Counted from the first letter of the stretch, positions 1 to 64,000 are shown. The stretch is DNA of 64,000 nucleotides from Syntrophales bacterium (GCA_963662405.2 CAXXKT010000001.1:512001-576000); one strand, 5' to 3'. Made by a program: numbers and translations. Notes: a model not told the origin generated them from the letters alone.

Positions 1-301
1 CCTTGAGATGCCGGAGAACGGACTCATCGGTGTGAAGAGCGAGGCCGAACGCCCCGGCAATGCATGCGGTCGTGATATCGTCCGCGGTCGGGCCGAGCCC
101 CCCCGTGACGACCAGCGCGTCGGAGGTTTCTATCAGGCAATCGAGCCCTCCCTTGATGGCTGCGGCATCGTCCCCGACGGCCATGATGGCCGACACACGC
201 CACCCCTGGGCATGGAACTCGCGCGCTATGGCGGACGAATTGGTGTCCTGCGTCATGCCGCTCGTCAGTTCATTCCCGATAACCAGTATTCCAACATGCA
301 T
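1..301 (-). CDS. cinA: Competence/damage-inducible protein CinA, N-terminal part; runs off the left edge and is not in the ORF track
   Basis: Manual translation from ATG at 301: MHVGILVIGNELTSGMTQDTNSS...VGDD...LVVTGGLGPTADDIT. This carries the MoCF-like GxE, DTN, GDD and TGGLGPTxDD motifs. Start overlaps the pgpA stop (TGATG). Confidence 0.9.
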   Translation of the reverse strand, partial: MHVGILVIGNELTSGMTQDTNSSAIAREFHAQGWRVSAIMAVGDDAAAIKGGLDCLIETSDALVVTGGLGPTADDITTACIAGAFGLALHTDESVLRHLK

Positions 302-756
302 CACACCACCCACTGAACAAAGAAAAACAATATGATATTCGCATACACGCCGGCGGCGATGTCATCGCCCACGACCCCGTATCCCCCCGGAAACCTCCGC
401 TCGCAGAGGCGGATGGGGAAGGGCTTGATAATATCGAAGATCCGAAAGAGAATGAAGCCTGCAACGATAGACCAGAAGGTCGGCGCAATCAGGAACATGG
501 TGACCTGGAACCCCGCGATCTCGTCGATGACGATCCGGCCCGGATCTTTTTCATGGTATATCCGCTCCGCCTCCTGGGAGATATAGACGGAGAAGAGGGC
601 AAAGGCGACAATCGAGAGGAGCGCAATCGGCCAGGGGAAACGGATAAAGACCAGATATAACGGTATCCCCACCAGCGTTCCCACCGTCCCGGGGGCAAGA
701 GGAGACAGACCGGTCCCCAACCCCGTTGCCATCATTTTGATGAACCGTTCGTGCAT
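301..756 (-). CDS. pgpA: Phosphatidylglycerophosphatase A
   Basis: GxGxSPxAPGTVGT, DPGRIVIDEIAG, FRIFDIIKPFPI and GVVGDDIAAG motifs; membrane protein. Confidence 0.95.
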   Translation of the reverse strand: MHERFIKMMATGLGTGLSPLAPGTVGTLVGIPLYLVFIRFPWPIALLSIVAFALFSVYISQEAERIYHEKDPGRIVIDEIAGFQVTMFLIAPTFWSIVAGFILFRIFDIIKPFPIRLCERRFPGGYGVVGDDIAAGVYANIILFFFVQWVV

Positions 757-786
757 GATTTCGATCCGCCTTTTTTACTGGATACA

Positions 787-815
787 GGAGTACAATGAGT
801 GATACCCTTTGTCAA
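787..815 (-). promoter_or_regulatory. Putative sigma70 promoter for pgpA-cinA
   Basis: Minus strand TTGACA-N17-TACTCC, with TG immediately before the -10 box. Confidence 0.4.
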
Positions 816-862
816 CGAATAACTAGGGAGCAGTTCCCCTTTCCCCCGAGGTCTTTAATTCC

Positions 863-892
863 TTGACACCCAACGCCCTTTTTTTATATAAG
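863..892 (+). promoter_or_regulatory. Putative sigma70 promoter for the speD-speE fusion
   Basis: TTGACA (863-868)-N18-TATAAG (887-892). Confidence 0.45.
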
Positions 893-939
893 AACGCCGC
901 GTTGGCCGTGGTCAACTCATTGATGCACAGGGGGTTACC

Positions 940-2016
940 ATGAAACCACGAGGAACACAGGTCCTGGCGGAGTTTTTCAACTGCGCCCCGGATATCCTGA
1001 ATGACCGGGAGTCGATCGAGAAAATCATGTGCGAGGGGATCAACAGGTTTTCCCTCGGTCTGGTGAGCCTCAACAGTCACTGTTACGATCCTATCGGGAT
1101 CACCTCCATCGCCGTTATCAGCGAATCACACGTGGCCATCCATACCTACCCGGAGGCATGTCACGCCTCTCTGGATATCTTTACCTGCTCCCGCGACAGC
1201 CGGGTGTCTTTCGAACTCCTGGACTACTTCAAGGAGCAGCTTGCCCCGGGTACCACCAGGGTCGCGGAGATCTCGCGGGGGAATCCCCTCGAGATAAACA
1301 GCAAAAACTGGATAACGGACGACACCAATCTCAGCGGCTTCGACATACGGTATCATATCGAACGGGAGATCTTCAGTAAGAAATCGACATACCAGGACAT
1401 CAGGATTATCCATAACGAGGATTTCGGGCGGATGCTGTTTCTTGACAATGATCTCCAGATAGCCGAGAAGGACGCGTACCTGTACAATGAAAGCATGGTA
1501 TCTCCTCTCGTCGAGGCAAAAATCCCTCTCAATGACGTGGCGATCCTCGGCGGCGGTGACGGAGGGGTCCTCTACGAACTGCTGAAGCATGATCCCGGGA
1601 GGGTAACCCTCGTTGATATCGACCGGGAGGTGACAGCGGCGTGTGCACAACACCTGAGAGGCATCTGCCACGGCGCCTTTGACGACGAAAGGACTGAGCT
1701 CGTCCATGACGACGTCCTGCAGTTTCTGGACGGCAGCCGCCGGTTCGACGGCGTTCTCTACGATCTGACAATGCACCCGGAGGCCTTCATTGACATGGAT
1801 CGAGAGGTGTATCTGGACAATCTCTTCTCCAAGATCAAGGGTGTGATGAACCCCTCCGGCATGATTACGGTTCAGTGTTGCTCCGCCTACGATGAAGAGA
1901 CCCTGAAGACAGCCAAGATCCTCCTGGCAAGGTTCTTTTCGGATGTCAGATTCGCCGAGACGTACATCCCCTCGTACTGTACACCCTGGGTATTCGCCTC
2001 AGGTGTCAAGGCATAA
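940..2016 (+). CDS. Fused S-adenosylmethionine decarboxylase proenzyme / polyamine aminopropyltransferase (SpeD-SpeE-type fusion)
   Basis: N-terminal SE|SHVAIHTYPE self-cleavage motif and DIFTC; C-terminal STYQDI, FGRMLFLD, ILGGGDGG and VDID aminopropyltransferase motifs. Confidence 0.92.
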   Translation: MKPRGTQVLAEFFNCAPDILNDRESIEKIMCEGINRFSLGLVSLNSHCYDPIGITSIAVISESHVAIHTYPEACHASLDIFTCSRDSRVSFELLDYFKEQLAPGTTRVAEISRGNPLEINSKNWITDDTNLSGFDIRYHIEREIFSKKSTYQDIRIIHNEDFGRMLFLDNDLQIAEKDAYLYNESMVSPLVEAKIPLNDVAILGGGDGGVLYELLKHDPGRVTLVDIDREVTAACAQHLRGICHGAFDDERTELVHDDVLQFLDGSRRFDGVLYDLTMHPEAFIDMDREVYLDNLFSKIKGVMNPSGMITVQCCSAYDEETLKTAKILLARFFSDVRFAETYIPSYCTPWVFASGVKA

Positions 2017-2056
2017 CCATCTCCTTGTTGTCAAAATCCGGAGGCCCGGGAAACGG

Positions 2057-4207
2057 TCAATAAGCCACGCACCTACATCCGAGGATATTCGAATGATAGT
2101 GAGGATGAAGTACCGTTCTGTCGGAGAGTGCTATCCCGTTTCCTGATATAAAACTTCCCCCCTTCGCGATATACAGTCCTTCGGTTCCCCCGTTTTGAGG
2201 ATCGGGTTCTTTTGAACGCGTTATCGTCCATTCCAGGACATTCCCCAACATATCCGCGATACCGTATCTGTTTTCAAATTCGCGGTATCTATCGACGGTT
2301 GTCGTGTCACCGATAAGATTTCCTTCGGTATTACAGGCATCATCCAGCCACTCATCTCCCCAGGGAAAGAAACGCCCGTCCGAGGTCCGTGCGGCAGCCT
2401 CCCACTCTTCCTCAGAGGGTAACCGTTTCCCCGTCCACGCCGCAAAGGCCAGGGCATCCTCCAGGCTTATCTGGACGACGGGGTGGTTTCTCTTCCCATA
2501 CAGGGTGCTCCCGGGACCAAACGGCTGGTACCAGCACGCCCCCTTCACCACCTTCACGCTGAGCGATGCATTACAGGAAAAGGTCGTCATCGAATCATTG
2601 ACCGCTTTCTTCTGTGCGCGGTGGCGACCATGAAACACCGTCCCGTACCCCACTCGCTCCGCCGTTGTCTTGTAACCGGTTTCTTCGATAAAGATCTCAA
2701 AGAGGACATTCGTCACGGGAAACTTCCCCAGATAGAACGGGGGAAGATGAACGACCCGTTCAATATTGACGCTCTTTGCGGACAGCCCGGAACCGATGGG
2801 AAAGTTACCCTCGGGGATCAGGATATACTGGTTGTAAAACCGATCCATGGCGGCGAGAGATTCGTTGAACTGTTCGGCCAGGAGTCGCAGTCCCTCCTCT
2901 TCATCCTCGGTGCCAGCTGATTCGCCAGAATCGACATCATAGGATACATCCCCGTCCGATCCCGCGTCATCAACTTCCTCCAGCACCTCTTCAAGATCGT
3001 CCTCGCCAACCTCTTCCAACTCCTCATCCGGTGGAATATCCTCTCCTTCCTCCCCCGGCAAATCACCAGGCCCGGCCTCGCCATCGTCCTCCACAACTTC
3101 TTCGAACAGCTCCGCGATGTCGTCTTCGTCAACCACCTCCAGTTCCTCATCCGGGGCCACCTCCTCAACCTCATCACCGGCCCCCGCGATATCGACCTCT
3201 TCCAGGACCTCCTCGCTATCGGCCGCATCCACTTCCTCCAGCTCCTCGTCGGGGGAGAGTCCTTCCACCTCTCCCGGGAGATCTCCGGGGTCCTCCTCTC
3301 CGTCAACCTCTTCCAGGATCTCCTCGATCTCCCCCGCATACACCTCCTCCAGATCCTCGTCGGGGGAGAGTCCTTCCACCTCTCCCGGGAAATCTTCTGG
3401 GGCCTCCTCTCCGTCAACCTCTTCCAGGATCTCCTCGATCTCCCCCGCGTCCACTTCCTCCAGATCCTCGTCGGGGGAGAGTTCATCCACCTCTCCCGGG
3501 AGATCTCCGGGGTCCTCCTCTCCGTCAACCTCTTCCAGGATCTCCTCGATCTCCCCCGCGTCCACCTCCTCCAGATCCTCGTCGGGGGAGAGTTCATCCT
3601 CTTCCTCTCTATCGCCCGCGTCGATCTCCTCCAACACCTCATCCAGAGGAACAACCGGTTCACCCAACCCGGCCCTGGCGCTCAATTCGCGGATAAGCTC
3701 CCTGATCTCTTGCAACCCGCCGGGATCATTTTCCGGTCCCCCGTTGTGAAAGGAGGATGATTCCGCAAGGGTTTCACCCAGCACCTTCAAGACATCCTTG
3801 ACCTGCTGCAGCAGAGCCGCCTCATCTTCTTTGGGCCTCTTGACAAAGGCCTCGAGGGCATCGTTCCTTGCCTCATCGGACATGATAAAGGTGTTACCGG
3901 GTCCGATAATGACCCCTTCCGGATTCTCCCCTTTGATATACAGTTCTTCTAATTCCTTATTGATGGCCGACTTGATACTGGTAAAGTTTTTTCGCCTGTT
4001 TTTGATAATAATGGGGTCATCCCCCGTATCCCAGAGGAGCGTGATCAGTTCATCCGTATCAATCCGCGTGAGGGTCTCAATCGCCCTCTCATCTTCATAA
4101 TACCGGCGGACAAGACGAATAAATCTGCTTTTCAACGTCTTCTTGTCTTTATAATGGAAATGGGACAACGCCTCATCAATACCTTCTCTGGTTATCGCAA
4201 GGGCCAC
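2057..4207 (-). CDS. FGE-sulfatase/SUMF1-fold domain protein with a long acidic repeat linker
   Basis: C-terminal PVTN, HPVVQIS..DA.AFAAW.GKRLPSEEEWE.AAR, DMLGNVLEWT, KGGSF and GCRCV; central D/E-rich 37-aa repeats. Confidence 0.85.
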   Translation of the reverse strand: MALAITREGIDEALSHFHYKDKKTLKSRFIRLVRRYYEDERAIETLTRIDTDELITLLWDTGDDPIIIKNRRKNFTSIKSAINKELEELYIKGENPEGVIIGPGNTFIMSDEARNDALEAFVKRPKEDEAALLQQVKDVLKVLGETLAESSSFHNGGPENDPGGLQEIRELIRELSARAGLGEPVVPLDEVLEEIDAGDREEEDELSPDEDLEEVDAGEIEEILEEVDGEEDPGDLPGEVDELSPDEDLEEVDAGEIEEILEEVDGEEAPEDFPGEVEGLSPDEDLEEVYAGEIEEILEEVDGEEDPGDLPGEVEGLSPDEELEEVDAADSEEVLEEVDIAGAGDEVEEVAPDEELEVVDEDDIAELFEEVVEDDGEAGPGDLPGEEGEDIPPDEELEEVGEDDLEEVLEEVDDAGSDGDVSYDVDSGESAGTEDEEEGLRLLAEQFNESLAAMDRFYNQYILIPEGNFPIGSGLSAKSVNIERVVHLPPFYLGKFPVTNVLFEIFIEETGYKTTAERVGYGTVFHGRHRAQKKAVNDSMTTFSCNASLSVKVVKGACWYQPFGPGSTLYGKRNHPVVQISLEDALAFAAWTGKRLPSEEEWEAAARTSDGRFFPWGDEWLDDACNTEGNLIGDTTTVDRYREFENRYGIADMLGNVLEWTITRSKEPDPQNGGTEGLYIAKGGSFISGNGIALSDRTVLHPHYHSNILGCRCVAY
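3229..3598. repeat. 111-bp (37-codon) coding tandem repeat, about 3.3 copies
   Basis: CGTCGGGGGAGAG recurs at 3247, 3358, 3469 and 3580; unit encodes LSPDEDLEEVDAGEIEEILEEVDGEEDPGDLPGEV(D/E). Confidence 0.9.
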
Positions 4208-4574
4208 AGCAGTATCCTTTCACGCTTCCCGGCAACAACGGGATGTACCTCGTTATTCATTCGTATCCATACTGATTCGCTTTCTCTCGGTCTCACGCCT
4301 GACCTCCCTGTAGGCTTCCCATCACGCAGGATACCGGGGTATACGATCACCCCCCACACAACAAATCATAATATTATCATCGGTTGATTGTCGGACTTTC
4401 TCCTGAACGTCGCATCGTCCGGAATCCAGACAGGATCGTCGGACCCCTCTTCGCTCAAGGCAAGAAATATGCCCCGTCGAGAGAGCGTGGAAAGGATTAT
4501 GCAATCCCGGCAGGGAACGTGTCCGGAACCGGTCATCCACAATACAACCCGGCCGCCCAACCCCCGCACAACAC

Positions 4575-4588
4575 GTCAATATATTGAC
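4575..4588. promoter_or_regulatory. Perfect 14-bp palindrome GTCAATATATTGAC in a divergent intergenic region
   Basis: Self-complementary, with outward-facing TTGAC on both strands. Confidence 0.4.
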
Positions 4589-4879
4589 TATCTTCTCTGT
4601 GTCATGCCTCCCCGAGGGCGGATACCCCGGTGATCCCTCTCCGGAACAGACGGGGAGGTCGTCCGTCCGGTCCCACGAGGCGCCCGACCTCACGTCGGCT
4701 GCCCCCGAGGCAAAGAAAATGGCGGCAGATTGCGTCCGCCGCAGCACGTGCAAATCAAAAGACCCTCCTCCAGACTGGCGAGACAGCTCCTTTTTGCCGA
4801 TTACCCGTTAGGGTTGATGCTGTGGTACAAATTTTGCTATTTTCGTTTCATGTTTGAGGGCGAAAAGGAGAAGATTCAG

Positions 4880-5374
4880 ATGAGAATAACAGATCCGGAA
4901 ATCATCAAGAGCGGGGAGAGCGAACTGATTGATTCCATAACCGCCGATATGGATTGGGGAGAAATCGGAAAGGTATTCGTCGAAAAGCACCATCTGTATA
5001 TCGCTGACGACGTTGAATACAAGGACGGCGATATTATCGTCCATAAAGATCAAATCGCATATCAATTGAATTTTGACGTCAAGGTCAGCCTTTCAATTGT
5101 CCTGAATCGAGAGGGAAATTATCTTTCTCTCTTGACATCGCTCGACGAGGATGCCGACCGATCAAAGGCCGGCGAGGCGTCGGTCGCAGCAGACCGGGCC
5201 GCAAACGAAGGCGAGGCGTCGGTCGCAGCAGACCGGGCCGCAAACGAAGGCGAGGAGTCCTTATCACCATCAGAGCAGGACGAGTCCGGGAACGATGAAG
5301 AACCACCGCAGGAGGTCGCCCCGGAGACAGCGGCGCCGGGAGAGGAGCCGACAAACCAGGCATCACAGACTTAA
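4880..5374 (+). CDS. Hypothetical protein with acidic disordered C-terminal tail
   Basis: AAGGAG RBS upstream of ATG 4880 (preferred over 4730); globular N-terminal ~85 aa followed by an acidic tail. Confidence 0.75.
   Translation: MRITDPEIIKSGESELIDSITADMDWGEIGKVFVEKHHLYIADDVEYKDGDIIVHKDQIAYQLNFDVKVSLSIVLNREGNYLSLLTSLDEDADRSKAGEASVAADRAANEGEASVAADRAANEGEESLSPSEQDESGNDEEPPQEVAPETAAPGEEPTNQASQT
5171..5255. repeat. 39-bp coding tandem repeat (2.2 copies)
   Basis: GGCGAGGCGTCGGTCGCAGCAGACCGGGCCGCAAACGAA twice plus GGCGAGG; encodes GEASVAADRAANE. Confidence 0.9.
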
Positions 5375-5445
5375 ACAGATGAATTCTACGAAGACGAAGG
5401 CGACACGGTGCATGCTGAGAATGGATTTCAAGATGGGACGGTATT

Positions 5446-7014
5446 ATGACAAATAAAACCCCTGAAGGGGGGTCTGTTGCAGAGGGGATTGCATATCGGT
5501 TTGATACAATACTCAGCGGTCATATACAGCGGCTCCTCGGGGCACGGCATGGAATCGGGGGCTTACCGGTAACGACCAATGCCGTATCGTGCATTCTGCT
5601 CTTTGCCGAACAGGTCAAAAACGAACAGGGTGACCCTGCCGGATCCGAGCCGTACAACCGGGAGAGGCTCCATACTGAACTGACGGAGATGTGTCTGGAT
5701 GCCGATACGATCATGGATATGATCATACCGGACCTGGCCCGGAGGGGATATATCCGGACCACTGCCGATTCCGGCATCTTCATCCTGGATCATACCGTCC
5801 GTATGGCCCGGATTCTCGACCACATCTTCCCCACCATGCCGGGGATCAATCTGGTCGCCTATCTCGCCCAGGCCATGGATGAGGTGAAGTCCGGGCGTAA
5901 ATCCCTTGAGACCGCCGCAAACCATTTCGATCAGACACTGACCATACACGGCGTCGCTCTCAAGAAGAAACAGGGCCCGGCTGACGGCGGAAGATCGCTC
6001 AACCGCGAAGATATCGCGTCCCTCATACAAAAACAAAATCGCCGTCCTGTCCGAAGTAAGATCATCAAGGGTTCGGATTTTGAAGCTGCACAGAAAAAGC
6101 GTGCAGCCGGGGGGGGAAAAGCTCCCGTTCCCGAGACGGTACCACCACCCGAGGTAACCTCCCCGGATCCACAGGGCACAGTTGCCGCAACACCGGTTCC
6201 GGAACTGCTAGCCGGATCAGCTCGAGCAACGTCAGTCCCCGAGAATCGTCTCGTCGAACCGGATCGAGAACACCATAAGGTTGACCTTATCAATACGCCG
6301 CCCGGCGAGACCCCTGAAGCAGGTGAACATGCCCCGTCTTTTTCCACCGTGTTTTCGAACACCTCCTCCCTGAGGGAGGGGCAGGCACCCCTCGTCGCCC
6401 CTCTCCATGATCTCATCATGTCGGGAGACATGAATCCCTCGTCCCGCTCGACATCGGAGATAGATCCGGTTATCTCCTCTTCGACGGGAGCAGGGGGGAT
6501 AGATGAAGAGAAAGGGGGGAACGATCCGTCCGGATCGACAGCGGGCGAAAAGTTCCGCGACGAAACGGACGAAGTGGCAGGGAATATATCTCCCGATCCG
6601 GTGGTCTCGCCGGGCGATGACAACATTGTCGAGAAACGAATTGCAGACTTTGCAGAAGATCTCGCGATGCAGTGTCCTATATGCCGAACAGGCCGGATCG
6701 TATCACACCAGACGATAACGGGAAAATGCTATTACGCCTGCTCGGACAGGAACTGCACCTTCATAAGCTGGGGGAAGCCGCATCACCTGACCTGCCCGGC
6801 ATGCGGCAATCCTTTTTTGATTGAATCTCCGGGGCAAGATGGGGAAAGCATACTCACATGTCCACGGGCAACCTGTTTTCACCGGCAGAGCCACCCTTCC
6901 GATGCCTCAGGCGATGCTACCCAGACAAAGAATCCACCCGCATCATCCACGACCTCAAAACCGCCATCCCGCAAAAAACTGGTCAGAAGAAAGGTGGTCC
7001 GCAGAAAACGGTAA
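5446..7014 (+). CDS. Hypothetical protein with two C-terminal topoisomerase-type C4 zinc ribbons and a basic tail
   Basis: CPIC...YACSDRNCTFISWGKP...CPACG..FL...CPRATC resembles TopA C-terminal zinc ribbons; ends RKKLVRRKVVRRKR; no topoisomerase core. Confidence 0.75.
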   Translation: MTNKTPEGGSVAEGIAYRFDTILSGHIQRLLGARHGIGGLPVTTNAVSCILLFAEQVKNEQGDPAGSEPYNRERLHTELTEMCLDADTIMDMIIPDLARRGYIRTTADSGIFILDHTVRMARILDHIFPTMPGINLVAYLAQAMDEVKSGRKSLETAANHFDQTLTIHGVALKKKQGPADGGRSLNREDIASLIQKQNRRPVRSKIIKGSDFEAAQKKRAAGGGKAPVPETVPPPEVTSPDPQGTVAATPVPELLAGSARATSVPENRLVEPDREHHKVDLINTPPGETPEAGEHAPSFSTVFSNTSSLREGQAPLVAPLHDLIMSGDMNPSSRSTSEIDPVISSSTGAGGIDEEKGGNDPSGSTAGEKFRDETDEVAGNISPDPVVSPGDDNIVEKRIADFAEDLAMQCPICRTGRIVSHQTITGKCYYACSDRNCTFISWGKPHHLTCPACGNPFLIESPGQDGESILTCPRATCFHRQSHPSDASGDATQTKNPPASSTTSKPPSRKKLVRRKVVRRKR

Positions 7015-7018
7015 CAGA

Positions 7019-7603
7019 TCAGGACGCGGCGTATTCCATCTTGATATCATCGAGTTCCGCCATATCATAATGCTCCGCCTTTCCGTAGAACTCAATCACA
7101 TCCTTTGCCGGACCGGATATCACGCCCGTGGCCTTTAACTCATATTCGTGCAGGGGGGCATAGGCCTCCACTCCCTTCCCTTCGGGGAGTTCGGACTCCC
7201 TAGCCTGATAATCCTGCGCCTGAAGCCCTTCCGGCAATTTTTCAAAGAGTGCCTTCAGTTCATCCCCCAGTTCCCGGGTATATGCCCGGAAACGGAAGCC
7301 GAACGACGCCCGCTTGATCTTTTTCTCGGAAATGATCTTGAGAGACAGTTCATCGTCCCGCCTCTCCAGGGCCTCTTCGAGGAGTTTGTGAAATCCGGTA
7401 CCGACGATCAGATGAAACCGATTCCCCCGGATCCCGACAAGGCGCATCATCTGGCCGAATCTGCTCTCATTTTCTACGTGATGGTCCTCACCGAAGATCG
7501 CCTCCCCCTGAATTCCTTTCCCTTCAAGAAATCCGATCACAAATCCCCTCACGAGATCGAGTGATTCCCCCTCAATCACCACTTCACAATATTCCTTGTT
7601 CAT
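7019..7603 (-). CDS. Hypothetical protein
   Basis: 194-aa ORF with AAGGTG RBS, directly downstream of the antiporter in the same orientation. Confidence 0.75.
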   Translation of the reverse strand: MNKEYCEVVIEGESLDLVRGFVIGFLEGKGIQGEAIFGEDHHVENESRFGQMMRLVGIRGNRFHLIVGTGFHKLLEEALERRDDELSLKIISEKKIKRASFGFRFRAYTRELGDELKALFEKLPEGLQAQDYQARESELPEGKGVEAYAPLHEYELKATGVISGPAKDVIEFYGKAEHYDMAELDDIKMEYAAS

Positions 7604-7642
7604 ACCGCCGCACCTTTCTCATTGATCTCTTCCCCCTTCCCG

Positions 7643-9133
7643 CTAAAAGAATATAAAGGTAACAAGGATAAACACGGGAACCAGGATGGGGATCGAATAC
7701 TTGATCATATACCCGAAGAAACTGGGCATGTTGATCCCCGCCTCTTCGGCGATCGATTTCACCATAAAGTTCGGGGCGTTCCCGATGTATGTATTTGCCC
7801 CCATGAAGACAGCGCCGGCCGATATGGCCTTCAGGTACATGATAAACTCCGGATTCGCCGTTGCCGCCTTCGCCGCGAGGGCTGCGGGGACAGCCGATTC
7901 CGCAATCCCCAGTTTACCGAGGGCCAGGTTGAAGAAGGTGAGATAGGTCGGGGCATTGTCGAGGAACGACGATAGCGCACCGGTCACCCAGAAGTAATGA
8001 TACGGCTCCCGGACCACCGCCACAAGACCCGCGAGGGCCCCTTCGTTCCCCGCCTTCAGGATGGCCAGTGCCGGGATGATCGTCATGAAGATACCGGCAA
8101 AGAGTTTCGCCACTTCCATAATTGGAAACCAGCTGAAGTCATTGGCCTCTCTCAGGGCCTTGGTCGTGAATATCAGTGAAAGGGCGCCCATGAGGACAAT
8201 TCCCACGTCCCTCATTATGTTCTGATACTCCATGTGAACACCGAGGAGCATGAAATGCCCCGGCTTCCAGTACCCGCTCATCAGGACAAGGCCGACAACC
8301 CCCAGGAGAAACAGAAAATTGGTCACCCCTTCTATCTTGAAGGGGATCTTTTCTTCGTCGGGGTTACTTTCCACCCGTCCCCTTTCTTTGCGGTAAAACA
8401 AGGTATCAATGATAAAAAAGAGCGCCAGCAGGATCCCAGATGTCACCAGCATGTGCGGGAGGATATTCGCGGTCACCCAGAAGAAGGGAACATTGTGCAA
8501 GAATCCCAGAAAGAGCGGCGGATCACCCAGCGGCGTCAGCGAACCGCCGACATTCGCCACGAGAAATATAAAAAAGCAGACGACATGCGTCTTCTTCAGG
8601 CGATCCTTGTTGGCCCTCAGCACGGGACGGATCATCACCATGGCCGCCCCCGTCGTCCCCACGCATGACGCCAGGACCGTACCGATCAACAACATGACCG
8701 TATTGACCAGCGGGGTCCCTTTCAGCGATCCCCTGACCACAATCCCTCCGGCTATCGTGAAGAGTCCCCACAGGAGTATGATGAAGGGGATATAGTCTAT
8801 CAAGTAGATATGAAGGATATGGTAGACCGCCACACCTTGATAAACAAAGAGGAAAGGCCCTGCGAAAAGCACCGCCCAGAGGGCAGAGATCTTTCCGAAG
8901 TGATTATGCCAGAAATGGGGCATCAAAAGCGGACACAGGGCGATCGACAGCAGGATCCCGGCAAAGGGGATCGCCGTCCAGACGGGAAGTTCACCCCCGA
9001 TATCATGTCCATGACCACCGCCGTGGGCAGCAGCCTCAGCGGCGGCTGCCGGATCAGCAAACATGAGGGTGAACACTACACACAGCAAAACGAATGTCGG
9101 GATGCTCAGCAAACCCTCCCTCACACTCTTCAT
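7643..9133 (-). CDS. Ion-transporter (IT) superfamily membrane protein, putative Na+/H+ antiporter (CitMHS_2-like)
   Basis: Many TM segments; GTTGAAM, ANVGGSLTPLGDPPLFLGF, LSSFLDNAPTY and MGANTYIGNAPNFMVK; GGAGG RBS before ATG 9133. Confidence 0.85.
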   Translation of the reverse strand: MKSVREGLLSIPTFVLLCVVFTLMFADPAAAAEAAAHGGGHGHDIGGELPVWTAIPFAGILLSIALCPLLMPHFWHNHFGKISALWAVLFAGPFLFVYQGVAVYHILHIYLIDYIPFIILLWGLFTIAGGIVVRGSLKGTPLVNTVMLLIGTVLASCVGTTGAAMVMIRPVLRANKDRLKKTHVVCFFIFLVANVGGSLTPLGDPPLFLGFLHNVPFFWVTANILPHMLVTSGILLALFFIIDTLFYRKERGRVESNPDEEKIPFKIEGVTNFLFLLGVVGLVLMSGYWKPGHFMLLGVHMEYQNIMRDVGIVLMGALSLIFTTKALREANDFSWFPIMEVAKLFAGIFMTIIPALAILKAGNEGALAGLVAVVREPYHYFWVTGALSSFLDNAPTYLTFFNLALGKLGIAESAVPAALAAKAATANPEFIMYLKAISAGAVFMGANTYIGNAPNFMVKSIAEEAGINMPSFFGYMIKYSIPILVPVFILVTFIFF

Positions 9134-9258
9134 CAGTACCTCCTCCACCCCCCGTAAGAAAACAAGCCAAGTGAGCTGACCCCCTTGGCTTGATATCTGA
9201 ACAGCCTTCCGTACAGCATGGACATCGAGTACGACTTCAATACAGCATCAACTACAGT

Positions 9259-9666
9259 CTACACCTTCTCTGCGATCTTCAGCCGGGCCTCCGCCCTGTC
9301 CAGGGATTTCTTGACCTTCTCAAAATCGGGATCATCCTTGCCCATCCCGGCCAGCCGGGTCTCCGCCGCCTCCTTGGCCTTCCTCGCCTCCTCAACAATG
9401 ATGGAGCCGGCCTCCTCGATGGTCTCAACCAAGACGGTCGCCTTGAGCCCCGTCACCTCGGCATATCCCTCCCCGACAAAGTAATATGCCTTCTTATTGT
9501 CCTTCGTATAATTGAGTTCACCAACCTTGATGGAACTCAGAAACGGCACGTGACCGATCAACACTCCAAATTCACCCTCGCTCCCCGGCAATGTCACCTC
9601 CTCGACGACATCACTGAACGCAAGCTTCTCGGGCGTCACTATCTCCAGCATCATTTCATCAGCCAT
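9259..9666 (-). CDS. atpC: ATP synthase F1 epsilon subunit
   Basis: LEIVTPE...LPGSEGEFGVLIGH...GYAEV; operon position. Confidence 0.97.
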   Translation of the reverse strand: MADEMMLEIVTPEKLAFSDVVEEVTLPGSEGEFGVLIGHVPFLSSIKVGELNYTKDNKKAYYFVGEGYAEVTGLKATVLVETIEEAGSIIVEEARKAKEAAETRLAGMGKDDPDFEKVKKSLDRAEARLKIAEKV

Positions 9667-9682
9667 CTACCAATCCTCCGGC

Positions 9683-11131
<1,449 letters not shown>

Positions 11132-12010
11132 CTATCCCTTTGCCGCCAGCGCCTCCGTACCACCCACGATATCCATCAGTTCGGCGGTAATGGCCGCCTG
11201 CCGCGCCCGGTTAAACTGCTGGGTGAGGCTCTGTATCATCTCTTCACAGCTGGTTGTCGCGTTGTCCATCGCGACCATCCTGGCGCCGTGTTCCCCCGCC
11301 GATGTTTCCAAGAGTCCCTTATAGATCAGCACCCGCAGGTACATGGGGATGATATGGGACAGGAGTTCTTCTTCGGAAGGCTCATAGACGTAACCGGCGG
11401 CTGCCTCGGGCTCATCCTCCTCCGAGCCGACAGATGCTGCGGGGAGCAGGCGGACCATGACCGGTCTCTGGACGGCGATATTCCGGAATTCGTTATAACA
11501 GAGGTACAGTTCATCGTATTCTTCCGCGATAAAAGGGGGAATCACCTCTTCGGCAATACGCGTCGCCAGACCGATATCAAATCGGTTCAGCTGGTCTATA
11601 TGCGTACTGCTTATCGGCAGCTTCTTTTTGAAGGAATCCCTCCCCTTCTTGCCGACGGCAACCAGCGAAACATCTTTCCCTTCGGCCTTCCGTGCCTGTG
11701 CGAACTTATCGACTTCCTTAATCACGTTTGTGTTAAATCCGCCGCACAGACCCCGGTCCGACGTCATCACGATCACCTTGATTCTGCCGGTATCGCGCAC
11801 GGCGAGCAGGGGATTCGTGGTCCCCACGACCCTCCCGGCCAGACTGCCGAAGACCTCCATCAGCTTATCCGCATACGGGCGAAAATTCTCCATCTTCGCC
11901 TGCGCAGCCTTCAGCTTTGACGCCGCCACCATGTTCATCGCCCGGGTGATCTGCCGGGTCTTATCAACGGCTATAGATTGTCTCTTTATTTCCTTTAACG
12001 ATGCGCCCAT
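11132..12010 (-). CDS. atpG: ATP synthase F1 gamma subunit
   Basis: QITRAMNMVAASK, SDRGLCGGFN, RQAAITAEL. Confidence 0.98.
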   Translation of the reverse strand: MGASLKEIKRQSIAVDKTRQITRAMNMVAASKLKAAQAKMENFRPYADKLMEVFGSLAGRVVGTTNPLLAVRDTGRIKVIVMTSDRGLCGGFNTNVIKEVDKFAQARKAEGKDVSLVAVGKKGRDSFKKKLPISSTHIDQLNRFDIGLATRIAEEVIPPFIAEEYDELYLCYNEFRNIAVQRPVMVRLLPAASVGSEEDEPEAAAGYVYEPSEEELLSHIIPMYLRVLIYKGLLETSAGEHGARMVAMDNATTSCEEMIQSLTQQFNRARQAAITAELMDIVGGTEALAAKG

Positions 12011-12069
12011 GCAAAAACACTCCCCTCTGCTCCGTCCGGATTATACCCTCCGGATACCTGTCTATCTCT

Positions 12070-13584
12070 CTATTCCGCAGTGAAGACGGAATCAAATTCC
12101 GTCAAGACGGCCTTTATCTTGCCGTCCAGCTCGGGGTTCAGCTCCTGCTTTTCATCGATCTCGCTCATGATATCCTGGTGCTTGCTGCCCATGAAGCTCA
12201 GAAGCTGTTTCTCATACTCCTTGATCTTCTCTACGGCGTACTTGTCGATGAACCCCCTGACTCCCGCATACAGCACAACCACCTGCTGTGCCAGCGACAT
12301 GGGTTGATACTGCGGCTGCTTCAGGATCTCGACGAGTCTGCCTCCCCGTTCCAGCTGCGCCTGGGTCGCCTTGTCGAGATCGCTGCCGAACTGCGCGAAG
12401 GAGGCCAGCTCCCGATACTGCGCCAGATCAAGCTTCAGGGTACCGGCGACCTGTTTCATCGCCTTCACCTGCGCCGCGCCACCGACCCGGGAGACCGAGA
12501 TACCGACGTTGATCGCGGGCCTGACACCGGCGTAGAAGAGATCCGGCTCGAGAAAGACCTGACCGTCGGTAATAGAAATAACATTCGTGGGGATAAAGGC
12601 GGAGACGTCCCCGGCCTGGGTCTCGATGATCGGAAGGGCCGTCAGAGAACCGCCCCCCAAGTCTTCACTCACCCGGGCGGCACGCTCAAGGAGCCGCGAG
12701 TGGTTGTAGAAGATGTCCCCGGGATATGCCTCACGTCCGGGTGGACGTCTCAGGAGGAGCGATATCTGCCGGTAAGCCACGGCCTGCTTGGAGAGATCGT
12801 CATAGATGATCAAAGCATCCTGCCCGCTATCCCTGAAGTATTCACCGATGCTGCACCCTCCAAAGGCGGCGATGTACTGCAGCGTTCCGGGGTCGCTCGC
12901 ACAGGCGGAAACGACACAGGTGTAGTCCATGGCATCGTGTTTCCGGAGCGCCTCAACCACCTGCGCCACGGTCGATTTCTTCTGCCCGATGGCAACATAG
13001 ATACATTTGATCCCCGTATCCTTCTGTCGGATGATGGCATCAATACAAATGGCCGTTTTCCCGATCTGACGATCACCGATGATCAGCTCCCGCTGTCCCC
13101 GTCCGATCGGCGTCATCGCGTCTATGGCCTTGAGCCCCGTGTAGACGGGCTGGTTGACCGGCTGCCGCTGGATGACGCCGGGGGCGACCACCTCGATCCT
13201 GCTGTAGGTATCGGTCTCGATAGGGCCTTTTCCGTCAAGGGGAGCTCCCGTGGCATCGATCACCCGACCCAGCACGGCCTCACCAACCGGGATCTGCGCG
13301 ATCTTGCCGGTCCTTTTGACCACATCCCCTTCCTTGATATGTATATCCTCACCCAAGATGGCGACACCGACGTTGTCCCGTTCGAGGTTGAGAACCATTC
13401 CCAGTATGCCGCCGGGGAACTCGAGAAGCTCCATGGCCATGGCATTTTCCACACCGTATACCCGGGCTATGCCGTCGCCGACCGACAGGACGGTCCCGAT
13501 CTCACTGACATCCAGTTTTTTCTCATAATCTTTGATCTGCTTGGAAATTATCCGTGTTATTTCCTCTGCCCTGATTGCATCCAT
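12070..13584 (-). CDS. atpA: ATP synthase F1 alpha subunit
   Basis: [26 protein letters not shown]. Confidence 0.99.
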
Positions 13585-13587
13585 CCC

Positions 13588-14133
13588 TTACATATCCTCC
13601 TTTATGAGTTCCCTTATGCTGTTCAGTTGAGCTCGGACGCTGCCGTCGTACAGGGTATCACCGACCCCTATGACAACACCAGCCAGCAATGATGGATCTT
13701 CATTAATAACCATCTCAACGTTCTTTCCGGTCAGGCCTTCCATCTGTTTCTTGATCCTCACGGACAGCTCACCCGACAGCGGGAATGCCGTTTTTACGTC
13801 AATCCGTACCTTGTTCAAGACATCATCCATATATCTCCGATAACACTCTTCAATCTGTCCGATGGCATTGATTCTCCTCTTGTCCACCAGCAGCTTCAGA
13901 AAATTCGACGTGATGGCCGACACCTTGGTCTCCTTGAGGATATCTCCCATAACGGCCCCTTTGTCGGAACTGTCAAACACCGGGTTGGCAAAGAACTCCG
14001 CCAGGTCCTTACTCCCCTTCAGCAGGGAGGAAAACCCTTTCAGCTCGTCGTATATGGACTCTATCGCATCTTCTTCCTGCGCTATTTCAAACAGCGCCTT
14101 GGCATACCTCTTTGCAATATCGCTTCCAATCAA
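13588..14133 (-). CDS. atpH: ATP synthase F1 delta subunit
   Basis: IAKRYAKALF...DPSLLAG...YDGSV; TTG start overlapping the atpF stop. Confidence 0.96.
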   Translation of the reverse strand: MIGSDIAKRYAKALFEIAQEEDAIESIYDELKGFSSLLKGSKDLAEFFANPVFDSSDKGAVMGDILKETKVSAITSNFLKLLVDKRRINAIGQIEECYRRYMDDVLNKVRIDVKTAFPLSGELSVRIKKQMEGLTGKNVEMVINEDPSLLAGVVIGVGDTLYDGSVRAQLNSIRELIKEDM

Positions 14134-14693
14134 TTTCGGGTCACCATCCTATCTAAGAAGTCGTTGACCATCTTCTCGTGATCGTGTGCCTTTACATTCT
14201 TTTCGAGGATCTCTTCGGCCATGGCGACGGACAGTTCCGTCGCTTCTTTCCTGAGTTGGAGAAGGGCCCTCTTGTAATCCTGCTCGATCCGGGCCTCCGA
14301 ATCTTCCTTCATCTTGGCAGCGGCGCGTTTTGCCTCTTCTATGATCTTTTCTTTCTCCGCGTGCCCTTGCGCCTTGATCATATCTGAGATACCGTCAATC
14401 TCAGCAGTGGCCTTGTCCAGCTTAGCGGCGTGTTCCGCCAGTCTTTTCTCCGCATCTTCTTTCGCCGCTACCGCCTCGTCCAGCGAATTTTTCACGGAGG
14501 CACGATCGCCGACAAAAAAGTTCGCGATCGCCTTGGCTGAGAATTTGTAGATAACGGCGGCCAGGATGGCAAAATTGAGGATCCTCCACCAGAAATCCCC
14601 CATGCCACCTTCATGCGCCTCACCACCTCCCGATGCATACGCAAGCGCGGGGACTAAGGAGCACAGTAACAGGGTAACAAGAAATCGCTTCAT
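14130..14693 (-). CDS. atpF: ATP synthase F0 subunit b
   Basis: Signal-like N-terminal extension, WRILNF TM helix, charged coiled coil. Confidence 0.92.
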   Translation of the reverse strand: MKRFLVTLLLCSLVPALAYASGGGEAHEGGMGDFWWRILNFAILAAVIYKFSAKAIANFFVGDRASVKNSLDEAVAAKEDAEKRLAEHAAKLDKATAEIDGISDMIKAQGHAEKEKIIEEAKRAAAKMKEDSEARIEQDYKRALLQLRKEATELSVAMAEEILEKNVKAHDHEKMVNDFLDRMVTRN

Positions 14694-15118
14694 TGGACAC
14701 TCCTTCCCAGCACCTTTTCTGAAATCTCGCTCGCTATCATCCGTGTCTGCTCTCGAAGGGATACCCGGGCCTCGTCCGTTTCCTTTTGCAATTGCGCCTT
14801 AAACCCTTCCAGTTTTGTTGAGATTTCTTCACGTACCTGACCGATGATCACCTTGCCCTGCTCCGCCCCCTCTTCCTTGATCGCATCTCTCTGCGAGGCG
14901 GCCTCAGCCCGTGCCTGGCGGATCTTTTCCTCGTACTCGTTCATCTTCCGCTCGATCGTCTCATCGAGAGACCGGACCTTCCCCTTCGACTCCTCAATTT
15001 TCTGATTTCTTTTTTCGATGATTTTCAAGACGGGTCTGTAAAGAAGGAAATTCAAGACAAGAATCAACACGAGGAAGTTGGCCATCTGAATCCAAACTGT
15101 GTAATTCAGCTCTACCAT
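14690..15118 (-). CDS. ATP synthase F0 subunit b'
   Basis: IQMANFLVLILVLNFLLYRPV TM helix plus coiled coil; first gene of the atp operon. Confidence 0.92.
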   Translation of the reverse strand: MVELNYTVWIQMANFLVLILVLNFLLYRPVLKIIEKRNQKIEESKGKVRSLDETIERKMNEYEEKIRQARAEAASQRDAIKEEGAEQGKVIIGQVREEISTKLEGFKAQLQKETDEARVSLREQTRMIASEISEKVLGRSVQ

Positions 15119-15247
15119 TACCGCTCACCATCCCTTGAGTTACTCTATTCAAAAAAACCGTCAACGCCACTATCCATGCCGCTTACCTGCAGGACACCAT
15201 CACTCACTTCCCACGCCCCTCCAAACGCCGCCCGCGCAGGCCGGTGA

Positions 15248-15277
15248 GTACTAACCATAACTCCAGGACCTTGTCAA
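15248..15277 (-). promoter_or_regulatory. Putative sigma70 promoter of the atp operon
   Basis: Minus strand TTGACA-N18-TAGTAC, about 130 bp upstream of the b' gene. Confidence 0.4.
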
Positions 15278-15354
15278 GTTTTTTTTGACCGGCGGTCATA
15301 ACTTTTTACCCCGGGTTGACGTCTTGGAGGAAAGTATATCATTTCTCCTCATTA

Positions 15355-15759
15355 TCAACAGGATAGGTCCTTTTGGTCTGCCGTTGGTTTCTCTGAATTC
15401 TCCCCTGAATCAGCGCCTCCCGACATTCGACACGCCCCATCGATCACCGCCCCCTCCCGCACCACCAGGAGAGATGTCTTGAGATTGCCTTTCAGCTTTC
15501 CGGTGGTCGCAATCTCCGTTTTCTCTTTGATATCAAGGTTACCCCTCACTTCACCGGAGATCATGATACTATCAACGGCAATATCCGCTTCGACATAGGC
15601 ACCTTCCCCGATGATCAATGTCCCGCTCCCGAGGGCCTCTCCTCGAAATTCCCCATCGATCCGTACCGATCCGCTCAGGATCAGTTTTCCGTTGAACTCC
15701 GCACCTCTCCCGAGAAAGGCCTTTACATCCCCGCCGATCTCTTTTCTTTTATCAGCCAT
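15355..15759 (-). CDS. Bactofilin (polymer-forming cytoskeletal protein)
   Basis: FLGRGAEFNGKL..SGSVRIDG.F.G...LIIGEGA.VEADI...GAVIDGAC beta-helix pattern; GAGGAG RBS before ATG 15759. Confidence 0.9.
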   Translation of the reverse strand: MADKRKEIGGDVKAFLGRGAEFNGKLILSGSVRIDGEFRGEALGSGTLIIGEGAYVEADIAVDSIMISGEVRGNLDIKEKTEIATTGKLKGNLKTSLLVVREGAVIDGACRMSGGADSGENSEKPTADQKDLSC

Positions 15760-15858
15760 CCACCCGCTCCTCTCTTTACTCTCCTGTTTGAACATATGAT
15801 AAAGGAAACCCTTCTGTCGCCCCACTGTTTTTAAGTTATTCCTCACACCACTGAACCA

Positions 15859-16962
15859 TCATGGCTGGAGGATAAATCGCCTCATACTGACATTCATCAA
15901 GAGTCCCGCCCCCATCATCAGGACAACCATCGAAGAACCTCCGTAGCTGAGAAAGGGAAGGGGTATCCCCACGACCGGGAATATCCCCAGGACCATGCCG
16001 ATATTGATAAATATACCCCAGAAAATGAACATCGTCACCCCGAAAGCCAAGAGGGCACCCGGCAGGTCCCGGGCATTTTGCGTAATCTTGAGGCACCACA
16101 GTATCAGGGCGAGAAACAGGAACATCAGGATGACCACCCCGACAAATCCCCATTCCTCGGCGAAAACGGAAAAAGCAAAGTCCGTCTGTTGCTCAGGCAG
16201 AAATTTGAGCTGGGTCTGGGTCCCCTTCAGGAATCCTTTTCCACAGAGGCTCCCGGAACCGACGGCGATAATGGACTGGATGATGTGATATCCCGTACCG
16301 AGTGGATCGCGTTCCGGGTTCAGAAAGGTGAGGATCCGTTCTTTTTGATAGTCTTTCAGGAAAAACCAGCACAGGGGAGCAAGGATGACGCCGCTTACGC
16401 TACCCCATATAAGAAGCCTTCTGCCCACCCCGGCAAAGATCACGACGGAACCGAAGATGGCGACGAGGAACATGGCGGTGCCCAGGTCCGGTTGGCACAC
16501 TATCATGGAAAACGGTAGCCCCACAATACCAACCAGCATACAAATATTCCTCACCGTATACCCTTGATGCGCGGTATCGTTGAAATATCGTGCAAGGACA
16601 ACGATCAGGACCAGTTTCATCAGTTCCGAAGGCTGGAAGGAAAATCCCCAGAGGATAAGCCACCGCTGTGACCCATGCGTCATAGTACCGTACAGGAGCA
16701 CGAGAAACAGGAATGCGAGCGCGATCAGGTATATCAGATAGGCGTGCCGTATGATGGTGTGGTAATCGACACTGAAGGTCACGATCATCATGACAAGCCC
16801 CACGAGGAGCCAGTATGTCTGTTTCACGTAGAAGGGTTCTCCCCGCACGGATATGTTATGACCGGCGCTGTAAATATTCAGGATACCGACGGCACTGATG
16901 AAAATCACGAGCCCAAGGAAAACCCAATCGAAATTGATGAACAACCGGCGATCGATCTTCAT
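15859..16962 (-). CDS. rodA: Rod shape-determining SEDS glycosyltransferase RodA
   Basis: FQPSELMK, QPDLGT, GYHIIQS, FLPEQQTDF, PFLSYGGSS. Confidence 0.97.
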   Translation of the reverse strand: MKIDRRLFINFDWVFLGLVIFISAVGILNIYSAGHNISVRGEPFYVKQTYWLLVGLVMMIVTFSVDYHTIIRHAYLIYLIALAFLFLVLLYGTMTHGSQRWLILWGFSFQPSELMKLVLIVVLARYFNDTAHQGYTVRNICMLVGIVGLPFSMIVCQPDLGTAMFLVAIFGSVVIFAGVGRRLLIWGSVSGVILAPLCWFFLKDYQKERILTFLNPERDPLGTGYHIIQSIIAVGSGSLCGKGFLKGTQTQLKFLPEQQTDFAFSVFAEEWGFVGVVILMFLFLALILWCLKITQNARDLPGALLAFGVTMFIFWGIFINIGMVLGIFPVVGIPLPFLSYGGSSMVVLMMGAGLLMNVSMRRFILQP

Positions 16963-18812
16963 CCTCGCTGCCTTTTTTGTTGAAGAGTAAAATATTGATC
17001 GATAATCCTGCGCGCGATGGGCGCGGCCGTCGATCCGCCATGCCCCCCGTGTTCCACAACGACCAAAACAGCGATCTGAGGATCTTGGTATGGCGCGAAG
17101 CAGACGAAGAGGGCATGATCCCGGTAACGGTACGGGATATCATCCGGATCGGGCTGCTCTTCCTCATCCTTCTTGAGGGCTATCACCTGTGCGGTTCCCG
17201 TCTTTCCACACACATCCCCCTCCTCTCGCTTCAATGCCCAACCCGTGCCGTGGGGTTCATTGACGACGCCCCACAAGGCGCTCCTCAGGATATCCATATT
17301 TTTTTTGCTGATGGGAAGCACTCGTTCCGGTATAGGGGAGGATTCGGCAATCATTCGCCCATCCTCCGTTTCAATCCTCTTGACCAATTGCGGCTTATAG
17401 AGAGTCCCCCCATTTGCGAGCGCACAATAGGCCCTGACGAGCTGGAGGGGAGTTACCAGGGAAAACCCCTGCCCTATGGACAGAGAAGTGGTTTCCCCCT
17501 TCTGCCACGGCTCTCCGAATCTGTCCGATTTCCAGCGCTTCGTAGGAACCAGGCCTCCCTTCTCACCGGGAAGCGAGATACCGGTTTTAGAGCCGAACCC
17601 AAATGCTTCGGCATATTCCGCCAGCTTATCGACACCAAGCATCTCCCCGAGATGATAAAAATACACATCGCACGACTCAACAATGGCACGATGGAGATCA
17701 ACGGTACCATGACCACCCTTTTTCCAACACCGGAATGTTCGATCTCCCATCTGATAGGTGCCGTCGCACACGATGTTGGTATCTTCCGTTATCAGGCCCT
17801 CCTCAAGAGCGGCGGCCGCGACAACCAGCTTATAGGTGGAACCCGGAGGATATTGACCTGAAATGGCCCTGTTCTGCAATGGACACAGGAAATTGGTTGT
17901 CAATTCTCGCCACCGTTCTCCTGAGATTCCACGATTGAACAGGTTCGGATCGAAGGACGGCTTGCTCACCATCGCCATGATAGCACCGGTATGAGGATCC
18001 ATAGCAATCACGGCCCCGGCTTTTTCCTGAAAGGCATCCCAGCATATTTTCTGAAGCTCGGAGTTCACATTGAGAACGACATTATCCCCGGAAACCGGAT
18101 CTACCTTCCCCAGGACACCCAATCTCCGCCCGGCTGCATCGACCTCTATCTGTTCTCCGCCGCTTTTTCCCTTGAGGGATCCATCCAAGTACTTTTCAAT
18201 TCCGTATTTTCCGACGATATCATCCGCCCGATAGGCAGCAAGCACCGCCTTTTCCAATTCGAAAGGGCTTATCTCCCCCACATACCCAAGCATATGTGCC
18301 ATCATCTCTCCATAGAGATACTCCCGCACCGGCACGACATCGACAACGACACCGGGGAGGTTGAGGGAATGCGTCTCCACCACCGCCAGTTTATCCCTGC
18401 TGATATTCCGTGCAATCTTCACCGGAACAAAGGGTTTCCCGGACCTGAGAAAGGCCTTTTCAACAAAGAGGCCATCGGATTCCCAACGGCAGAGTTTTCC
18501 CAGGCTGTCTTTGATTCCACCAACATCTTTTACGATTTCAGGGATGATGGATAGATCAAAGGAGGATTGATTGTCCACCAGGATATCCCCATCGGTCCCC
18601 ATTATCAAACCCCTGAGCGGCTTTATTTCCTGGATACGAATCCGGTTGTTTTCAGAACGCTCTCTGAGGTGCTCTCCCTTGATTACCTGAAGATACCACA
18701 TCCGGGCTATCAGCAGGAAAAAGGCGAGCAGTATACACCCCGTAAAGGCACGGATTTTGTTCCTGAACTGCTGCGGGTCATAATTCGCCAGGTGATTTCG
18801 ATTCCCAAACAC
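16959..18812 (-). CDS. mrdA: Penicillin-binding protein 2
   Basis: PGSTYK (SxxK), SCD, KTGTAQ; single N-terminal TM. Confidence 0.97.
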   Translation of the reverse strand: MFGNRNHLANYDPQQFRNKIRAFTGCILLAFFLLIARMWYLQVIKGEHLRERSENNRIRIQEIKPLRGLIMGTDGDILVDNQSSFDLSIIPEIVKDVGGIKDSLGKLCRWESDGLFVEKAFLRSGKPFVPVKIARNISRDKLAVVETHSLNLPGVVVDVVPVREYLYGEMMAHMLGYVGEISPFELEKAVLAAYRADDIVGKYGIEKYLDGSLKGKSGGEQIEVDAAGRRLGVLGKVDPVSGDNVVLNVNSELQKICWDAFQEKAGAVIAMDPHTGAIMAMVSKPSFDPNLFNRGISGERWRELTTNFLCPLQNRAISGQYPPGSTYKLVVAAAALEEGLITEDTNIVCDGTYQMGDRTFRCWKKGGHGTVDLHRAIVESCDVYFYHLGEMLGVDKLAEYAEAFGFGSKTGISLPGEKGGLVPTKRWKSDRFGEPWQKGETTSLSIGQGFSLVTPLQLVRAYCALANGGTLYKPQLVKRIETEDGRMIAESSPIPERVLPISKKNMDILRSALWGVVNEPHGTGWALKREEGDVCGKTGTAQVIALKKDEEEQPDPDDIPYRYRDHALFVCFAPYQDPQIAVLVVVEHGGHGGSTAAPIARRIIDQYFTLQQKRQRG

Positions 18813-19290
18813 TCAGCACAACCTCAATACGACTGAACAGCGCAAAAAAGACCGGTGCCAGCATACCGGTAACGAGGGCCTGAAGCCATGAAACACCCCA
18901 TATATCATACAACACCGGTATGCCAAATAGTACCTCATAGACAAAGATGATCAGGCCCTTTTCAAGAAATACGCTCAAAACCGTAAAAGCCGTGGCAAAG
19001 ATCATCCCCCCCACATACGCCCTGAATGAGACAAAACTGGCAATCAGGAATATCAAAAGGTAACTGACGACAAAGAAACCGGGAACGACACCGGTGATAC
19101 AGTCCATACAATACCCCAGGACAATCGACAAGACCCCTCCCCGGAAAATGCTCAGGTAAAATCCGGCATATATAACCAGTATTACCGATATCTCCGGGGT
19201 CGCTTTTCCCAGAAATAACACGTCGAAGACACTGATCTGGATGGTCAACACAAGCAGGGAAAAAATCGGCAGGAGGAGGTAGTATATCAT
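18778..19290 (-). CDS. mreD: Rod shape-determining protein MreD
   Basis: Hydrophobic 170-aa protein between mreC and mrdA, with GYCMD motif. Confidence 0.85.
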   Translation of the reverse strand: MIYYLLLPIFSLLVLTIQISVFDVLFLGKATPEISVILVIYAGFYLSIFRGGVLSIVLGYCMDCITGVVPGFFVVSYLLIFLIASFVSFRAYVGGMIFATAFTVLSVFLEKGLIIFVYEVLFGIPVLYDIWGVSWLQALVTGMLAPVFFALFSRIEVVLSVWESKSPGEL

Positions 19291-20114
19291 TGACCCTCCT
19301 TCGGCTTCTTGACGATCACCAGCACCTCTTCCAGTCTGGTAATGTCAAGTGTCGGATTCACCATTATTCTCTGGAAAAGATCGGCCTCTTTTTTCTCGGC
19401 TTCCTCGACTATCCCGAGAAGCAACCCTTTGGGAAATACACCGGCAAGACCCGAAGACACAACCACATCGCCCTTTCTTACGTCATCGGATCTCTGGACA
19501 TATTTCAACTCACACCCGCGACTGCCGGCCCCCTGAAGCACGCCCTGGGACCTGTTCCGCTGGATCAAGGCATCGATATTGCTGTTATAATCCACCAGGA
19601 GCAGGGCCTTGGAGACATTCCACGAAACATCCACCACCCTCCCGACGACGCCCCCCGTCCCGATAACCGGAGTACCCGCTTCTATCCCGTCGGCGGTCCC
19701 CTTATCGATCAAGACCGTCTGGAAAACAGACGATCTGTCTTTCCCGACCACCCGGGCGGCAATTGACGAAAATGCAAGGGTGGCCTTCATCTCCATCAGC
19801 CTCCGCAGACGGAGACATTCAAGGGACATCTCACGGTGCTTATTGATTTCCTCTGTCAGAACTGCAACTTTCTGTTCCAATTCCCTGTTTTTTTCCCTGA
19901 TCCCCACCAAGAGGACATACTGTTTCCATTGTGTACCGACGGCGCCAAGCGCTGAATTGAACACACTCCCAAGCGGAACCGCCACCTCCAAGATGATTTT
20001 CTTGAAGATACCCGTTTTTTCTGGTGACTTATAATAACTGGAAAAGCTTATGCCGAAAACCGTGACAAGGACAAGCAATGCGATGACGGTGTTTGATCTT
20101 TTCGGAGACGCCAT
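19287..20114 (-). CDS. mreC: Rod shape-determining protein MreC
   Basis: TM plus coiled coil, IDKG..DGI, GVVGRV, SSGLAGVFPKG. Confidence 0.95.
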   Translation of the reverse strand: MASPKRSNTVIALLVLVTVFGISFSSYYKSPEKTGIFKKIILEVAVPLGSVFNSALGAVGTQWKQYVLLVGIREKNRELEQKVAVLTEEINKHREMSLECLRLRRLMEMKATLAFSSIAARVVGKDRSSVFQTVLIDKGTADGIEAGTPVIGTGGVVGRVVDVSWNVSKALLLVDYNSNIDALIQRNRSQGVLQGAGSRGCELKYVQRSDDVRKGDVVVSSGLAGVFPKGLLLGIVEEAEKKEADLFQRIMVNPTLDITRLEEVLVIVKKPKEGQ

Positions 20115-20220
20115 TTTTCCCTTCTTGCGCGCCGACACCCAGGGCAACGAACTGAGAAACACATGAATGACACAAACCTGGTTCTCGGAAAAGAGAAGGT
20201 ATAATCAGCCGGGACGACGA

Positions 20221-21294
<1,074 letters not shown>

Positions 21295-21595
21295 TTATAC
21301 AGTATTTCCATAACCTAATCAATTAAAAACAACTTCTTCGCAAAGGGAGGCATGAACAACTGCCATGAGGAGAGTAACGGGGACGATGTTCCTTCCGTCA
21401 AGGAGGTGTCACCGTCGCCCTCCCCCCTCCTGCCGACCGATATCACGAGAGCCCGGTATTGTTTCGAATCGGTTTTATATTATTGCCATATCCGGTATGT
21501 TTGTTGCCCCTATCATTCCCCAGAAAAGTATTGCATTTTGTCTGGCACTATACTACTAAAGCAACTCATTAACCTGAAAGGCAGAGAGTGAACAT

Positions 21596-23197
21596 ATGCT
21601 CCAACTGATGAGGAAACATGCCAGAAACTGGCTCATGAAGGTCGTCCTCGGTATTATTATCGTTGTCTTCGTATTCTACTTCGGCTCCATGCGGGGGCGG
21701 CAGGCTACCGAAACAGTCGCCTTACTGGATGGCTCACAGATAGCGTACGCGAATTTCAGAACGGAATATCAGAATCTGCTCGATTTCTACCGCCAGCAAT
21801 ACGGGGAATACCTGACCGACGATTTGATCAAGAAGATCAATATCAAGCAGCAGGCATTCGACAACATCGTCAATAAGGCGATCATCCTGTCAAAGGCCGA
21901 CGAGCTGAAGCTGGACATCAGCGATAACGAACTCAAGACAGCCATTTTTTCCTATCCGGCCTTTCAGCGGAACGGCGTCTTCGACAGCGATCTGTACCAG
22001 CGCGCCCTTCGCTATCAGCGGATGACTCCGGAAACGTTCGAGGCATCGCAACGCGAGGCCATGAAGATCGGGAAGATTGAGCAGATCATCAGAGAATCGG
22101 CAAAGGTATCGGAAGAGGAAGTGTATGAAATATACCAACTCCAGAGCAGGGAGATCACCCTGGATTTCATACGAATCCCCATAGACAGCGTCACCACGAC
22201 GGAAAACCCGCCCGAGGAGGCACTGGAGGCATACCTTGAAGGGCATGCCGAGGACTTTCGGATCCCCCCGACGGCAACGATCGAATACATCCCTTTCACG
22301 GGGGAAGCCTTCACCGAAACCGCCGACATATCGGACAATGAGATAGAGGACTACTACGAGTACAACAAAGACGAATTTACCACGGGTGAAACAACGAAAC
22401 CCCTGGCCGAGGTACGGGAAGAAATCGTCGCGAAACTGGCATCGATTCAGGGAATGGATCAGGCCTTTGAAGAAGCAACAACGGCACACGATACGATCTA
22501 TCAAGAGGACAATTTCGAGGAATACGCCACAAAGCGGGGGCTTAAAATCGAGTCCGCCGAGCTTGCCCGCAACGCCCCCCTCACCGGTCGGCTTGCCGGT
22601 GTTCAGGACGACCTGGGCAATTACGTATTCAGCCTGCAAGAGGGTGATCTTGGACACGTTTTTTCCGACAAGGAGGGGTATTACGTCTTCAGGGTCGCTT
22701 CACTGAAGCCGACCCGTATCCCCGCGCTTCGAGAGGTTGTGAAAGAGGTGCAAGAAAGCTATATCCTGACACAGGCCGCACAGGCAAGCAAGACGAAGGC
22801 CGACGATATTCTCCGCCGTCTCAGGGATGGAGCGGATATGGCGAAGGTCGCACAGAAAGAGGGACTGACGATTGGCGAAACCGGCCTGTTTCTCCCCGGA
22901 CCCGAGATCCCTCAAATCGGCTATTCTCCGGACATGGGAAAGACCCTCTTTGAACTATCGGGAGAAAAGCCCTATCCGAACAGGATCTTCCTTATCGAAG
23001 GGAATTATGTGATTGCCAAGTTTCGAGGGAAGAGCATGCCGGACGAGGAAGACTGGAAGGCCAAGAAGGACTCACTGAAGCGGGATATCCTGAGCATGAA
23101 AGAACAGCAGTACTTTCTCTCGTGGGTGGAGAAAATGAGGAAAACAATGATCGACGAGGGACGATTGAAGATCCTCAAGAGGCTGGAAGACCTGTAA
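21596..23197 (+). CDS. ppiD: PpiD/SurA-N-domain periplasmic chaperone
   Basis: MLQLMRKH plus TM anchor, SurA_N pattern (FQRNGVFD..LY...L), degenerate parvulin region. Confidence 0.8.
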   Translation: MLQLMRKHARNWLMKVVLGIIIVVFVFYFGSMRGRQATETVALLDGSQIAYANFRTEYQNLLDFYRQQYGEYLTDDLIKKINIKQQAFDNIVNKAIILSKADELKLDISDNELKTAIFSYPAFQRNGVFDSDLYQRALRYQRMTPETFEASQREAMKIGKIEQIIRESAKVSEEEVYEIYQLQSREITLDFIRIPIDSVTTTENPPEEALEAYLEGHAEDFRIPPTATIEYIPFTGEAFTETADISDNEIEDYYEYNKDEFTTGETTKPLAEVREEIVAKLASIQGMDQAFEEATTAHDTIYQEDNFEEYATKRGLKIESAELARNAPLTGRLAGVQDDLGNYVFSLQEGDLGHVFSDKEGYYVFRVASLKPTRIPALREVVKEVQESYILTQAAQASKTKADDILRRLRDGADMAKVAQKEGLTIGETGLFLPGPEIPQIGYSPDMGKTLFELSGEKPYPNRIFLIEGNYVIAKFRGKSMPDEEDWKAKKDSLKRDILSMKEQQYFLSWVEKMRKTMIDEGRLKILKRLEDL

Positions 23198-23200
23198 CCC

Positions 23201-23509
23201 ATGAAGGCAGCACGAACAGCACTCGTTATTTATACCTGCGTCATGTTCACCGTCCTCGCGCAGGGCTCCCCCGCCGCCGAGAGGACCTATGCCCTCACGG
23301 TATCCGGATGCTGGGGGTGATCGGGAAAGGCCAGGATAAGGTCTATCCTGAAGAAGAGCCCGGGCATTATCGATTTTCAGATGGACGCGGAGAATTCCAC
23401 TATTACTGTACGCTTCGAGGACCAGACGGTGGCGATCGGCGAGATCGTTGAGAAGATCTTGGAACGCAAGTTCGAGGTACAGGCGATGACCGAGCTTGCC
23501 ACCGAATAA
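23201..23509 (+). CDS. Exported heavy-metal-associated (HMA)-like selenoprotein with a CxxU motif, 102 aa; absent from the ORF track
   Basis: MKAARTALVIYTCVMFTVLAQGSPAA-ERTYALTVSGCWG(U)SGKARIRSILKKSPGIIDFQMDAENSTITVRFEDQTVAIGEIVEKILERKFEVQAMTELATE. In-frame TGA at 23318-23320 followed by a SECIS-like hairpin; the HMA-like pattern continues past the TGA. Confidence 0.85.
23332..23350 (+). promoter_or_regulatory. Bacterial SECIS-like element
   Basis: CAGGATA-AGGTC-TATCCTG: a 7-bp stem starting 12 nt after the UGA; apical AGGUCU matches the E. coli fdhF SECIS. Confidence 0.8.
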
Positions 23510-23558
23510 GGAAGGTCCTTCGCCCCCCCAACAGCGCCGCGCCTTCTCCCGAACAGGA

Positions 23559-24824
23559 TCAGACTCGACCCTGTTCCTCGCCACCTTCGGCCGCCGATCT
23601 GCCCGCGAGCCACCCGGTGGAGAAGGCCGCCTGAAGATTGTATCCTCCCGTGTCGGCATCCACGTCCATGACCTCACCCGCGAAGAAGAGCCCTTCCATG
23701 CGACGCGACGCCATTGTCCGGGGATCAATTTCATTTGTGTTGATTCCTCCGGCCGTTACGATCGCCTCGGCAATGGGGCGGACCCCCGTTACCTCCAAAC
23801 AAACCCCCTTGAGCCACCCCCGCAGGCGTCCCCGTTCTTCCGCGGTGATCTGGTGCCCTCTCCGATCCGGGGGGATATGTACCTGTTCGGCACACAGGGG
23901 AATCAGCTTCGCGGGGAGGAGCCCCTTGAGGAGGGTCTCGAATTTTCGTTTTCCATGGAGATCAAAATCGCGGAGGAGCCGCCCATCCATGGCACGTTCA
24001 TCGAGGGCGGGTTTCAGATCGATGGAAACGGCTACCTTCTTCCCCTCATCGAGGACATCAGCGATCTCTCCGCTCAGGGTAAGGATCACCGGTCCGGAGA
24101 GGCCGAAGTGCGTGAAGAGCATTTCCCCGAATGCCTCGGCGCGTTTTTTCCCCTCGACAAGCATCGTCACATTCACGTTGCGCAGGCTGAGGCCCTGGAG
24201 ACGCGGTGCCACGTCTCCCTTTGTCTCCAAGGGGACGAGGGCGGGACGGGGCGACGCGACGGCATGTCCCACGGAAACAGCGAGACGATAGCCGTCTCCG
24301 GTCGAACCCGTCGCGGGATATGACATCCCCCCTGTCGCGATAATGACGGCGTCTGCCGGGTACTCTTTCCCCCCGGCATCACGGATACCGCGCACCTGCC
24401 GCCCGTCAGTCAGAAGAGATTCAACGACCACCCCGTTACGCACCGTTACGCCCTGCGCGCGCATCCATTGTGTCAAGGCGTCCACCACGTCGTACGCCCG
24501 GCCGCTCGCCGGGAAGACCCTCCCCCCCCGCTCGACGACGGTGGGGACCCCCAGTCCCTCGAAGAATGCCACGAGGTCATTGTTCGAAAAGCGGTGGAAG
24601 GCCTGCCGGAGAAAGGGCCCGGTAGGACCAAAGTGCGAGACGAACTCGACGGTGGAGGCCACGTTGGTGAGGTTGCACCGCCCCTTTCCCGTAATTGCGA
24701 GCTTACGCCCAGGGCGGGGCATCTTCTCCAGGAGGAGTGTCCGTGCCCCCATGGCGGCGGCCTGTCCGGCGGCCATCATGCCGGCCGGCCCCCCTCCGAC
24801 AACTATGACGCCCCTTATTCCCAT
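23559..24824 (-). CDS. HI0933/YhiN-family NAD(P)/FAD-dependent oxidoreductase
   Basis: GGGPAGMMAA, GKGRCNLTN, GRVFP, ATGG.SYP.TGSTGDG, GGYNLQAAFSTG. Confidence 0.95.
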   Translation of the reverse strand: MGIRGVIVVGGGPAGMMAAGQAAAMGARTLLLEKMPRPGRKLAITGKGRCNLTNVASTVEFVSHFGPTGPFLRQAFHRFSNNDLVAFFEGLGVPTVVERGGRVFPASGRAYDVVDALTQWMRAQGVTVRNGVVVESLLTDGRQVRGIRDAGGKEYPADAVIIATGGMSYPATGSTGDGYRLAVSVGHAVASPRPALVPLETKGDVAPRLQGLSLRNVNVTMLVEGKKRAEAFGEMLFTHFGLSGPVILTLSGEIADVLDEGKKVAVSIDLKPALDERAMDGRLLRDFDLHGKRKFETLLKGLLPAKLIPLCAEQVHIPPDRRGHQITAEERGRLRGWLKGVCLEVTGVRPIAEAIVTAGGINTNEIDPRTMASRRMEGLFFAGEVMDVDADTGGYNLQAAFSTGWLAGRSAAEGGEEQGRV

Positions 24825-25531
24825 TGGACGGGATTCTCTATGAACGCCGGGTCTTCCTTCTCTATGATCTCGATGATGTGTTTGTGGAGACGTCTCTTAT
24901 GCTCCCCGAATATCCACCGGCCCTTGGTAAAGGTCCCTGCAAAGGCGATCGCCTCCGCGAGGAGGGTCTCGGGATTTTCACAGGCCTTGACGATGACATG
25001 GCTCTCCTCCAACTCCTTGCCGGTCGCCTTTTTCCCGGTATAGACCAATTCCTCCAGCTTGTAATAGGGCATGGCCTTTTTGATAATGGCAAGCATCGAG
25101 GGGAAAAAAGGGATGTTGATATCGACCTCGGGAAAGCAAAAGTAGCCCCGGTCGGCTCTCATGAACCGGAAATCACAGGCACAGGCCATAATGGTACCAT
25201 CACCGAAGGCGTGCCCGTTGATCGACGCGACCACGGGCATCGGGAATTGAAGGATGCGGGCGAATATCTTCCCCAGGCCATAGGTAAAGTCCTTGACCGC
25301 ATCCATTTCTCCCCGCTGCATGGCCCCCGCGATCCATTCGACATCGATCCCCAGGGACCAGTTCTTCTCATCACTCGAGGTGATGACCACGGAGGAGACC
25401 CCCTCATCAGCCTCGATCTCGTCGAAAACCGCCAGGATCACCCGGTTGAAGTCGGGATTGTGCCGGTTCTCGCCGGTGTTCATCGTCATAACCGCAACCG
25501 TTCCGTCTTTTTTCCACTCGATAATTGCCAT
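24815..25531 (-). CDS. Enoyl-CoA hydratase/isomerase family protein
   Basis: PVVASINGHAFG.G, CDFRFM, FCFPEVDI; AGGAGG RBS before ATG 25531. Confidence 0.9.
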   Translation of the reverse strand: MAIIEWKKDGTVAVMTMNTGENRHNPDFNRVILAVFDEIEADEGVSSVVITSSDEKNWSLGIDVEWIAGAMQRGEMDAVKDFTYGLGKIFARILQFPMPVVASINGHAFGDGTIMACACDFRFMRADRGYFCFPEVDINIPFFPSMLAIIKKAMPYYKLEELVYTGKKATGKELEESHVIVKACENPETLLAEAIAFAGTFTKGRWIFGEHKRRLHKHIIEIIEKEDPAFIENPVQWE

Positions 25532-25625
25532 GTCCCTGATCTTCCTCCTCGCCTCTGCATAGTGGATTGAGCGGCACCCTTCAGGACCGCAGGTTATCAC
25601 GGTTATCACCAATTCGGGATAACAT

Positions 25626-28319
25626 TCAATGTGCCTCATCCCAGTTCTTCCCGGATGCAATCTGCACCGTGAGGGGAACGTGCAACTCGATCACCCCTTC
25701 CATCTCCCGCCTGACGAGATCCATCACCTCCCGCACCTCAGCCGCGGGGACCTCGAAGACCAGTTCATCGTGCACCTGCATGATCATCCGGGCGGCCAGT
25801 TTCCGCTCTTCGATTTCCTCTGCAATACGCAACATCGCGACCTTGATCAGGTCGGCCGCGGTTCCCTGTATGGGGGTGTTAACGGCCGTTCGTTCGGCGA
25901 ACTGACGCACCGGGGCATTCGCACTGTTGATCTCCGGGAGATATCGGCGGCGATTCAGAAGGGTCGTGACAAATCCCTTTGTGCGCGCCTCTGCCAGCGT
26001 CCGATCGAGGTAGGCGCGGACGCCGGAGAAACGTGAGAAGTAGCCGTCGATATAGGCCTGTGCCCGCTTCTGGCTGATGCCCAATTCCCGGGCGAGGCCG
26101 AAGGCGCTCATCCCGTAGATGACGCCGAAGTTGATCACCTTCGCCTGCCGACGCATCTCTTCACTGACCATCCCCGGGAAGACACCGAATATGTCGGAGG
26201 CCGTTTTCGTGTGAACATCCTCTCCCGATCGGAAGGCCTCGATCAGTAATTCGTCTCCGGAGAGGTGCGCCAGGATACGCAGCTCTATCTGGGAGTAGTC
26301 GGCGGAGACGATCGCGCATCCTGCGGGGGCGATGAAGGCCTGCCGGATCCGTTTCCCTTCGGCCGTTCGGATGGGGATGTTCTGGAGGTTGGGGTTACTA
26401 CTTGAAAGCCTCCCCGTTGCCGTCGCCGTCTGGTTGTACGAGGTATGCACCCGCCCCGTCTCCGGATTGACGAGGAGGGGAAGGGCGTCGACATAGGTCG
26501 ACTTGAGCTTCATCAGGCTCCGGTAGGCGAGGATCTCCGCCGGGAGTTCGTAGGACCGCGCGAGGTTCGTCAGGACATCCACGTCCGTCGAGTACCCTGC
26601 CTTTGTCTTTCTTCCCCGGGGAAGACCAAGCTTTTCGAAGAGTATCACCTGGAGCTGTTTCGGCGAGTTAATGTTGAATTTTTCCCCCGCCAGGTGATAG
26701 ATTTTCTCCTCCGAGATCCCCAGAAGCTGCCCCAGTTGCCCCGACATCTCCGCCAAGAGATCCCCGTCGAGGAGGACCCCTTTCTCCTCCATCGCGGCAA
26801 GGACCCCGACGAGGGGCATCTCCACGTCGTCGAAGAGATTCGTGAGCTCCGCCTCTTCCATCCGTTCGGCAAGCACGGGAGCAAGCCGGAAGATAAAATC
26901 CGCCCGCCGGCAGGCATACGGAATCACATTATCGACAGGAACGTTCTCAAAGGGGATCTCCTTCGCGCCGCTTCCCGTCAGATCCTTCCGCGAAGGGATG
27001 ATGAGACCGTACTGTCCCTGGACCAGATCGGTCAGATCATACCCCCGTCGCGAAGGATCGAGGATATAGGCGGCCACCATGACATCCGCCGCCACGCCCC
27101 GCAGCACGATTCCCCTGCGCCCGAGGGCGAGGGCCGCCGCCTTCATATTGTGCCCATACTTGTTCAGCGTATCATCGGAGAGAAGCCGTCCGATCTCCGC
27201 CAGCGCTCTGTCCGCATCACGCTGCTCCCGTCCCTCCCCTTCCGGGTGGGCCACCAGGGGGATATAGGAGGCCTTTCCCGTTTCCGAGCAGAGGGAAACG
27301 CCCGCGATCCCGGCCCGCGACGGCTCATCGGAGGTCAGCTGCAGGTCAAAGGAAAATCCACCGGCACTGCGCAACTCACCGAGGAGAGCGGCACGTTCCC
27401 GGGCATCAGTGACCAGGCGGTAATCCGCGGCTCCCGTCTCCTCTCTCGATCCGTCCTCCCCCAGGCGTGCAACGAGACCGGGGAATTCGAACCGTCGAAA
27501 GATCTCCTTCAGCGTCTCCACGTCGGGCTCTCTGAACCGGAGGTCTTCCAGATTGAAGGGAACCGATACATCCGTCCTGATCGTGACCAGTTCCTTGCTC
27601 ATTCGCGCCTGTTCGGCGAAGGTCTGCAGTTTTCCGCTCAGGCTTTTCCCGGGAACCGTTCCGGCATTGGCCAGGACCTCCTCGAGAGAGCCGAACTGTT
27701 TTACCAGCTTGAGGGCCGTCTTCTCTCCCACGCCGGGGACCCCGGGGACATTATCCGATGAGTCACCCGCCAGCCCCAGTATATCGATCACCCGGTCCGG
27801 CCCCACGCCGAAACGGCCTTTAACACCCTCGATGTCATAGGAGATATCCTTCATGGTATCAACCATCACGATGTTGTCCGAGACGAGTTGCATCAGGTCC
27901 TTGTCTCCGGAGGCCATGACCACCCGCATCCCCGCCTCGCCAAACCGCTTCGCCAGGGTGCCGATGATATCATCCGCCTCGACCCCACCTTCTTCAATAA
28001 CGGTGATGCGAAAACCGCGGACGACATCCTTGATGGGATCGATCTGGGGACGAAGTTCGTCCGGCATGGCATGGCGGTTTGCCTTGTACGGTTCGTACGC
28101 CTCGTGCCGGAACGTGGGGCCCTTCGCGTCAAAGGCGACGGCGATATAGTCCGGTGCCCAGTCGCGGCACAGCTTCATCAGCATATTGGTAAAACCGTAG
28201 ATTGCGTTGGTGGGAAATCCCCGTGAGGTGGCAAGCCCGCGAATGGCAAAAAAGGCCCGATAGATATAATTTGTGCCGTCTATGAGAAATACGGAGGGTT
28301 GTGTTTTTTGTTCAGCCAT
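25626..28319 (-). CDS. polA: DNA polymerase I
   Basis: 5'-3' exonuclease (LIDG..YIYRAFFA, EADDIIG, GDKD); polymerase motifs DYSQIELR, KVINFGVIYG, QVHDEL. Confidence 0.99.
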   Translation of the reverse strand: MAEQKTQPSVFLIDGTNYIYRAFFAIRGLATSRGFPTNAIYGFTNMLMKLCRDWAPDYIAVAFDAKGPTFRHEAYEPYKANRHAMPDELRPQIDPIKDVVRGFRITVIEEGGVEADDIIGTLAKRFGEAGMRVVMASGDKDLMQLVSDNIVMVDTMKDISYDIEGVKGRFGVGPDRVIDILGLAGDSSDNVPGVPGVGEKTALKLVKQFGSLEEVLANAGTVPGKSLSGKLQTFAEQARMSKELVTIRTDVSVPFNLEDLRFREPDVETLKEIFRRFEFPGLVARLGEDGSREETGAADYRLVTDARERAALLGELRSAGGFSFDLQLTSDEPSRAGIAGVSLCSETGKASYIPLVAHPEGEGREQRDADRALAEIGRLLSDDTLNKYGHNMKAAALALGRRGIVLRGVAADVMVAAYILDPSRRGYDLTDLVQGQYGLIIPSRKDLTGSGAKEIPFENVPVDNVIPYACRRADFIFRLAPVLAERMEEAELTNLFDDVEMPLVGVLAAMEEKGVLLDGDLLAEMSGQLGQLLGISEEKIYHLAGEKFNINSPKQLQVILFEKLGLPRGRKTKAGYSTDVDVLTNLARSYELPAEILAYRSLMKLKSTYVDALPLLVNPETGRVHTSYNQTATATGRLSSSNPNLQNIPIRTAEGKRIRQAFIAPAGCAIVSADYSQIELRILAHLSGDELLIEAFRSGEDVHTKTASDIFGVFPGMVSEEMRRQAKVINFGVIYGMSAFGLARELGISQKRAQAYIDGYFSRFSGVRAYLDRTLAEARTKGFVTTLLNRRRYLPEINSANAPVRQFAERTAVNTPIQGTAADLIKVAMLRIAEEIEERKLAARMIMQVHDELVFEVPAAEVREVMDLVRREMEGVIELHVPLTVQIASGKNWDEAH

Positions 28320-28572
28320 ATCATTCGGGGTTCCGTCATAGAAACTGTCGCGCAGGGCTTCCGGAAGCGTTCGGTCGCCGGGGACTCCCCGACACAGACT
28401 GCCGACAACAACTCGTCTCTTTCATAGCACCAAACGCATTCCGGGGCAAGCTGCCGTTTCCACCACCCCAGGCAGCATCGCGCACGCAACCTGTGAGCAG
28501 GCGATTTTCCCCCGTGGACACGGATGAGGCATGATCTTTCCACGGGGATGCACAGAGGGGGATGGGGGCTCC

Positions 28573-29550
28573 TCAAAGATCCGATTCTTCCCGGGCAAGG
28601 ACCGTTTGAGCGGCGTGAACCGGTCTGAAACCGGTATCGTGCATTCTCCCGCAATCGAAAACAAGATCATGAAAAAGTTTCCCGTAATACGACATAAAAC
28701 GGGTTCTTCCGGACGGGAAAAGGGCACCCGCCGTGACAACGAACGCAGAGGCCAGCCCGCGAGGGACCGTGATGCAGGGTTTTGTACCGCCACGTGTCTG
28801 ACGGCTGATTATATGACGTACTTCGTCAAAACGATAGGGGTGCGCATCACAAACGTGGAATACTTCCGGCCCCCGTGCGTCCCGGTGCGAGGCGAGGAAA
28901 GAAACGAAATCGATGAGATTCGGCAACGCGAGGGCGGAAAACAGCTGGGTTCCCGTTCCATATCGGACAAACAGGTTTCCGACGGGAGACTTGACCCGGT
29001 TGCGAAAGGCACGGATATCGCTCTTGTCATACAGAGGCGGGAGGCGAAGAATCGTCAACCCGCGCAATACATCGTTCCGCGCCAATACAGTCAGTGCGCA
29101 TTCACCGAGGTACTTGCTTTTCGCATATTCCGTCAACGGATTGCACGGATGGTCCTCATTGATCGGTATCGTCCCAGGCGATTCCCCGTACACGGCGGTT
29201 GTGGAGAGGTAGACAAAACGAACGGCGGGATTCGCAGAAACGGCCGCACGAGCGAGTCGCTCAGTCCCTTCTTCATTGATCGTCCGGTACCGGCGTAATC
29301 GGATGGGGACACGAGACCGTTCGCTTACGGCAGCGGCGTGAACGACAATGTCAGCCTTGATATCATGGCAGACAGCTGTGATTTCCGCTCCGTCGTTCAA
29401 ATCCATATGGCGGTAGTCGAGCGATGCATCGCTCTCTGCAACCGGTCTGTTCGCACAGTACGTCCCGGAGACAGCAAACGTCGAGGGCAACCCCGTCAAT
29501 AGCGCCGATCCAACGAAACCGCTCGCACCGGTGACTAAAACACGTTTCAT
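28573..29550 (-). CDS. NAD-dependent epimerase/dehydratase (extended SDR)
   Basis: TGASGFVG, STTAVYG, YAKSK. Confidence 0.9.
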   Translation of the reverse strand: MKRVLVTGASGFVGSALLTGLPSTFAVSGTYCANRPVAESDASLDYRHMDLNDGAEITAVCHDIKADIVVHAAAVSERSRVPIRLRRYRTINEEGTERLARAAVSANPAVRFVYLSTTAVYGESPGTIPINEDHPCNPLTEYAKSKYLGECALTVLARNDVLRGLTILRLPPLYDKSDIRAFRNRVKSPVGNLFVRYGTGTQLFSALALPNLIDFVSFLASHRDARGPEVFHVCDAHPYRFDEVRHIISRQTRGGTKPCITVPRGLASAFVVTAGALFPSGRTRFMSYYGKLFHDLVFDCGRMHDTGFRPVHAAQTVLAREESDL

Positions 29551-30461
29551 CGTTCAGCGCCTCCACCCCGGGGACCGATCGGGACACGGCGCATCATTGC
29601 AAGACCGGCGACCACCAGGAACCTCAGCGCAAGGCCTGCACAGACGAGAGGGGCGGTCATGACGAGGGGCATACGTGCATATTTTTCATAGTAACGGAAA
29701 AAGCTGATGTGGAAGGTCAACAACGATTTCATAATCTTGGTTTCGCTGCTCGCGCCGACACGGTGAACGATTGTCGCCCGAGGATAATAGACGACACGCC
29801 ATCCGCCGTCGCGCATGCGCCGGCACCAGTCGACATCCTCCCAATATACAAAAAATCGCTCATCCACCTTGCCAACGGTGGAAACAGCTGATCGTCGTAC
29901 CAGCATGCAGGCCCCCGAGACCCATTCCACGTCCATGGGCGAAACCCCATCGGAACTCAAGACCGGCATGCTCTTCCTGGCCAAAGGGGATCGCGGGAAA
30001 AACCGGGTTAAGAGCGATGTTCGCCCGAAGAGAAGTGTCGAAAAGGTCGGAAAGGAACGCGCAGACCCCTGGAGTGATCCATCCTCATTGAGCACCTTCG
30101 GTCCGAGGATAGCGATGCGGGGATGTGCCACCATAAAATCGATCATGTTCTCAAAGAACCCGGGGGTAACCACCGTGTCGGGATTCATGACCATGATGAA
30201 ATCGGCCGACCCCCGTGACAGACCATCATTGACCGCCCGGGCAAAACCGGCGTTATATGGGTTTTTCATCAATTCGACCACCGGAAACCGCCGTGAAACG
30301 CGGTCCACATCATCGTGTGATACGTTATCGACGACGATGATGTGCATCTCGTATCCCATACCGTGACGATCAATGGAAGAAAGACATGCCACCAGTTCAT
30401 CGGTGCTGTTGTGGTTGACTATCACGATATCCAAGGGAATCGAATGTGTATTTTTCATCAT
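29547..30461 (-). CDS. GT2 family glycosyltransferase (WbbL/rhamnosyltransferase-like)
   Basis: VVDN.S.D, NAGFARAVN, MNPDT, WVSGACML, DERFFVYWEDVDWC. Confidence 0.92.
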   Translation of the reverse strand: MMKNTHSIPLDIVIVNHNSTDELVACLSSIDRHGMGYEMHIIVVDNVSHDDVDRVSRRFPVVELMKNPYNAGFARAVNDGLSRGSADFIMVMNPDTVVTPGFFENMIDFMVAHPRIAILGPKVLNEDGSLQGSARSFPTFSTLLFGRTSLLTRFFPRSPLARKSMPVLSSDGVSPMDVEWVSGACMLVRRSAVSTVGKVDERFFVYWEDVDWCRRMRDGGWRVVYYPRATIVHRVGASSETKIMKSLLTFHISFFRYYEKYARMPLVMTAPLVCAGLALRFLVVAGLAMMRRVPIGPRGGGAER

Positions 30462-30523
30462 GTCAGAACATCCATATGGTGCCGATAGAGACCTCCTCGT
30501 TTATCATTCGATGGGGTCAATAG

Positions 30524-30699
30524 CAACCGCTCAGCTAAATGTAGCAATGTGAGTCTCTTATGTGCTATCTTCTTCTTGGCAGTCATCTCCTTCCTCCTTT
30601 GGTCTTTTGGTGTTTCTTGGTAAAAACATCCAAGCCAAAGAGAAAACTGACTGCCACTACTGTTACCCCCAACGGCAGGGAGAACGGTTAGTTCTTACA
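30524..30699 (-). mobile_element. Truncated IS481-family element remnant (left end plus first 21 codons of the transposase)
   Basis: Minus strand begins TGTAAGAACTAACC (TGT terminus), then an AGGAGGAAGGAG RBS and MTAKKKIAHKRLTLLHLAERL, which resembles IS481-type transposase N-termini. Similarity stops abruptly. Confidence 0.6.
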
Positions 30700-31050
30700 C
30701 CTAATTGTAAATTTATAAACACAAAAGAATGATCATATCGAAATGGGCACTATTTTACAAACAAATCTCCTATGCTATCATTTGGAGCGGTAATACCTTA
30801 GAGTATCGCAGGGTATTTCCTAAAAAAAGCCATCCCTTTAAATGATCTAATTCGCCCCTGAATCTTCCCTTGTTTTCCATGATATTATAGCATATGGTAG
30901 GTGGAAACGTGTAAGATAGAAGATTTTTGCAAACACGTTGCGAATAATAGATCGATCTTATTCCAAGATATAAGAGAAATCTGATTTGATAAATCTTATC
31001 AATTGATACCGTTCAATACAAAGCAATAATTAGCCCAACCTATCGCTTAA

Positions 31051-32184
31051 ATGCCTAGAATTGTTAACATTCAACTCTTAAGAGCCATCGCTGCTTTAGC
31101 TATAGTCTTTTACCACACTGCGGGTCACTATTATGCAATTGGTGGTCAGACTCATGGAAATTTATTTAGTTTTTTCGGAAAATACGGGTTTGCTGGGGTC
31201 GATGTCTTTTTTGTCATCAGTGGATATATAATCTGGATTACCACGAGGGAAACCAATGGCTTAAAAGATATCGTCGCCTTCATTTATTCAAGATTAACGC
31301 GAATATATCTCGGGTACTGGCCATTTTTCATAATTCTTCTTTTGCTCGCTTATCTCCTAGCACCAGCGATATTGAACAAAGCAAATTTATTTGAATCGTT
31401 TTTTCTCACATACCATTCAACTTCGAAATCATTATTAAAAATAACGTGGACGTTGCAATATGAGCTTTATTTCTACTTTTCTTTTGCATTGTTTCTTCTC
31501 CTGCCGAAGAAATGGTCTCTCAAAATATTATTGCTGTTTGTTTTTATTATTGTCGCCTCTCAAGCTTATGCTATTTTGCACTTAGATATTTACGCTAAAA
31601 AAAATTTCAACTCAGCCTCTTCCTTGTATACATTCTGCCTGTCACCTTTTTTTCTCGAGTTTATAGCTGGTTGCTTTATCGGCATATATTTTGAGCGTCA
31701 TCGCATATCAAGCATACGAGCACTTCTCTCTATATTTGTTGTTCTTGTTTTGATGGTGTACTTCTATCAGGAATTTTACATTGCAGGGTCTCTCGCTCAG
31801 GGATACTATCGCCCGGAACGTATTTTCTTTTATGGTTCGATATCTGCGTTAATGCTCGCCGTTTTACTTGAAATGGAAAAGAGGAGTATTCAAATATTAC
31901 CTAAGTTCTCGTTGCTATTCGGAGGGGCATCATATGCTTTATTCCTCGCTCACCCCATTTTCCTCTTCGCATTTTACCAAACAGGGATAAGAAATAGAAT
32001 CAAGGATTATGGAAACCACCAACTCTTTTTCATAACGATATTAATTATAATCATTATGCTGTATAGTATACTTCATTATAAAATTGTGGAATTGCCTTTA
32101 ACAACACTATCTAAAAAGTTGAAGGCTTTGCTCGAACGCCACGTATCAAATAGACTTATTTCCAGATTCAAGGTGTCCGGTTGA
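31051..32184 (+). CDS. Acyltransferase-3 (OafA/ExoZ-like) membrane O-acyltransferase
   Basis: IQLLRAIAA..IVFYH, GVDVFFVISGYI, R.TRIY, WTLQYE..FY, SY..FL.H, VELP; conspicuously AT-rich DNA. Confidence 0.93.
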   Translation: MPRIVNIQLLRAIAALAIVFYHTAGHYYAIGGQTHGNLFSFFGKYGFAGVDVFFVISGYIIWITTRETNGLKDIVAFIYSRLTRIYLGYWPFFIILLLLAYLLAPAILNKANLFESFFLTYHSTSKSLLKITWTLQYELYFYFSFALFLLLPKKWSLKILLLFVFIIVASQAYAILHLDIYAKKNFNSASSLYTFCLSPFFLEFIAGCFIGIYFERHRISSIRALLSIFVVLVLMVYFYQEFYIAGSLAQGYYRPERIFFYGSISALMLAVLLEMEKRSIQILPKFSLLFGGASYALFLAHPIFLFAFYQTGIRNRIKDYGNHQLFFITILIIIIMLYSILHYKIVELPLTTLSKKLKALLERHVSNRLISRFKVSG

Positions 32185-32224
32185 AACGGGGGCTACTCCA
32201 AACATATTACATATAAAACTACGC

Positions 32225-32253
32225 TTGACAGGCAGGGATTCCCTTCATATATT
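32225..32253 (+). promoter_or_regulatory. Putative sigma70 promoter
   Basis: TTGACA-N17-TATATT upstream of the methyltransferase. Confidence 0.55.
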
Positions 32254-32316
32254 TCCATTCATAGATTCAGAATCTCTTAAGTCAGGTCAACCACTTTAAC
32301 GCACGAAGGGATTCAG

Positions 32317-33078
32317 ATGAATTCAAAAAAAGTTACGCTCCCGGTCCCTGATGTCTCGTTACATCCGGTAGGCAATGCATCTGCCGATACAATTGGTCCC
32401 ATGCAGCTCAACCTATTGGTTCATTTTGGATTGAGACCCGAAGGCCGGATCCTGGATTTGGGGTGCGGCGTGGGACGACTGGCCTACAAGATGGCGGACT
32501 ACCTGACGTCGGGACATTATTACGGACTGGATATCAGCGAGAAGGCAATCACGTGGCTGAATAAAAACTACGCGATCCTCCTGGATAACTTTTACTTCGA
32601 TCTCTTGGATGTCAACAACCGCAGGTACAATCCGAAGGGGGCCCTCAGTGCTACGGAAATCACCCTTCCGTACCAAAATGACTTTTTTGACGTGGTTGGC
32701 GCATTTTCACTCTTCACGCACATGATGCCCCCCGATATCACCAATTATTTTGAAGAGATTCGGCGGGTTCTCAAGCCCGACGGACGGGCGGTCCTCACGT
32801 TCTTTTGTGTCGACGACCTCTGCCCCGATCCACCACAATACGAGACACAACCGTTCCTGCGGATCCCGACGATGGACGATGCATGGGCCTTGAATCTTGA
32901 GATGCCGGAGAGGGGTATCGCCTTTTCACGCGCCCTGATCGATACCATGGTGCAGGACGCCAGATTGAGCACCGTGGAAGTCGTCCCCGGTTTCTGGAAG
33001 ATCCCCAAGACAAAAACCCCTCCCTTCGTGTGGGCACACCAGGATGTTTTCGTGCTCAAGCCGGGGGCGGCATCGTAA
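32317..33078 (+). CDS. Class I SAM-dependent methyltransferase
   Basis: ILDLGCGVGR, YYGLDIS, FSLFTHM, RVLKPDG. Confidence 0.92.
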   Translation: MNSKKVTLPVPDVSLHPVGNASADTIGPMQLNLLVHFGLRPEGRILDLGCGVGRLAYKMADYLTSGHYYGLDISEKAITWLNKNYAILLDNFYFDLLDVNNRRYNPKGALSATEITLPYQNDFFDVVGAFSLFTHMMPPDITNYFEEIRRVLKPDGRAVLTFFCVDDLCPDPPQYETQPFLRIPTMDDAWALNLEMPERGIAFSRALIDTMVQDARLSTVEVVPGFWKIPKTKTPPFVWAHQDVFVLKPGAAS

Positions 33079-33210
33079 CGAACCAGAACCCCCTGTCGCT
33101 TGGGGGGGCGGAGGGGATTGATCACCGTGCGCCACCGATAAGGCCACGCCGTATCCGTTCACGGTGTGACACGGCAGGAGCGGCGCGAAACCGCCGGGCA
33201 GGTCACGGTA

Positions 33211-34275
33211 TCAGCGCCGTATCCAACGCGTCAACAGCTTCTCTTTTTCCAACAGACCCCATATATAGGTGTCATCAACCCGTTTCCGACTCATACTTTC
33301 ACGTCGCTTTTTCAACAGCACCCGTATATTGCTCAGCAGGGAGAGCTTCGCCCTGACAAAGGGGCGACCTCTGCCCTTCGCCACAAAAAAGATGAGGGCC
33401 ATCACGCCGTACATGATATGTGGAACGATGGTTCGCGCCACCAACGGGCTCGGCATATTTTTCAGGTAGACCCACTCGATATTACGATGCCCGTAATAAA
33501 CGGACAGGGGAGAATCGCGCACGATGCTTGTGCTGCCTTTGTGATACACAATCGCGTCGGGGACATATACGCATTGATACCCTCCGAGTTGTGCCCTGAA
33601 GCTGAGGTCCACATCCTCGTAGAGGAGAAAAAAGTCTTCATCAAAAAGGCCGATATCCGCAAACATGCTGGTCCTGTACAATGCGGCCCCGGCACAGGCC
33701 CCAAAGACGGGCTCGCATCGATCGAATTCACCAGCGGAAGACCCTCGCCCCCTCATAAGTGCCGCGCCGGCACGGGTATACCCGTCACCGGCCCGATCGA
33801 TCATATGTCGCTGATCATACAGGAGCATCTTTGATGCTGCACATCCCGCGCGGGGATTTTCGTCCAACCCATCGACGAGTGCCTGCAACCACGAAGGATG
33901 CGGAACGGCATCATTATTGAGCAGGGCCACATACGGAGTATTGACGGTCTGTATTGCCCTGTTATTCGCAGCGGAGAAGCCGGTATTGGTGGACAGAGAT
34001 ATCGTTTTTACTTCGGGATAACGAACGCGCATAAACTGGACTGATCCGTCAGCGGACCCATTATCCACCACAATGACGGTGAAAGAGGGATACGTTTGCC
34101 GTTGCAACGCATCGAGACACTCCGGCAATAGCTCCCGCCCATTCCAATTCACGACTATCACGGAAACACGATCCACTGTTTTCTCCCTGCACAAACACCT
34201 TGCAAGAGGAAGAGCACTCCCGGCCCCTCTGCACGGGGCATCAACGCCCGGAGTCACAGGCTCTTCTTTATTCAC
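33211..34275 (-). CDS. GT2 family glycosyltransferase
   Basis: VVNWNG, VVDNGSADGS, NTGFSAANN, LLNNDA, FDEDFF..YEDVDL; true start may be downstream. Confidence 0.92.
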   Translation of the reverse strand: MNKEEPVTPGVDAPCRGAGSALPLARCLCREKTVDRVSVIVVNWNGRELLPECLDALQRQTYPSFTVIVVDNGSADGSVQFMRVRYPEVKTISLSTNTGFSAANNRAIQTVNTPYVALLNNDAVPHPSWLQALVDGLDENPRAGCAASKMLLYDQRHMIDRAGDGYTRAGAALMRGRGSSAGEFDRCEPVFGACAGAALYRTSMFADIGLFDEDFFLLYEDVDLSFRAQLGGYQCVYVPDAIVYHKGSTSIVRDSPLSVYYGHRNIEWVYLKNMPSPLVARTIVPHIMYGVMALIFFVAKGRGRPFVRAKLSLLSNIRVLLKKRRESMSRKRVDDTYIWGLLEKEKLLTRWIRR

Positions 34276-35210
34276 GATATGGGCCCCTTTGCCGTATCAT
34301 CACCACCCATCGTACCCGTCCTCTCTCGTATGATACGTAAAAGGTCATCCACACGCGCAGCAACGGAATGCCGTCCGGCGGCCATCTCGTATCCCCGTGA
34401 AGCAATCTCGCCCCGTTCCGCTTCATGATCGAGATAGTATGCTATCTTTTCGTGTAAATCCTCTTTCCCCCGATAGGTAACGACACAGTGATGGAGAAGA
34501 TTATCGAGATCATCGCACCAATCACTGAGGACAAATGCGCGGCATGCCAATGCGTCAAAGATGCGGTTGTTAATGAACCCGTTATCGCGCATATCATCCC
34601 AATGATCGTTTAAGACGATATGGGCGGTTGAGTAGAGCTTTCGCGCATGCTCATACGGAAAATATCGCCCCTTGATATAGCGTCCCGGAATAAAGTTTTC
34701 CCAGTCGGAACCCCACACATGAAGATCAGCGATTGTCGGCAATAGATCGGAGATGATCCGCCTCCTCACCCGTCTGGAATTGCCGAGAAACAAGAGCTGA
34801 CACCCGGTCTCCTCACCGGGATCGGGATACATCAGATCGGAATCGGCAAATTGGAGCAACGTCCGGACAGGGACACGGCACTTCTCGCGTAACCGCCGGG
34901 CAAACGGCCTGGAAGCCACCAGGACGAGATCATATCGTTTCAACTCCCGCATGGTCACTCCATCCGGGTGGCTGATCAGCCACATGAGGTTCAGGGGACC
35001 GCGCTTCGGCTTATAGCGTGACAATCCCTTGATATGGATAGTGACATCACTGAGGGCATCATCCGCACCTTTCCACTCAGGGAGGATCTGAATCCCGACC
35101 CGGTGCCCCCGTTTCTCCAGTTCGCGCGCCAGAGCACGAGCCAGGTGGTAATCGCCCCAGGATGGTGCCTCTTCCCAGGAAGGGACACCTATTTTGAAGA
35201 AGAAATTCAC
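34272..35210 (-). CDS. GT-B glycosyltransferase (CgeB/Glyco_trans_1_2-like)
   Basis: WGDYH, FLGNSR, LNDHWDDM...FINNRIFDALAC. Confidence 0.85.
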   Translation of the reverse strand: MNFFFKIGVPSWEEAPSWGDYHLARALARELEKRGHRVGIQILPEWKGADDALSDVTIHIKGLSRYKPKRGPLNLMWLISHPDGVTMRELKRYDLVLVASRPFARRLREKCRVPVRTLLQFADSDLMYPDPGEETGCQLLFLGNSRRVRRRIISDLLPTIADLHVWGSDWENFIPGRYIKGRYFPYEHARKLYSTAHIVLNDHWDDMRDNGFINNRIFDALACRAFVLSDWCDDLDNLLHHCVVTYRGKEDLHEKIAYYLDHEAERGEIASRGYEMAAGRHSVAARVDDLLRIIRERTGTMGGDDTAKGPIS

Positions 35211-35330
35211 CGGCTCTATATCCTCGACAGGTTACCCCGTTCCATGGCGACTGTGCCTTTCGCTTTTCTCGATCTCAATGTCGAACGTATCATAGCTCGC
35301 CGGGAGGCTGTTGTCCCTTCCGCAGATGGG

Positions 35331-38300
35331 TTACGATTCTTTTCTCGGATGGGCCTGCAGCAATCGATGGTATACCTCTTCATATTCTTCCTGCATTTTT
35401 TCGATGGTTTTAAAATGCATCCTCTCGATCTCTTGTATCTTTCTCTGATATTCCTCCGTATCACGGGCTATGATCAGCATCTGTTCGAACCATCGTTTCG
35501 GATCGTTATAATCGAGCAACCATCCCCCGCCATACTTCCGAATCCGTTCTCGAATGGCGCCGATATCAGATCCGAACACCGGCATTCCATACCACCAGGA
35601 CTCCGTTAACGTGTGACAGTACGATTCAGGGACGATCGAAGGAATCATCGAAAAGGAAGGCTTTGCAGCATCCAGCCATACCGGCAGCAGATGCCGCTGA
35701 TAGGGACCGTGGTCAATAACGCCGGGCAATTGAGACGGCAGGCTTCCATCGCTCCCTCCGAAAAGATGAAATTCGAAATGGATGTCATCGGGATTCTTTT
35801 TTAGATGTCTGGCGTTTGCTTCGATAATGCCCTTTAACAGCAAAGCGCCTTTGTAAGCGGCACCTGCTCCGATAGCGGCCACCCGAATGAGTTTTCCATC
35901 CGGCGATGTGGCTTTGGCACCGGTATTCACGATGTCCCGTCCGTGCTCGATAATAGAGAAAGCCTTCTTGTGCGTCCCGGGATAATGATTCCCGATGATA
36001 TCTTTTATCGCCTGAGCCGTCGTGATAAAAGAATCACAATACACAAGATTTTTCCCCATCCTGTCACGCCACTCATGGATATAGCCGTGTTTCAGGTTGG
36101 GAATAGCCCGATACCATTTATTTCTGATAGAACATGTTCCCTTACCGGGTGAACATTCTCCCCCGCAGAACACGCCTTTGTTATCGATCAGATGTATGGT
36201 CGGACAGAGGGTATAGAGATCGTGAAAGGAAAAGACCACCTGTATATCAAGGTATTTCAAGAAAGGGAACACTTCTGGGCTCAACCCGATGAGAGAACGG
36301 GCATGAGCGATAGCAACATCAAATTCTCTGCAAACAAACTTGAGTATGGATAGTCGGAGAGGATCGATCGGTTCAACAGGATCCCATTCGATGTCAAAGT
36401 GAAATGAATATATCTTCTGATTCGATTGCGAATCATAGAGATCCCACTTCGATTTTCCACAGACAAGAAGGAGCGATCTGAAATCCCTCCCGATAGCTTT
36501 CATCAGATCCCACGCCGTAAATACGGATCCCCCTCCCCCGTCATGAATGAGGAATAAGATGGTCCCCTGTTTGTGAGCACAGAGGACTCCCGCTTCTTGA
36601 TCCGAATCTTCGCTGCTGTCTTCGTGGTGTTTCAGGAGCACATCCAGAGGGAGGGCATTTCTGACTGCCTCGGAAAAATAGATGAGCGGATGAGCCTCCT
36701 GAAACTTCTTTAACAGAGAGTCACACTCCGGGTGAAGGAGACGCAATTGCACCTTCCCCTGTTCGCTCAATTGGTGTTTTTTATCTCCGAACGATGCCAT
36801 GCGGCGGTGATATATATAGACGCCATCATCGATAACGTTCCTGAACCCCGCCTTTATGGCACGGAGGCAGAAATCATTTTCTTCACCGTATCCTTTCGGA
36901 AAGTGTTCCTCGTCAAACAAACCGATGGCGTCCAGGACGGATCGTTTGATATAGAGGCAAAATCCGCTCCCGGTCGCCACCTCGGGCAGATGGCGTATTC
37001 CCAGTTTTGCCATCAATGCGGCATATGATTCAAGGGTATATTCGGCCGGTATCTCATTTCCCCTATTGATTTCCGGGACAGAAAACGCCCCGGCGTTATT
37101 CGAAACCGGGGTTACCGTCCCTATGTTTCTTCTTCGGTAAGCGGATTCACGCAACCGATCAACCCAGGATGGGGTCACTATCGTATCGCTGTTCAGCAAC
37201 ACAATATCCGTCGAACAGCGGGAACATCCGATATTGATCGTTTTTGTAAACCCCAGATTGTGCGCGTTCGTTATCAGGGTGACCCGCGGGCTGCTCGCAT
37301 CGAATCGTTGCAACAGCGGTTTGATGTTCGAATCGGTGCTTGCATCATTAATAAGCAGGATATTATGAGGAGGTGGCGTATAGCGAATGACACTTTCAAG
37401 ACACTTCTCGACATCCTCGAAGGCATTGAAAACAGGAATCACAACGGTAACCGGCTCTTCCGGGATCTGTTCCTCAGGAACTAAAGCGAAGTGTAAAGCC
37501 TGGCGGGGTTTCAGTTCACGGGCTTTTTTTTTTGAGGGAGGGAGCGGGGGCTGATTGGCCGCAGGTTGCTTCGCCGGTGTTCTCTCGATGAGCTTCTTGA
37601 TATAATCCGCCGCAGTCGGAACGTGCGCCTGAAATAACATCCTTCGGTATAACTCTCCCAGCATGACGCCGGCCTTCCAGCGCTTCGACCGTAACAGCTC
37701 TGAGATGTCACGACTCATCTCTTGAATCCAATGATCTCGCTTTTCTATCTCTCGTGCATATCTGTTCTTCAGATTTTGTATCTCACGGTCCTGCTTATCC
37801 CTTAATCTTTTAATCTCATCGGCCTTTTCTTCGCGTAACTTTCGCATTGCATGGGATTGCTCTTCGCGCAATGTTCTGATTTCAAGGGATCGTTCTTCGC
37901 GCAATGTTCTGATTTCAAGGGATCGTTCTTCGCGCAACGTTCGGATTTCAAGGGATCGTTCTTCGCGCAACTTTTGGATTGATTCACCCCATTCTCCCTT
38001 TATGTCCTGTATTCTTTTATCTTTCTGGTCTATGCTGTCGTGCAGAGAAAGCTGCTTTCGGATCTCGATCTTTTCAATCGTTTGAATATAATCGGCAAGG
38101 AGTCGATCCATATCCAGGGTGTCCAAGAATGTCCTTACGGCTTGATTATGCTCCCTCATCTCACCGGGGACAAGAATCCCCAGTCCATTTAATCCGGGCA
38201 GATTGATGAATTCAATACTGTACCTGGTATCCTTTAAAAAATCTTCTATCGCCGTAAGCACCCCGCTTTGCAGATCATTCTCATATATTGCATTGTTGAG

Positions 38301-38810
38301 ATGCCGGTTTAACCCGCCTGCATCGAGAAGCTCCGCCGAATCGGGGTTCATTCCCTTTTGCTTGTAGGGTTTTCGATACTTTTCAGGGATGGTTTCTGGG
38401 TTGTAGTAGAGATCACGGCGGCCATAGGGCCAGGCGGTATCGTGAAGCATGACTACGGGAAAGGGTTTTCCGACATCATACATGCATTTCTCTATCAGTT
38501 TCAGTTCATTGAAAACCGTGTACCAGTTGTGATCTCCATCGATGAGGAAAACATCACCCCCTTCTATCCGGGGGATAGCATTCAGGCTCAGTGATTTGTG
38601 AAACACGAAGTTGCGGCCGTACTGGTTCTTCAAGGCGTCGACATCGAATTGCGGCACCGGGTCAACCGCATGAAGGACCGTGTCCCGCCCCTTGCAGAAT
38701 TCAAGCAGGCGGACCGTGTTTTCTCCGCGGTCCGACCCGATCTCCACGATAACACCCGGTTCAATCATGGTCAGGATGGGTTTGATAATAATATCCCAGA
38801 AATGGTACAT
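35331..38810 (-). CDS. Multidomain glycan enzyme: SAM methyltransferase + coiled coil + GT2 + GT4-like domain
   Basis: VEIGS..G, IDGDHNWY, HDT.WPY (Methyltransf_24-like); 11-residue-periodic coiled coil; VIPVFNA, INDAST, LLNSDT, GYGEENDF (GT2); PES..HTL.E (GT-B). Confidence 0.9.
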   Translation of the reverse strand: MYHFWDIIIKPILTMIEPGVIVEIGSDRGENTVRLLEFCKGRDTVLHAVDPVPQFDVDALKNQYGRNFVFHKSLSLNAIPRIEGGDVFLIDGDHNWYTVFNELKLIEKCMYDVGKPFPVVMLHDTAWPYGRRDLYYNPETIPEKYRKPYKQKGMNPDSAELLDAGGLNRHLNNAIYENDLQSGVLTAIEDFLKDTRYSIEFINLPGLNGLGILVPGEMREHNQAVRTFLDTLDMDRLLADYIQTIEKIEIRKQLSLHDSIDQKDKRIQDIKGEWGESIQKLREERSLEIRTLREERSLEIRTLREERSLEIRTLREEQSHAMRKLREEKADEIKRLRDKQDREIQNLKNRYAREIEKRDHWIQEMSRDISELLRSKRWKAGVMLGELYRRMLFQAHVPTAADYIKKLIERTPAKQPAANQPPLPPSKKKARELKPRQALHFALVPEEQIPEEPVTVVIPVFNAFEDVEKCLESVIRYTPPPHNILLINDASTDSNIKPLLQRFDASSPRVTLITNAHNLGFTKTINIGCSRCSTDIVLLNSDTIVTPSWVDRLRESAYRRRNIGTVTPVSNNAGAFSVPEINRGNEIPAEYTLESYAALMAKLGIRHLPEVATGSGFCLYIKRSVLDAIGLFDEEHFPKGYGEENDFCLRAIKAGFRNVIDDGVYIYHRRMASFGDKKHQLSEQGKVQLRLLHPECDSLLKKFQEAHPLIYFSEAVRNALPLDVLLKHHEDSSEDSDQEAGVLCAHKQGTILFLIHDGGGGSVFTAWDLMKAIGRDFRSLLLVCGKSKWDLYDSQSNQKIYSFHFDIEWDPVEPIDPLRLSILKFVCREFDVAIAHARSLIGLSPEVFPFLKYLDIQVVFSFHDLYTLCPTIHLIDNKGVFCGGECSPGKGTCSIRNKWYRAIPNLKHGYIHEWRDRMGKNLVYCDSFITTAQAIKDIIGNHYPGTHKKAFSIIEHGRDIVNTGAKATSPDGKLIRVAAIGAGAAYKGALLLKGIIEANARHLKKNPDDIHFEFHLFGGSDGSLPSQLPGVIDHGPYQRHLLPVWLDAAKPSFSMIPSIVPESYCHTLTESWWYGMPVFGSDIGAIRERIRKYGGGWLLDYNDPKRWFEQMLIIARDTEEYQRKIQEIERMHFKTIEKMQEEYEEVYHRLLQAHPRKES
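37828..37970. repeat. 33-bp (11-codon) coding tandem repeat within the coiled coil
   Basis: TCTTCGCGCAATGTTCTGATTTCAAGGGATCGT units start at 37861, 37894 and 37927, with a partial unit at 37960 and a degenerate unit at 37828; encodes (LREERSLEIRT)3. Confidence 0.95.
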
Positions 38811-38828
38811 TGTTTCCTCTATCGATTA

Positions 38829-39446
38829 CTATGTATGGTTCAATTCCATTATCAGAATCTTGTGGACGATGCCACGTATAATCATCCGCCGCCATGAGGA
38901 GAGGAGCGAAAGACGCTTCTTTCTGCAAATCAGCACACTATCCCGCCACGTATTACTGGGATCCGAGTAGCGGGGATCCGGCTCCCACTGGGTAAACACC
39001 TCCGCCACCTCGAGATGCGCGAAACGGCTCAGAGCGTCAAATCCGTCAGGATAAAACCGCCAGCAGTCAACGGGGAACCGATGCTCCACCCCACCGGACG
39101 GTGCAATGATACAGCACAATCCGCCTGGCTTCAAGACACGCTCTATTTCAAGTATCGTAATCCAGAAAAACTCTATATGCTCAAAGGCTTGTCCCGAGAT
39201 GAGGACATCAACCGAATTGGATCGTATTGCCGTCCAATCATACGGATTCTGAAGGACGATGTCCACGTTTTTACCCGGAGTCATATCCACCCCGCGATAG
39301 GTCCAGGGGGGAGCATCAAAATGGTGTCTGTACGATCCATTCACGTCACAGCTCCCCAGGTCGAGAATCAGCAACGGCACTTTCTCACGGGTCGCCAGGT
39401 ACCTCTCTTTAAAATCGAGCATCTTATCCAGAGAACTTTGATGCAT
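38829..39446 (-). CDS. SAM-dependent methyltransferase (type 11-like)
   Basis: ILDLGS.DVNG, GKNVD, SGQAFEH, RVLKPGG, H.FPVDCWRF. Confidence 0.9.
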   Translation of the reverse strand: MHQSSLDKMLDFKERYLATREKVPLLILDLGSCDVNGSYRHHFDAPPWTYRGVDMTPGKNVDIVLQNPYDWTAIRSNSVDVLISGQAFEHIEFFWITILEIERVLKPGGLCCIIAPSGGVEHRFPVDCWRFYPDGFDALSRFAHLEVAEVFTQWEPDPRYSDPSNTWRDSVLICRKKRLSLLSSWRRMIIRGIVHKILIMELNHT

Positions 39447-39504
39447 TGCTTCTTCACCTCACATTTCGGATTTAAACGAAAATCCGATAATAACCGTACA
39501 CATG

Positions 39505-40821
39505 TCAGTCACACATATCCGGTTGTCTCAGTTTTGAAACCGATACCGCTACGGGGAGGTGCACCTTACAGTTCACCATTGTTCTCCCCGCCGGAGGAAG
39601 CATTTCAAAGATGTACGCGTTATCCTTCCAGTCATAAAAGACCGGTCGGCCCGGATCGTGTCCGACGGCGGCGGTTATGCTGTAACTCCCCCGAAGAAGC
39701 GGTAACCGCAGAGAAAAATCGACCGCACAGTGTTCGTCCTTTTCCAATGCGGGAAGTTCAAAACCCTCGACGGCAGTGTTTGTCCCCAAAAGATCGATCC
39801 CATAGCGATCCTTCACGATAATGCCGACCACCGCGGGATGACACCCCGCACGGGCTGTCATGCGGACCGATATCCTGACCGCCTGATCAAAATCCACCCC
39901 TTTGAGAACCTGTTCATTTTCATCCAGGATGACAACTTCGTCGATATAGACCTCGCCCGTGCCGACTTGCGTTACACGGCCTGGGGAAGGAGTATCTATT
40001 CTCGTTTTTTCCGTATCTCCCTTTGCTCCGGAAGGAGGGGAGGCTGTTTTCGTGCGCTCTATTTTTGATGTACCGTTTTTCTGTTCCTTGAGCGCAAGGA
40101 GTCCGTGGTAATAATTGGCCACATCCTCCGCCTTACCACTTTGAACAACTTGTCCACTATCAAGGAGGATCGCTTCCTGGCACAGGCTCTTGATTGCCCC
40201 GATGCTGTGACTGACAAAGAGAATGGTCACGCCGGCATCCTGGATTTTCCTGATTCTGTGCATACATTTATGCTGAAATGCCGCATCACCGACGGCAAGT
40301 GCCTCGTCGATGACCAGGATATCCGGATCCGTGTTGATGGCACACGCAAATGCCAGGCGGGCATACATCCCACTGGAATAGAGGCGCATTGGCCTGTCGA
40401 AAAAATCTCCGATATCGGCAAATGTCTCCACAGACGGGAGCTTCTCTATGACCCGCTCTTTGGAAAGCCCCATCAGGCCGCCGTATAAAAGCACGTTTTC
40501 GCGGCCGGTAAAATTTCTATTAAAGCCCGTCCCCAGCTCAAGAATGGCTGATATGCGACCTTCCGTCCTGACACCACCTCCCGTGGGCAACAGATATCCG
40601 CAGACGATCTTGAGCAGGGTACTCTTCCCGCTCCCGTTGATCCCCAGTATCCCCATGGTGGTCCCCTTGGTGAGCGAAAAGGACACATTCCGTAAGGCCC
40701 AGAATTCTTTGTGATACCGACGCTTCGTCAATGACAGAGACTCTTTAATCCGGTCTTTGGGCGAGGCGTATATCTTGAACTCTTTTGATATATTATTGAC
40801 AAGTATCGCGATATCTTCCAT
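39505..40821 (-). CDS. wzt: Polysaccharide ABC exporter ATPase Wzt with C-terminal carbohydrate-binding domain
   Basis: GINGSGKST, YSSGMYARLAF, IDEALAVGD, VSH; C-terminal Wzt_C-like beta domain. Confidence 0.95.
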   Translation of the reverse strand: MEDIAILVNNISKEFKIYASPKDRIKESLSLTKRRYHKEFWALRNVSFSLTKGTTMGILGINGSGKSTLLKIVCGYLLPTGGGVRTEGRISAILELGTGFNRNFTGRENVLLYGGLMGLSKERVIEKLPSVETFADIGDFFDRPMRLYSSGMYARLAFACAINTDPDILVIDEALAVGDAAFQHKCMHRIRKIQDAGVTILFVSHSIGAIKSLCQEAILLDSGQVVQSGKAEDVANYYHGLLALKEQKNGTSKIERTKTASPPSGAKGDTEKTRIDTPSPGRVTQVGTGEVYIDEVVILDENEQVLKGVDFDQAVRISVRMTARAGCHPAVVGIIVKDRYGIDLLGTNTAVEGFELPALEKDEHCAVDFSLRLPLLRGSYSITAAVGHDPGRPVFYDWKDNAYIFEMLPPAGRTMVNCKVHLPVAVSVSKLRQPDMCD

Positions 40822-40841
40822 ATTATTTTCCTGTAAGCTGG

Positions 40842-41651
40842 CTACAAGACCTCCGCGAATTGTCCCTTCAGTCTCCGAAAGACCCACCCGCCGATAAACA
40901 AAAGAACGAGCGTGATGACAAGGAAATAGACGGCGTCGACGAGAGAGGGCCCCTGATTATCCAGAAGCGCCCGTCTGTATCCTTCGGTAACGAAATACAT
41001 CGGGTTCAAACGCAGCAGGAATTGATACTGCTCGGGGATAATCCTCGCCGGATATAAGATGGGACACAAATAGAACCAGAGTTGGAGCACGATCGTCACC
41101 GTCTGACCGACATCCCGGGCGAAGACATTGACGGAGGCCACCAGCCAGCTCAGTCCCAGTGAAAAAAGCATGAGGCACGGAAGATAAATGAAAATGGTTA
41201 GGGCATACCACCCGATCCATTGCTTGCACAGGAGGAGGAGCACCAGAAGGACACCGAATCCGATCAGATGGCCTGTCAGCGCCGAGCCTATCACAACCAG
41301 GGGAAGGATCTCAGAGCGGAATGGCGTCTTTGTCACCAGATTTTTATTCTTTTCTATGATACCGCAGGAATTCTTTACAATTTCGGTAAACATTATCCAG
41401 GGAAGAAGCGCGCAGAAAAGCCAAAGCGCAAAGGGAGTCTCGCCGATCTTGCGTCCGAATATCAGTGAAAAGATCAGCGTATACACGAATACCAGCATCA
41501 AGGGATGGATGACCGCCCAGAACACCCCTGCGAAAGACCCCACATAGCGTGCCTTGAAATCTCTTTCCACCATCAGCCACAAGGTGCTGCGGTGTTGCCA
41601 TATGCGAAGAATAAAATTTTTGGTAGAAAAAATTACCGCCAGAGCAAGCAC
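40842..41651 (-). CDS. wzm: Polysaccharide ABC exporter permease Wzm
   Basis: RDFKARYVGS..G.FW..I.PL, RD..Q, WFYLCPILYP, LNP. Confidence 0.95.
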   Translation of the reverse strand: MLALAVIFSTKNFILRIWQHRSTLWLMVERDFKARYVGSFAGVFWAVIHPLMLVFVYTLIFSLIFGRKIGETPFALWLFCALLPWIMFTEIVKNSCGIIEKNKNLVTKTPFRSEILPLVVIGSALTGHLIGFGVLLVLLLLCKQWIGWYALTIFIYLPCLMLFSLGLSWLVASVNVFARDVGQTVTIVLQLWFYLCPILYPARIIPEQYQFLLRLNPMYFVTEGYRRALLDNQGPSLVDAVYFLVITLVLLFIGGWVFRRLKGQFAEVL

Positions 41652-41835
41652 CCCCTCGATTGTCGGGCTATTTCGTAAGAGGCCTCCACAGTGCTTCTCA
41701 TGTCATTTCGACCGTAGAAAGAGATTTTGTGCTGCAGAATACTATCCGGCGAAGAGCTCTCGTTCCGACAGATCGGGATTCAACATGACATGCAGCTAAT
41801 AAGGCCTTGTTACAACCGCACTCTCTCCTGGTAAC

Positions 41836-41865
41836 GAGGCGACACCGGTCAACCGGTGTCGCCTC
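41836..41865. repeat. Perfect 14-bp inverted repeat between divergent wzm and GT genes
   Basis: GAGGCGACACCGGT-CA-ACCGGTGTCGCCTC; no U-tract on either side. Confidence 0.8.
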
Positions 41866-42045
41866 TCCCCATCCGAGGATACCAGCAACCGGGTATTTTT
41901 CATACCTTCCGTGTTAAGTCAACAAGTTCTTATCAATTTGCTTTGAATGACCTGCCTGAGAATCGATCCTTGAAACTCCCGCAGGTATCATGTATGTTCC
42001 GGTTATCTTAATAATCCTTATACAAACCGATTCGCGGGGTGCGGG

Positions 42046-43317
42046 ATGAAGTTCGGACGATCAATACTCCTCCCTTTCAAGATCTTTCTGAAACAACAAC
42101 TCGGCAGACCATTCATACAACCCGCATATCAGATAGCACGAAGATGTATCGCGAGAAACGGGTTCTTCATCCTGTACAAACGGACCCTCTTGAGGAATCG
42201 GTGCCGGAGTGATCTTTCCTGTTCGGATACCGGGGGTAATCGGATGATCGCCGCGGGGGAACACCGGGATCCGATTCCCTCACTTTTAACAGGCGAGAAA
42301 AGTCCGAATCCATTGACGATCGGCTTTATTATCACGGAAGATCATCCATCGACCATATACGGAGACTATTTTACCGCGCACGGCCTCGGGGACGAACTGG
42401 AACAATACGGTTATCGGGTCGTCTATCTCGCCGAGCGTCCCCGGTACGCATGGCACCTCCTCTCGTCGATCGACATACTGGTGGTCATGAGACACGACTT
42501 CGACCCCTTTCTGCTTCGGCACTTCCCCGGGATAACAAGCGTCGCCTGGATCAGGGGATATGTGGACGAGTGGTGCCGGGCACCCTGGTTTCACCGATAC
42601 GATATCGTCCTCACCACATCTGATCTTTCGCTCCGACACGCCACCCGGTTCACCGACCCCGGGAAATGTCTCGCCGTCCTGAGGCTGGCGGCCGATACCG
42701 GGACCTTTAAACCCGGTCCGTGCCGATCCGAATTCGCATCGGACATCTCTTTCGTGGGAAACATCTTTGAGGTCCCCCGCCGGTTCACACGCATGCTCAC
42801 CGTTGATCCCGGCATGACCTGCGGCATCTACGGAGATATACTGGACCCGCACCACCCCTTTCGCCGCTATCATCGTGGCACGGTGTCTCACGATGATATT
42901 CCGAAGATATACAATTCCTCCAAGATCGTCCTGGAGGACTGCACCCCCATGTGCCGGCCCTGGGGGTGTATCAACAGCAGGACATTCGAGGCAATGGCTT
43001 GCGGGGCATGCGTCGTGTCCAACGAGGTCCCCGGTCTGAAAGAACTGTTCGGTGATGCGATCCTCACGTACCGGAATCGCACAGACTTACATGCCACGAT
43101 ATCATGGGTCCTGTCACATGAAAGGGAGAGAAGGGAAATCGGTGAAAAGGCCCGGGAGGTAATTGTGCGTCTCCATACCTACCGGCACCGAGCCGAAGAA
43201 TTCAGGAATATTTTATTTCGCCACTTCGGGATCGACCCACCCGGGAAAGACCGGGGCACTCCGCACACAGAACATCGCGATCCCGCAGGGAACACAGAAC
43301 CGACATCACCCCTTTGA
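42046..43317 (+). CDS. GT-B glycosyltransferase (CgeB/Glyco_trans_1_2-like)
   Basis: YGDYF, SFVGN, YNSSKIVL, INSRTFEAMACG, HTY.HRA; same family as 34272-35210. Confidence 0.85.
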   Translation: MKFGRSILLPFKIFLKQQLGRPFIQPAYQIARRCIARNGFFILYKRTLLRNRCRSDLSCSDTGGNRMIAAGEHRDPIPSLLTGEKSPNPLTIGFIITEDHPSTIYGDYFTAHGLGDELEQYGYRVVYLAERPRYAWHLLSSIDILVVMRHDFDPFLLRHFPGITSVAWIRGYVDEWCRAPWFHRYDIVLTTSDLSLRHATRFTDPGKCLAVLRLAADTGTFKPGPCRSEFASDISFVGNIFEVPRRFTRMLTVDPGMTCGIYGDILDPHHPFRRYHRGTVSHDDIPKIYNSSKIVLEDCTPMCRPWGCINSRTFEAMACGACVVSNEVPGLKELFGDAILTYRNRTDLHATISWVLSHERERREIGEKAREVIVRLHTYRHRAEEFRNILFRHFGIDPPGKDRGTPHTEHRDPAGNTEPTSPL

Positions 43318-43483
43318 ACGGAGCCGTTCGTTTTTCGAATGAATAGATCCGACAGACAAGGAAGCTCGATATGTCGTGATCCACCATTCCCTGAAGCGTT
43401 CCCTCATCAGCGTCACCGGCATCGCACGGCCCCACAGCCATGTACCTTTCAGGCATCCCCGACGGGGATGCGGCTCACGAGCC

Positions 43484-45073
43484 TCACCCGGGCCTCCTCG
43501 CCTGGTGGACGGTAAAGGTCTCCCCCGCGATGATCATTGTGCCCGTACGAGCGCTTGTGCACGTATTCGTTGTAACGGTATAATCGACGGCCCCGTTTCC
43601 GCTTCCGCTGCTTCCCCGTGTAATCACGATCCAGTCGCTATTGCTTTCGCTGCTCGCGGCCGTCCATGCACAGCCGCTCGGAGCGAAGACCTCCACAGTG
43701 CCTGTCCCGTAGCCGTATTCGAAATTAGCGACCTTCGGCTCGATATCATAGGTGCAGCCAACCGGTCCGGCAAGGGCGGGGAGGGCGTCCAGCATCATAT
43801 CATCGAAGGAGGCGTTGACCTGAAGCGCGGCCAGAGCCCGGTCCGATACGTAGCCGATATAGGTGGCCCCGGTAATATCTCCCGCAAAGAGATCCACCGG
43901 TGCCCCGGAGCGCTTCGCATACGCGCCCAGTGCAACCACTTCCGTCGCGATCACGTCACCCGTGTCATTGTACGCCGTCAGGGTCACCGTCGCCGCAGCA
44001 TCCTCCGTGTTCGCAAAGGCAATCTCCGTCGTACCGTCCCGCTCCAGCTTGGAGAAAACACCCGCCGTCCCGGTGATGCCGACGCAGCTGCAGCCGGCCA
44101 GACGGTTCGTACCCTGCGCCAGAAGTTCGAGACCCGTGATCTCGGCCGTCGACTCTATCTTCAGCCAGGCCGTCGTCTCATCCACGAGTTGTGATACCAG
44201 CCCGATATAGTGCGCACCCCCGGCAATCTCCTCTTCCGCCTGGGGAAGGGCCACACCCGCCGCCGTATACGGAGAAATGGTGAGGTCACATTTCGTCTCC
44301 GACGGATTGTAGGCCACAATACCCGTCCCCCAGTCGCCCGCGTTCCGGGTATGCGGATAGTACATGGTCGTGGCGGTCCTGTCCTTCAGCAGGATACCGC
44401 TCATCTGGTACCCCACACCGTTGGTGAAGATCTCCAGTCCGATCACCCCGTCCGCATCACGGATCACGGCCGAATTGATCCCCGGCTGGTACTGACCGCC
44501 AAAGAGGGACCTGACCAGCACCGCCGTGTGCTCATGGGCCGCCAGATCCACATCACGGGTCTGCCCGTTGTCGAACTCGATCGTCACGGTCTTGGCCGAC
44601 GCGGTCGTATTGAGAAGGCTGATCCCGGTTCCCCACCCCTTGGCTTCATCGGACGCAATATGGGTGACGTAGATGTCTCCGGCGTTGATCTCGGATACGG
44701 CGGGAATCGCAACGCGATAGTACCCCTCCCGGTAGAACTTCGTGTACCCCACAATGGTATCCGAATTCGACTCGAAGACGATGTAGCCGATATTTGCCGA
44801 ATCGGTAAAATCGTCACACACGGAAATCTCCCACCGGCCGTGGGGAGGGAGGGTGACATCGTCGATCTCGGAGACCAGCACCCCCGCGTCGCTGTACGCG
44901 CGGAAGACACCGTCCACGGTACCGATTTCGCTCCGATTGATCGCGCAGATCTCCGTCCCCCACACGGTCGTGCACGCGACATGGGGATAGTAGAGGGAAT
45001 GGGCATGGGCGGGAACGCTACAAAGAAACACTCCGGCTAATGCCAACACAGTTAAGACGATTTTGGTTTTCAT
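43484..45073 (-). CDS. Secreted protein with four tandem surface modules and a C-terminal BACON-like domain
   Basis: Signal peptide MKTKIVL...AHA with AAGGAG RBS; C-terminal CAWTA.S...WI.I..GSSGSGNG.V.YTV..N....RTGT..IAG.TFTV.Q. Confidence 0.8.
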   Translation of the reverse strand: MKTKIVLTVLALAGVFLCSVPAHAHSLYYPHVACTTVWGTEICAINRSEIGTVDGVFRAYSDAGVLVSEIDDVTLPPHGRWEISVCDDFTDSANIGYIVFESNSDTIVGYTKFYREGYYRVAIPAVSEINAGDIYVTHIASDEAKGWGTGISLLNTTASAKTVTIEFDNGQTRDVDLAAHEHTAVLVRSLFGGQYQPGINSAVIRDADGVIGLEIFTNGVGYQMSGILLKDRTATTMYYPHTRNAGDWGTGIVAYNPSETKCDLTISPYTAAGVALPQAEEEIAGGAHYIGLVSQLVDETTAWLKIESTAEITGLELLAQGTNRLAGCSCVGITGTAGVFSKLERDGTTEIAFANTEDAAATVTLTAYNDTGDVIATEVVALGAYAKRSGAPVDLFAGDITGATYIGYVSDRALAALQVNASFDDMMLDALPALAGPVGCTYDIEPKVANFEYGYGTGTVEVFAPSGCAWTAASSESNSDWIVITRGSSGSGNGAVDYTVTTNTCTSARTGTMIIAGETFTVHQARRPG

Positions 45074-46553
45074 GATAAACGCTCCTTGGTGAATCAAAGG
45101 TGATATAGAGAGATAGTCATAGGTTAACGTGGCATTTATAACATGCGTTATCTGATATTCTCAATGATATACACGGAAAAAACGCCGCTTTCTGGCCCCC
45201 TGCGGACTCGCGCATCAGGATTCCTTGCCATATCTGTACGGGACCACAGACGGACCGTGCTCTGACCCACCGGCAGGCTTCTCCTCGCCGTGGTGACGGA
45301 TCACAATGGCATTCGATGGATCACAGCCCCGGCAGCGCATCCAGCATCATGTTATCCGACGCGGCATTGACCTGAAGCGCGGCCAGGGCCCGGTCCGATA
45401 CGTAGCCGATATAGGTGGCCCCGGTAATATCTCCCGCAAAGATATCGACCGGTGCCCCGGAGCGCTTCGCATACGCACCCAGATCGATCTCTTCCGTGGC
45501 GATTACGTCACCGGCATCGTTGTACGCCGTCAGGGTCACCGTCGCCGCAGCGCCCTCTGTGTTCGCAAAGGCAATCTCCGTCGTACCGTCCCGCTCCAGC
45601 TTGGAGAAAACACCCGCCGTCCCGGTGATGCCGACGCAGCTGCAGCCGGCCAGACGGTTCGTACCCTGCGCCAGAAGTTCGAGACCCGTGATCTCGGCCG
45701 TCGACTCTATCTTCAGCCAGGCCGTCTCCGGAGAGACGAGGGCCGATACCAAACCAATATAGTGCGCCCCACCGGTAATCTCCACGTCATCATCTGGCGG
45801 GGGAAGGGCCACACCCGCCGCCGTATACGGAGAAATGGTGAGGTCACATGTCGTCTCCGACGGATTGTAGGCCACAATACCCGTCCCCCAGTCGCCCCCG
45901 TTCCGGGTATGCGGATAGTACATGGTCGTGGCGGTCCTGTCCTTCAGCAGGATACCGCTCATCTGGTACCCCACACCGTTGGTGAAGATCTCCAGTCCGA
46001 TCACCCCGTCCGCATCACGGATCACGGCCGAGTTGATCCCCGGCTGGTACTGACCGCCAAAGAGGGACCTGACCAGGACCGCCTTGTGCTCATGGGCCGC
46101 CAGATCCACATCACGGGTCTGCCCGTTGTCGAACTCGATCGTCACGGTCTTGGCCGACGCGGTCGTATTGAGAAGACTGATCCCGGTCCCCCACCCTCTG
46201 GCTTCATCGGACGCAATATGGGTGACGTAGATGTCTCCGGCGTTGATCTCGGATACGGCGGGAATCGCAGCTCGATAGTACCCCTCCCGGTAGAACTTCG
46301 TGTACCCCACCACGTCCTCGCTATCGGACTCGAAGACGATGTAGCCGATCTCCTCCGAATCGCTAAAATCGTCACACACGGCGATCTCCCTCCGGCCGTG
46401 GGGGGCAAGGGCGACATCGTCGATCTCGGAGACCAGCACCCCCGCGTCGCTGTACCCACGGAAGACACCATTGACTGTCTCGGTTGCGCTGGTGTTGATC
46501 GCGCAGATCTCCGTCCCCCAGACCCCTGTACATGCAATGTGGGGATAGTAGAG
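43788..46553. repeat. About 1.2-kb near-identical direct duplication (about 43788-44995 and 45340-46553) encoding the four-module block
   Basis: Long identical stretches, e.g. GGTATGCGGATAGTACATGGTCGTGGCGG... near 44348 and 45906; protein blocks are nearly identical. Confidence 0.9.
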
Positions 46554-49292
46554 CGTTGCTTCCGCGCCCTCCCCCGCCATCCCCCCGCTCACCACCAGGG
46601 CGAAGGGCTGCGGCCCCTGGGGCACGCTGTACCCGCTCACCCGGATGGTGTATGCCCCCGTTGCCGGGGTCGCCAGGGTCAGACCGACGACGTTGTTCGT
46701 CCGGTCGAAGGACGAATCATACTGGACATCGGCCCGTATCGCCGCGGTATATGAGTCGACCTCCCATACGGAGTCGTTGTGCGAGTAGCTCCTCCCCGTG
46801 GGGTTGCCATTCTGATTGAGATAGATGCCCTGGGTTACGTCATCCTCTTCTACTGCGACATAGAAATCACCGCTCGCCACGGTCACCCCCGTGATGGCCG
46901 TGGTGTTCCACCCCGACGGGACGGAGGCCATGGTCGTCCGGAAGAGTTCCGTCCCGGGGAGCCCCCCCGTCCCGTCGTCGTCATAGACAACGATGTCGAC
47001 CGCCGAAGGACTGGAAGAGGGATTATAGAAACGGAACACGGCCGCCGTCACCTGGGCGGGGTACGACTCGGGGGTAAAACGCACCGCCCAGCTCGACTCA
47101 GATCCATAATACCCGAAGCTGCCGCTTTCGTAGGCGATGGTGTCGTCCAGCGTAACCCCATCCGGGTAATGGACCGTCGCCGCCGGGTCCGTCACCCGGA
47201 GGTCCAGGTCATTGACCAGTCCCCCGTCGGCCGCGGGGGAGCCGGGGTAATCCGTCCAGACCAGGTTCACCTTGAACGGATATCCGGCATCCGAGACGGT
47301 GACCGGATATTCGGTATACTCCCCGGTCTCCAGCCCCCCCTGTTCATCATAGTACAGGATATGAAACGGGGGGACCGGAAAGACCCCCCCCCGCGAGATT
47401 CAGCCTCCCCCACCCCTCGACGTTGTTCGGGACGGGGGAGTCGGGGATCTCCTGGGCCGAACCGGTCCCGTACTGACCGGGGGAGATGTCCTCGGCGCTG
47501 TTCAGGAGGGCGGCCTTGATCAGGGCCGCCGAGGGCGGGGAAAACCCCTTCTCCTCCATCAGGTACTCCCGCATCAGGGCGGCCGCCCCCGCCGCCAGGG
47601 GGGTGGCCATGCTGGTCCCCCCGTTGTACAGGTAATAGCTGTTATACGCCCCCCACCCCGGCCTCCCGAAGTTGTCGGGAAAGGTTGCAACCGACGAGCG
47701 GGTGGAGAGGATCCACGTCCCCGGGGCCACGATATCGGGCTTGTACCTGCCGTCGAGACAGGGGCCGCGCGCGCTGAAGGCGACCATGCCACCGGGATCA
47801 TCGGCGAGACGGTCGGACGCGATGGGCTCGGCGGGATAGTCGTCAGGCCAGCTCGTCCCCCAGGTGGAGGAAAAGGAGGACCGGTCCCCCCTCCGACGCC
47901 CCCACGGTGAGACAGTTCTTCGCCGTCGCGGGGGAGCCGATACTGGAAAGATCGACCACGCCGTCTCCGTCCGCATCGGCCCCGTCGTTCCCCGCCGAAA
48001 AGAGGATCAGGAAATCCTTGTGGTCCCACATATACTCGTCGACGGTCTGCGAATCCGAATCATACCGGCCGTATGCCACGCTCCCCCAGCTGTTGGTGTG
48101 CAGGTCGGCCCCCGCCCCCTGCGCCTCGGCGAAGAGGGGGGGTGAGAACCCATGGAATGCCCTCCAATTTCTTCGAGGTGTTGTTCTCGACGGCCTGAAA
48201 GACGAGGCGGGCCTTGGGGGCCATCCCGGCGAAACAGGTGGCGGGGAAGCTGTCCACGGAGGGATCGCTCCCCGATTCACGGCCGTTTCCCAGGACGGAA
48301 CCGGCGACATGGGTCCCGTGTCCGGAATTGACGTCATCGGCACCGTCCCCGTACCCGACACAGTCGATAATCGTGGTCACCCGCGTCCCCCCCGAGCCGT
48401 CTTCAAAGTCGTCGTGAAGGGAGCCGGGATCGGCCGAGCCCCGATCGAGGCCCGTGTCGCAGACACCCACCGTCTGCCCCTCGCCGTAGAGGCCGTGGGT
48501 GTCACGGGGGGTCCTGACCCCCATGAGGTCCGTCGATCTGTCGTTGTGGAGCCTCCGCTCGGGCCACGGCTCGACCCACCGGACCCCGGTGATGCCGGGG
48601 AGATCTCCCACCCGGTCTCTCGGAACCGTCACCTTCAGGGAGGTCCGCCATTGTGTGGACATCTCTTCCGTAACGGTGCCACCCAGCGCGGTAATCTCCG
48701 AGCTGATCCGGTCAAGGTCCTCACCGGGGAAGACCGAGGCACGGAGGACCACGGAGGCATCTCCGTCCCCCCGTGAAGACACCGTGCGCGCCCTATCCAG
48801 ACAACGGCGATCGATCCGGTACGAGGGCTGGAAGATCCCCACCCAGCGGACGTGCGGGAGGGCGCGGACAGCCTCTTCCTTTCCCGGATCCAGACGCACG
48901 ATAAAGGCGTACCGGGGAATGTAATCGAAGATATCACCCGCTTCACTGAGCCCTTCCTTCCAGGCGGCCTGCACGGGACCGTCGAACTGGACAATGTAGT
49001 ACCCGGTCTCTCCCTCCCCGTACGACTCGATCTTCCTGACGGTCTCCTCCTGCGGCGGGCTCTCACCGAGCGGGTCGAAGGGGGTACGCCCCAGTCGCAG
49101 CTCAAAAGGTTTATGATTCTTTACCTGATTTCGGACCGATTCCTGGGGAGTCTTCGCGGCGGCTATCGTCTCATCTATCGCCATGATCCGTTCGATCTCC
49201 CCCGCACGGGAGGGAACGACAGGGCAGCAAAGGGCAAAAAAGAGGGCCGGGAAAAGGCACCGGCCCATCACTCTGATTGCCTTTCGTTTCAT
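45321..49292 (-). pseudogene. Secreted S8 subtilisin-like protease with C-terminal beta domains and four surface modules; interrupted by three +1 homopolymer frameshifts (real or sequencing error)
   Basis: Catalytic triad VCDTG / GHGTHVAG / GTSMATP and FSAGN are spread over ORFs 48060-49370, 47843-48361, 47347-47976 and 45321-47270. Removing one base from each of the runs at 48136-48142, 47886-47891 and 47384-47392 gives a single 1322-aa ORF. Confidence 0.85.
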
Positions 49293-49379
49293 GAAATTCG
49301 TTGCCTTCCGTATCGTCTTATACCGGTCTTCAGTGTCTAGCAGGTGGAGAAACGCCCATGGGAAACGCACTCCACGCCG

Positions 49380-49940
49380 TCAATCAACAGGGTTTGTACG
49401 CTCCCCGTCCTCGCGCCATTCTCCCGGATCACCGGCAAGCGGTTGGGACAGTGCGACTGGCCCCGTGTAATAAGGCCAATCCCAGCTGGCGGGCCACCCG
49501 AAGAAGGTCTGAAAGCCGAATCCGCCCGTCGAGTTGGCGAAAAACTGAGTGACCGTGAATCGGCCCAACGTCGAATAGATGTAAAAACGGACAGGAGGTG
49601 TATATTCCGGCGCAAGCGCGGAGACCTCCTTTCCCGATGCCGTCACGTATGGAGGAAGATTGAACAGGTCATCAAGCATCCCCGTCCACCCGCCGTGATG
49701 ATCAGCCAGATCCAGGGTCACGCTTTTGACAAGTCCATCTATATCGTACAGGTCTATAACAAATTCTTCCGCCGTGGAGAAGGTCCCTACAATATGGAAT
49801 CCCGTGTTCCAGCCACCGGTATTGGTATTATAGGGGATAAAAGAGCGATACTCCCACGCCCCCGCTTCTTGCGGGGTCAAGGCACCTCCCATGATCAGGC
49901 CGATCACGATGAGAGAGGCGATAATGATCCGTGTTTTCAT
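49380..49940 (-). CDS. Small secreted protein with a single surface module
   Basis: AAGGAGG RBS, signal peptide MKTRIIIASL...AGA, then FIPYNTNTGGWNTGFHIV. Confidence 0.75.
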   Translation of the reverse strand: MKTRIIIASLIVIGLIMGGALTPQEAGAWEYRSFIPYNTNTGGWNTGFHIVGTFSTAEEFVIDLYDIDGLVKSVTLDLADHHGGWTGMLDDLFNLPPYVTASGKEVSALAPEYTPPVRFYIYSTLGRFTVTQFFANSTGGFGFQTFFGWPASWDWPYYTGPVALSQPLAGDPGEWREDGERTNPVD

Positions 49941-50129
49941 GACACCCTCCTTTGTTGCTGCCGCCCGATCCGCTCCCCGTGATTTCGGGATCGTATCAAA
50001 GCGGAGATTTCCGTTCGTTGACCACTTCTCCGTTCCCATAGACGTGGCATTGATTATAAACCAGCTCTCGCCGCAGTGTCAACCCATTCGGCCCCGCCGG
50101 GGACGGCGGCTCCCCTCCGTGACTGACTG

Positions 50130-50771
50130 TTATTTGACCGCAACCAGGGTGACCCGGTCCTTCGGCTTGCCGGGTTCGGCGGGAAGCATACAGCGATAGG
50201 CGGATGAAAAACCGATCCTGCCCAGTATCTCCATGATCGACTGTTCCGTGAGCCAGAAGCTGTAGTCATTGTCGATGGAGGCCCTGACGCTGGCCTCCTT
50301 TTTTTCCGGGGAGGAACCGCGCCGGTGTTCCCGGAACAGATGCCCCCGCACCGTCAGTCCGTTCCACTCCCTGGTCTTCCGGGGCCTGAGCGACACATGG
50401 GTATCGATAATCAGAAGCCGCCCGCACATCCGGCCGATCCGTTCGAGGACGGCGACCGCATCGGGGAAATCAAGGTGATACAGGATACCGAGAAAGTAAA
50501 TGACCTCCCACCGCCCGTGGCTCGCCACCGACATGTCTCTCACATCGATCTGTTCGAAGGTACAGTGGAGTCCTTCCTCCTTCGCCCGGCTCCTGCCCAG
50601 ATCCATCCGTTCGGAGCGGGCATCCGTCGCATGGATGCGCGCCGCAGGGAAACGCCGGGCGGCCTCCAGGGCGTAGAGCCCCTGGCCGCACGCCAGATCC
50701 AGGATGGAACTGCACGACGACAGATCACGGGTAATCTGCATTATCCGGGTAATCTTCTCGTGGATCTGCAT
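50130..50771 (-). CDS. Class I SAM-dependent methyltransferase
   Basis: ILDLACGQG, FLGILYHL, IIDTH. Confidence 0.88.
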   Translation of the reverse strand: MQIHEKITRIMQITRDLSSCSSILDLACGQGLYALEAARRFPAARIHATDARSERMDLGRSRAKEEGLHCTFEQIDVRDMSVASHGRWEVIYFLGILYHLDFPDAVAVLERIGRMCGRLLIIDTHVSLRPRKTREWNGLTVRGHLFREHRRGSSPEKKEASVRASIDNDYSFWLTEQSIMEILGRIGFSSAYRCMLPAEPGKPKDRVTLVAVK

Positions 50772-50810
50772 CTTCTTTCCCCTTCCTCACGGCCGTACCG
50801 GTCTCGTCAA

Positions 50811-52484
50811 TCACCGAAGGCGAAACACCTTTACGAAATTATCCTGATACAGCAATGTGCCACCCGCGGGCGAGAATCGTTCCAGCATCTCGTCACCACC
50901 GAACAACGTATCAACCAGGGGCTTCTTCATTAAATACGCTGCAGCCTCAAGCTGAGACCACGCGTACGGGTCTGATCGGGCTGCCTCCAGCCACTGTAAC
51001 AGCTCTCGCTTGATATTATAATGATGGATCCAGTACACCGGCCGAGTTGCCGGATCCGCCCCATCGGGACGAAACACCGTTGTGAATCTGAAGTTGTCGT
51101 TTTCTTCAAATATCCGCTGGGCAAAGCCGGGAGATATCCCGGCTGTTGTGATGGCATGACCATGGACGGAACTGTATCGGCCGTAGAGAGGGAAGGTGTA
51201 AATTCTTGGGGATTCGACAATATCGCCCTTTGCGCCCAGTTGTTTGACGAGTTCTGCATAGACGGTCCGTACCGGGACGCGACCGGGGGGTAGTGTTGTC
51301 CGATTCAGCATCATCACCATCGGGTGAACCGGATACGTGTCCGCCCGTGACATACAATAGTTCCCCGTGTCCACATGGTAATAGCCGTATCCCCCCAGAA
51401 GGACAAACACAACAAGCCACCCGGCCGTGCCGCAGGGCTTCGCCAACCGGGCGACACCGGCGCTCCAGAACACGATCAACAGGGGGAACAGATGGATCCA
51501 GTAGCGCAGCCAGACCCACGGGATATGGTCCAACCGCGGGTTCGCCACGTGAATCGTGAGGATCTGGACGGCCACGGCCATCGCCACGATCATCACCTGT
51601 CGCGGCCAGCGAGGGAAACAGGCGATGAGTCCGCTCAACGCGATCAACAACCATGCCCATACCGGCACAAAGACCGGCAGCGCATGAACCAGGAGCAAGC
51701 CGTTCCTGGCCGTCTGCATATCCGCTTTGCCCAGGGCCAACTTATGGGTCATGCCGTCAAGAAATGACGGGAGGGCAGGTCCCGAAGTTATCGCGACAAA
51801 GCCAGCGCCGATTACGGTGGCGAGTATATAGTTCCGACCCCACCGTTTATTTCCGTCAGTGGAGCCGGCGCACAGGACGAGAGGGGAAAGCCACAAGACG
51901 GCGACACTGGGAAAAACAACCGGCTGAAAATAAATTGCCAGCGCCAGTATCCCGGATGCGACGGTTAACGGTATCAGCCGTCGGCCGTTGTCTCTGTCCA
52001 TCAGGATAAAACCGGACCACGTAATGAGCAACATGATAACGGCATAGGGCCTCGCCTCCCGTGCGATGTACACAACATAGGGAGACACGGCGAAAAACCC
52101 GGTGACCAGCGAAGCAACCGCGGAACCGGCGTATTTCCGCCCATACCAGAAGACCACACAGAGGAGGAGTGTTCCCGCCAGAACGGCTGGCAATCGCAGT
52201 GTCAATTCGGTAAGACCCGTGGTTTCAAGCAATAATTTATTATACAGGGTATAGGGAATACAGGCGTCACTTGCCGTAAAATGAGTGGCGTTCCATAAGA
52301 AGGATTTTTCAGAGGCGAACCGAAGGGTGTGGAGTTCATCGGCAAAGATCTGGACCGACCCGATACACCGGAATCTCAGCCATATCCCAATCGCAAAGGC
52401 AACCCCTGTGCAGATAGACACTACTCCGGCAATCGCCAAACGGGACAGTCCATGATTACAATGCTTTTGATATAATGCGCGCAT
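50811..52484 (-). CDS. GT-C fold (PMT/GT39-like) membrane glycosyltransferase
   Basis: First TM followed by a DE motif (IFADE), E..LRLP.VLAG, SPY.VY.AREARPYA; multiple TMs and an extracytoplasmic C-terminal domain. Confidence 0.75.
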   Translation of the reverse strand: MRALYQKHCNHGLSRLAIAGVVSICTGVAFAIGIWLRFRCIGSVQIFADELHTLRFASEKSFLWNATHFTASDACIPYTLYNKLLLETTGLTELTLRLPAVLAGTLLLCVVFWYGRKYAGSAVASLVTGFFAVSPYVVYIAREARPYAVIMLLITWSGFILMDRDNGRRLIPLTVASGILALAIYFQPVVFPSVAVLWLSPLVLCAGSTDGNKRWGRNYILATVIGAGFVAITSGPALPSFLDGMTHKLALGKADMQTARNGLLLVHALPVFVPVWAWLLIALSGLIACFPRWPRQVMIVAMAVAVQILTIHVANPRLDHIPWVWLRYWIHLFPLLIVFWSAGVARLAKPCGTAGWLVVFVLLGGYGYYHVDTGNYCMSRADTYPVHPMVMMLNRTTLPPGRVPVRTVYAELVKQLGAKGDIVESPRIYTFPLYGRYSSVHGHAITTAGISPGFAQRIFEENDNFRFTTVFRPDGADPATRPVYWIHHYNIKRELLQWLEAARSDPYAWSQLEAAAYLMKKPLVDTLFGGDEMLERFSPAGGTLLYQDNFVKVFRLR

Positions 52485-52507
52485 CTATCTCCCCGGCGTT
52501 ACCAGCT

Positions 52508-53557
52508 TTACCGGCACGTCTCACCACCCCAACGGCGCGGTACGATATTCCGGCTCGTCAACTCCTCAGCGAGGGCCCGGGTGAAGGGGGGGGCATCACG
52601 CCGGTCCAGATGCGACCCCTCGGGACACGTAATACCCTCAATCCCCTCGATATCCCTGAAATGGATGGTGCAGGCTCCCGTCAGATCGGCGATACGATCC
52701 CAGTACTCCTTCCGGGGGTAGAAGCGTTCATCAATCTCCCAGTGTTCGCCGCTCGAAGGCAAACGGACAAAGACAACTCTTCCCCCGCGACGGGTAATCG
52801 TCTCCACAAAAGGTCTGATCTCTGCGGCATTCCCGCGCCACTCCTCAGGAGGAAGCGGAGGCTCCTGGGAGTAGATCTCTCGGATCCGCTTGATCCGATA
52901 GGCATAATGTTTCTTGATGTTCGTCATCGTATAATCCGCGCGCCGTGATCGATCGTGCCGGGTTACCAGATAGCGAGGCTGCGGAAGTCTGCCCGTTTTA
53001 TCATATGATTCGATCAGCCGTTCCACCTTCAGATAGGGATCGATAACCACGAGGCGGTTCTGGATGGCGGAGGACACCCAGCGGTTCAGGCGCGTATTGG
53101 GGGTTGAAACCGTGTGGTAATAGGCCACATAATCTTCCTGATCCTCCCGGAACTGCCGCTGAAATCCCATAGCGGTGATGGAACAGAGAACAACACCGGA
53201 GAACTTCGTATTGTTCGCCAGATCACGCAGGGCGGCGATCGGATGCTTTCCGTTAACCGCGAGCTGAATGATCTCCCGGCAGGGAAAGACCTCACGGAGC
53301 ACATCCAGAGAAAGATCAAGCTGGATACGCGAGGCCCCGAGCAGTACGATGGCCTCCTTTCCTGCCTTCTCAACCCTCGAACGATGGACAGACCACAGCT
53401 CCGGATCGTCCACCACGGTCGGCTTATGTCCCTGCGCACGCCAGAAGATCTCCATACCTCCCAGTACCAAAGCAACCAGAAGGAATGCCGCGAGCCACAC
53501 CCGTGGCCATCGATCGGCGTAAGACTGATGATTAGAACTGGAAATAGATGAAGGCAC
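52508..53557 (-). CDS. SGNH-like (AlgJ/DltD-type) periplasmic acyltransferase partner
   Basis: N-terminal TM, LLGASR (GxS), C-terminal EGSHLD; overlaps the MBOAT gene. Confidence 0.7.
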   Translation of the reverse strand: MPSSISSSNHQSYADRWPRVWLAAFLLVALVLGGMEIFWRAQGHKPTVVDDPELWSVHRSRVEKAGKEAIVLLGASRIQLDLSLDVLREVFPCREIIQLAVNGKHPIAALRDLANNTKFSGVVLCSITAMGFQRQFREDQEDYVAYYHTVSTPNTRLNRWVSSAIQNRLVVIDPYLKVERLIESYDKTGRLPQPRYLVTRHDRSRRADYTMTNIKKHYAYRIKRIREIYSQEPPLPPEEWRGNAAEIRPFVETITRRGGRVVFVRLPSSGEHWEIDERFYPRKEYWDRIADLTGACTIHFRDIEGIEGITCPEGSHLDRRDAPPFTRALAEELTSRNIVPRRWGGETCR

Positions 53558-54956
53558 GGTCCTCTCCCGATAGTATGACGATACCGATCAACATGCCGGC
53601 CAGCGCCAGTGATCTCAGCCAGCACGGCATTGAATATGCGATTTCTTCAAGCGTGCGGTTTCGCCCGCACCACTGCAGTGCGAATAGAATGGATGCAACA
53701 CCGGCCGTCATGATGACATCCCGTGACCCCAGCATCAGTGTGGCCGGCTCACCTCCCAACCCGAACATGGCCCGTACCATCATGCAGGCCTCCGCGAGGG
53801 TATCGGCCCGGAAAAAGACCCACGCGACACAGACAAGGGCGGCGGTAAAAAGGGCCAGGACGACCTTGAGCGGCATCCTGCTCCAGACGCGGGAAGCGGG
53901 TATGATCCTCCTGAGCAGCCGCTCCCCAAGGAGATAGAGGCCATGCACCCCCCCCCACAGCACAAAGGTCCACGACGCGCCGTGCCACAGCCCTCCGATC
54001 AGCATCGTCAGCATCGTATTGACCTGCGTCCTCAGCCCGCCCCGGCGGTTGCCGCCGAGGGGTATGTACAGGTAATCGCGGAGCCACGTTGAGAGAGAAA
54101 TGTGCCACCGCCGCCAGAAGTCGGAAAAGCCGGTCGCCGCATAGGGGGCATTGAAGTTGTCGGGGAGGTGAAATCCGAGGCAGATCGCCACACCGACGGC
54201 ACAGGTTGAATATCCCGCGAAGTCACAGAATATCTGCCCGGCGAAGGCGACCGTCGCGCACCATGAACTCACCATGTCCGGCACCCCGCTCCCGTCATAG
54301 ACCGCCTCCGCCACCGGGGCGAGGAGACCGTCGGCCAGTGCCACCTTTTCAAAGAGGCCCAGGGTCACGAGGACCAGTCCCCAGGCCATGTCACGCCCCG
54401 TTACCGTCGGCTCCTTCAGGCACTGGGGGAGGAAATGGAAGGCGCGGACGATGGGACCGGCCACAAGCTGCGGGAAAAAGGCGACATAGAGGGCGTAGTC
54501 CAGGAAGGAATGCCACGGGCGGCCCGTCCCCCGGTAGATGTCGATGGTGTACGAGAGGGTCTGGAAGGTGTAAAAGGATATGCCGAGGGGAATAATCAGG
54601 TCCGGCCGCGGCGGTTGATACGCGATATGGAGCCAGTGCATCAGGATCGTGAAGTTTTCGATCAGGAATCCCGCATACTTGAAATAGCAGAGCAGCCCCA
54701 GGTTGACGGCGAGGCTGAGGAAGAGAAAAATCCTGCGGGTTCTTATGCTTTTTGATTCGTGGATGCGCCGGGCGGCGATCCAGTCCGCCACCGTGGATAT
54801 CCACAGGAGGATGACGAACGGGGGGTTCCACGCGGCATAAAAGAGGTAACTGGCAGCGAGGAGCCCCGCCTTCTTCACCCCCCACCGCAGGGGGAAACGC
54901 GTGAAGGCGATGACGACGGCAAAGAATACGATAAAGGTATACGAGTTGAACAGCAC
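53532..54956 (-). CDS. MBOAT family O-acyltransferase (AlgI/DltB-like)
   Basis: MLFNS, PLGISFYTFQ, FFPQLVAGPI, DFAGYS, FWRRWHISLSTWLRDYLYIPLGG, GLWHGA, FIYFQF. Confidence 0.95.
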   Translation of the reverse strand: MLFNSYTFIVFFAVVIAFTRFPLRWGVKKAGLLAASYLFYAAWNPPFVILLWISTVADWIAARRIHESKSIRTRRIFLFLSLAVNLGLLCYFKYAGFLIENFTILMHWLHIAYQPPRPDLIIPLGISFYTFQTLSYTIDIYRGTGRPWHSFLDYALYVAFFPQLVAGPIVRAFHFLPQCLKEPTVTGRDMAWGLVLVTLGLFEKVALADGLLAPVAEAVYDGSGVPDMVSSWCATVAFAGQIFCDFAGYSTCAVGVAICLGFHLPDNFNAPYAATGFSDFWRRWHISLSTWLRDYLYIPLGGNRRGGLRTQVNTMLTMLIGGLWHGASWTFVLWGGVHGLYLLGERLLRRIIPASRVWSRMPLKVVLALFTAALVCVAWVFFRADTLAEACMMVRAMFGLGGEPATLMLGSRDVIMTAGVASILFALQWCGRNRTLEEIAYSMPCWLRSLALAGMLIGIVILSGEDRAFIYFQF

Positions 54957-55099
54957 GGGAAAGGTGAGGCCTCCGTACCACGAATCGGATTGTTATTCCG
55001 GCGGAAGCCGGCACGATGCTCCCCCGCTATTATCGCGGCAGGGCCGACTCTCCCGAAAGGGGGAACCGACCCTGGGCGAAGAGAATCGATATGGCGCCG

Positions 55100-55645
55100 T
55101 TACCCTTTGTCCGGGGTAAAGGTGCCATCCATCTTGAGCGTGCCTTGTTCCTTTCTGCCGTCGGGGTACGTGAGCGTCCCCACCGCGAAGCGCTTGATCC
55201 ACCGATATTCGGCCGGTGCCTTTATGCCGGTCTGCGCGGGAGCTTGCCCCTTTGTAACGTGGATCTCCTTCTTCCACTCTCCGGTAAATATCCTCCCGTC
55301 CCAGAAGGCCATGGTTCCCTGTCCTTCCCAAGCACCCTTCTTGAACTCCCCATCATACTGCTTTAACGGTTGGCCCTCGGGATACGTCAGGATCCCCCGG
55401 CCATCGGGTTTACCCTTCTGCCAGGACCCGGTATACGTATCACCGCCCGCCCCAATCATCATCCCCTGGCCTTCCGGCACACCATCCTTGAACTGCCCCG
55501 TATATTTCTTGAAGTTTTTATGGCCGGGATAGGTCATCACCCCTTCCCCGTTGAGGCAATCCCCCTGTATGCATTCGGACAGGACCGCTCCAGGATACCC
55601 GATAAGCAGCGCCGCCAGAACGGCGCACATCCACACTCGTTTCAT
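55100..55645 (-). CDS. Secreted MORN-repeat protein
   Basis: Signal peptide, CIQGDCLNGEG, repeated Y.G.[FW]K.G...G.G.M motifs. Confidence 0.85.
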   Translation of the reverse strand: MKRVWMCAVLAALLIGYPGAVLSECIQGDCLNGEGVMTYPGHKNFKKYTGQFKDGVPEGQGMMIGAGGDTYTGSWQKGKPDGRGILTYPEGQPLKQYDGEFKKGAWEGQGTMAFWDGRIFTGEWKKEIHVTKGQAPAQTGIKAPAEYRWIKRFAVGTLTYPDGRKEQGTLKMDGTFTPDKG

Positions 55646-55723
55646 TTTCATTCCTCCCTGATTAAAGAACTCTCCGCACACCGGATTGGGCTCCGGGACA
55701 CCGGCGAGGCTGCTCGAACCGCT

Positions 55724-56140
55724 CTATTGCTTCATCCCGGGGATCCCCAGGGGCGCCAGCTTCAGGCGCCAGCCGTCATCTTGCAGCAGCCACGTTTCCT
55801 TGAAGGTAAAGGGGAATACCATCCCCATATGCGATGCCTTGCACGTAACGTTCGCCACGGCTTCTTTCCCCGATTCCAGCATGGTAATCTCTGTGATCGA
55901 AAACTCCGATATATCGAGATTTGCCCCCCGTAAGAAAGCCTGGAGGGATACCTTCTCGCGGTATTCGGCCACCGTCAGATTATAGACGATGTCCCAGTTC
56001 TTGCTGACCTTGGCGTTCCACGCCTGTGTCACTCTCTGCCTCAGGGCCTCCTCACTTCCCGGATCCCTCAGGAGGTGAGCACATCCTCCCAACATGACAG
56101 ACAGCGAAATCAGAATAACCATCACCCTGAATCGATTCAT
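55724..56140 (-). CDS. Putative lipoprotein (possible NTF2-like fold)
   Basis: Lipobox LGG-C; LRQRV..AWNA...W, ETW...DDGW; overlaps the upstream stop. Confidence 0.75.
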   Translation of the reverse strand: MNRFRVMVILISLSVMLGGCAHLLRDPGSEEALRQRVTQAWNAKVSKNWDIVYNLTVAEYREKVSLQAFLRGANLDISEFSITEITMLESGKEAVANVTCKASHMGMVFPFTFKETWLLQDDGWRLKLAPLGIPGMKQ

Positions 56141-57195
56141 TGTTTCTCACCTCCGGACGCGGATTGTTTCTTGAGCAATTCCATATATTCTGCCGGAGAC
56201 AATTTGTGAAGTTCCTTGATATTCCTCATCTGTTCCTTTTCCCTCTTCTCTTCAAGCTTATCTTTCATGTCCTTACCGGTTATGGCAACGATCTTTTCAT
56301 CATCAGGGATCGAACCATCCAGAGGGATCATCCGGCTCCGGCTGACGGCGGCCTTTCCGTCCGCGTCGAGATTGAGGCGGGTATATCCGACTTGCTCCCC
56401 CCTATAGCTTGACTTGATGAAGGGCTCGTTGCTCGCGGCTTGCGCCATCTTCTTTCCGCAGCCCCCGCGCCTGTCTTTGTCCCCGGAACAAATGCTGAGA
56501 TCGATGCCGTCTAAGTCTTTAACCAGCAGGCGCGTCTTCTCCAGGTCATACTGGGAGAGCAGAACGATGACATCGGTCTGCTCCCGCAGCCCCGGCAGCA
56601 CCGCCGTGATGGCCGTCTTGGGATCAACGATCTCGAGACCTGCAACCAGGCCTTTGTCGCTGATATGGTCGAACGCACCGAGGGGGAGGATGGAAAGCAC
56701 GCCGACCCTGACATCTCCCGCCTTGACGACTGCGTATCCGTTACCGAAGGGCTGCATCCCGTCCCGGCGGACGAGATTCGTCGTAACGAAGCTGATACCG
56801 ACCTCCGACGCGGTCTTCGTCAAAAACTCGGCCCCGAGGGAGAAATCAACCCCTCCGAGACCATGTGCGTCATACCCCATGGTGTCCATCGCTTCGACGC
56901 CGATCTTCGCCACCAGTTCGCGATCCCATGCGCCGTCCCGATCCCGGGCGGACTCGGGGGGCATAAAACCGCCGCTATCCAGCAGGATCACTGGCGCCTC
57001 TTCGCTTCGAACCGAATCAATCACCGTTTTCGCTCGGGCCAGACCGCCCGAGGTACGGCCGCCTCACCCACGCCTCGGGGTCAGCTGCCCGACCAGATCG
57101 CCGGTGAACAGCACCGTAACTCCCTCATGCGCCAAGGCTCCCTCCGGCAGGGCCAGGCACAAAGCACACAGGACAAACAGGATCCATCTTTTCAC
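56137..57195 (-). CDS. Exported UshA-like (5'-nucleotidase N-domain fold) selenoprotein, about 352 aa; the ORF track captures only the part after the TGA
   Basis: Signal peptide (M)KRWILFVLCALCLALPEGALA, then VTVLFTGDLVGQLTPRRG(U)GGRTSGGLARAKTVI...LLDSGG. In-frame TGA at 57066-57064 followed by a SECIS-like hairpin. Alternative start ATG 57213. Confidence 0.85.
57033..57052 (-). promoter_or_regulatory. Bacterial SECIS-like element
   Basis: Minus strand CTCGGGC-GGTCTG-GCCCGAG: a perfect 7-bp stem starting 12 nt after the UGA. Confidence 0.8.
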
Positions 57196-57308
57196 GATAT
57201 CTTCTACCTCCATGGGTTCTTGTTTTGGGAAGATCTACGGGAAGATCCCCTCCCGTTTTACAACACATTAAACCAGATTTCCTCTATACCGCATCAGAAT
57301 TTCGCCCG

Positions 57309-57644
57309 TCAGTATTTACAGGGTGCGGCCATCGCAAGTCGTTCAAGATCCCCTTTGACGGTCTCGTCATCCGCCAGGTTGTTGCGAAAACATGCCTGGA
57401 GACATGCCTCCAGGTGGTGTCGGGGCTCTACCAGTCGGTAATGTCTCCACGTACCATCACGCCGAACTTCGACCATCCCCGCCGCGCGCATAATCCCAAG
57501 GTGGCGGGAGATTTTGAATTCCGGCTCGTGGAGCGCCTCTCCCAGCTGGCAGACACATTTCTCCCCCTGGATGGAAAGCAGGACCGCCAGTCTGAACCGG
57601 GTCGGATCGGCAAGGGCCTTGAAAATGGCTATTTCATCGTGCAT
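57309..57644 (-). CDS. arsR: ArsR/SmtB family transcriptional repressor
   Basis: FKALADPTR, EKCVCQL, ISRHL..MR.AG.V..RRDG.W..Y. Confidence 0.93.
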   Translation of the reverse strand: MHDEIAIFKALADPTRFRLAVLLSIQGEKCVCQLGEALHEPEFKISRHLGIMRAAGMVEVRRDGTWRHYRLVEPRHHLEACLQACFRNNLADDETVKGDLERLAMAAPCKY

Positions 57645-57668
57645 GTCAGGGTTCCCCTCCTATCTACG

Positions 57669-57716
57669 AATATGCACATTAACGCAGATTAAACATGCCC
57701 GACACAACCCTGTCAA
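57669..57716 (-). promoter_or_regulatory. arsR promoter with overlapping candidate operator
   Basis: Minus strand TTGACA-N17-TTTAAT; imperfect inverted repeat AATATGC-N8-GCAGATT (57669-57690) overlaps the -10/+1 region. Confidence 0.6.
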
Positions 57717-57885
57717 GAACAATATTGATCGGGGAAGAACATTACCCCCGAGTCGGAGAGCATTCGGAGCGGTACCGTTGGTATCCCCGATAGGCCTTCT
57801 CATCCGCCGTCTCAGAAAAATCTTGCCGATGGACAATCAGGCACCTCGATCCTGCGCCGTGGCCGGGAACCGTCGGCGGGCATGG

Positions 57886-60303
57886 TCACCGTATGACATC
57901 CCCCATCAATTTGTGGCTATCTACCGACGTCTGGAGATAGACGCCGCTGATAAAACCGTCATCAAGAGATTCGATTTTCGCGTATCCGAAGCGTTCGTCC
58001 ACGCCGAAAAGGCTTCTGATCGTCCCGCACACCTTTCGGTTCGGAGCCATATCCTCCCAGTCCCGCGTAAGGAGAAGATCTCCATCCGGGCTGAAGACTG
58101 AGCACCGGACGGTCGTCTCCGTGACTCCGGCATTAGTGAAACAGATTCCCGTCCCCCAAGACGTCTGATCGGGAATATGCGGGACATATCCGATTGAGGC
58201 GGACGCCCCCCTGATCGGCACCCCGGCCAGCTGCCATCCGCTGCTTGACGCGTACAACAGCCAGCCGCACAGGGGCTGATCGGCATGGGACACGATCCGG
58301 ATCGAAGCGATCTCCTGGGGGGAAACAAATGGGAAAAACGTGGTCGGTGTTCCGACCACATGCTGCCGTGCCTTGATGGTTCTCGTCGATTCATCCAGGA
58401 GATTCCCATCCGCGTCATATCCGTAAAAGGTGACAAGCGATGAGAACCGCCCGGCATTCGCGACGACGATACCCGTCTGCCAGTTCCGGTTCGAAGCGAC
58501 GTGCGGGACCACCAGCTCGGAGGTCCGCTCCGGATCCAGGGGGATAAGGCTCTTCAGGGAAAGTGAGACAGAAACATCTTCATACAGTTTCACATACCCG
58601 ATCAGCGAAGCGGCCCCGCCCTCAACCGTGGCGCTCATGGTCCGCGCCTCCTCGGATCTGAGGATCCCGACGGCGCCGGGCCGGTCCTCCGTTTTCTGAC
58701 CAGGATCGAGGACGACCGTATCCGTGCCGAGCGGCTCCCCCTGATCGTCATAGGCTTGGCGGGTAACGGTCACCGCCTGGTCGCCGACATTGATCATGCC
58801 GAGGTATGTCGTCCAGAATCCATACGCCAGTTGGGGGTAAAAGAGTTCCGCGGCGGCATCCCCACCCGGCAGGAGGTTGCACCCCATGAGGTCCCAGCTC
58901 CCGTAGGTCACCTCCTGCAGCCCCCAGAGCGGCTCATCCGCATCCACGCGGAGATATCCCTTGTCCGGGAGCGTCAGTCCGAAGTCATCCTCAACGGTCC
59001 CGGACAGCTGGCCGTAGAGATCCGACACGGAAAAGCTCTCCCCCAGCGGCAGTCCTTCCCGGTCCATCTGCGAGACGATGATCCTCCCCGACTCCGTTTC
59101 AGGGCTGAGGAGGGCAATGCCGTTGACCCATGACCCCGAAGGATCGAGTGGGAACAGCCCCTGCCAGCCGAGGATGTGCATTACATACAACTCGTAGGTT
59201 ACATCGGATCCGGTCGTCGGTACCAGTTGCAGGTAACAGGGCCCTTCCTCGCCGGCCTCGATAACGGTAGTGGCGCCGTCACTTTCGAAATGCAGCTCAT
59301 CCCCCATGGGGTATACCGTCAGGTCCATCCCCCCGGAGTCGGCGAAACCGGTGATCTCCACACGATCTCCCGCTTTCAGATCGATCGAGAACCAGTCGTC
59401 GGTGACCCCCAGGAGGGACGCGTAGTGGCCGCTCGATATCTCGGCGGCCGTTTCCTGTGACGTGTTGCCGGCAAAGGCATCATCCTCCGCCGCCGCGATC
59501 AATCTCACCTCCTCAACAGCAATCCCCGGGTTCAGGCAGCCGGGGCCCAGGACCTCCCAGGCCCCCTGCGGAGGCGCGATCCCCTCCCCCCAGCCGCTGT
59601 CCGCGATCTCGTCTCCATCCATCCGAAACCAGTACTCGTACGTCTTCTGGAGCACACGGGTCCCCACATAATCGGGACCGACGCCGTCGTTTGCGTAGTA
59701 TATCGTGGTGGTAAAGGTGATAACAGTCCCCACGGTCGTACTCTCGACATCGAACTGGTACACGGGGTAATTCCAGTGCTCCGGCGATATTCCCAGGTCC
59801 ATGATAACCGGCATCCCGCGATCCCCGATATAATCGTGCAGGACCCCGTGGAACCCGGCGGGGCTGTCGACGCCGAACCCGCCGCTGCTTGCCTCGACAT
59901 AATCGGCCTCGGTATAGGCCACGGTCAGGAGCCCCTTTTTGTCCCCCACATGAAATATAACCCCTCCGTAGAGGCCCGGACAAGTCGGTTCCGGTTCCAT
60001 GATGGACGCGGCGGCCCAGTTCCAGCAGTGCCCCCACCAACCTTCAGCGTCGTCGCTGTAATAGTACGACTCCCCGTAAGCGGTCGCCGGCCCGTCATAC
60101 CTCCCGCTGGTCACATAATCGTATTTTTGCAGGGGGGCCGGGGTCCCACGGTAGCCGTAGACGAGTTCCCCCCGCGAGGTCGGCCACCACCACCCGGACC
60201 ACGGTATGGTGTCCGCGGTATAGGTCTCACACAGACCGCCTGCCGCCATGGCGCACCACAGCATGACCATCAGACAAATCCCCGGTACTCTCCGTGCGCT
60301 CAT
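57886..60303 (-). CDS. Secreted transglutaminase-elicitor-like protein with a PPC-like domain and four surface modules
   Basis: PWSGWWWP, PLQKYD, WWGHCWNWAAASIMEPEP, F..GDKKGLL, PAGFH, WNYPVY; DWFSIDL.AGD domain; start ATG 60303 overlaps the upstream TGA. Confidence 0.75.
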   Translation of the reverse strand: MSARRVPGICLMVMLWCAMAAGGLCETYTADTIPWSGWWWPTSRGELVYGYRGTPAPLQKYDYVTSGRYDGPATAYGESYYYSDDAEGWWGHCWNWAAASIMEPEPTCPGLYGGVIFHVGDKKGLLTVAYTEADYVEASSGGFGVDSPAGFHGVLHDYIGDRGMPVIMDLGISPEHWNYPVYQFDVESTTVGTVITFTTTIYYANDGVGPDYVGTRVLQKTYEYWFRMDGDEIADSGWGEGIAPPQGAWEVLGPGCLNPGIAVEEVRLIAAAEDDAFAGNTSQETAAEISSGHYASLLGVTDDWFSIDLKAGDRVEITGFADSGGMDLTVYPMGDELHFESDGATTVIEAGEEGPCYLQLVPTTGSDVTYELYVMHILGWQGLFPLDPSGSWVNGIALLSPETESGRIIVSQMDREGLPLGESFSVSDLYGQLSGTVEDDFGLTLPDKGYLRVDADEPLWGLQEVTYGSWDLMGCNLLPGGDAAAELFYPQLAYGFWTTYLGMINVGDQAVTVTRQAYDDQGEPLGTDTVVLDPGQKTEDRPGAVGILRSEEARTMSATVEGGAASLIGYVKLYEDVSVSLSLKSLIPLDPERTSELVVPHVASNRNWQTGIVVANAGRFSSLVTFYGYDADGNLLDESTRTIKARQHVVGTPTTFFPFVSPQEIASIRIVSHADQPLCGWLLYASSSGWQLAGVPIRGASASIGYVPHIPDQTSWGTGICFTNAGVTETTVRCSVFSPDGDLLLTRDWEDMAPNRKVCGTIRSLFGVDERFGYAKIESLDDGFISGVYLQTSVDSHKLMGDVIR

Positions 60304-61007
60304 CACTCCCTCACCAGCCAATATCTCAGGTGACCGTTCTCCCCACAGATCGGCCACGGCGCCGTTTCATCCCAGTACTGGACGAACGAAACCTCTCCGT
60401 TCCGCGTACACCTGATCTCAATCAGATTATCCCCCGCCACAGACGGGCAGAGTTCAACCTCACCGGAATACCGTTTCGCATCCTGCCGCAGGGTAACAGT
60501 TTTGACAAACCCGCCGCCGATCGAGCGCTTCGCCTGATACTGCCCCGACGAGGGGAGCTCGACCGGGAAAAGGGGGGCGTCGAAGGGAATAGACGATCGT
60601 TCGGTGGATACGGGCACGGCGGTATCGAAGGCCAGTTTCGCCACCACCTGTTCATTGCTTCGCCGAACCTCGACCGCAGCGAGGGAGCGGTCGGCGCACC
60701 GAAACCACAGACGGGCCCCGGGTCCGTTATTCCCGGAAACCGAGGTGACATCCACGACGTACACCGGCTCATCCGCCCTCGTTTCCATGCCGTCCACCCG
60801 GTATACCCAGACAACCGGTGCCGACCAGCCGTCCGCGACGGCGGGCAGCCGTTGGACGACCTTGACGGACCAGCTGTCTCCCACCCGCCAATCGGGGTGA
60901 AATGATTCCGCTCCCGATACCGTATAACTGCCGAAGAGGAGGATGGAAGCCATGAGGCATGCTCCCACCAACCCGTTCATCGCCCTTTTCCGTGTGACCT
61001 TTCCCAT
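60303..61007 (-). CDS. Hypothetical secreted protein, Trp-rich and probably beta-rich
   Basis: Signal-like segment, P.W.VGD.W.V motif, translationally coupled to the TGase-like gene; start uncertain (61007 or 60980). Confidence 0.7.
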   Translation of the reverse strand: MGKVTRKRAMNGLVGACLMASILLFGSYTVSGAESFHPDWRVGDSWSVKVVQRLPAVADGWSAPVVWVYRVDGMETRADEPVYVVDVTSVSGNNGPGARLWFRCADRSLAAVEVRRSNEQVVAKLAFDTAVPVSTERSSIPFDAPLFPVELPSSGQYQAKRSIGGGFVKTVTLRQDAKRYSGEVELCPSVAGDNLIEIRCTRNGEVSFVQYWDETAPWPICGENGHLRYWLVRE

Positions 61008-61200
61008 TGCGTGTCTCTTCGTCGTATCGTATCTCTCGCCCGGGGACATGTGTATCCTTTCCGCCGTTTCGACAGCCGGGAGAAAATGTACGTGATGATT
61101 GCCCCTGAAACGGGTATCAGACGGTGCCGAAGGGCCGGGGTATGGCACCACTACAGCCTTTACCCGGTCGGCAACCGGCCTTTTCGTTATTCTCAGATCG

Positions 61201-61241
61201 AAAAAAAAGGGTGATACGGACACCGTCCGTCCGTATCACCC
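61201..61241 (-). terminator. Rho-independent terminator
   Basis: Minus strand GGGTGATACGGAC-N7-GTCCGTATCACCC (13-bp perfect stem) followed by T8, about 60 bp after the 61300-62478 gene. Confidence 0.9.
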
Positions 61242-61299
61242 GGGTTGTCATCCCTTCCCCGAAACCGCTCAGGGCTCCGGGGAAGAAAAGCCATTTACA

Positions 61300-62478
61300 T
61301 TAGTCTAAGTCTCTCTGGCAGGGGCTGTTGCAGTCGGCCGCGTAGGTGCCGCCCGCGTAGTTCCCGTTGGAGAGGAACATATACCCATTGATCATGAAGT
61401 TGGCAGTCGCCTTCAGATAGGCACGACCCGCCGCCGGGACACCGCTGAACTCGGCCAGGATCGCGTCGAGGCTGAAGGTCCAGACATACTCATCACTCGC
61501 GAAGTCATCCTTCGTGTAGGTGAACTCGGTACCGGTCGCATCGACAAGCGTGAAGACCACTTCCATGTCACCGTACGCCACGGCGGCCGGATTCATATTG
61601 ATCAGGGTGATACCCGTGACCCACGGACTGCTCTGGGTCAGGACGTAGGGGAAGAGCACACAGCACTCATCCGGCTCCGTCACTGTTTCCGGGCAGTAGA
61701 TGCCGAGGTCGACGGTGCACTCGCAGACCACCGCGCAATCATCGCAGATGGTGCCCGGATTTTCGGCGGACAGCAGCTCGATCTTCACCAGAACGCTGGC
61801 GCCACGTACCGCATCGTCCTCATCGTACTTCATGGCGGGCATATCGATCCACCACCAGCAGAAGGCATCGTCAATGTCGGCCTCCTGGAGCAGATAGCCA
61901 TCTCCGCATTCCGTCTCTTTGACGAGGGGCTTGTAGAGAGGATCGCAGTCGTTATCCTTCGGAGCCGGAAAAGTGTCATACGTACGGGCACGGTCCGACC
62001 AGTAATTGTAGTCGGTGCCGAAGGTCCGGATGTTCCCCGTCGCTGCCATTGTCGCGGCGGCGCAGGCGTCCGTGGAATTCTCATAGGTGGTGAAGAAGAT
62101 CTCATCAGCCGTGAAATAGAACCCGTCCGTGAGGGACGTCATGCGGATCCCGATCGTGTTGCCCGATACAAAGGCGCTCACGTCTTCGCAGCAGCAGATG
62201 TCGAAGAGCACCTTGCAGCCTTCGTTATCCGTCGAATAGCCGATGGCACCGCTCGCGACGGCGGTCGCATCCAGGGCCGAACTGGTGTCATCATAGTCGA
62301 AGAAATAGGCCTGGCAGACCCCTGCCGCGTTGACGGCGGTCGAACTCACCGGGCAATCAATGGTGCCGATATTGCACTTGCCGCAGTCTTCGCAGCATGC
62401 CTGATGCGCGGCGGCGGGCATTGCAAACGCGAAGACCATCGCCATCGCGGCAAATAATACTAAAGCTTTTTTCATCAT
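61300..62478 (-). CDS. Cys-rich acidic secreted protein with one C-terminal surface module; candidate S-layer or major envelope protein
   Basis: AGGAGG RBS, signal peptide MMKKALVL...AAA, more than 20 Cys, VLFPYVLTQSSPWVTGITLIN; has its own strong terminator. Confidence 0.7.
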   Translation of the reverse strand: MMKKALVLFAAMAMVFAFAMPAAAHQACCEDCGKCNIGTIDCPVSSTAVNAAGVCQAYFFDYDDTSSALDATAVASGAIGYSTDNEGCKVLFDICCCEDVSAFVSGNTIGIRMTSLTDGFYFTADEIFFTTYENSTDACAAATMAATGNIRTFGTDYNYWSDRARTYDTFPAPKDNDCDPLYKPLVKETECGDGYLLQEADIDDAFCWWWIDMPAMKYDEDDAVRGASVLVKIELLSAENPGTICDDCAVVCECTVDLGIYCPETVTEPDECCVLFPYVLTQSSPWVTGITLINMNPAAVAYGDMEVVFTLVDATGTEFTYTKDDFASDEYVWTFSLDAILAEFSGVPAAGRAYLKATANFMINGYMFLSNGNYAGGTYAADCNSPCQRDLD

Positions 62479-62732
62479 CTTTTCCTCCTGAAATAGTCTG
62501 GTTTAAATATTTCCTGTGGTTGTACAACATCACCTTCTACCGCAATTGCAACTGTTCTCCTCGTATCCCTCCTTTCCGCTCTGTTCTTTTTATCTTCTTA
62601 CCAAGAAAACTCCCGCCCCTCCCGGACCGGGTGTATATCCAACACTCGGCATCCCTCTCTGAGAGCAATACCGACCACACATCGTTGATGCTTACTACGC
62701 CAATCGCGCCCCTGTCAAGCATATTCTATCCA

Positions 62733-64000
62733 TCATTCCGTCGCGCCCTCTTCTCCGCCACCGTCATCCATCGGCGGGACCCGCAGGAAAACCGATACAG
62801 AGCTCTCCGTGATCTCCACGGCTTCACTCACCCGGGCATCTCCCCACTCGCAGGAAATCCGATAGGCACCGGGAGGCAGGGCCGTGGAAAACCCTCCCGA
62901 CTCGCCGGTATAGACAACGCCGGAGAAGGTCTCCCCTTCTATTCCGACCGCGAGGCCTCCGAGCCCTTCCGACCGGTCATAGAGCAGGTCGCCGTTCCGG
63001 TCTTCGTACGCCACGCCCACAAGCCGGGGGACAGATTCATCCGCGCCCGCGGGGGCGGCGAAATCCGCTACCATGAAGAGGATATGATCGCTGCAGATCG
63101 TCGCAAGCGGCTCCGATTCACCGGCGATAAGACCGACGCCGACGTCCCGCAGATCCGGGTTCAGTATGGCGCGATCGGCCCCTTCCTCCAACTCGCAGAG
63201 GAACAGATCGTATAGAAGCCCCTGCGCTCTGTCGAGGGGAAGCTCTTCATCGGGGCGGTAATAGGACATGCCGAGCGACTCCCCCGCCACCTCAGGATCG
63301 TACCCCGCCTCGGCGATGCGGTCTCGGAAGGTCTCCCCCTCGGGAGAGTCGTGGGAAAAGTAGCCCTCTTCCAGCATGTCGCCGGCGTGAACCGCCGCCG
63401 CCGCGTAGAGCAGGAGGTCAACCGTCAGCGGAGGTAACCCATTCGTCAGGATATCAGTCAGCTCCGGACGGTCCGCGAGGACCTGGTCCGGGTCCATACC
63501 GAGGGAAGAGATTACATCAAGGGGCCGGTAGCGGGCCTGGTTGATCAGATGTACGATCTCCATCGACACCGTTTCCACGCTCCGGCCGAAATCACAGGTC
63601 GCCAGGTAGACGTTATACAGGGCCTTGCCCCATTGCATGGTGCCCGCTCCCAGGGCGATCCCCACCTGCGTCAATTCAGGGCTCAAGATATACATCGTCT
63701 CGCCGCTCGCCGGATCCAGCTGGTCGCGAAACATGGTTTCGAAGATGGTGCGCACCCTCTCGGCGGGATCGACAAAATTCGAAAAGGCAACCAGCCCCAG
63801 AGATTCGCCGCTTGCCAACGGGAGATATCCGGCATCCCGGATGCGATCCTCGTACGTCCGGCCATCGGCGGAATCGTGAGCGTAATACCCCTCCGCCAGC
63901 ATCTCTTCCGTGTGCGCACGGGCCGCCTCATACAAATTGCGATCAAAGGTCAACGGGGGAAGCCCCTCCGTCAGGGCCGTTTCCATCTCCGGAAAATCCC
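62733..64000 (-). CDS. Tandem CAP/SCP-domain protein with a C-terminal beta-sandwich; 5' end runs off the window
   Basis: Two copies of LPPL....L..AA..H..[ED]ML..GY..HDS..G.T..DRI..AGY......GESLG...IL.P.L..VG; C-terminal GVAY.D.NGD..YD..EGL.G. Confidence 0.85.
   Translation of the reverse strand, partial: DFPEMETALTEGLPPLTFDRNLYEAARAHTEEMLAEGYYAHDSADGRTYEDRIRDAGYLPLASGESLGLVAFSNFVDPAERVRTIFETMFRDQLDPASGETMYILSPELTQVGIALGAGTMQWGKALYNVYLATCDFGRSVETVSMEIVHLINQARYRPLDVISSLGMDPDQVLADRPELTDILTNGLPPLTVDLLLYAAAAVHAGDMLEEGYFSHDSPEGETFRDRIAEAGYDPEVAGESLGMSYYRPDEELPLDRAQGLLYDLFLCELEEGADRAILNPDLRDVGVGLIAGESEPLATICSDHILFMVADFAAPAGADESVPRLVGVAYEDRNGDLLYDRSEGLGGLAVGIEGETFSGVVYTGESGGFSTALPPGAYRISCEWGDARVSEAVEITESSVSVFLRVPPMDDGGGEEGATE

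Follow-up and report, generated by a model that had tools for sequence, protein, structure and literature searches.

A large, nearly unannotated family of proteins, mostly from Desulfobacterota, carries a fixed four-copy terminal unit on very diverse passengers. The unit is described here from a stretch of 64,000 nucleotides of a Syntrophales bacterium (the window), in which five proteins contain the module concerned (Table 1). In predicted structures the module has an ASRT/TM1070-like fold, an eight-stranded beta-sandwich of the ASRAH type. A block of four such modules is likely a pseudo-tetramer. The explanation preferred here, which is given about an even chance of being right, is that the block is a glycan-binding surface-display anchor that holds secreted proteins on the cell envelope. 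Much of this has a precedent in the ASRAH superfamily (De Souza, Iyer and Aravind 2009; PMC2739507): the fold is the same, dyads and tetrads were noted among its secreted members, and both the binding of sugars and the formation of pseudo-tetramers were predicted for it.

Table 1. Features in and near the window. Signal peptides of window proteins were called by eye from the translations.
Feature	Position	Strand	Remarks
Glycosyltransferase cluster	28573-43317		includes Wzm/Wzt; several GT2/GT1/GT4 matches
Wzt	39505-40887	-	ABC_tran and Wzt_C
Wzm	40842-41651	-	ABC2_membrane; ABC glycan exporter with Wzt
Protein A	43484..45097	-	537-aa ORF; likely start MKTKIV at 45073; signal peptide by eye
A, C-terminal BACON-like domain	~43499-43657	-	19.4 bits
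A, modules	44684-45004, 44375-44683, 44054-44374, 43718-44053	-	four ASRAH-type domains by profile
Protein B, subtilase (S8)	45321..49370	-	Peptidase_S8 on two pieces; C-terminal four-module block 45324-46562
Protein C	49380..49940	-	186 aa from MKTRII; signal peptide and one divergent module
Polytopic membrane protein, weakly PMT_2-like (GT-C)	50811..52484	-	16.6 bits
Protein D	57886..60357	-	823 aa; divergent four-module block 57889-59169
Protein E	60303..61010	-	~235 aa from MGKVTRK; secreted, kept between F and D
Terminator-like hairpin (intrinsic)	61209..61241	-	14-bp stem, 8 G-C pairs, then T8
Protein F	61300..62478	-	392 aa, 23 Cys; signal peptide by eye; Cys-rich beta-sandwich N-domain aa 27-264
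F, ASRAH-type module	~61318-61668 (aa 271-387)	-	structure match and hhalign
Protein G	62733..63986	-	secreted, upstream of F; two CAP domains, PF00188 63.1 bits

A preliminary description of this DNA had reported a shared motif, P-[HYQ]-x(5-8)-W-x-T-[GE]-I-x3-N, and 14 copies of the module. The motif was found at every place named, with a spacing of about 105 residues, and all 14 copies are present and mutually alignable over about 106 columns. There is one motif copy in F, one in C and four in D. Protein A and the C-terminal piece of the subtilase each have three clear copies and a degenerate fourth.

Further evidence comes from a profile of 280 modules in 70 proteins, all from other organisms, which was compared with the 28,572 stop-to-stop ORFs of the genome. 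Four domains each, with full-sequence E values of 6e-104 to 7e-42, were found in A, the subtilase piece, D, a third paralogue beyond the window and a 1217-aa protein on contig 3. The matches of C (E 0.0017) and F (E 0.039) are weaker, and after these two no further match at E<=1 was found among all 28,572 ORFs. In profile-profile comparison with hhalign, the F module aligns with the outside modules at a probability of 96.9% (E 2e-10, 94 columns), compared with 0.1% for the N-domain of F as a control. Protein C reaches 94.4% (E 8.8e-8) over just 63 columns. The modules are related by common descent. Overall, the observations of the preliminary description stood, and its interpretation was supported in part.

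Some of the genes read less simply than had been supposed. The BACON domain of A does match, at a score below the Pfam cut-off of 25. The subtilase does end in four modules, but it is not a single open frame: its reading frames (48060-49370, 47347-47976 and 45321-47270, with a short stretch in another frame) require three frame changes, near 48140, 47890 and 47390, which are runs of C7, G6 and G9. An intact orthologue, an S8-tetrad protein of 1319 aa (L005:3734-7690), aligns with it collinearly. In the same related locus, a homologue of C (44% identical) sits between two S8-tetrad genes. The N-terminal part of D is TGase_elicitor-like (PF16683, 49.8 bits with a cut-off at 25, match at ~59902-60042), and an orthologue of D at L006:837-3347 is 41% identical over its full length. 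A CAP protein (L018:12056-13582, a blastp match) holds the place of G in the related Syntrophales locus.

The module had been presented as undescribed. This did not survive structure matching, which identifies it as an ASRAH/ASRT-fold domain; for such domains the 2009 paper (PMC2739507) had put forward tetrads in secreted proteins, pseudo-tetramer formation and the binding of sugars. The copies do share one fold. When the predicted structures were compared with 48,161 chains using VIA-align, module 3 of the A block matched TM1070 (1nc7_A) with Z 14.2 and rmsd 2.0 over 101 of 116 residues, and Anabaena ASRT (2ii7_A) with Z 11.3; the next best match had Z 7.5. Likewise, the F module (model pLDDT 77.8) matched 1nc7_A with Z 10.8 and rmsd 2.6 over 103 of 116 residues and 2ii7_A with Z 8.8, followed by Z 6.2. 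Foldseek gave 1nc7 a probability of 1.00. DSSP assigns eight strands each to modules 1 and 2 of the A block model and similar counts to modules 3 and 4. Strand 2 ends in an asparagine in each module (N23, N132, which is invariant, N233 and N332), which is kept across 58 aligned blocks; this is a feature stressed for ASRAH domains in PMC2739507. A conserved tryptophan (W15, W124, W225) opens strand 2, and strand 1 bears Y/F-Y/F-P-H.

At the level of sequence, neither single modules nor blocks matched Pfam ASRT at E<=10, and the module profile did not match the sequences of 1NC7 and 2II7 at the same limit. The ASRAH families themselves were linked by transitive searches only (PMC2739507). The sole Pfam family that the blocks touch, and weakly, is DUF5719 (PF18986), whose 319-position profile spans part of a block. 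Its cut-off of 26.2 bits is reached by no window protein (subtilase piece 25.2, A block 16.1, D block 14.3), although the contig 3 protein scores 29.4; C and F gave no match to this family. Of 64 representatives, 6 reach the cut-off, and a precomputed PF18986 match exists for 22 of the 120 relatives listed. A DUF5719 cluster has a score of 0.96 in the ESM Atlas, and none of the papers searched mentions the family. DUF5719 is described for Actinomycetota, whereas the hosts here are mostly Desulfobacterota. The family probably corresponds to the ASRAH dyad lipoproteins of actinobacteria in PMC2739507. Only if this is so would a sequence link run from the modules to ASRAH, by way of DUF5719.

The family search at E≤0.001 returned 8,688 representatives (clusters), almost unannotated and mostly from Desulfobacterota. 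Copy number was counted in the best 150 of these, a sample that favours high scorers. The suggested preference for four modules was borne out: 146 of the 150 have four stretches, three have five and one has three. Four modules are also present in 85 of the 95 module-bearing ORFs of related loci, and in all three divergent tetrad types of this genome. The block is about 412 aa long, and 405-430 aa in nearly all of the best 150. It is C-terminal in 94 of them, directly after the signal peptide in 42 and internal in 11, and 3 consist of the block only. A crude signal peptide was seen in 118 of the 145 proteins of this set that start with M. The module is patchy in the phylum: a sample of 200 other genomes contains 8 with the module, and the genome from the same genus gave no match.

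The predicted structure of the four-module block of A is one compact unit (AF2, pLDDT 92.5, pTM 0.90). TM1070 and ASRT are homotetramers, with the TM1070 pocket at the dimer interface (PMC2739507), so the earlier proposal of a block that imitates a tetramer is reasonable. Tetramers are also formed by solo ASRAH proteins, and for secreted ASRAH dyads and tetrads with signal peptides, homo- or hetero-tetramers and pseudo-tetramers were proposed (PMC2739507).

The passengers of 64 representatives include TGase_elicitor and Transglut_core domains, S8, C1, C11, C14 and M12B peptidases, serpin, GH16 and CAP. Others are LRR, PKD, RCC1, Lcl_C, BACON, rhodanese, cupredoxin, Cthe_2159 and Lectin_like, and 25 of the 64 are without any Pfam family. 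A, B and the third paralogue (L001:7188-9269) have unrelated passengers but share a block with 91-95% DNA identity over about 1.2 kb.

Such a pattern is what would be expected of an envelope anchor. In the proposed mechanism, four tandem ASRAH-type modules would fold into a single fixed block of about 412 residues and pack like the TM1070/ASRT homotetramer. The module pockets would bind a sugar, and the ligand may be a polymer of the producer's own envelope. The block would thereby tether subtilase, transglutaminase-like and BACON-like passengers to the envelope. The single-module proteins F and C may likewise assemble into tetramers by way of their module, and D, the tetrad protein with the transglutaminase-like part, could belong with F and E to a conserved cassette that acts jointly. 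Points counted in favour are the ASRT/TM1070 fold, the fixed four-copy block, the ASRAH precedent for tetramers and sugars, the diverse passengers, the signal peptides, the near-identical blocks on unrelated passengers, and the glycan genes nearby, which comprise Wzm/Wzt, many glycosyltransferases and PMT_2. Counted against the anchor are the diderm hosts, whose outer membrane has to be crossed, the absence of the TM1070 pocket histidine and cysteine, the place of the conserved tryptophan on strand 2, the lack of a sequence match to ASRT and the patchy phylum distribution. Sugar binding by ASRAH domains is, in PMC2739507 itself, a prediction from contexts.

The glycan genes also need qualification. 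Wzm/Wzt do lie beside the module genes, as had been noted, but the link does not extend beyond the closest relatives: synteny with the glycan cluster is confined to the three closest related places, or 4 of 76 loci (L004, L005 and L006/L018), and this too counts against the anchor. The GT-C transferase of the preliminary description has a PMT_2 match, though one below the cut-off of 26.1 bits. Two clearer PMT_2 genes lie just past the window end (L003:505-2436, with TPR, 31.4 bits; L003:3260-4966, 48.2 bits).

The ligand could instead lie outside the cell. The block would then resemble a carbohydrate-binding module, directing enzymes or adhesins to an external polymer (a plant, algal or partner-cell glycan, or the peptidoglycan of other cells). 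The ASRT/TM1070 fold matches fit this reading equally, and after them the closest structures are those of carbohydrate-binding modules and lectins (5aot, Z 7.5; 2j22, galectins and 7t7z, Z 5.0-5.8). Glycan-active or glycan-binding passengers exist (GH16, Cthe_2159, BACON, Lectin_like), Chloroflexi amidase-fused tetrads were proposed to bind peptidoglycan (PMC2739507), and many hosts live in consortia or aggregates, judged by names such as Eth-SRB and Ca. Tharpella. Most passengers are nevertheless not carbohydrate-active, being proteases, serpin, transglutaminases, rhodanese, cupredoxin, RCC1 or LRR. The near-identical block of the three paralogues fits a common self ligand better than varied substrates, and a fixed terminal four-module unit is unlike the usual single or variable arrays of carbohydrate-binding modules. 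Binding to an external polymer is considered unlikely.

A role without glycans is less probable again. The block might be a scaffold for export, folding, stability or oligomerisation of the passenger, for example by docking to a dedicated partner in secretion or assembly such as E, or as a protease-resistant, MG-like stalk. Its occurrence at either terminus, its compact rigid model and the loss of the TM1070 pocket residues agree with this, and so does a weak similarity of single modules to the MG domains of C3, C5 and A2M. In Foldseek these domains give E values of 4e-8 to 1e-5, but with a TM of at most 0.14 and an rmsd above 20 A across the array. The VIA-align scores of C3 and C5, Z 5.1-5.3, are far under that of TM1070. 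The ASRT/TM1070 matches are thus far stronger, and the conserved motif of each module (H, W, T, N) exceeds the needs of a stalk. The N-terminal blocks among the best 150 speak against a C-terminal sorting signal. As for a partner, E is secreted and conserved between F and D, with a homologue (37% identical) at the equivalent position in L018/L006. Homologues were seen in that one related genome only, so E is not a general partner. E has no family match in Pfam or NCBIfam, and an alternative, longer E ORF would start (61223) within the F terminator.

The preliminary description had placed the module in an S-layer-like lattice. F would be its major subunit, joined through its module, and four-module blocks would mimic an F tetramer, slotting a protease, a transglutaminase-like protein or an adhesin into the lattice. 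The F gene does look like many abundant structural genes: a perfect AGGAGG ribosome-binding site stands 6 nt ahead of the ATG, the upstream region is 254 bp long, and a strong terminator of its own starts 59 nt past the stop codon. F has one ASRAH-type module, and its family alignment shows conserved cysteines. A Syntrophales MAG keeps the gene order F-E-D, and PMT_2 genes of the protein-glycosylation type lie nearby. The N-domain of F is weakly similar to Ig-like domains of Gram-positive pilins and adhesins at Z 5-6, a level that chance fold matches also reach.

The distribution of F tells against a major subunit. Its family comprises 26 members among 5.8 billion clusters, whereas tetrad proteins number in the thousands. 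Of five genomes with tetrads that were searched, four gave no family member, including ones with 24 and 18 module matches that are 96-97% complete; the fifth has a partial N-terminal match only. In 75 of 76 related loci there is no F homologue within +/-8 kb. With F so rare, a new S-layer lattice part is a weak candidate and very improbable, and the envelope anchor is preferred.

Comparison with known systems shows how far the anchor has precedents. Like the ASRAH superfamily, the modules are eight-stranded beta-sandwiches of about 105-115 aa with Asn at the end of strand 2, and they form secreted tetrads. Here a conserved tryptophan stands at the start of strand 2, and in ASRAH domains one stands at the start of strand 1. 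The tetrads of PMC2739507 are "always fused to an amidase" and come mainly from Chloroflexi, whereas here there are dozens of passenger kinds, mostly in Desulfobacterota; secreted single-module proteins like F and C are absent from that description. H25 and C29 of the TM1070 pocket are not kept, and the modules have W-x-T-G-I-x3-N.

A parallel in arrangement is found in Gram-positive bacteria. The 15 proteins scanned gave no Pfam match to SLH or CWB2. SLH-domain and CWB2 trimers are fixed tandem repeats that form one pseudo-symmetric terminal unit on many paralogous secreted proteins, and these units bind a secondary cell-wall glycan and carry unrelated passengers. Their fold is unrelated, they have three repeats rather than four, and the hosts here are diderm, with a putative ligand and surface site. 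The working principle, as those systems are generally described, is alike: a fixed terminal repeat unit with varied passengers.

The observation of a shared repeat in the preliminary description is confirmed. The motif P-[HYQ]-x5-8-W-x-T-[GE]-I-x3-N occurs at the positions given there, with successive copies about 105 residues apart, and the segments of the 14 module copies align. Independent evidence is provided by a profile of 280 modules from 70 proteins, drawn only from other organisms, which was searched against the complete set of 28,572 ORFs in the genome that contains the window. Four domains each were found in protein A, the subtilase piece, protein D, a third paralogue of 693 aa located 56 kb past the window (L001:7188-9269), and a contig-3 protein of 1217 aa (L002:8917-12570). 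The next matches were C (E 0.0017) and F (E 0.039). Beyond these seven proteins, no ORF matched this profile at E<=1.

Since C and F are weak in a sequence-profile search, their membership was settled by profile-profile comparison. The F module matches the outside modules at 96.9% (E 2e-10, 94 columns), while the N-domain of F, used as a control, reaches 0.1%. For C the figure is 94.4% (E 8.8e-8), and the match is confined to the first 63 columns. A profile of the F family alone, searched against the genome, finds beyond F itself only D (E 0.023), with the motif alone covered.

In the proteins analysed, the modules most often come as a block of four, or tetrad, and the rest of the protein may be called its passenger. 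At E<=0.001 a profile search covering 1.84 billion representatives matched 8,688 proteins; of these, 3,326 reach E<=1e-10 and 444 reach E<=1e-30. Among the best 150 of the 8,688, ranked by score and thus favouring multi-copy proteins, 146 have four matching stretches, three have five, and one has three; a separate scan of the same 150 gave four modules in 149 and three in one. Block length is 405-430 residues in nearly all of these 150. In 94 of them the block ends the protein at its C terminus, in 42 it directly follows the signal peptide, in 11 it is internal, and in 3 it forms the entire protein. Likewise, 85 of the 95 module-bearing ORFs in 76 related loci have four modules, the others being mostly cut or frameshifted pieces. 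The preference for four that had been proposed thus stands.

Conservation is specific to position. Module 1 of an outside protein scores about 140 bits against position 1 and about 30 bits against the other positions. Because the four positions are individually conserved, the A-type tetrad must be old. The D-type and contig-3-type tetrads also have four modules, though no position-by-position assignment is possible, and they are separate tetrad subfamilies.

A circular permutation of the D block was also considered, as a first scan had put D modules 2-4 at A-type positions 1-3. This idea was dropped when profiles made without D gave ambiguous assignments for D and its relatives, and likewise for the contig-3 protein. 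The latter is secreted and carries an N-terminal, divergent tetrad of a third type, resembling two duplicated pairs; after it come a long uncharacterised stretch and an IPT/TIG domain.

Sequence databases say little about the module. Single modules have no significant Pfam or NCBIfam match, a search of PDB sequences with the module profile gave chance matches only (E 0.7-1.3), and NCBIfam has no model for any of 11 proteins, barring irrelevant weak matches. The only Pfam contact of the blocks is DUF5719 (PF18986; cut-off 26.2 bits), which the subtilase piece matches at 25.2 bits and the contig-3 protein, the only tetrad in the genome above the cut-off, at 29.4.

The structure is more informative. 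An AlphaFold2 model of the four-module block of A, based on 58 aligned sequences, has a pLDDT of 92.5 and a pTM of 0.90. In Foldseek the whole block has no match among structures (TMq <= 0.19); only single modules match, with Thermotoga TM1070 found at probability 1.00. A structural search of the A block against all representatives ranks TM1070 first (1nc7_A, Z 14.2, rmsd 2.0, 101 of 116 residues) and Anabaena ASRT second (2ii7_A, Z 11.3), with the next at Z 7.5. The same two proteins lead for residues 271-387 of the F model (pLDDT 77.8), at Z 10.8 and 8.8, the next scoring 6.2. The module is therefore not a new fold.

TM1070 and ASRT define the ASRAH superfamily described by De Souza, Iyer and Aravind (PMC2739507). 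Its fold is an eight-stranded sandwich in which the Asn ending strand 2 is nearly invariant; solo forms are tetramers, with the dimer interface forming part of the pocket wall, and homo- or hetero-tetrameric structures and sugar binding were inferred by those authors (PMC2739507). As in ASRAH proteins, the second strand of each module ends in Asn (N23, N132, N233, N332). The modules have other residues in place of those of the TM1070 pocket, and their conserved Trp starts strand 2 rather than strand 1. Neither Pfam nor the search of PDB sequences with the module profile gave a direct sequence link to ASRT, so membership of the superfamily rests on the fold, the Asn, the architecture and the weak link to DUF5719. 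DUF5719 itself probably corresponds to the actinobacterial ASRAH family of PMC2739507. In a literature search, no paper mentioning DUF5719 by name was found, "ASRAH" as a protein term occurred only in the 2009 paper, and TM1070 was named in three papers. The text of its supplement, beyond which fuller tables may exist, names no Desulfo-, Syntropho- or deltaproteobacterial member. Together the modules form a new branch of an already described superfamily, one that is very large and almost without annotation. The likely reason for the preference for four is a pseudo-tetramer, already anticipated in 2009.

The passengers are diverse. No Pfam family was found in 25 of 64 representatives scanned. 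In the rest, passengers include TGase_elicitor and Transglut_core; S8, C1 (with a lectin-like domain), C11, C14 and M12B peptidases; and serpin, GH16, CAP, LRR, PKD, RCC1, Lcl_C, Cthe_2159, BACON, beta-helix, rhodanese, cupredoxin and other domains. Public names are "hypothetical protein" or that of the passenger, with a precomputed PF18986 match in 22 of 120 relatives among the matches listed.

The related loci, in some cases several per MAG, come mainly from MAGs of Syntrophales, Desulfobacterales and other Desulfobacterota, with a few labelled Bacteroidales, Acidobacteriota or Pseudomonadota. Since the search pattern was narrow, the true host range is at least this wide. Neighbours in the ESM Atlas comprise one DUF5719 cluster and unnamed clusters of Chloroflexota, Thermodesulfobacteriota and Acidobacteriota. 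Within the phylum the module is patchy: it occurs in 8 of 200 other genomes sampled, and it was not found in the same-genus genome or in four same-order genomes.

Three paralogues in this genome, A, the subtilase and the L001 protein, have nearly the same block. Their block DNA is 91-95% identical over about 1.2 kb, but their passengers are unrelated (a BACON-like C-terminus, a subtilase and an unknown 280-aa N-domain, respectively). Such a pattern suggests that the block, as a cassette, was recently duplicated or underwent gene conversion.

Features of the locus (window positions unless a related locus is named; L001 and L003 lie in the same genome)
Feature	Position	Strand	Description
A	43484-45097	minus	secreted protein, BACON match weak
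Subtilase	45321-49370	minus	S8 protease gene
C	49380-49940	minus	small secreted protein
PMT_2-like (GT-C) gene	50811-52484	minus	weak match
MBOAT acyltransferase	53532-54956	minus	alongside PMT_2-like genes
MORN-repeat protein	55100-55681	minus	small, secreted, mid-locus
D	57886-60357	minus	TGase_elicitor-like protein
E	60303-61010	minus	secreted, family unknown, ~235 aa
F	61300-62478	minus	Cys-rich protein
G	62733-63986	minus	protein with two CAP domains
Near-identical block, A	43718-45004
Near-identical block, subtilase	45324-46562
Near-identical block, paralogue	L001:8040-9269
PMT_2 (GT-C) gene	L003:505-2436		clear match
PMT_2 (GT-C) gene	L003:3260-4966		clear match

Between C and D, on the minus strand, lie a methyltransferase, the weakly PMT_2-like membrane protein, an unknown gene, the MBOAT acyltransferase, the MORN-repeat protein and two unknowns. 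A related Syntrophales locus encodes a tetrad protein of 1301 aa bearing MORN_2 (L006:9268-13170). Past the window end lie two GT2 genes and the two clear PMT_2 genes, of which one is a fusion with TPR repeats. PMT_2-like genes flank the secreted-protein genes. Together with the MBOAT gene, they suggest that an envelope polymer, or the secreted proteins themselves, are glycosylated or acylated.

The subtilase gene needs three +1 frame changes within 47350-48160 to be collinear with an intact 1319-aa orthologue (L005:3734-7690). Each falls at a homopolymer: C7 near 48140, G6 near 47890 and G9 near 47390. Possible causes are errors in long-read assembly, decay of the gene, or a surface protease that is switched by strand slippage.

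Downstream of A, at 28.5-43.3 kb, lies a cluster for Wzm/Wzt glycan export and glycosyltransferases. Homologues of Wzm, Wzt and the glycosyltransferases lie near tetrads only in L004, L005 and L006/L018, four of the 76 loci covering the three closest related places, with a single Wzt match in L056. The cluster was accordingly rejected as a general tetrad partner; the local genes fit a glycan-anchoring role of the blocks but prove little. Within the cluster, window 30001-32000 has a GC content of 0.41 against 0.50-0.64 in the rest of the region, with GT2 and Acyl_transf_3 genes on either side, and looks like a horizontally acquired insert.

The preliminary description had also proposed an S-layer-like lattice with F as its major protein. 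F does have a strong ribosome-binding site and its own terminator (61241-61209, a very strong terminator-like hairpin with a 14-bp stem then T8), and its 254-bp upstream region (62479-62732) holds a TTGACA box and the AGGAGG ribosome-binding site. However, just 26 members make up the F family. Of five tetrad-bearing genomes, four yielded no match to this family and the fifth gave a partial match only. F therefore cannot be a general tetrad partner, and the lattice reading is not supported. A literature search for S-layers in Desulfobacterota gave nothing relevant among the papers listed. The N-domain of F was assigned to no family, its matches being generic tandem Ig-like pilins and adhesins (TM about 0.2, Z 5-6).

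The gene order CAP-F-E-D is kept in a Syntrophales MAG (L018/L006), and F-E-D is at most a local cassette. C-like proteins adjoin S8-tetrad genes in the window and in L005. The longest ORF of E starts inside the hairpin of F's terminator, which makes the start at 61010 more likely. In both genomes the end of E overlaps the start of the transglutaminase-like tetrad gene (L018:15047-15808 in the MAG), and E might serve D or F as a dedicated partner. It has no Pfam or NCBIfam match; a weak ESM Atlas lead to CT021 (0.92, 155 features shared) was not trusted.

Surface anchors of the SLH and CWB2 types are fixed pseudo-symmetric repeat units, placed terminally on many paralogous secreted proteins with unrelated passengers and uniform within a genome. 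The blocks share this pattern: a fixed terminal repeat unit, varied passengers and uniformity within the genome. Taken with the ASRT fold, and with sugar binding as predicted in 2009, it leads to a reading of the block as a glycan-binding anchor. Most likely, though we infer every step, the block is such an anchor in pseudo-tetrameric form. Its four modules would pack like the TM1070 tetramer, the block would bind sugar, and the ligand would be the cell's own envelope glycan.

Predicted secreted proteins with this block number in the thousands and belong to sulfate reducers, syntrophs and other anaerobes, apparently including partner bacteria of alkane-oxidising archaea. Its recognition as a fixed ASRT-fold tetrad offers an annotation handle for proteins now named "hypothetical", by passenger or as DUF5719. 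As a putative natural covalent version of the ASRT/TM1070 tetramer, it could help settle the ligand of this fold. It also gives a testable idea of how diderm anaerobes might keep proteases, cross-linkers, inhibitors and adhesins on the cell surface or in a consortium matrix.

A far-reaching and unlikely extension is that Desulfobacterota and other diderm anaerobes have a general surface-display system of their own. A covalent ASRAH pseudo-tetramer would dock dozens of enzymes and adhesins per genome on an envelope glycan. Solo-module proteins such as F, with its cysteines, pilin-like N-domain and own terminator, would assemble non-covalently into tetramers of that same shape, seated at the same sites on the glycan, and the layer would be an array in which F tetramers are mixed with tetrads that bear passengers. 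If true, this system would be the Gram-negative counterpart of SLH/SCWP and CWB2/PSII, made from a fold that until now has been known only in the role of a cytoplasmic sugar sensor.
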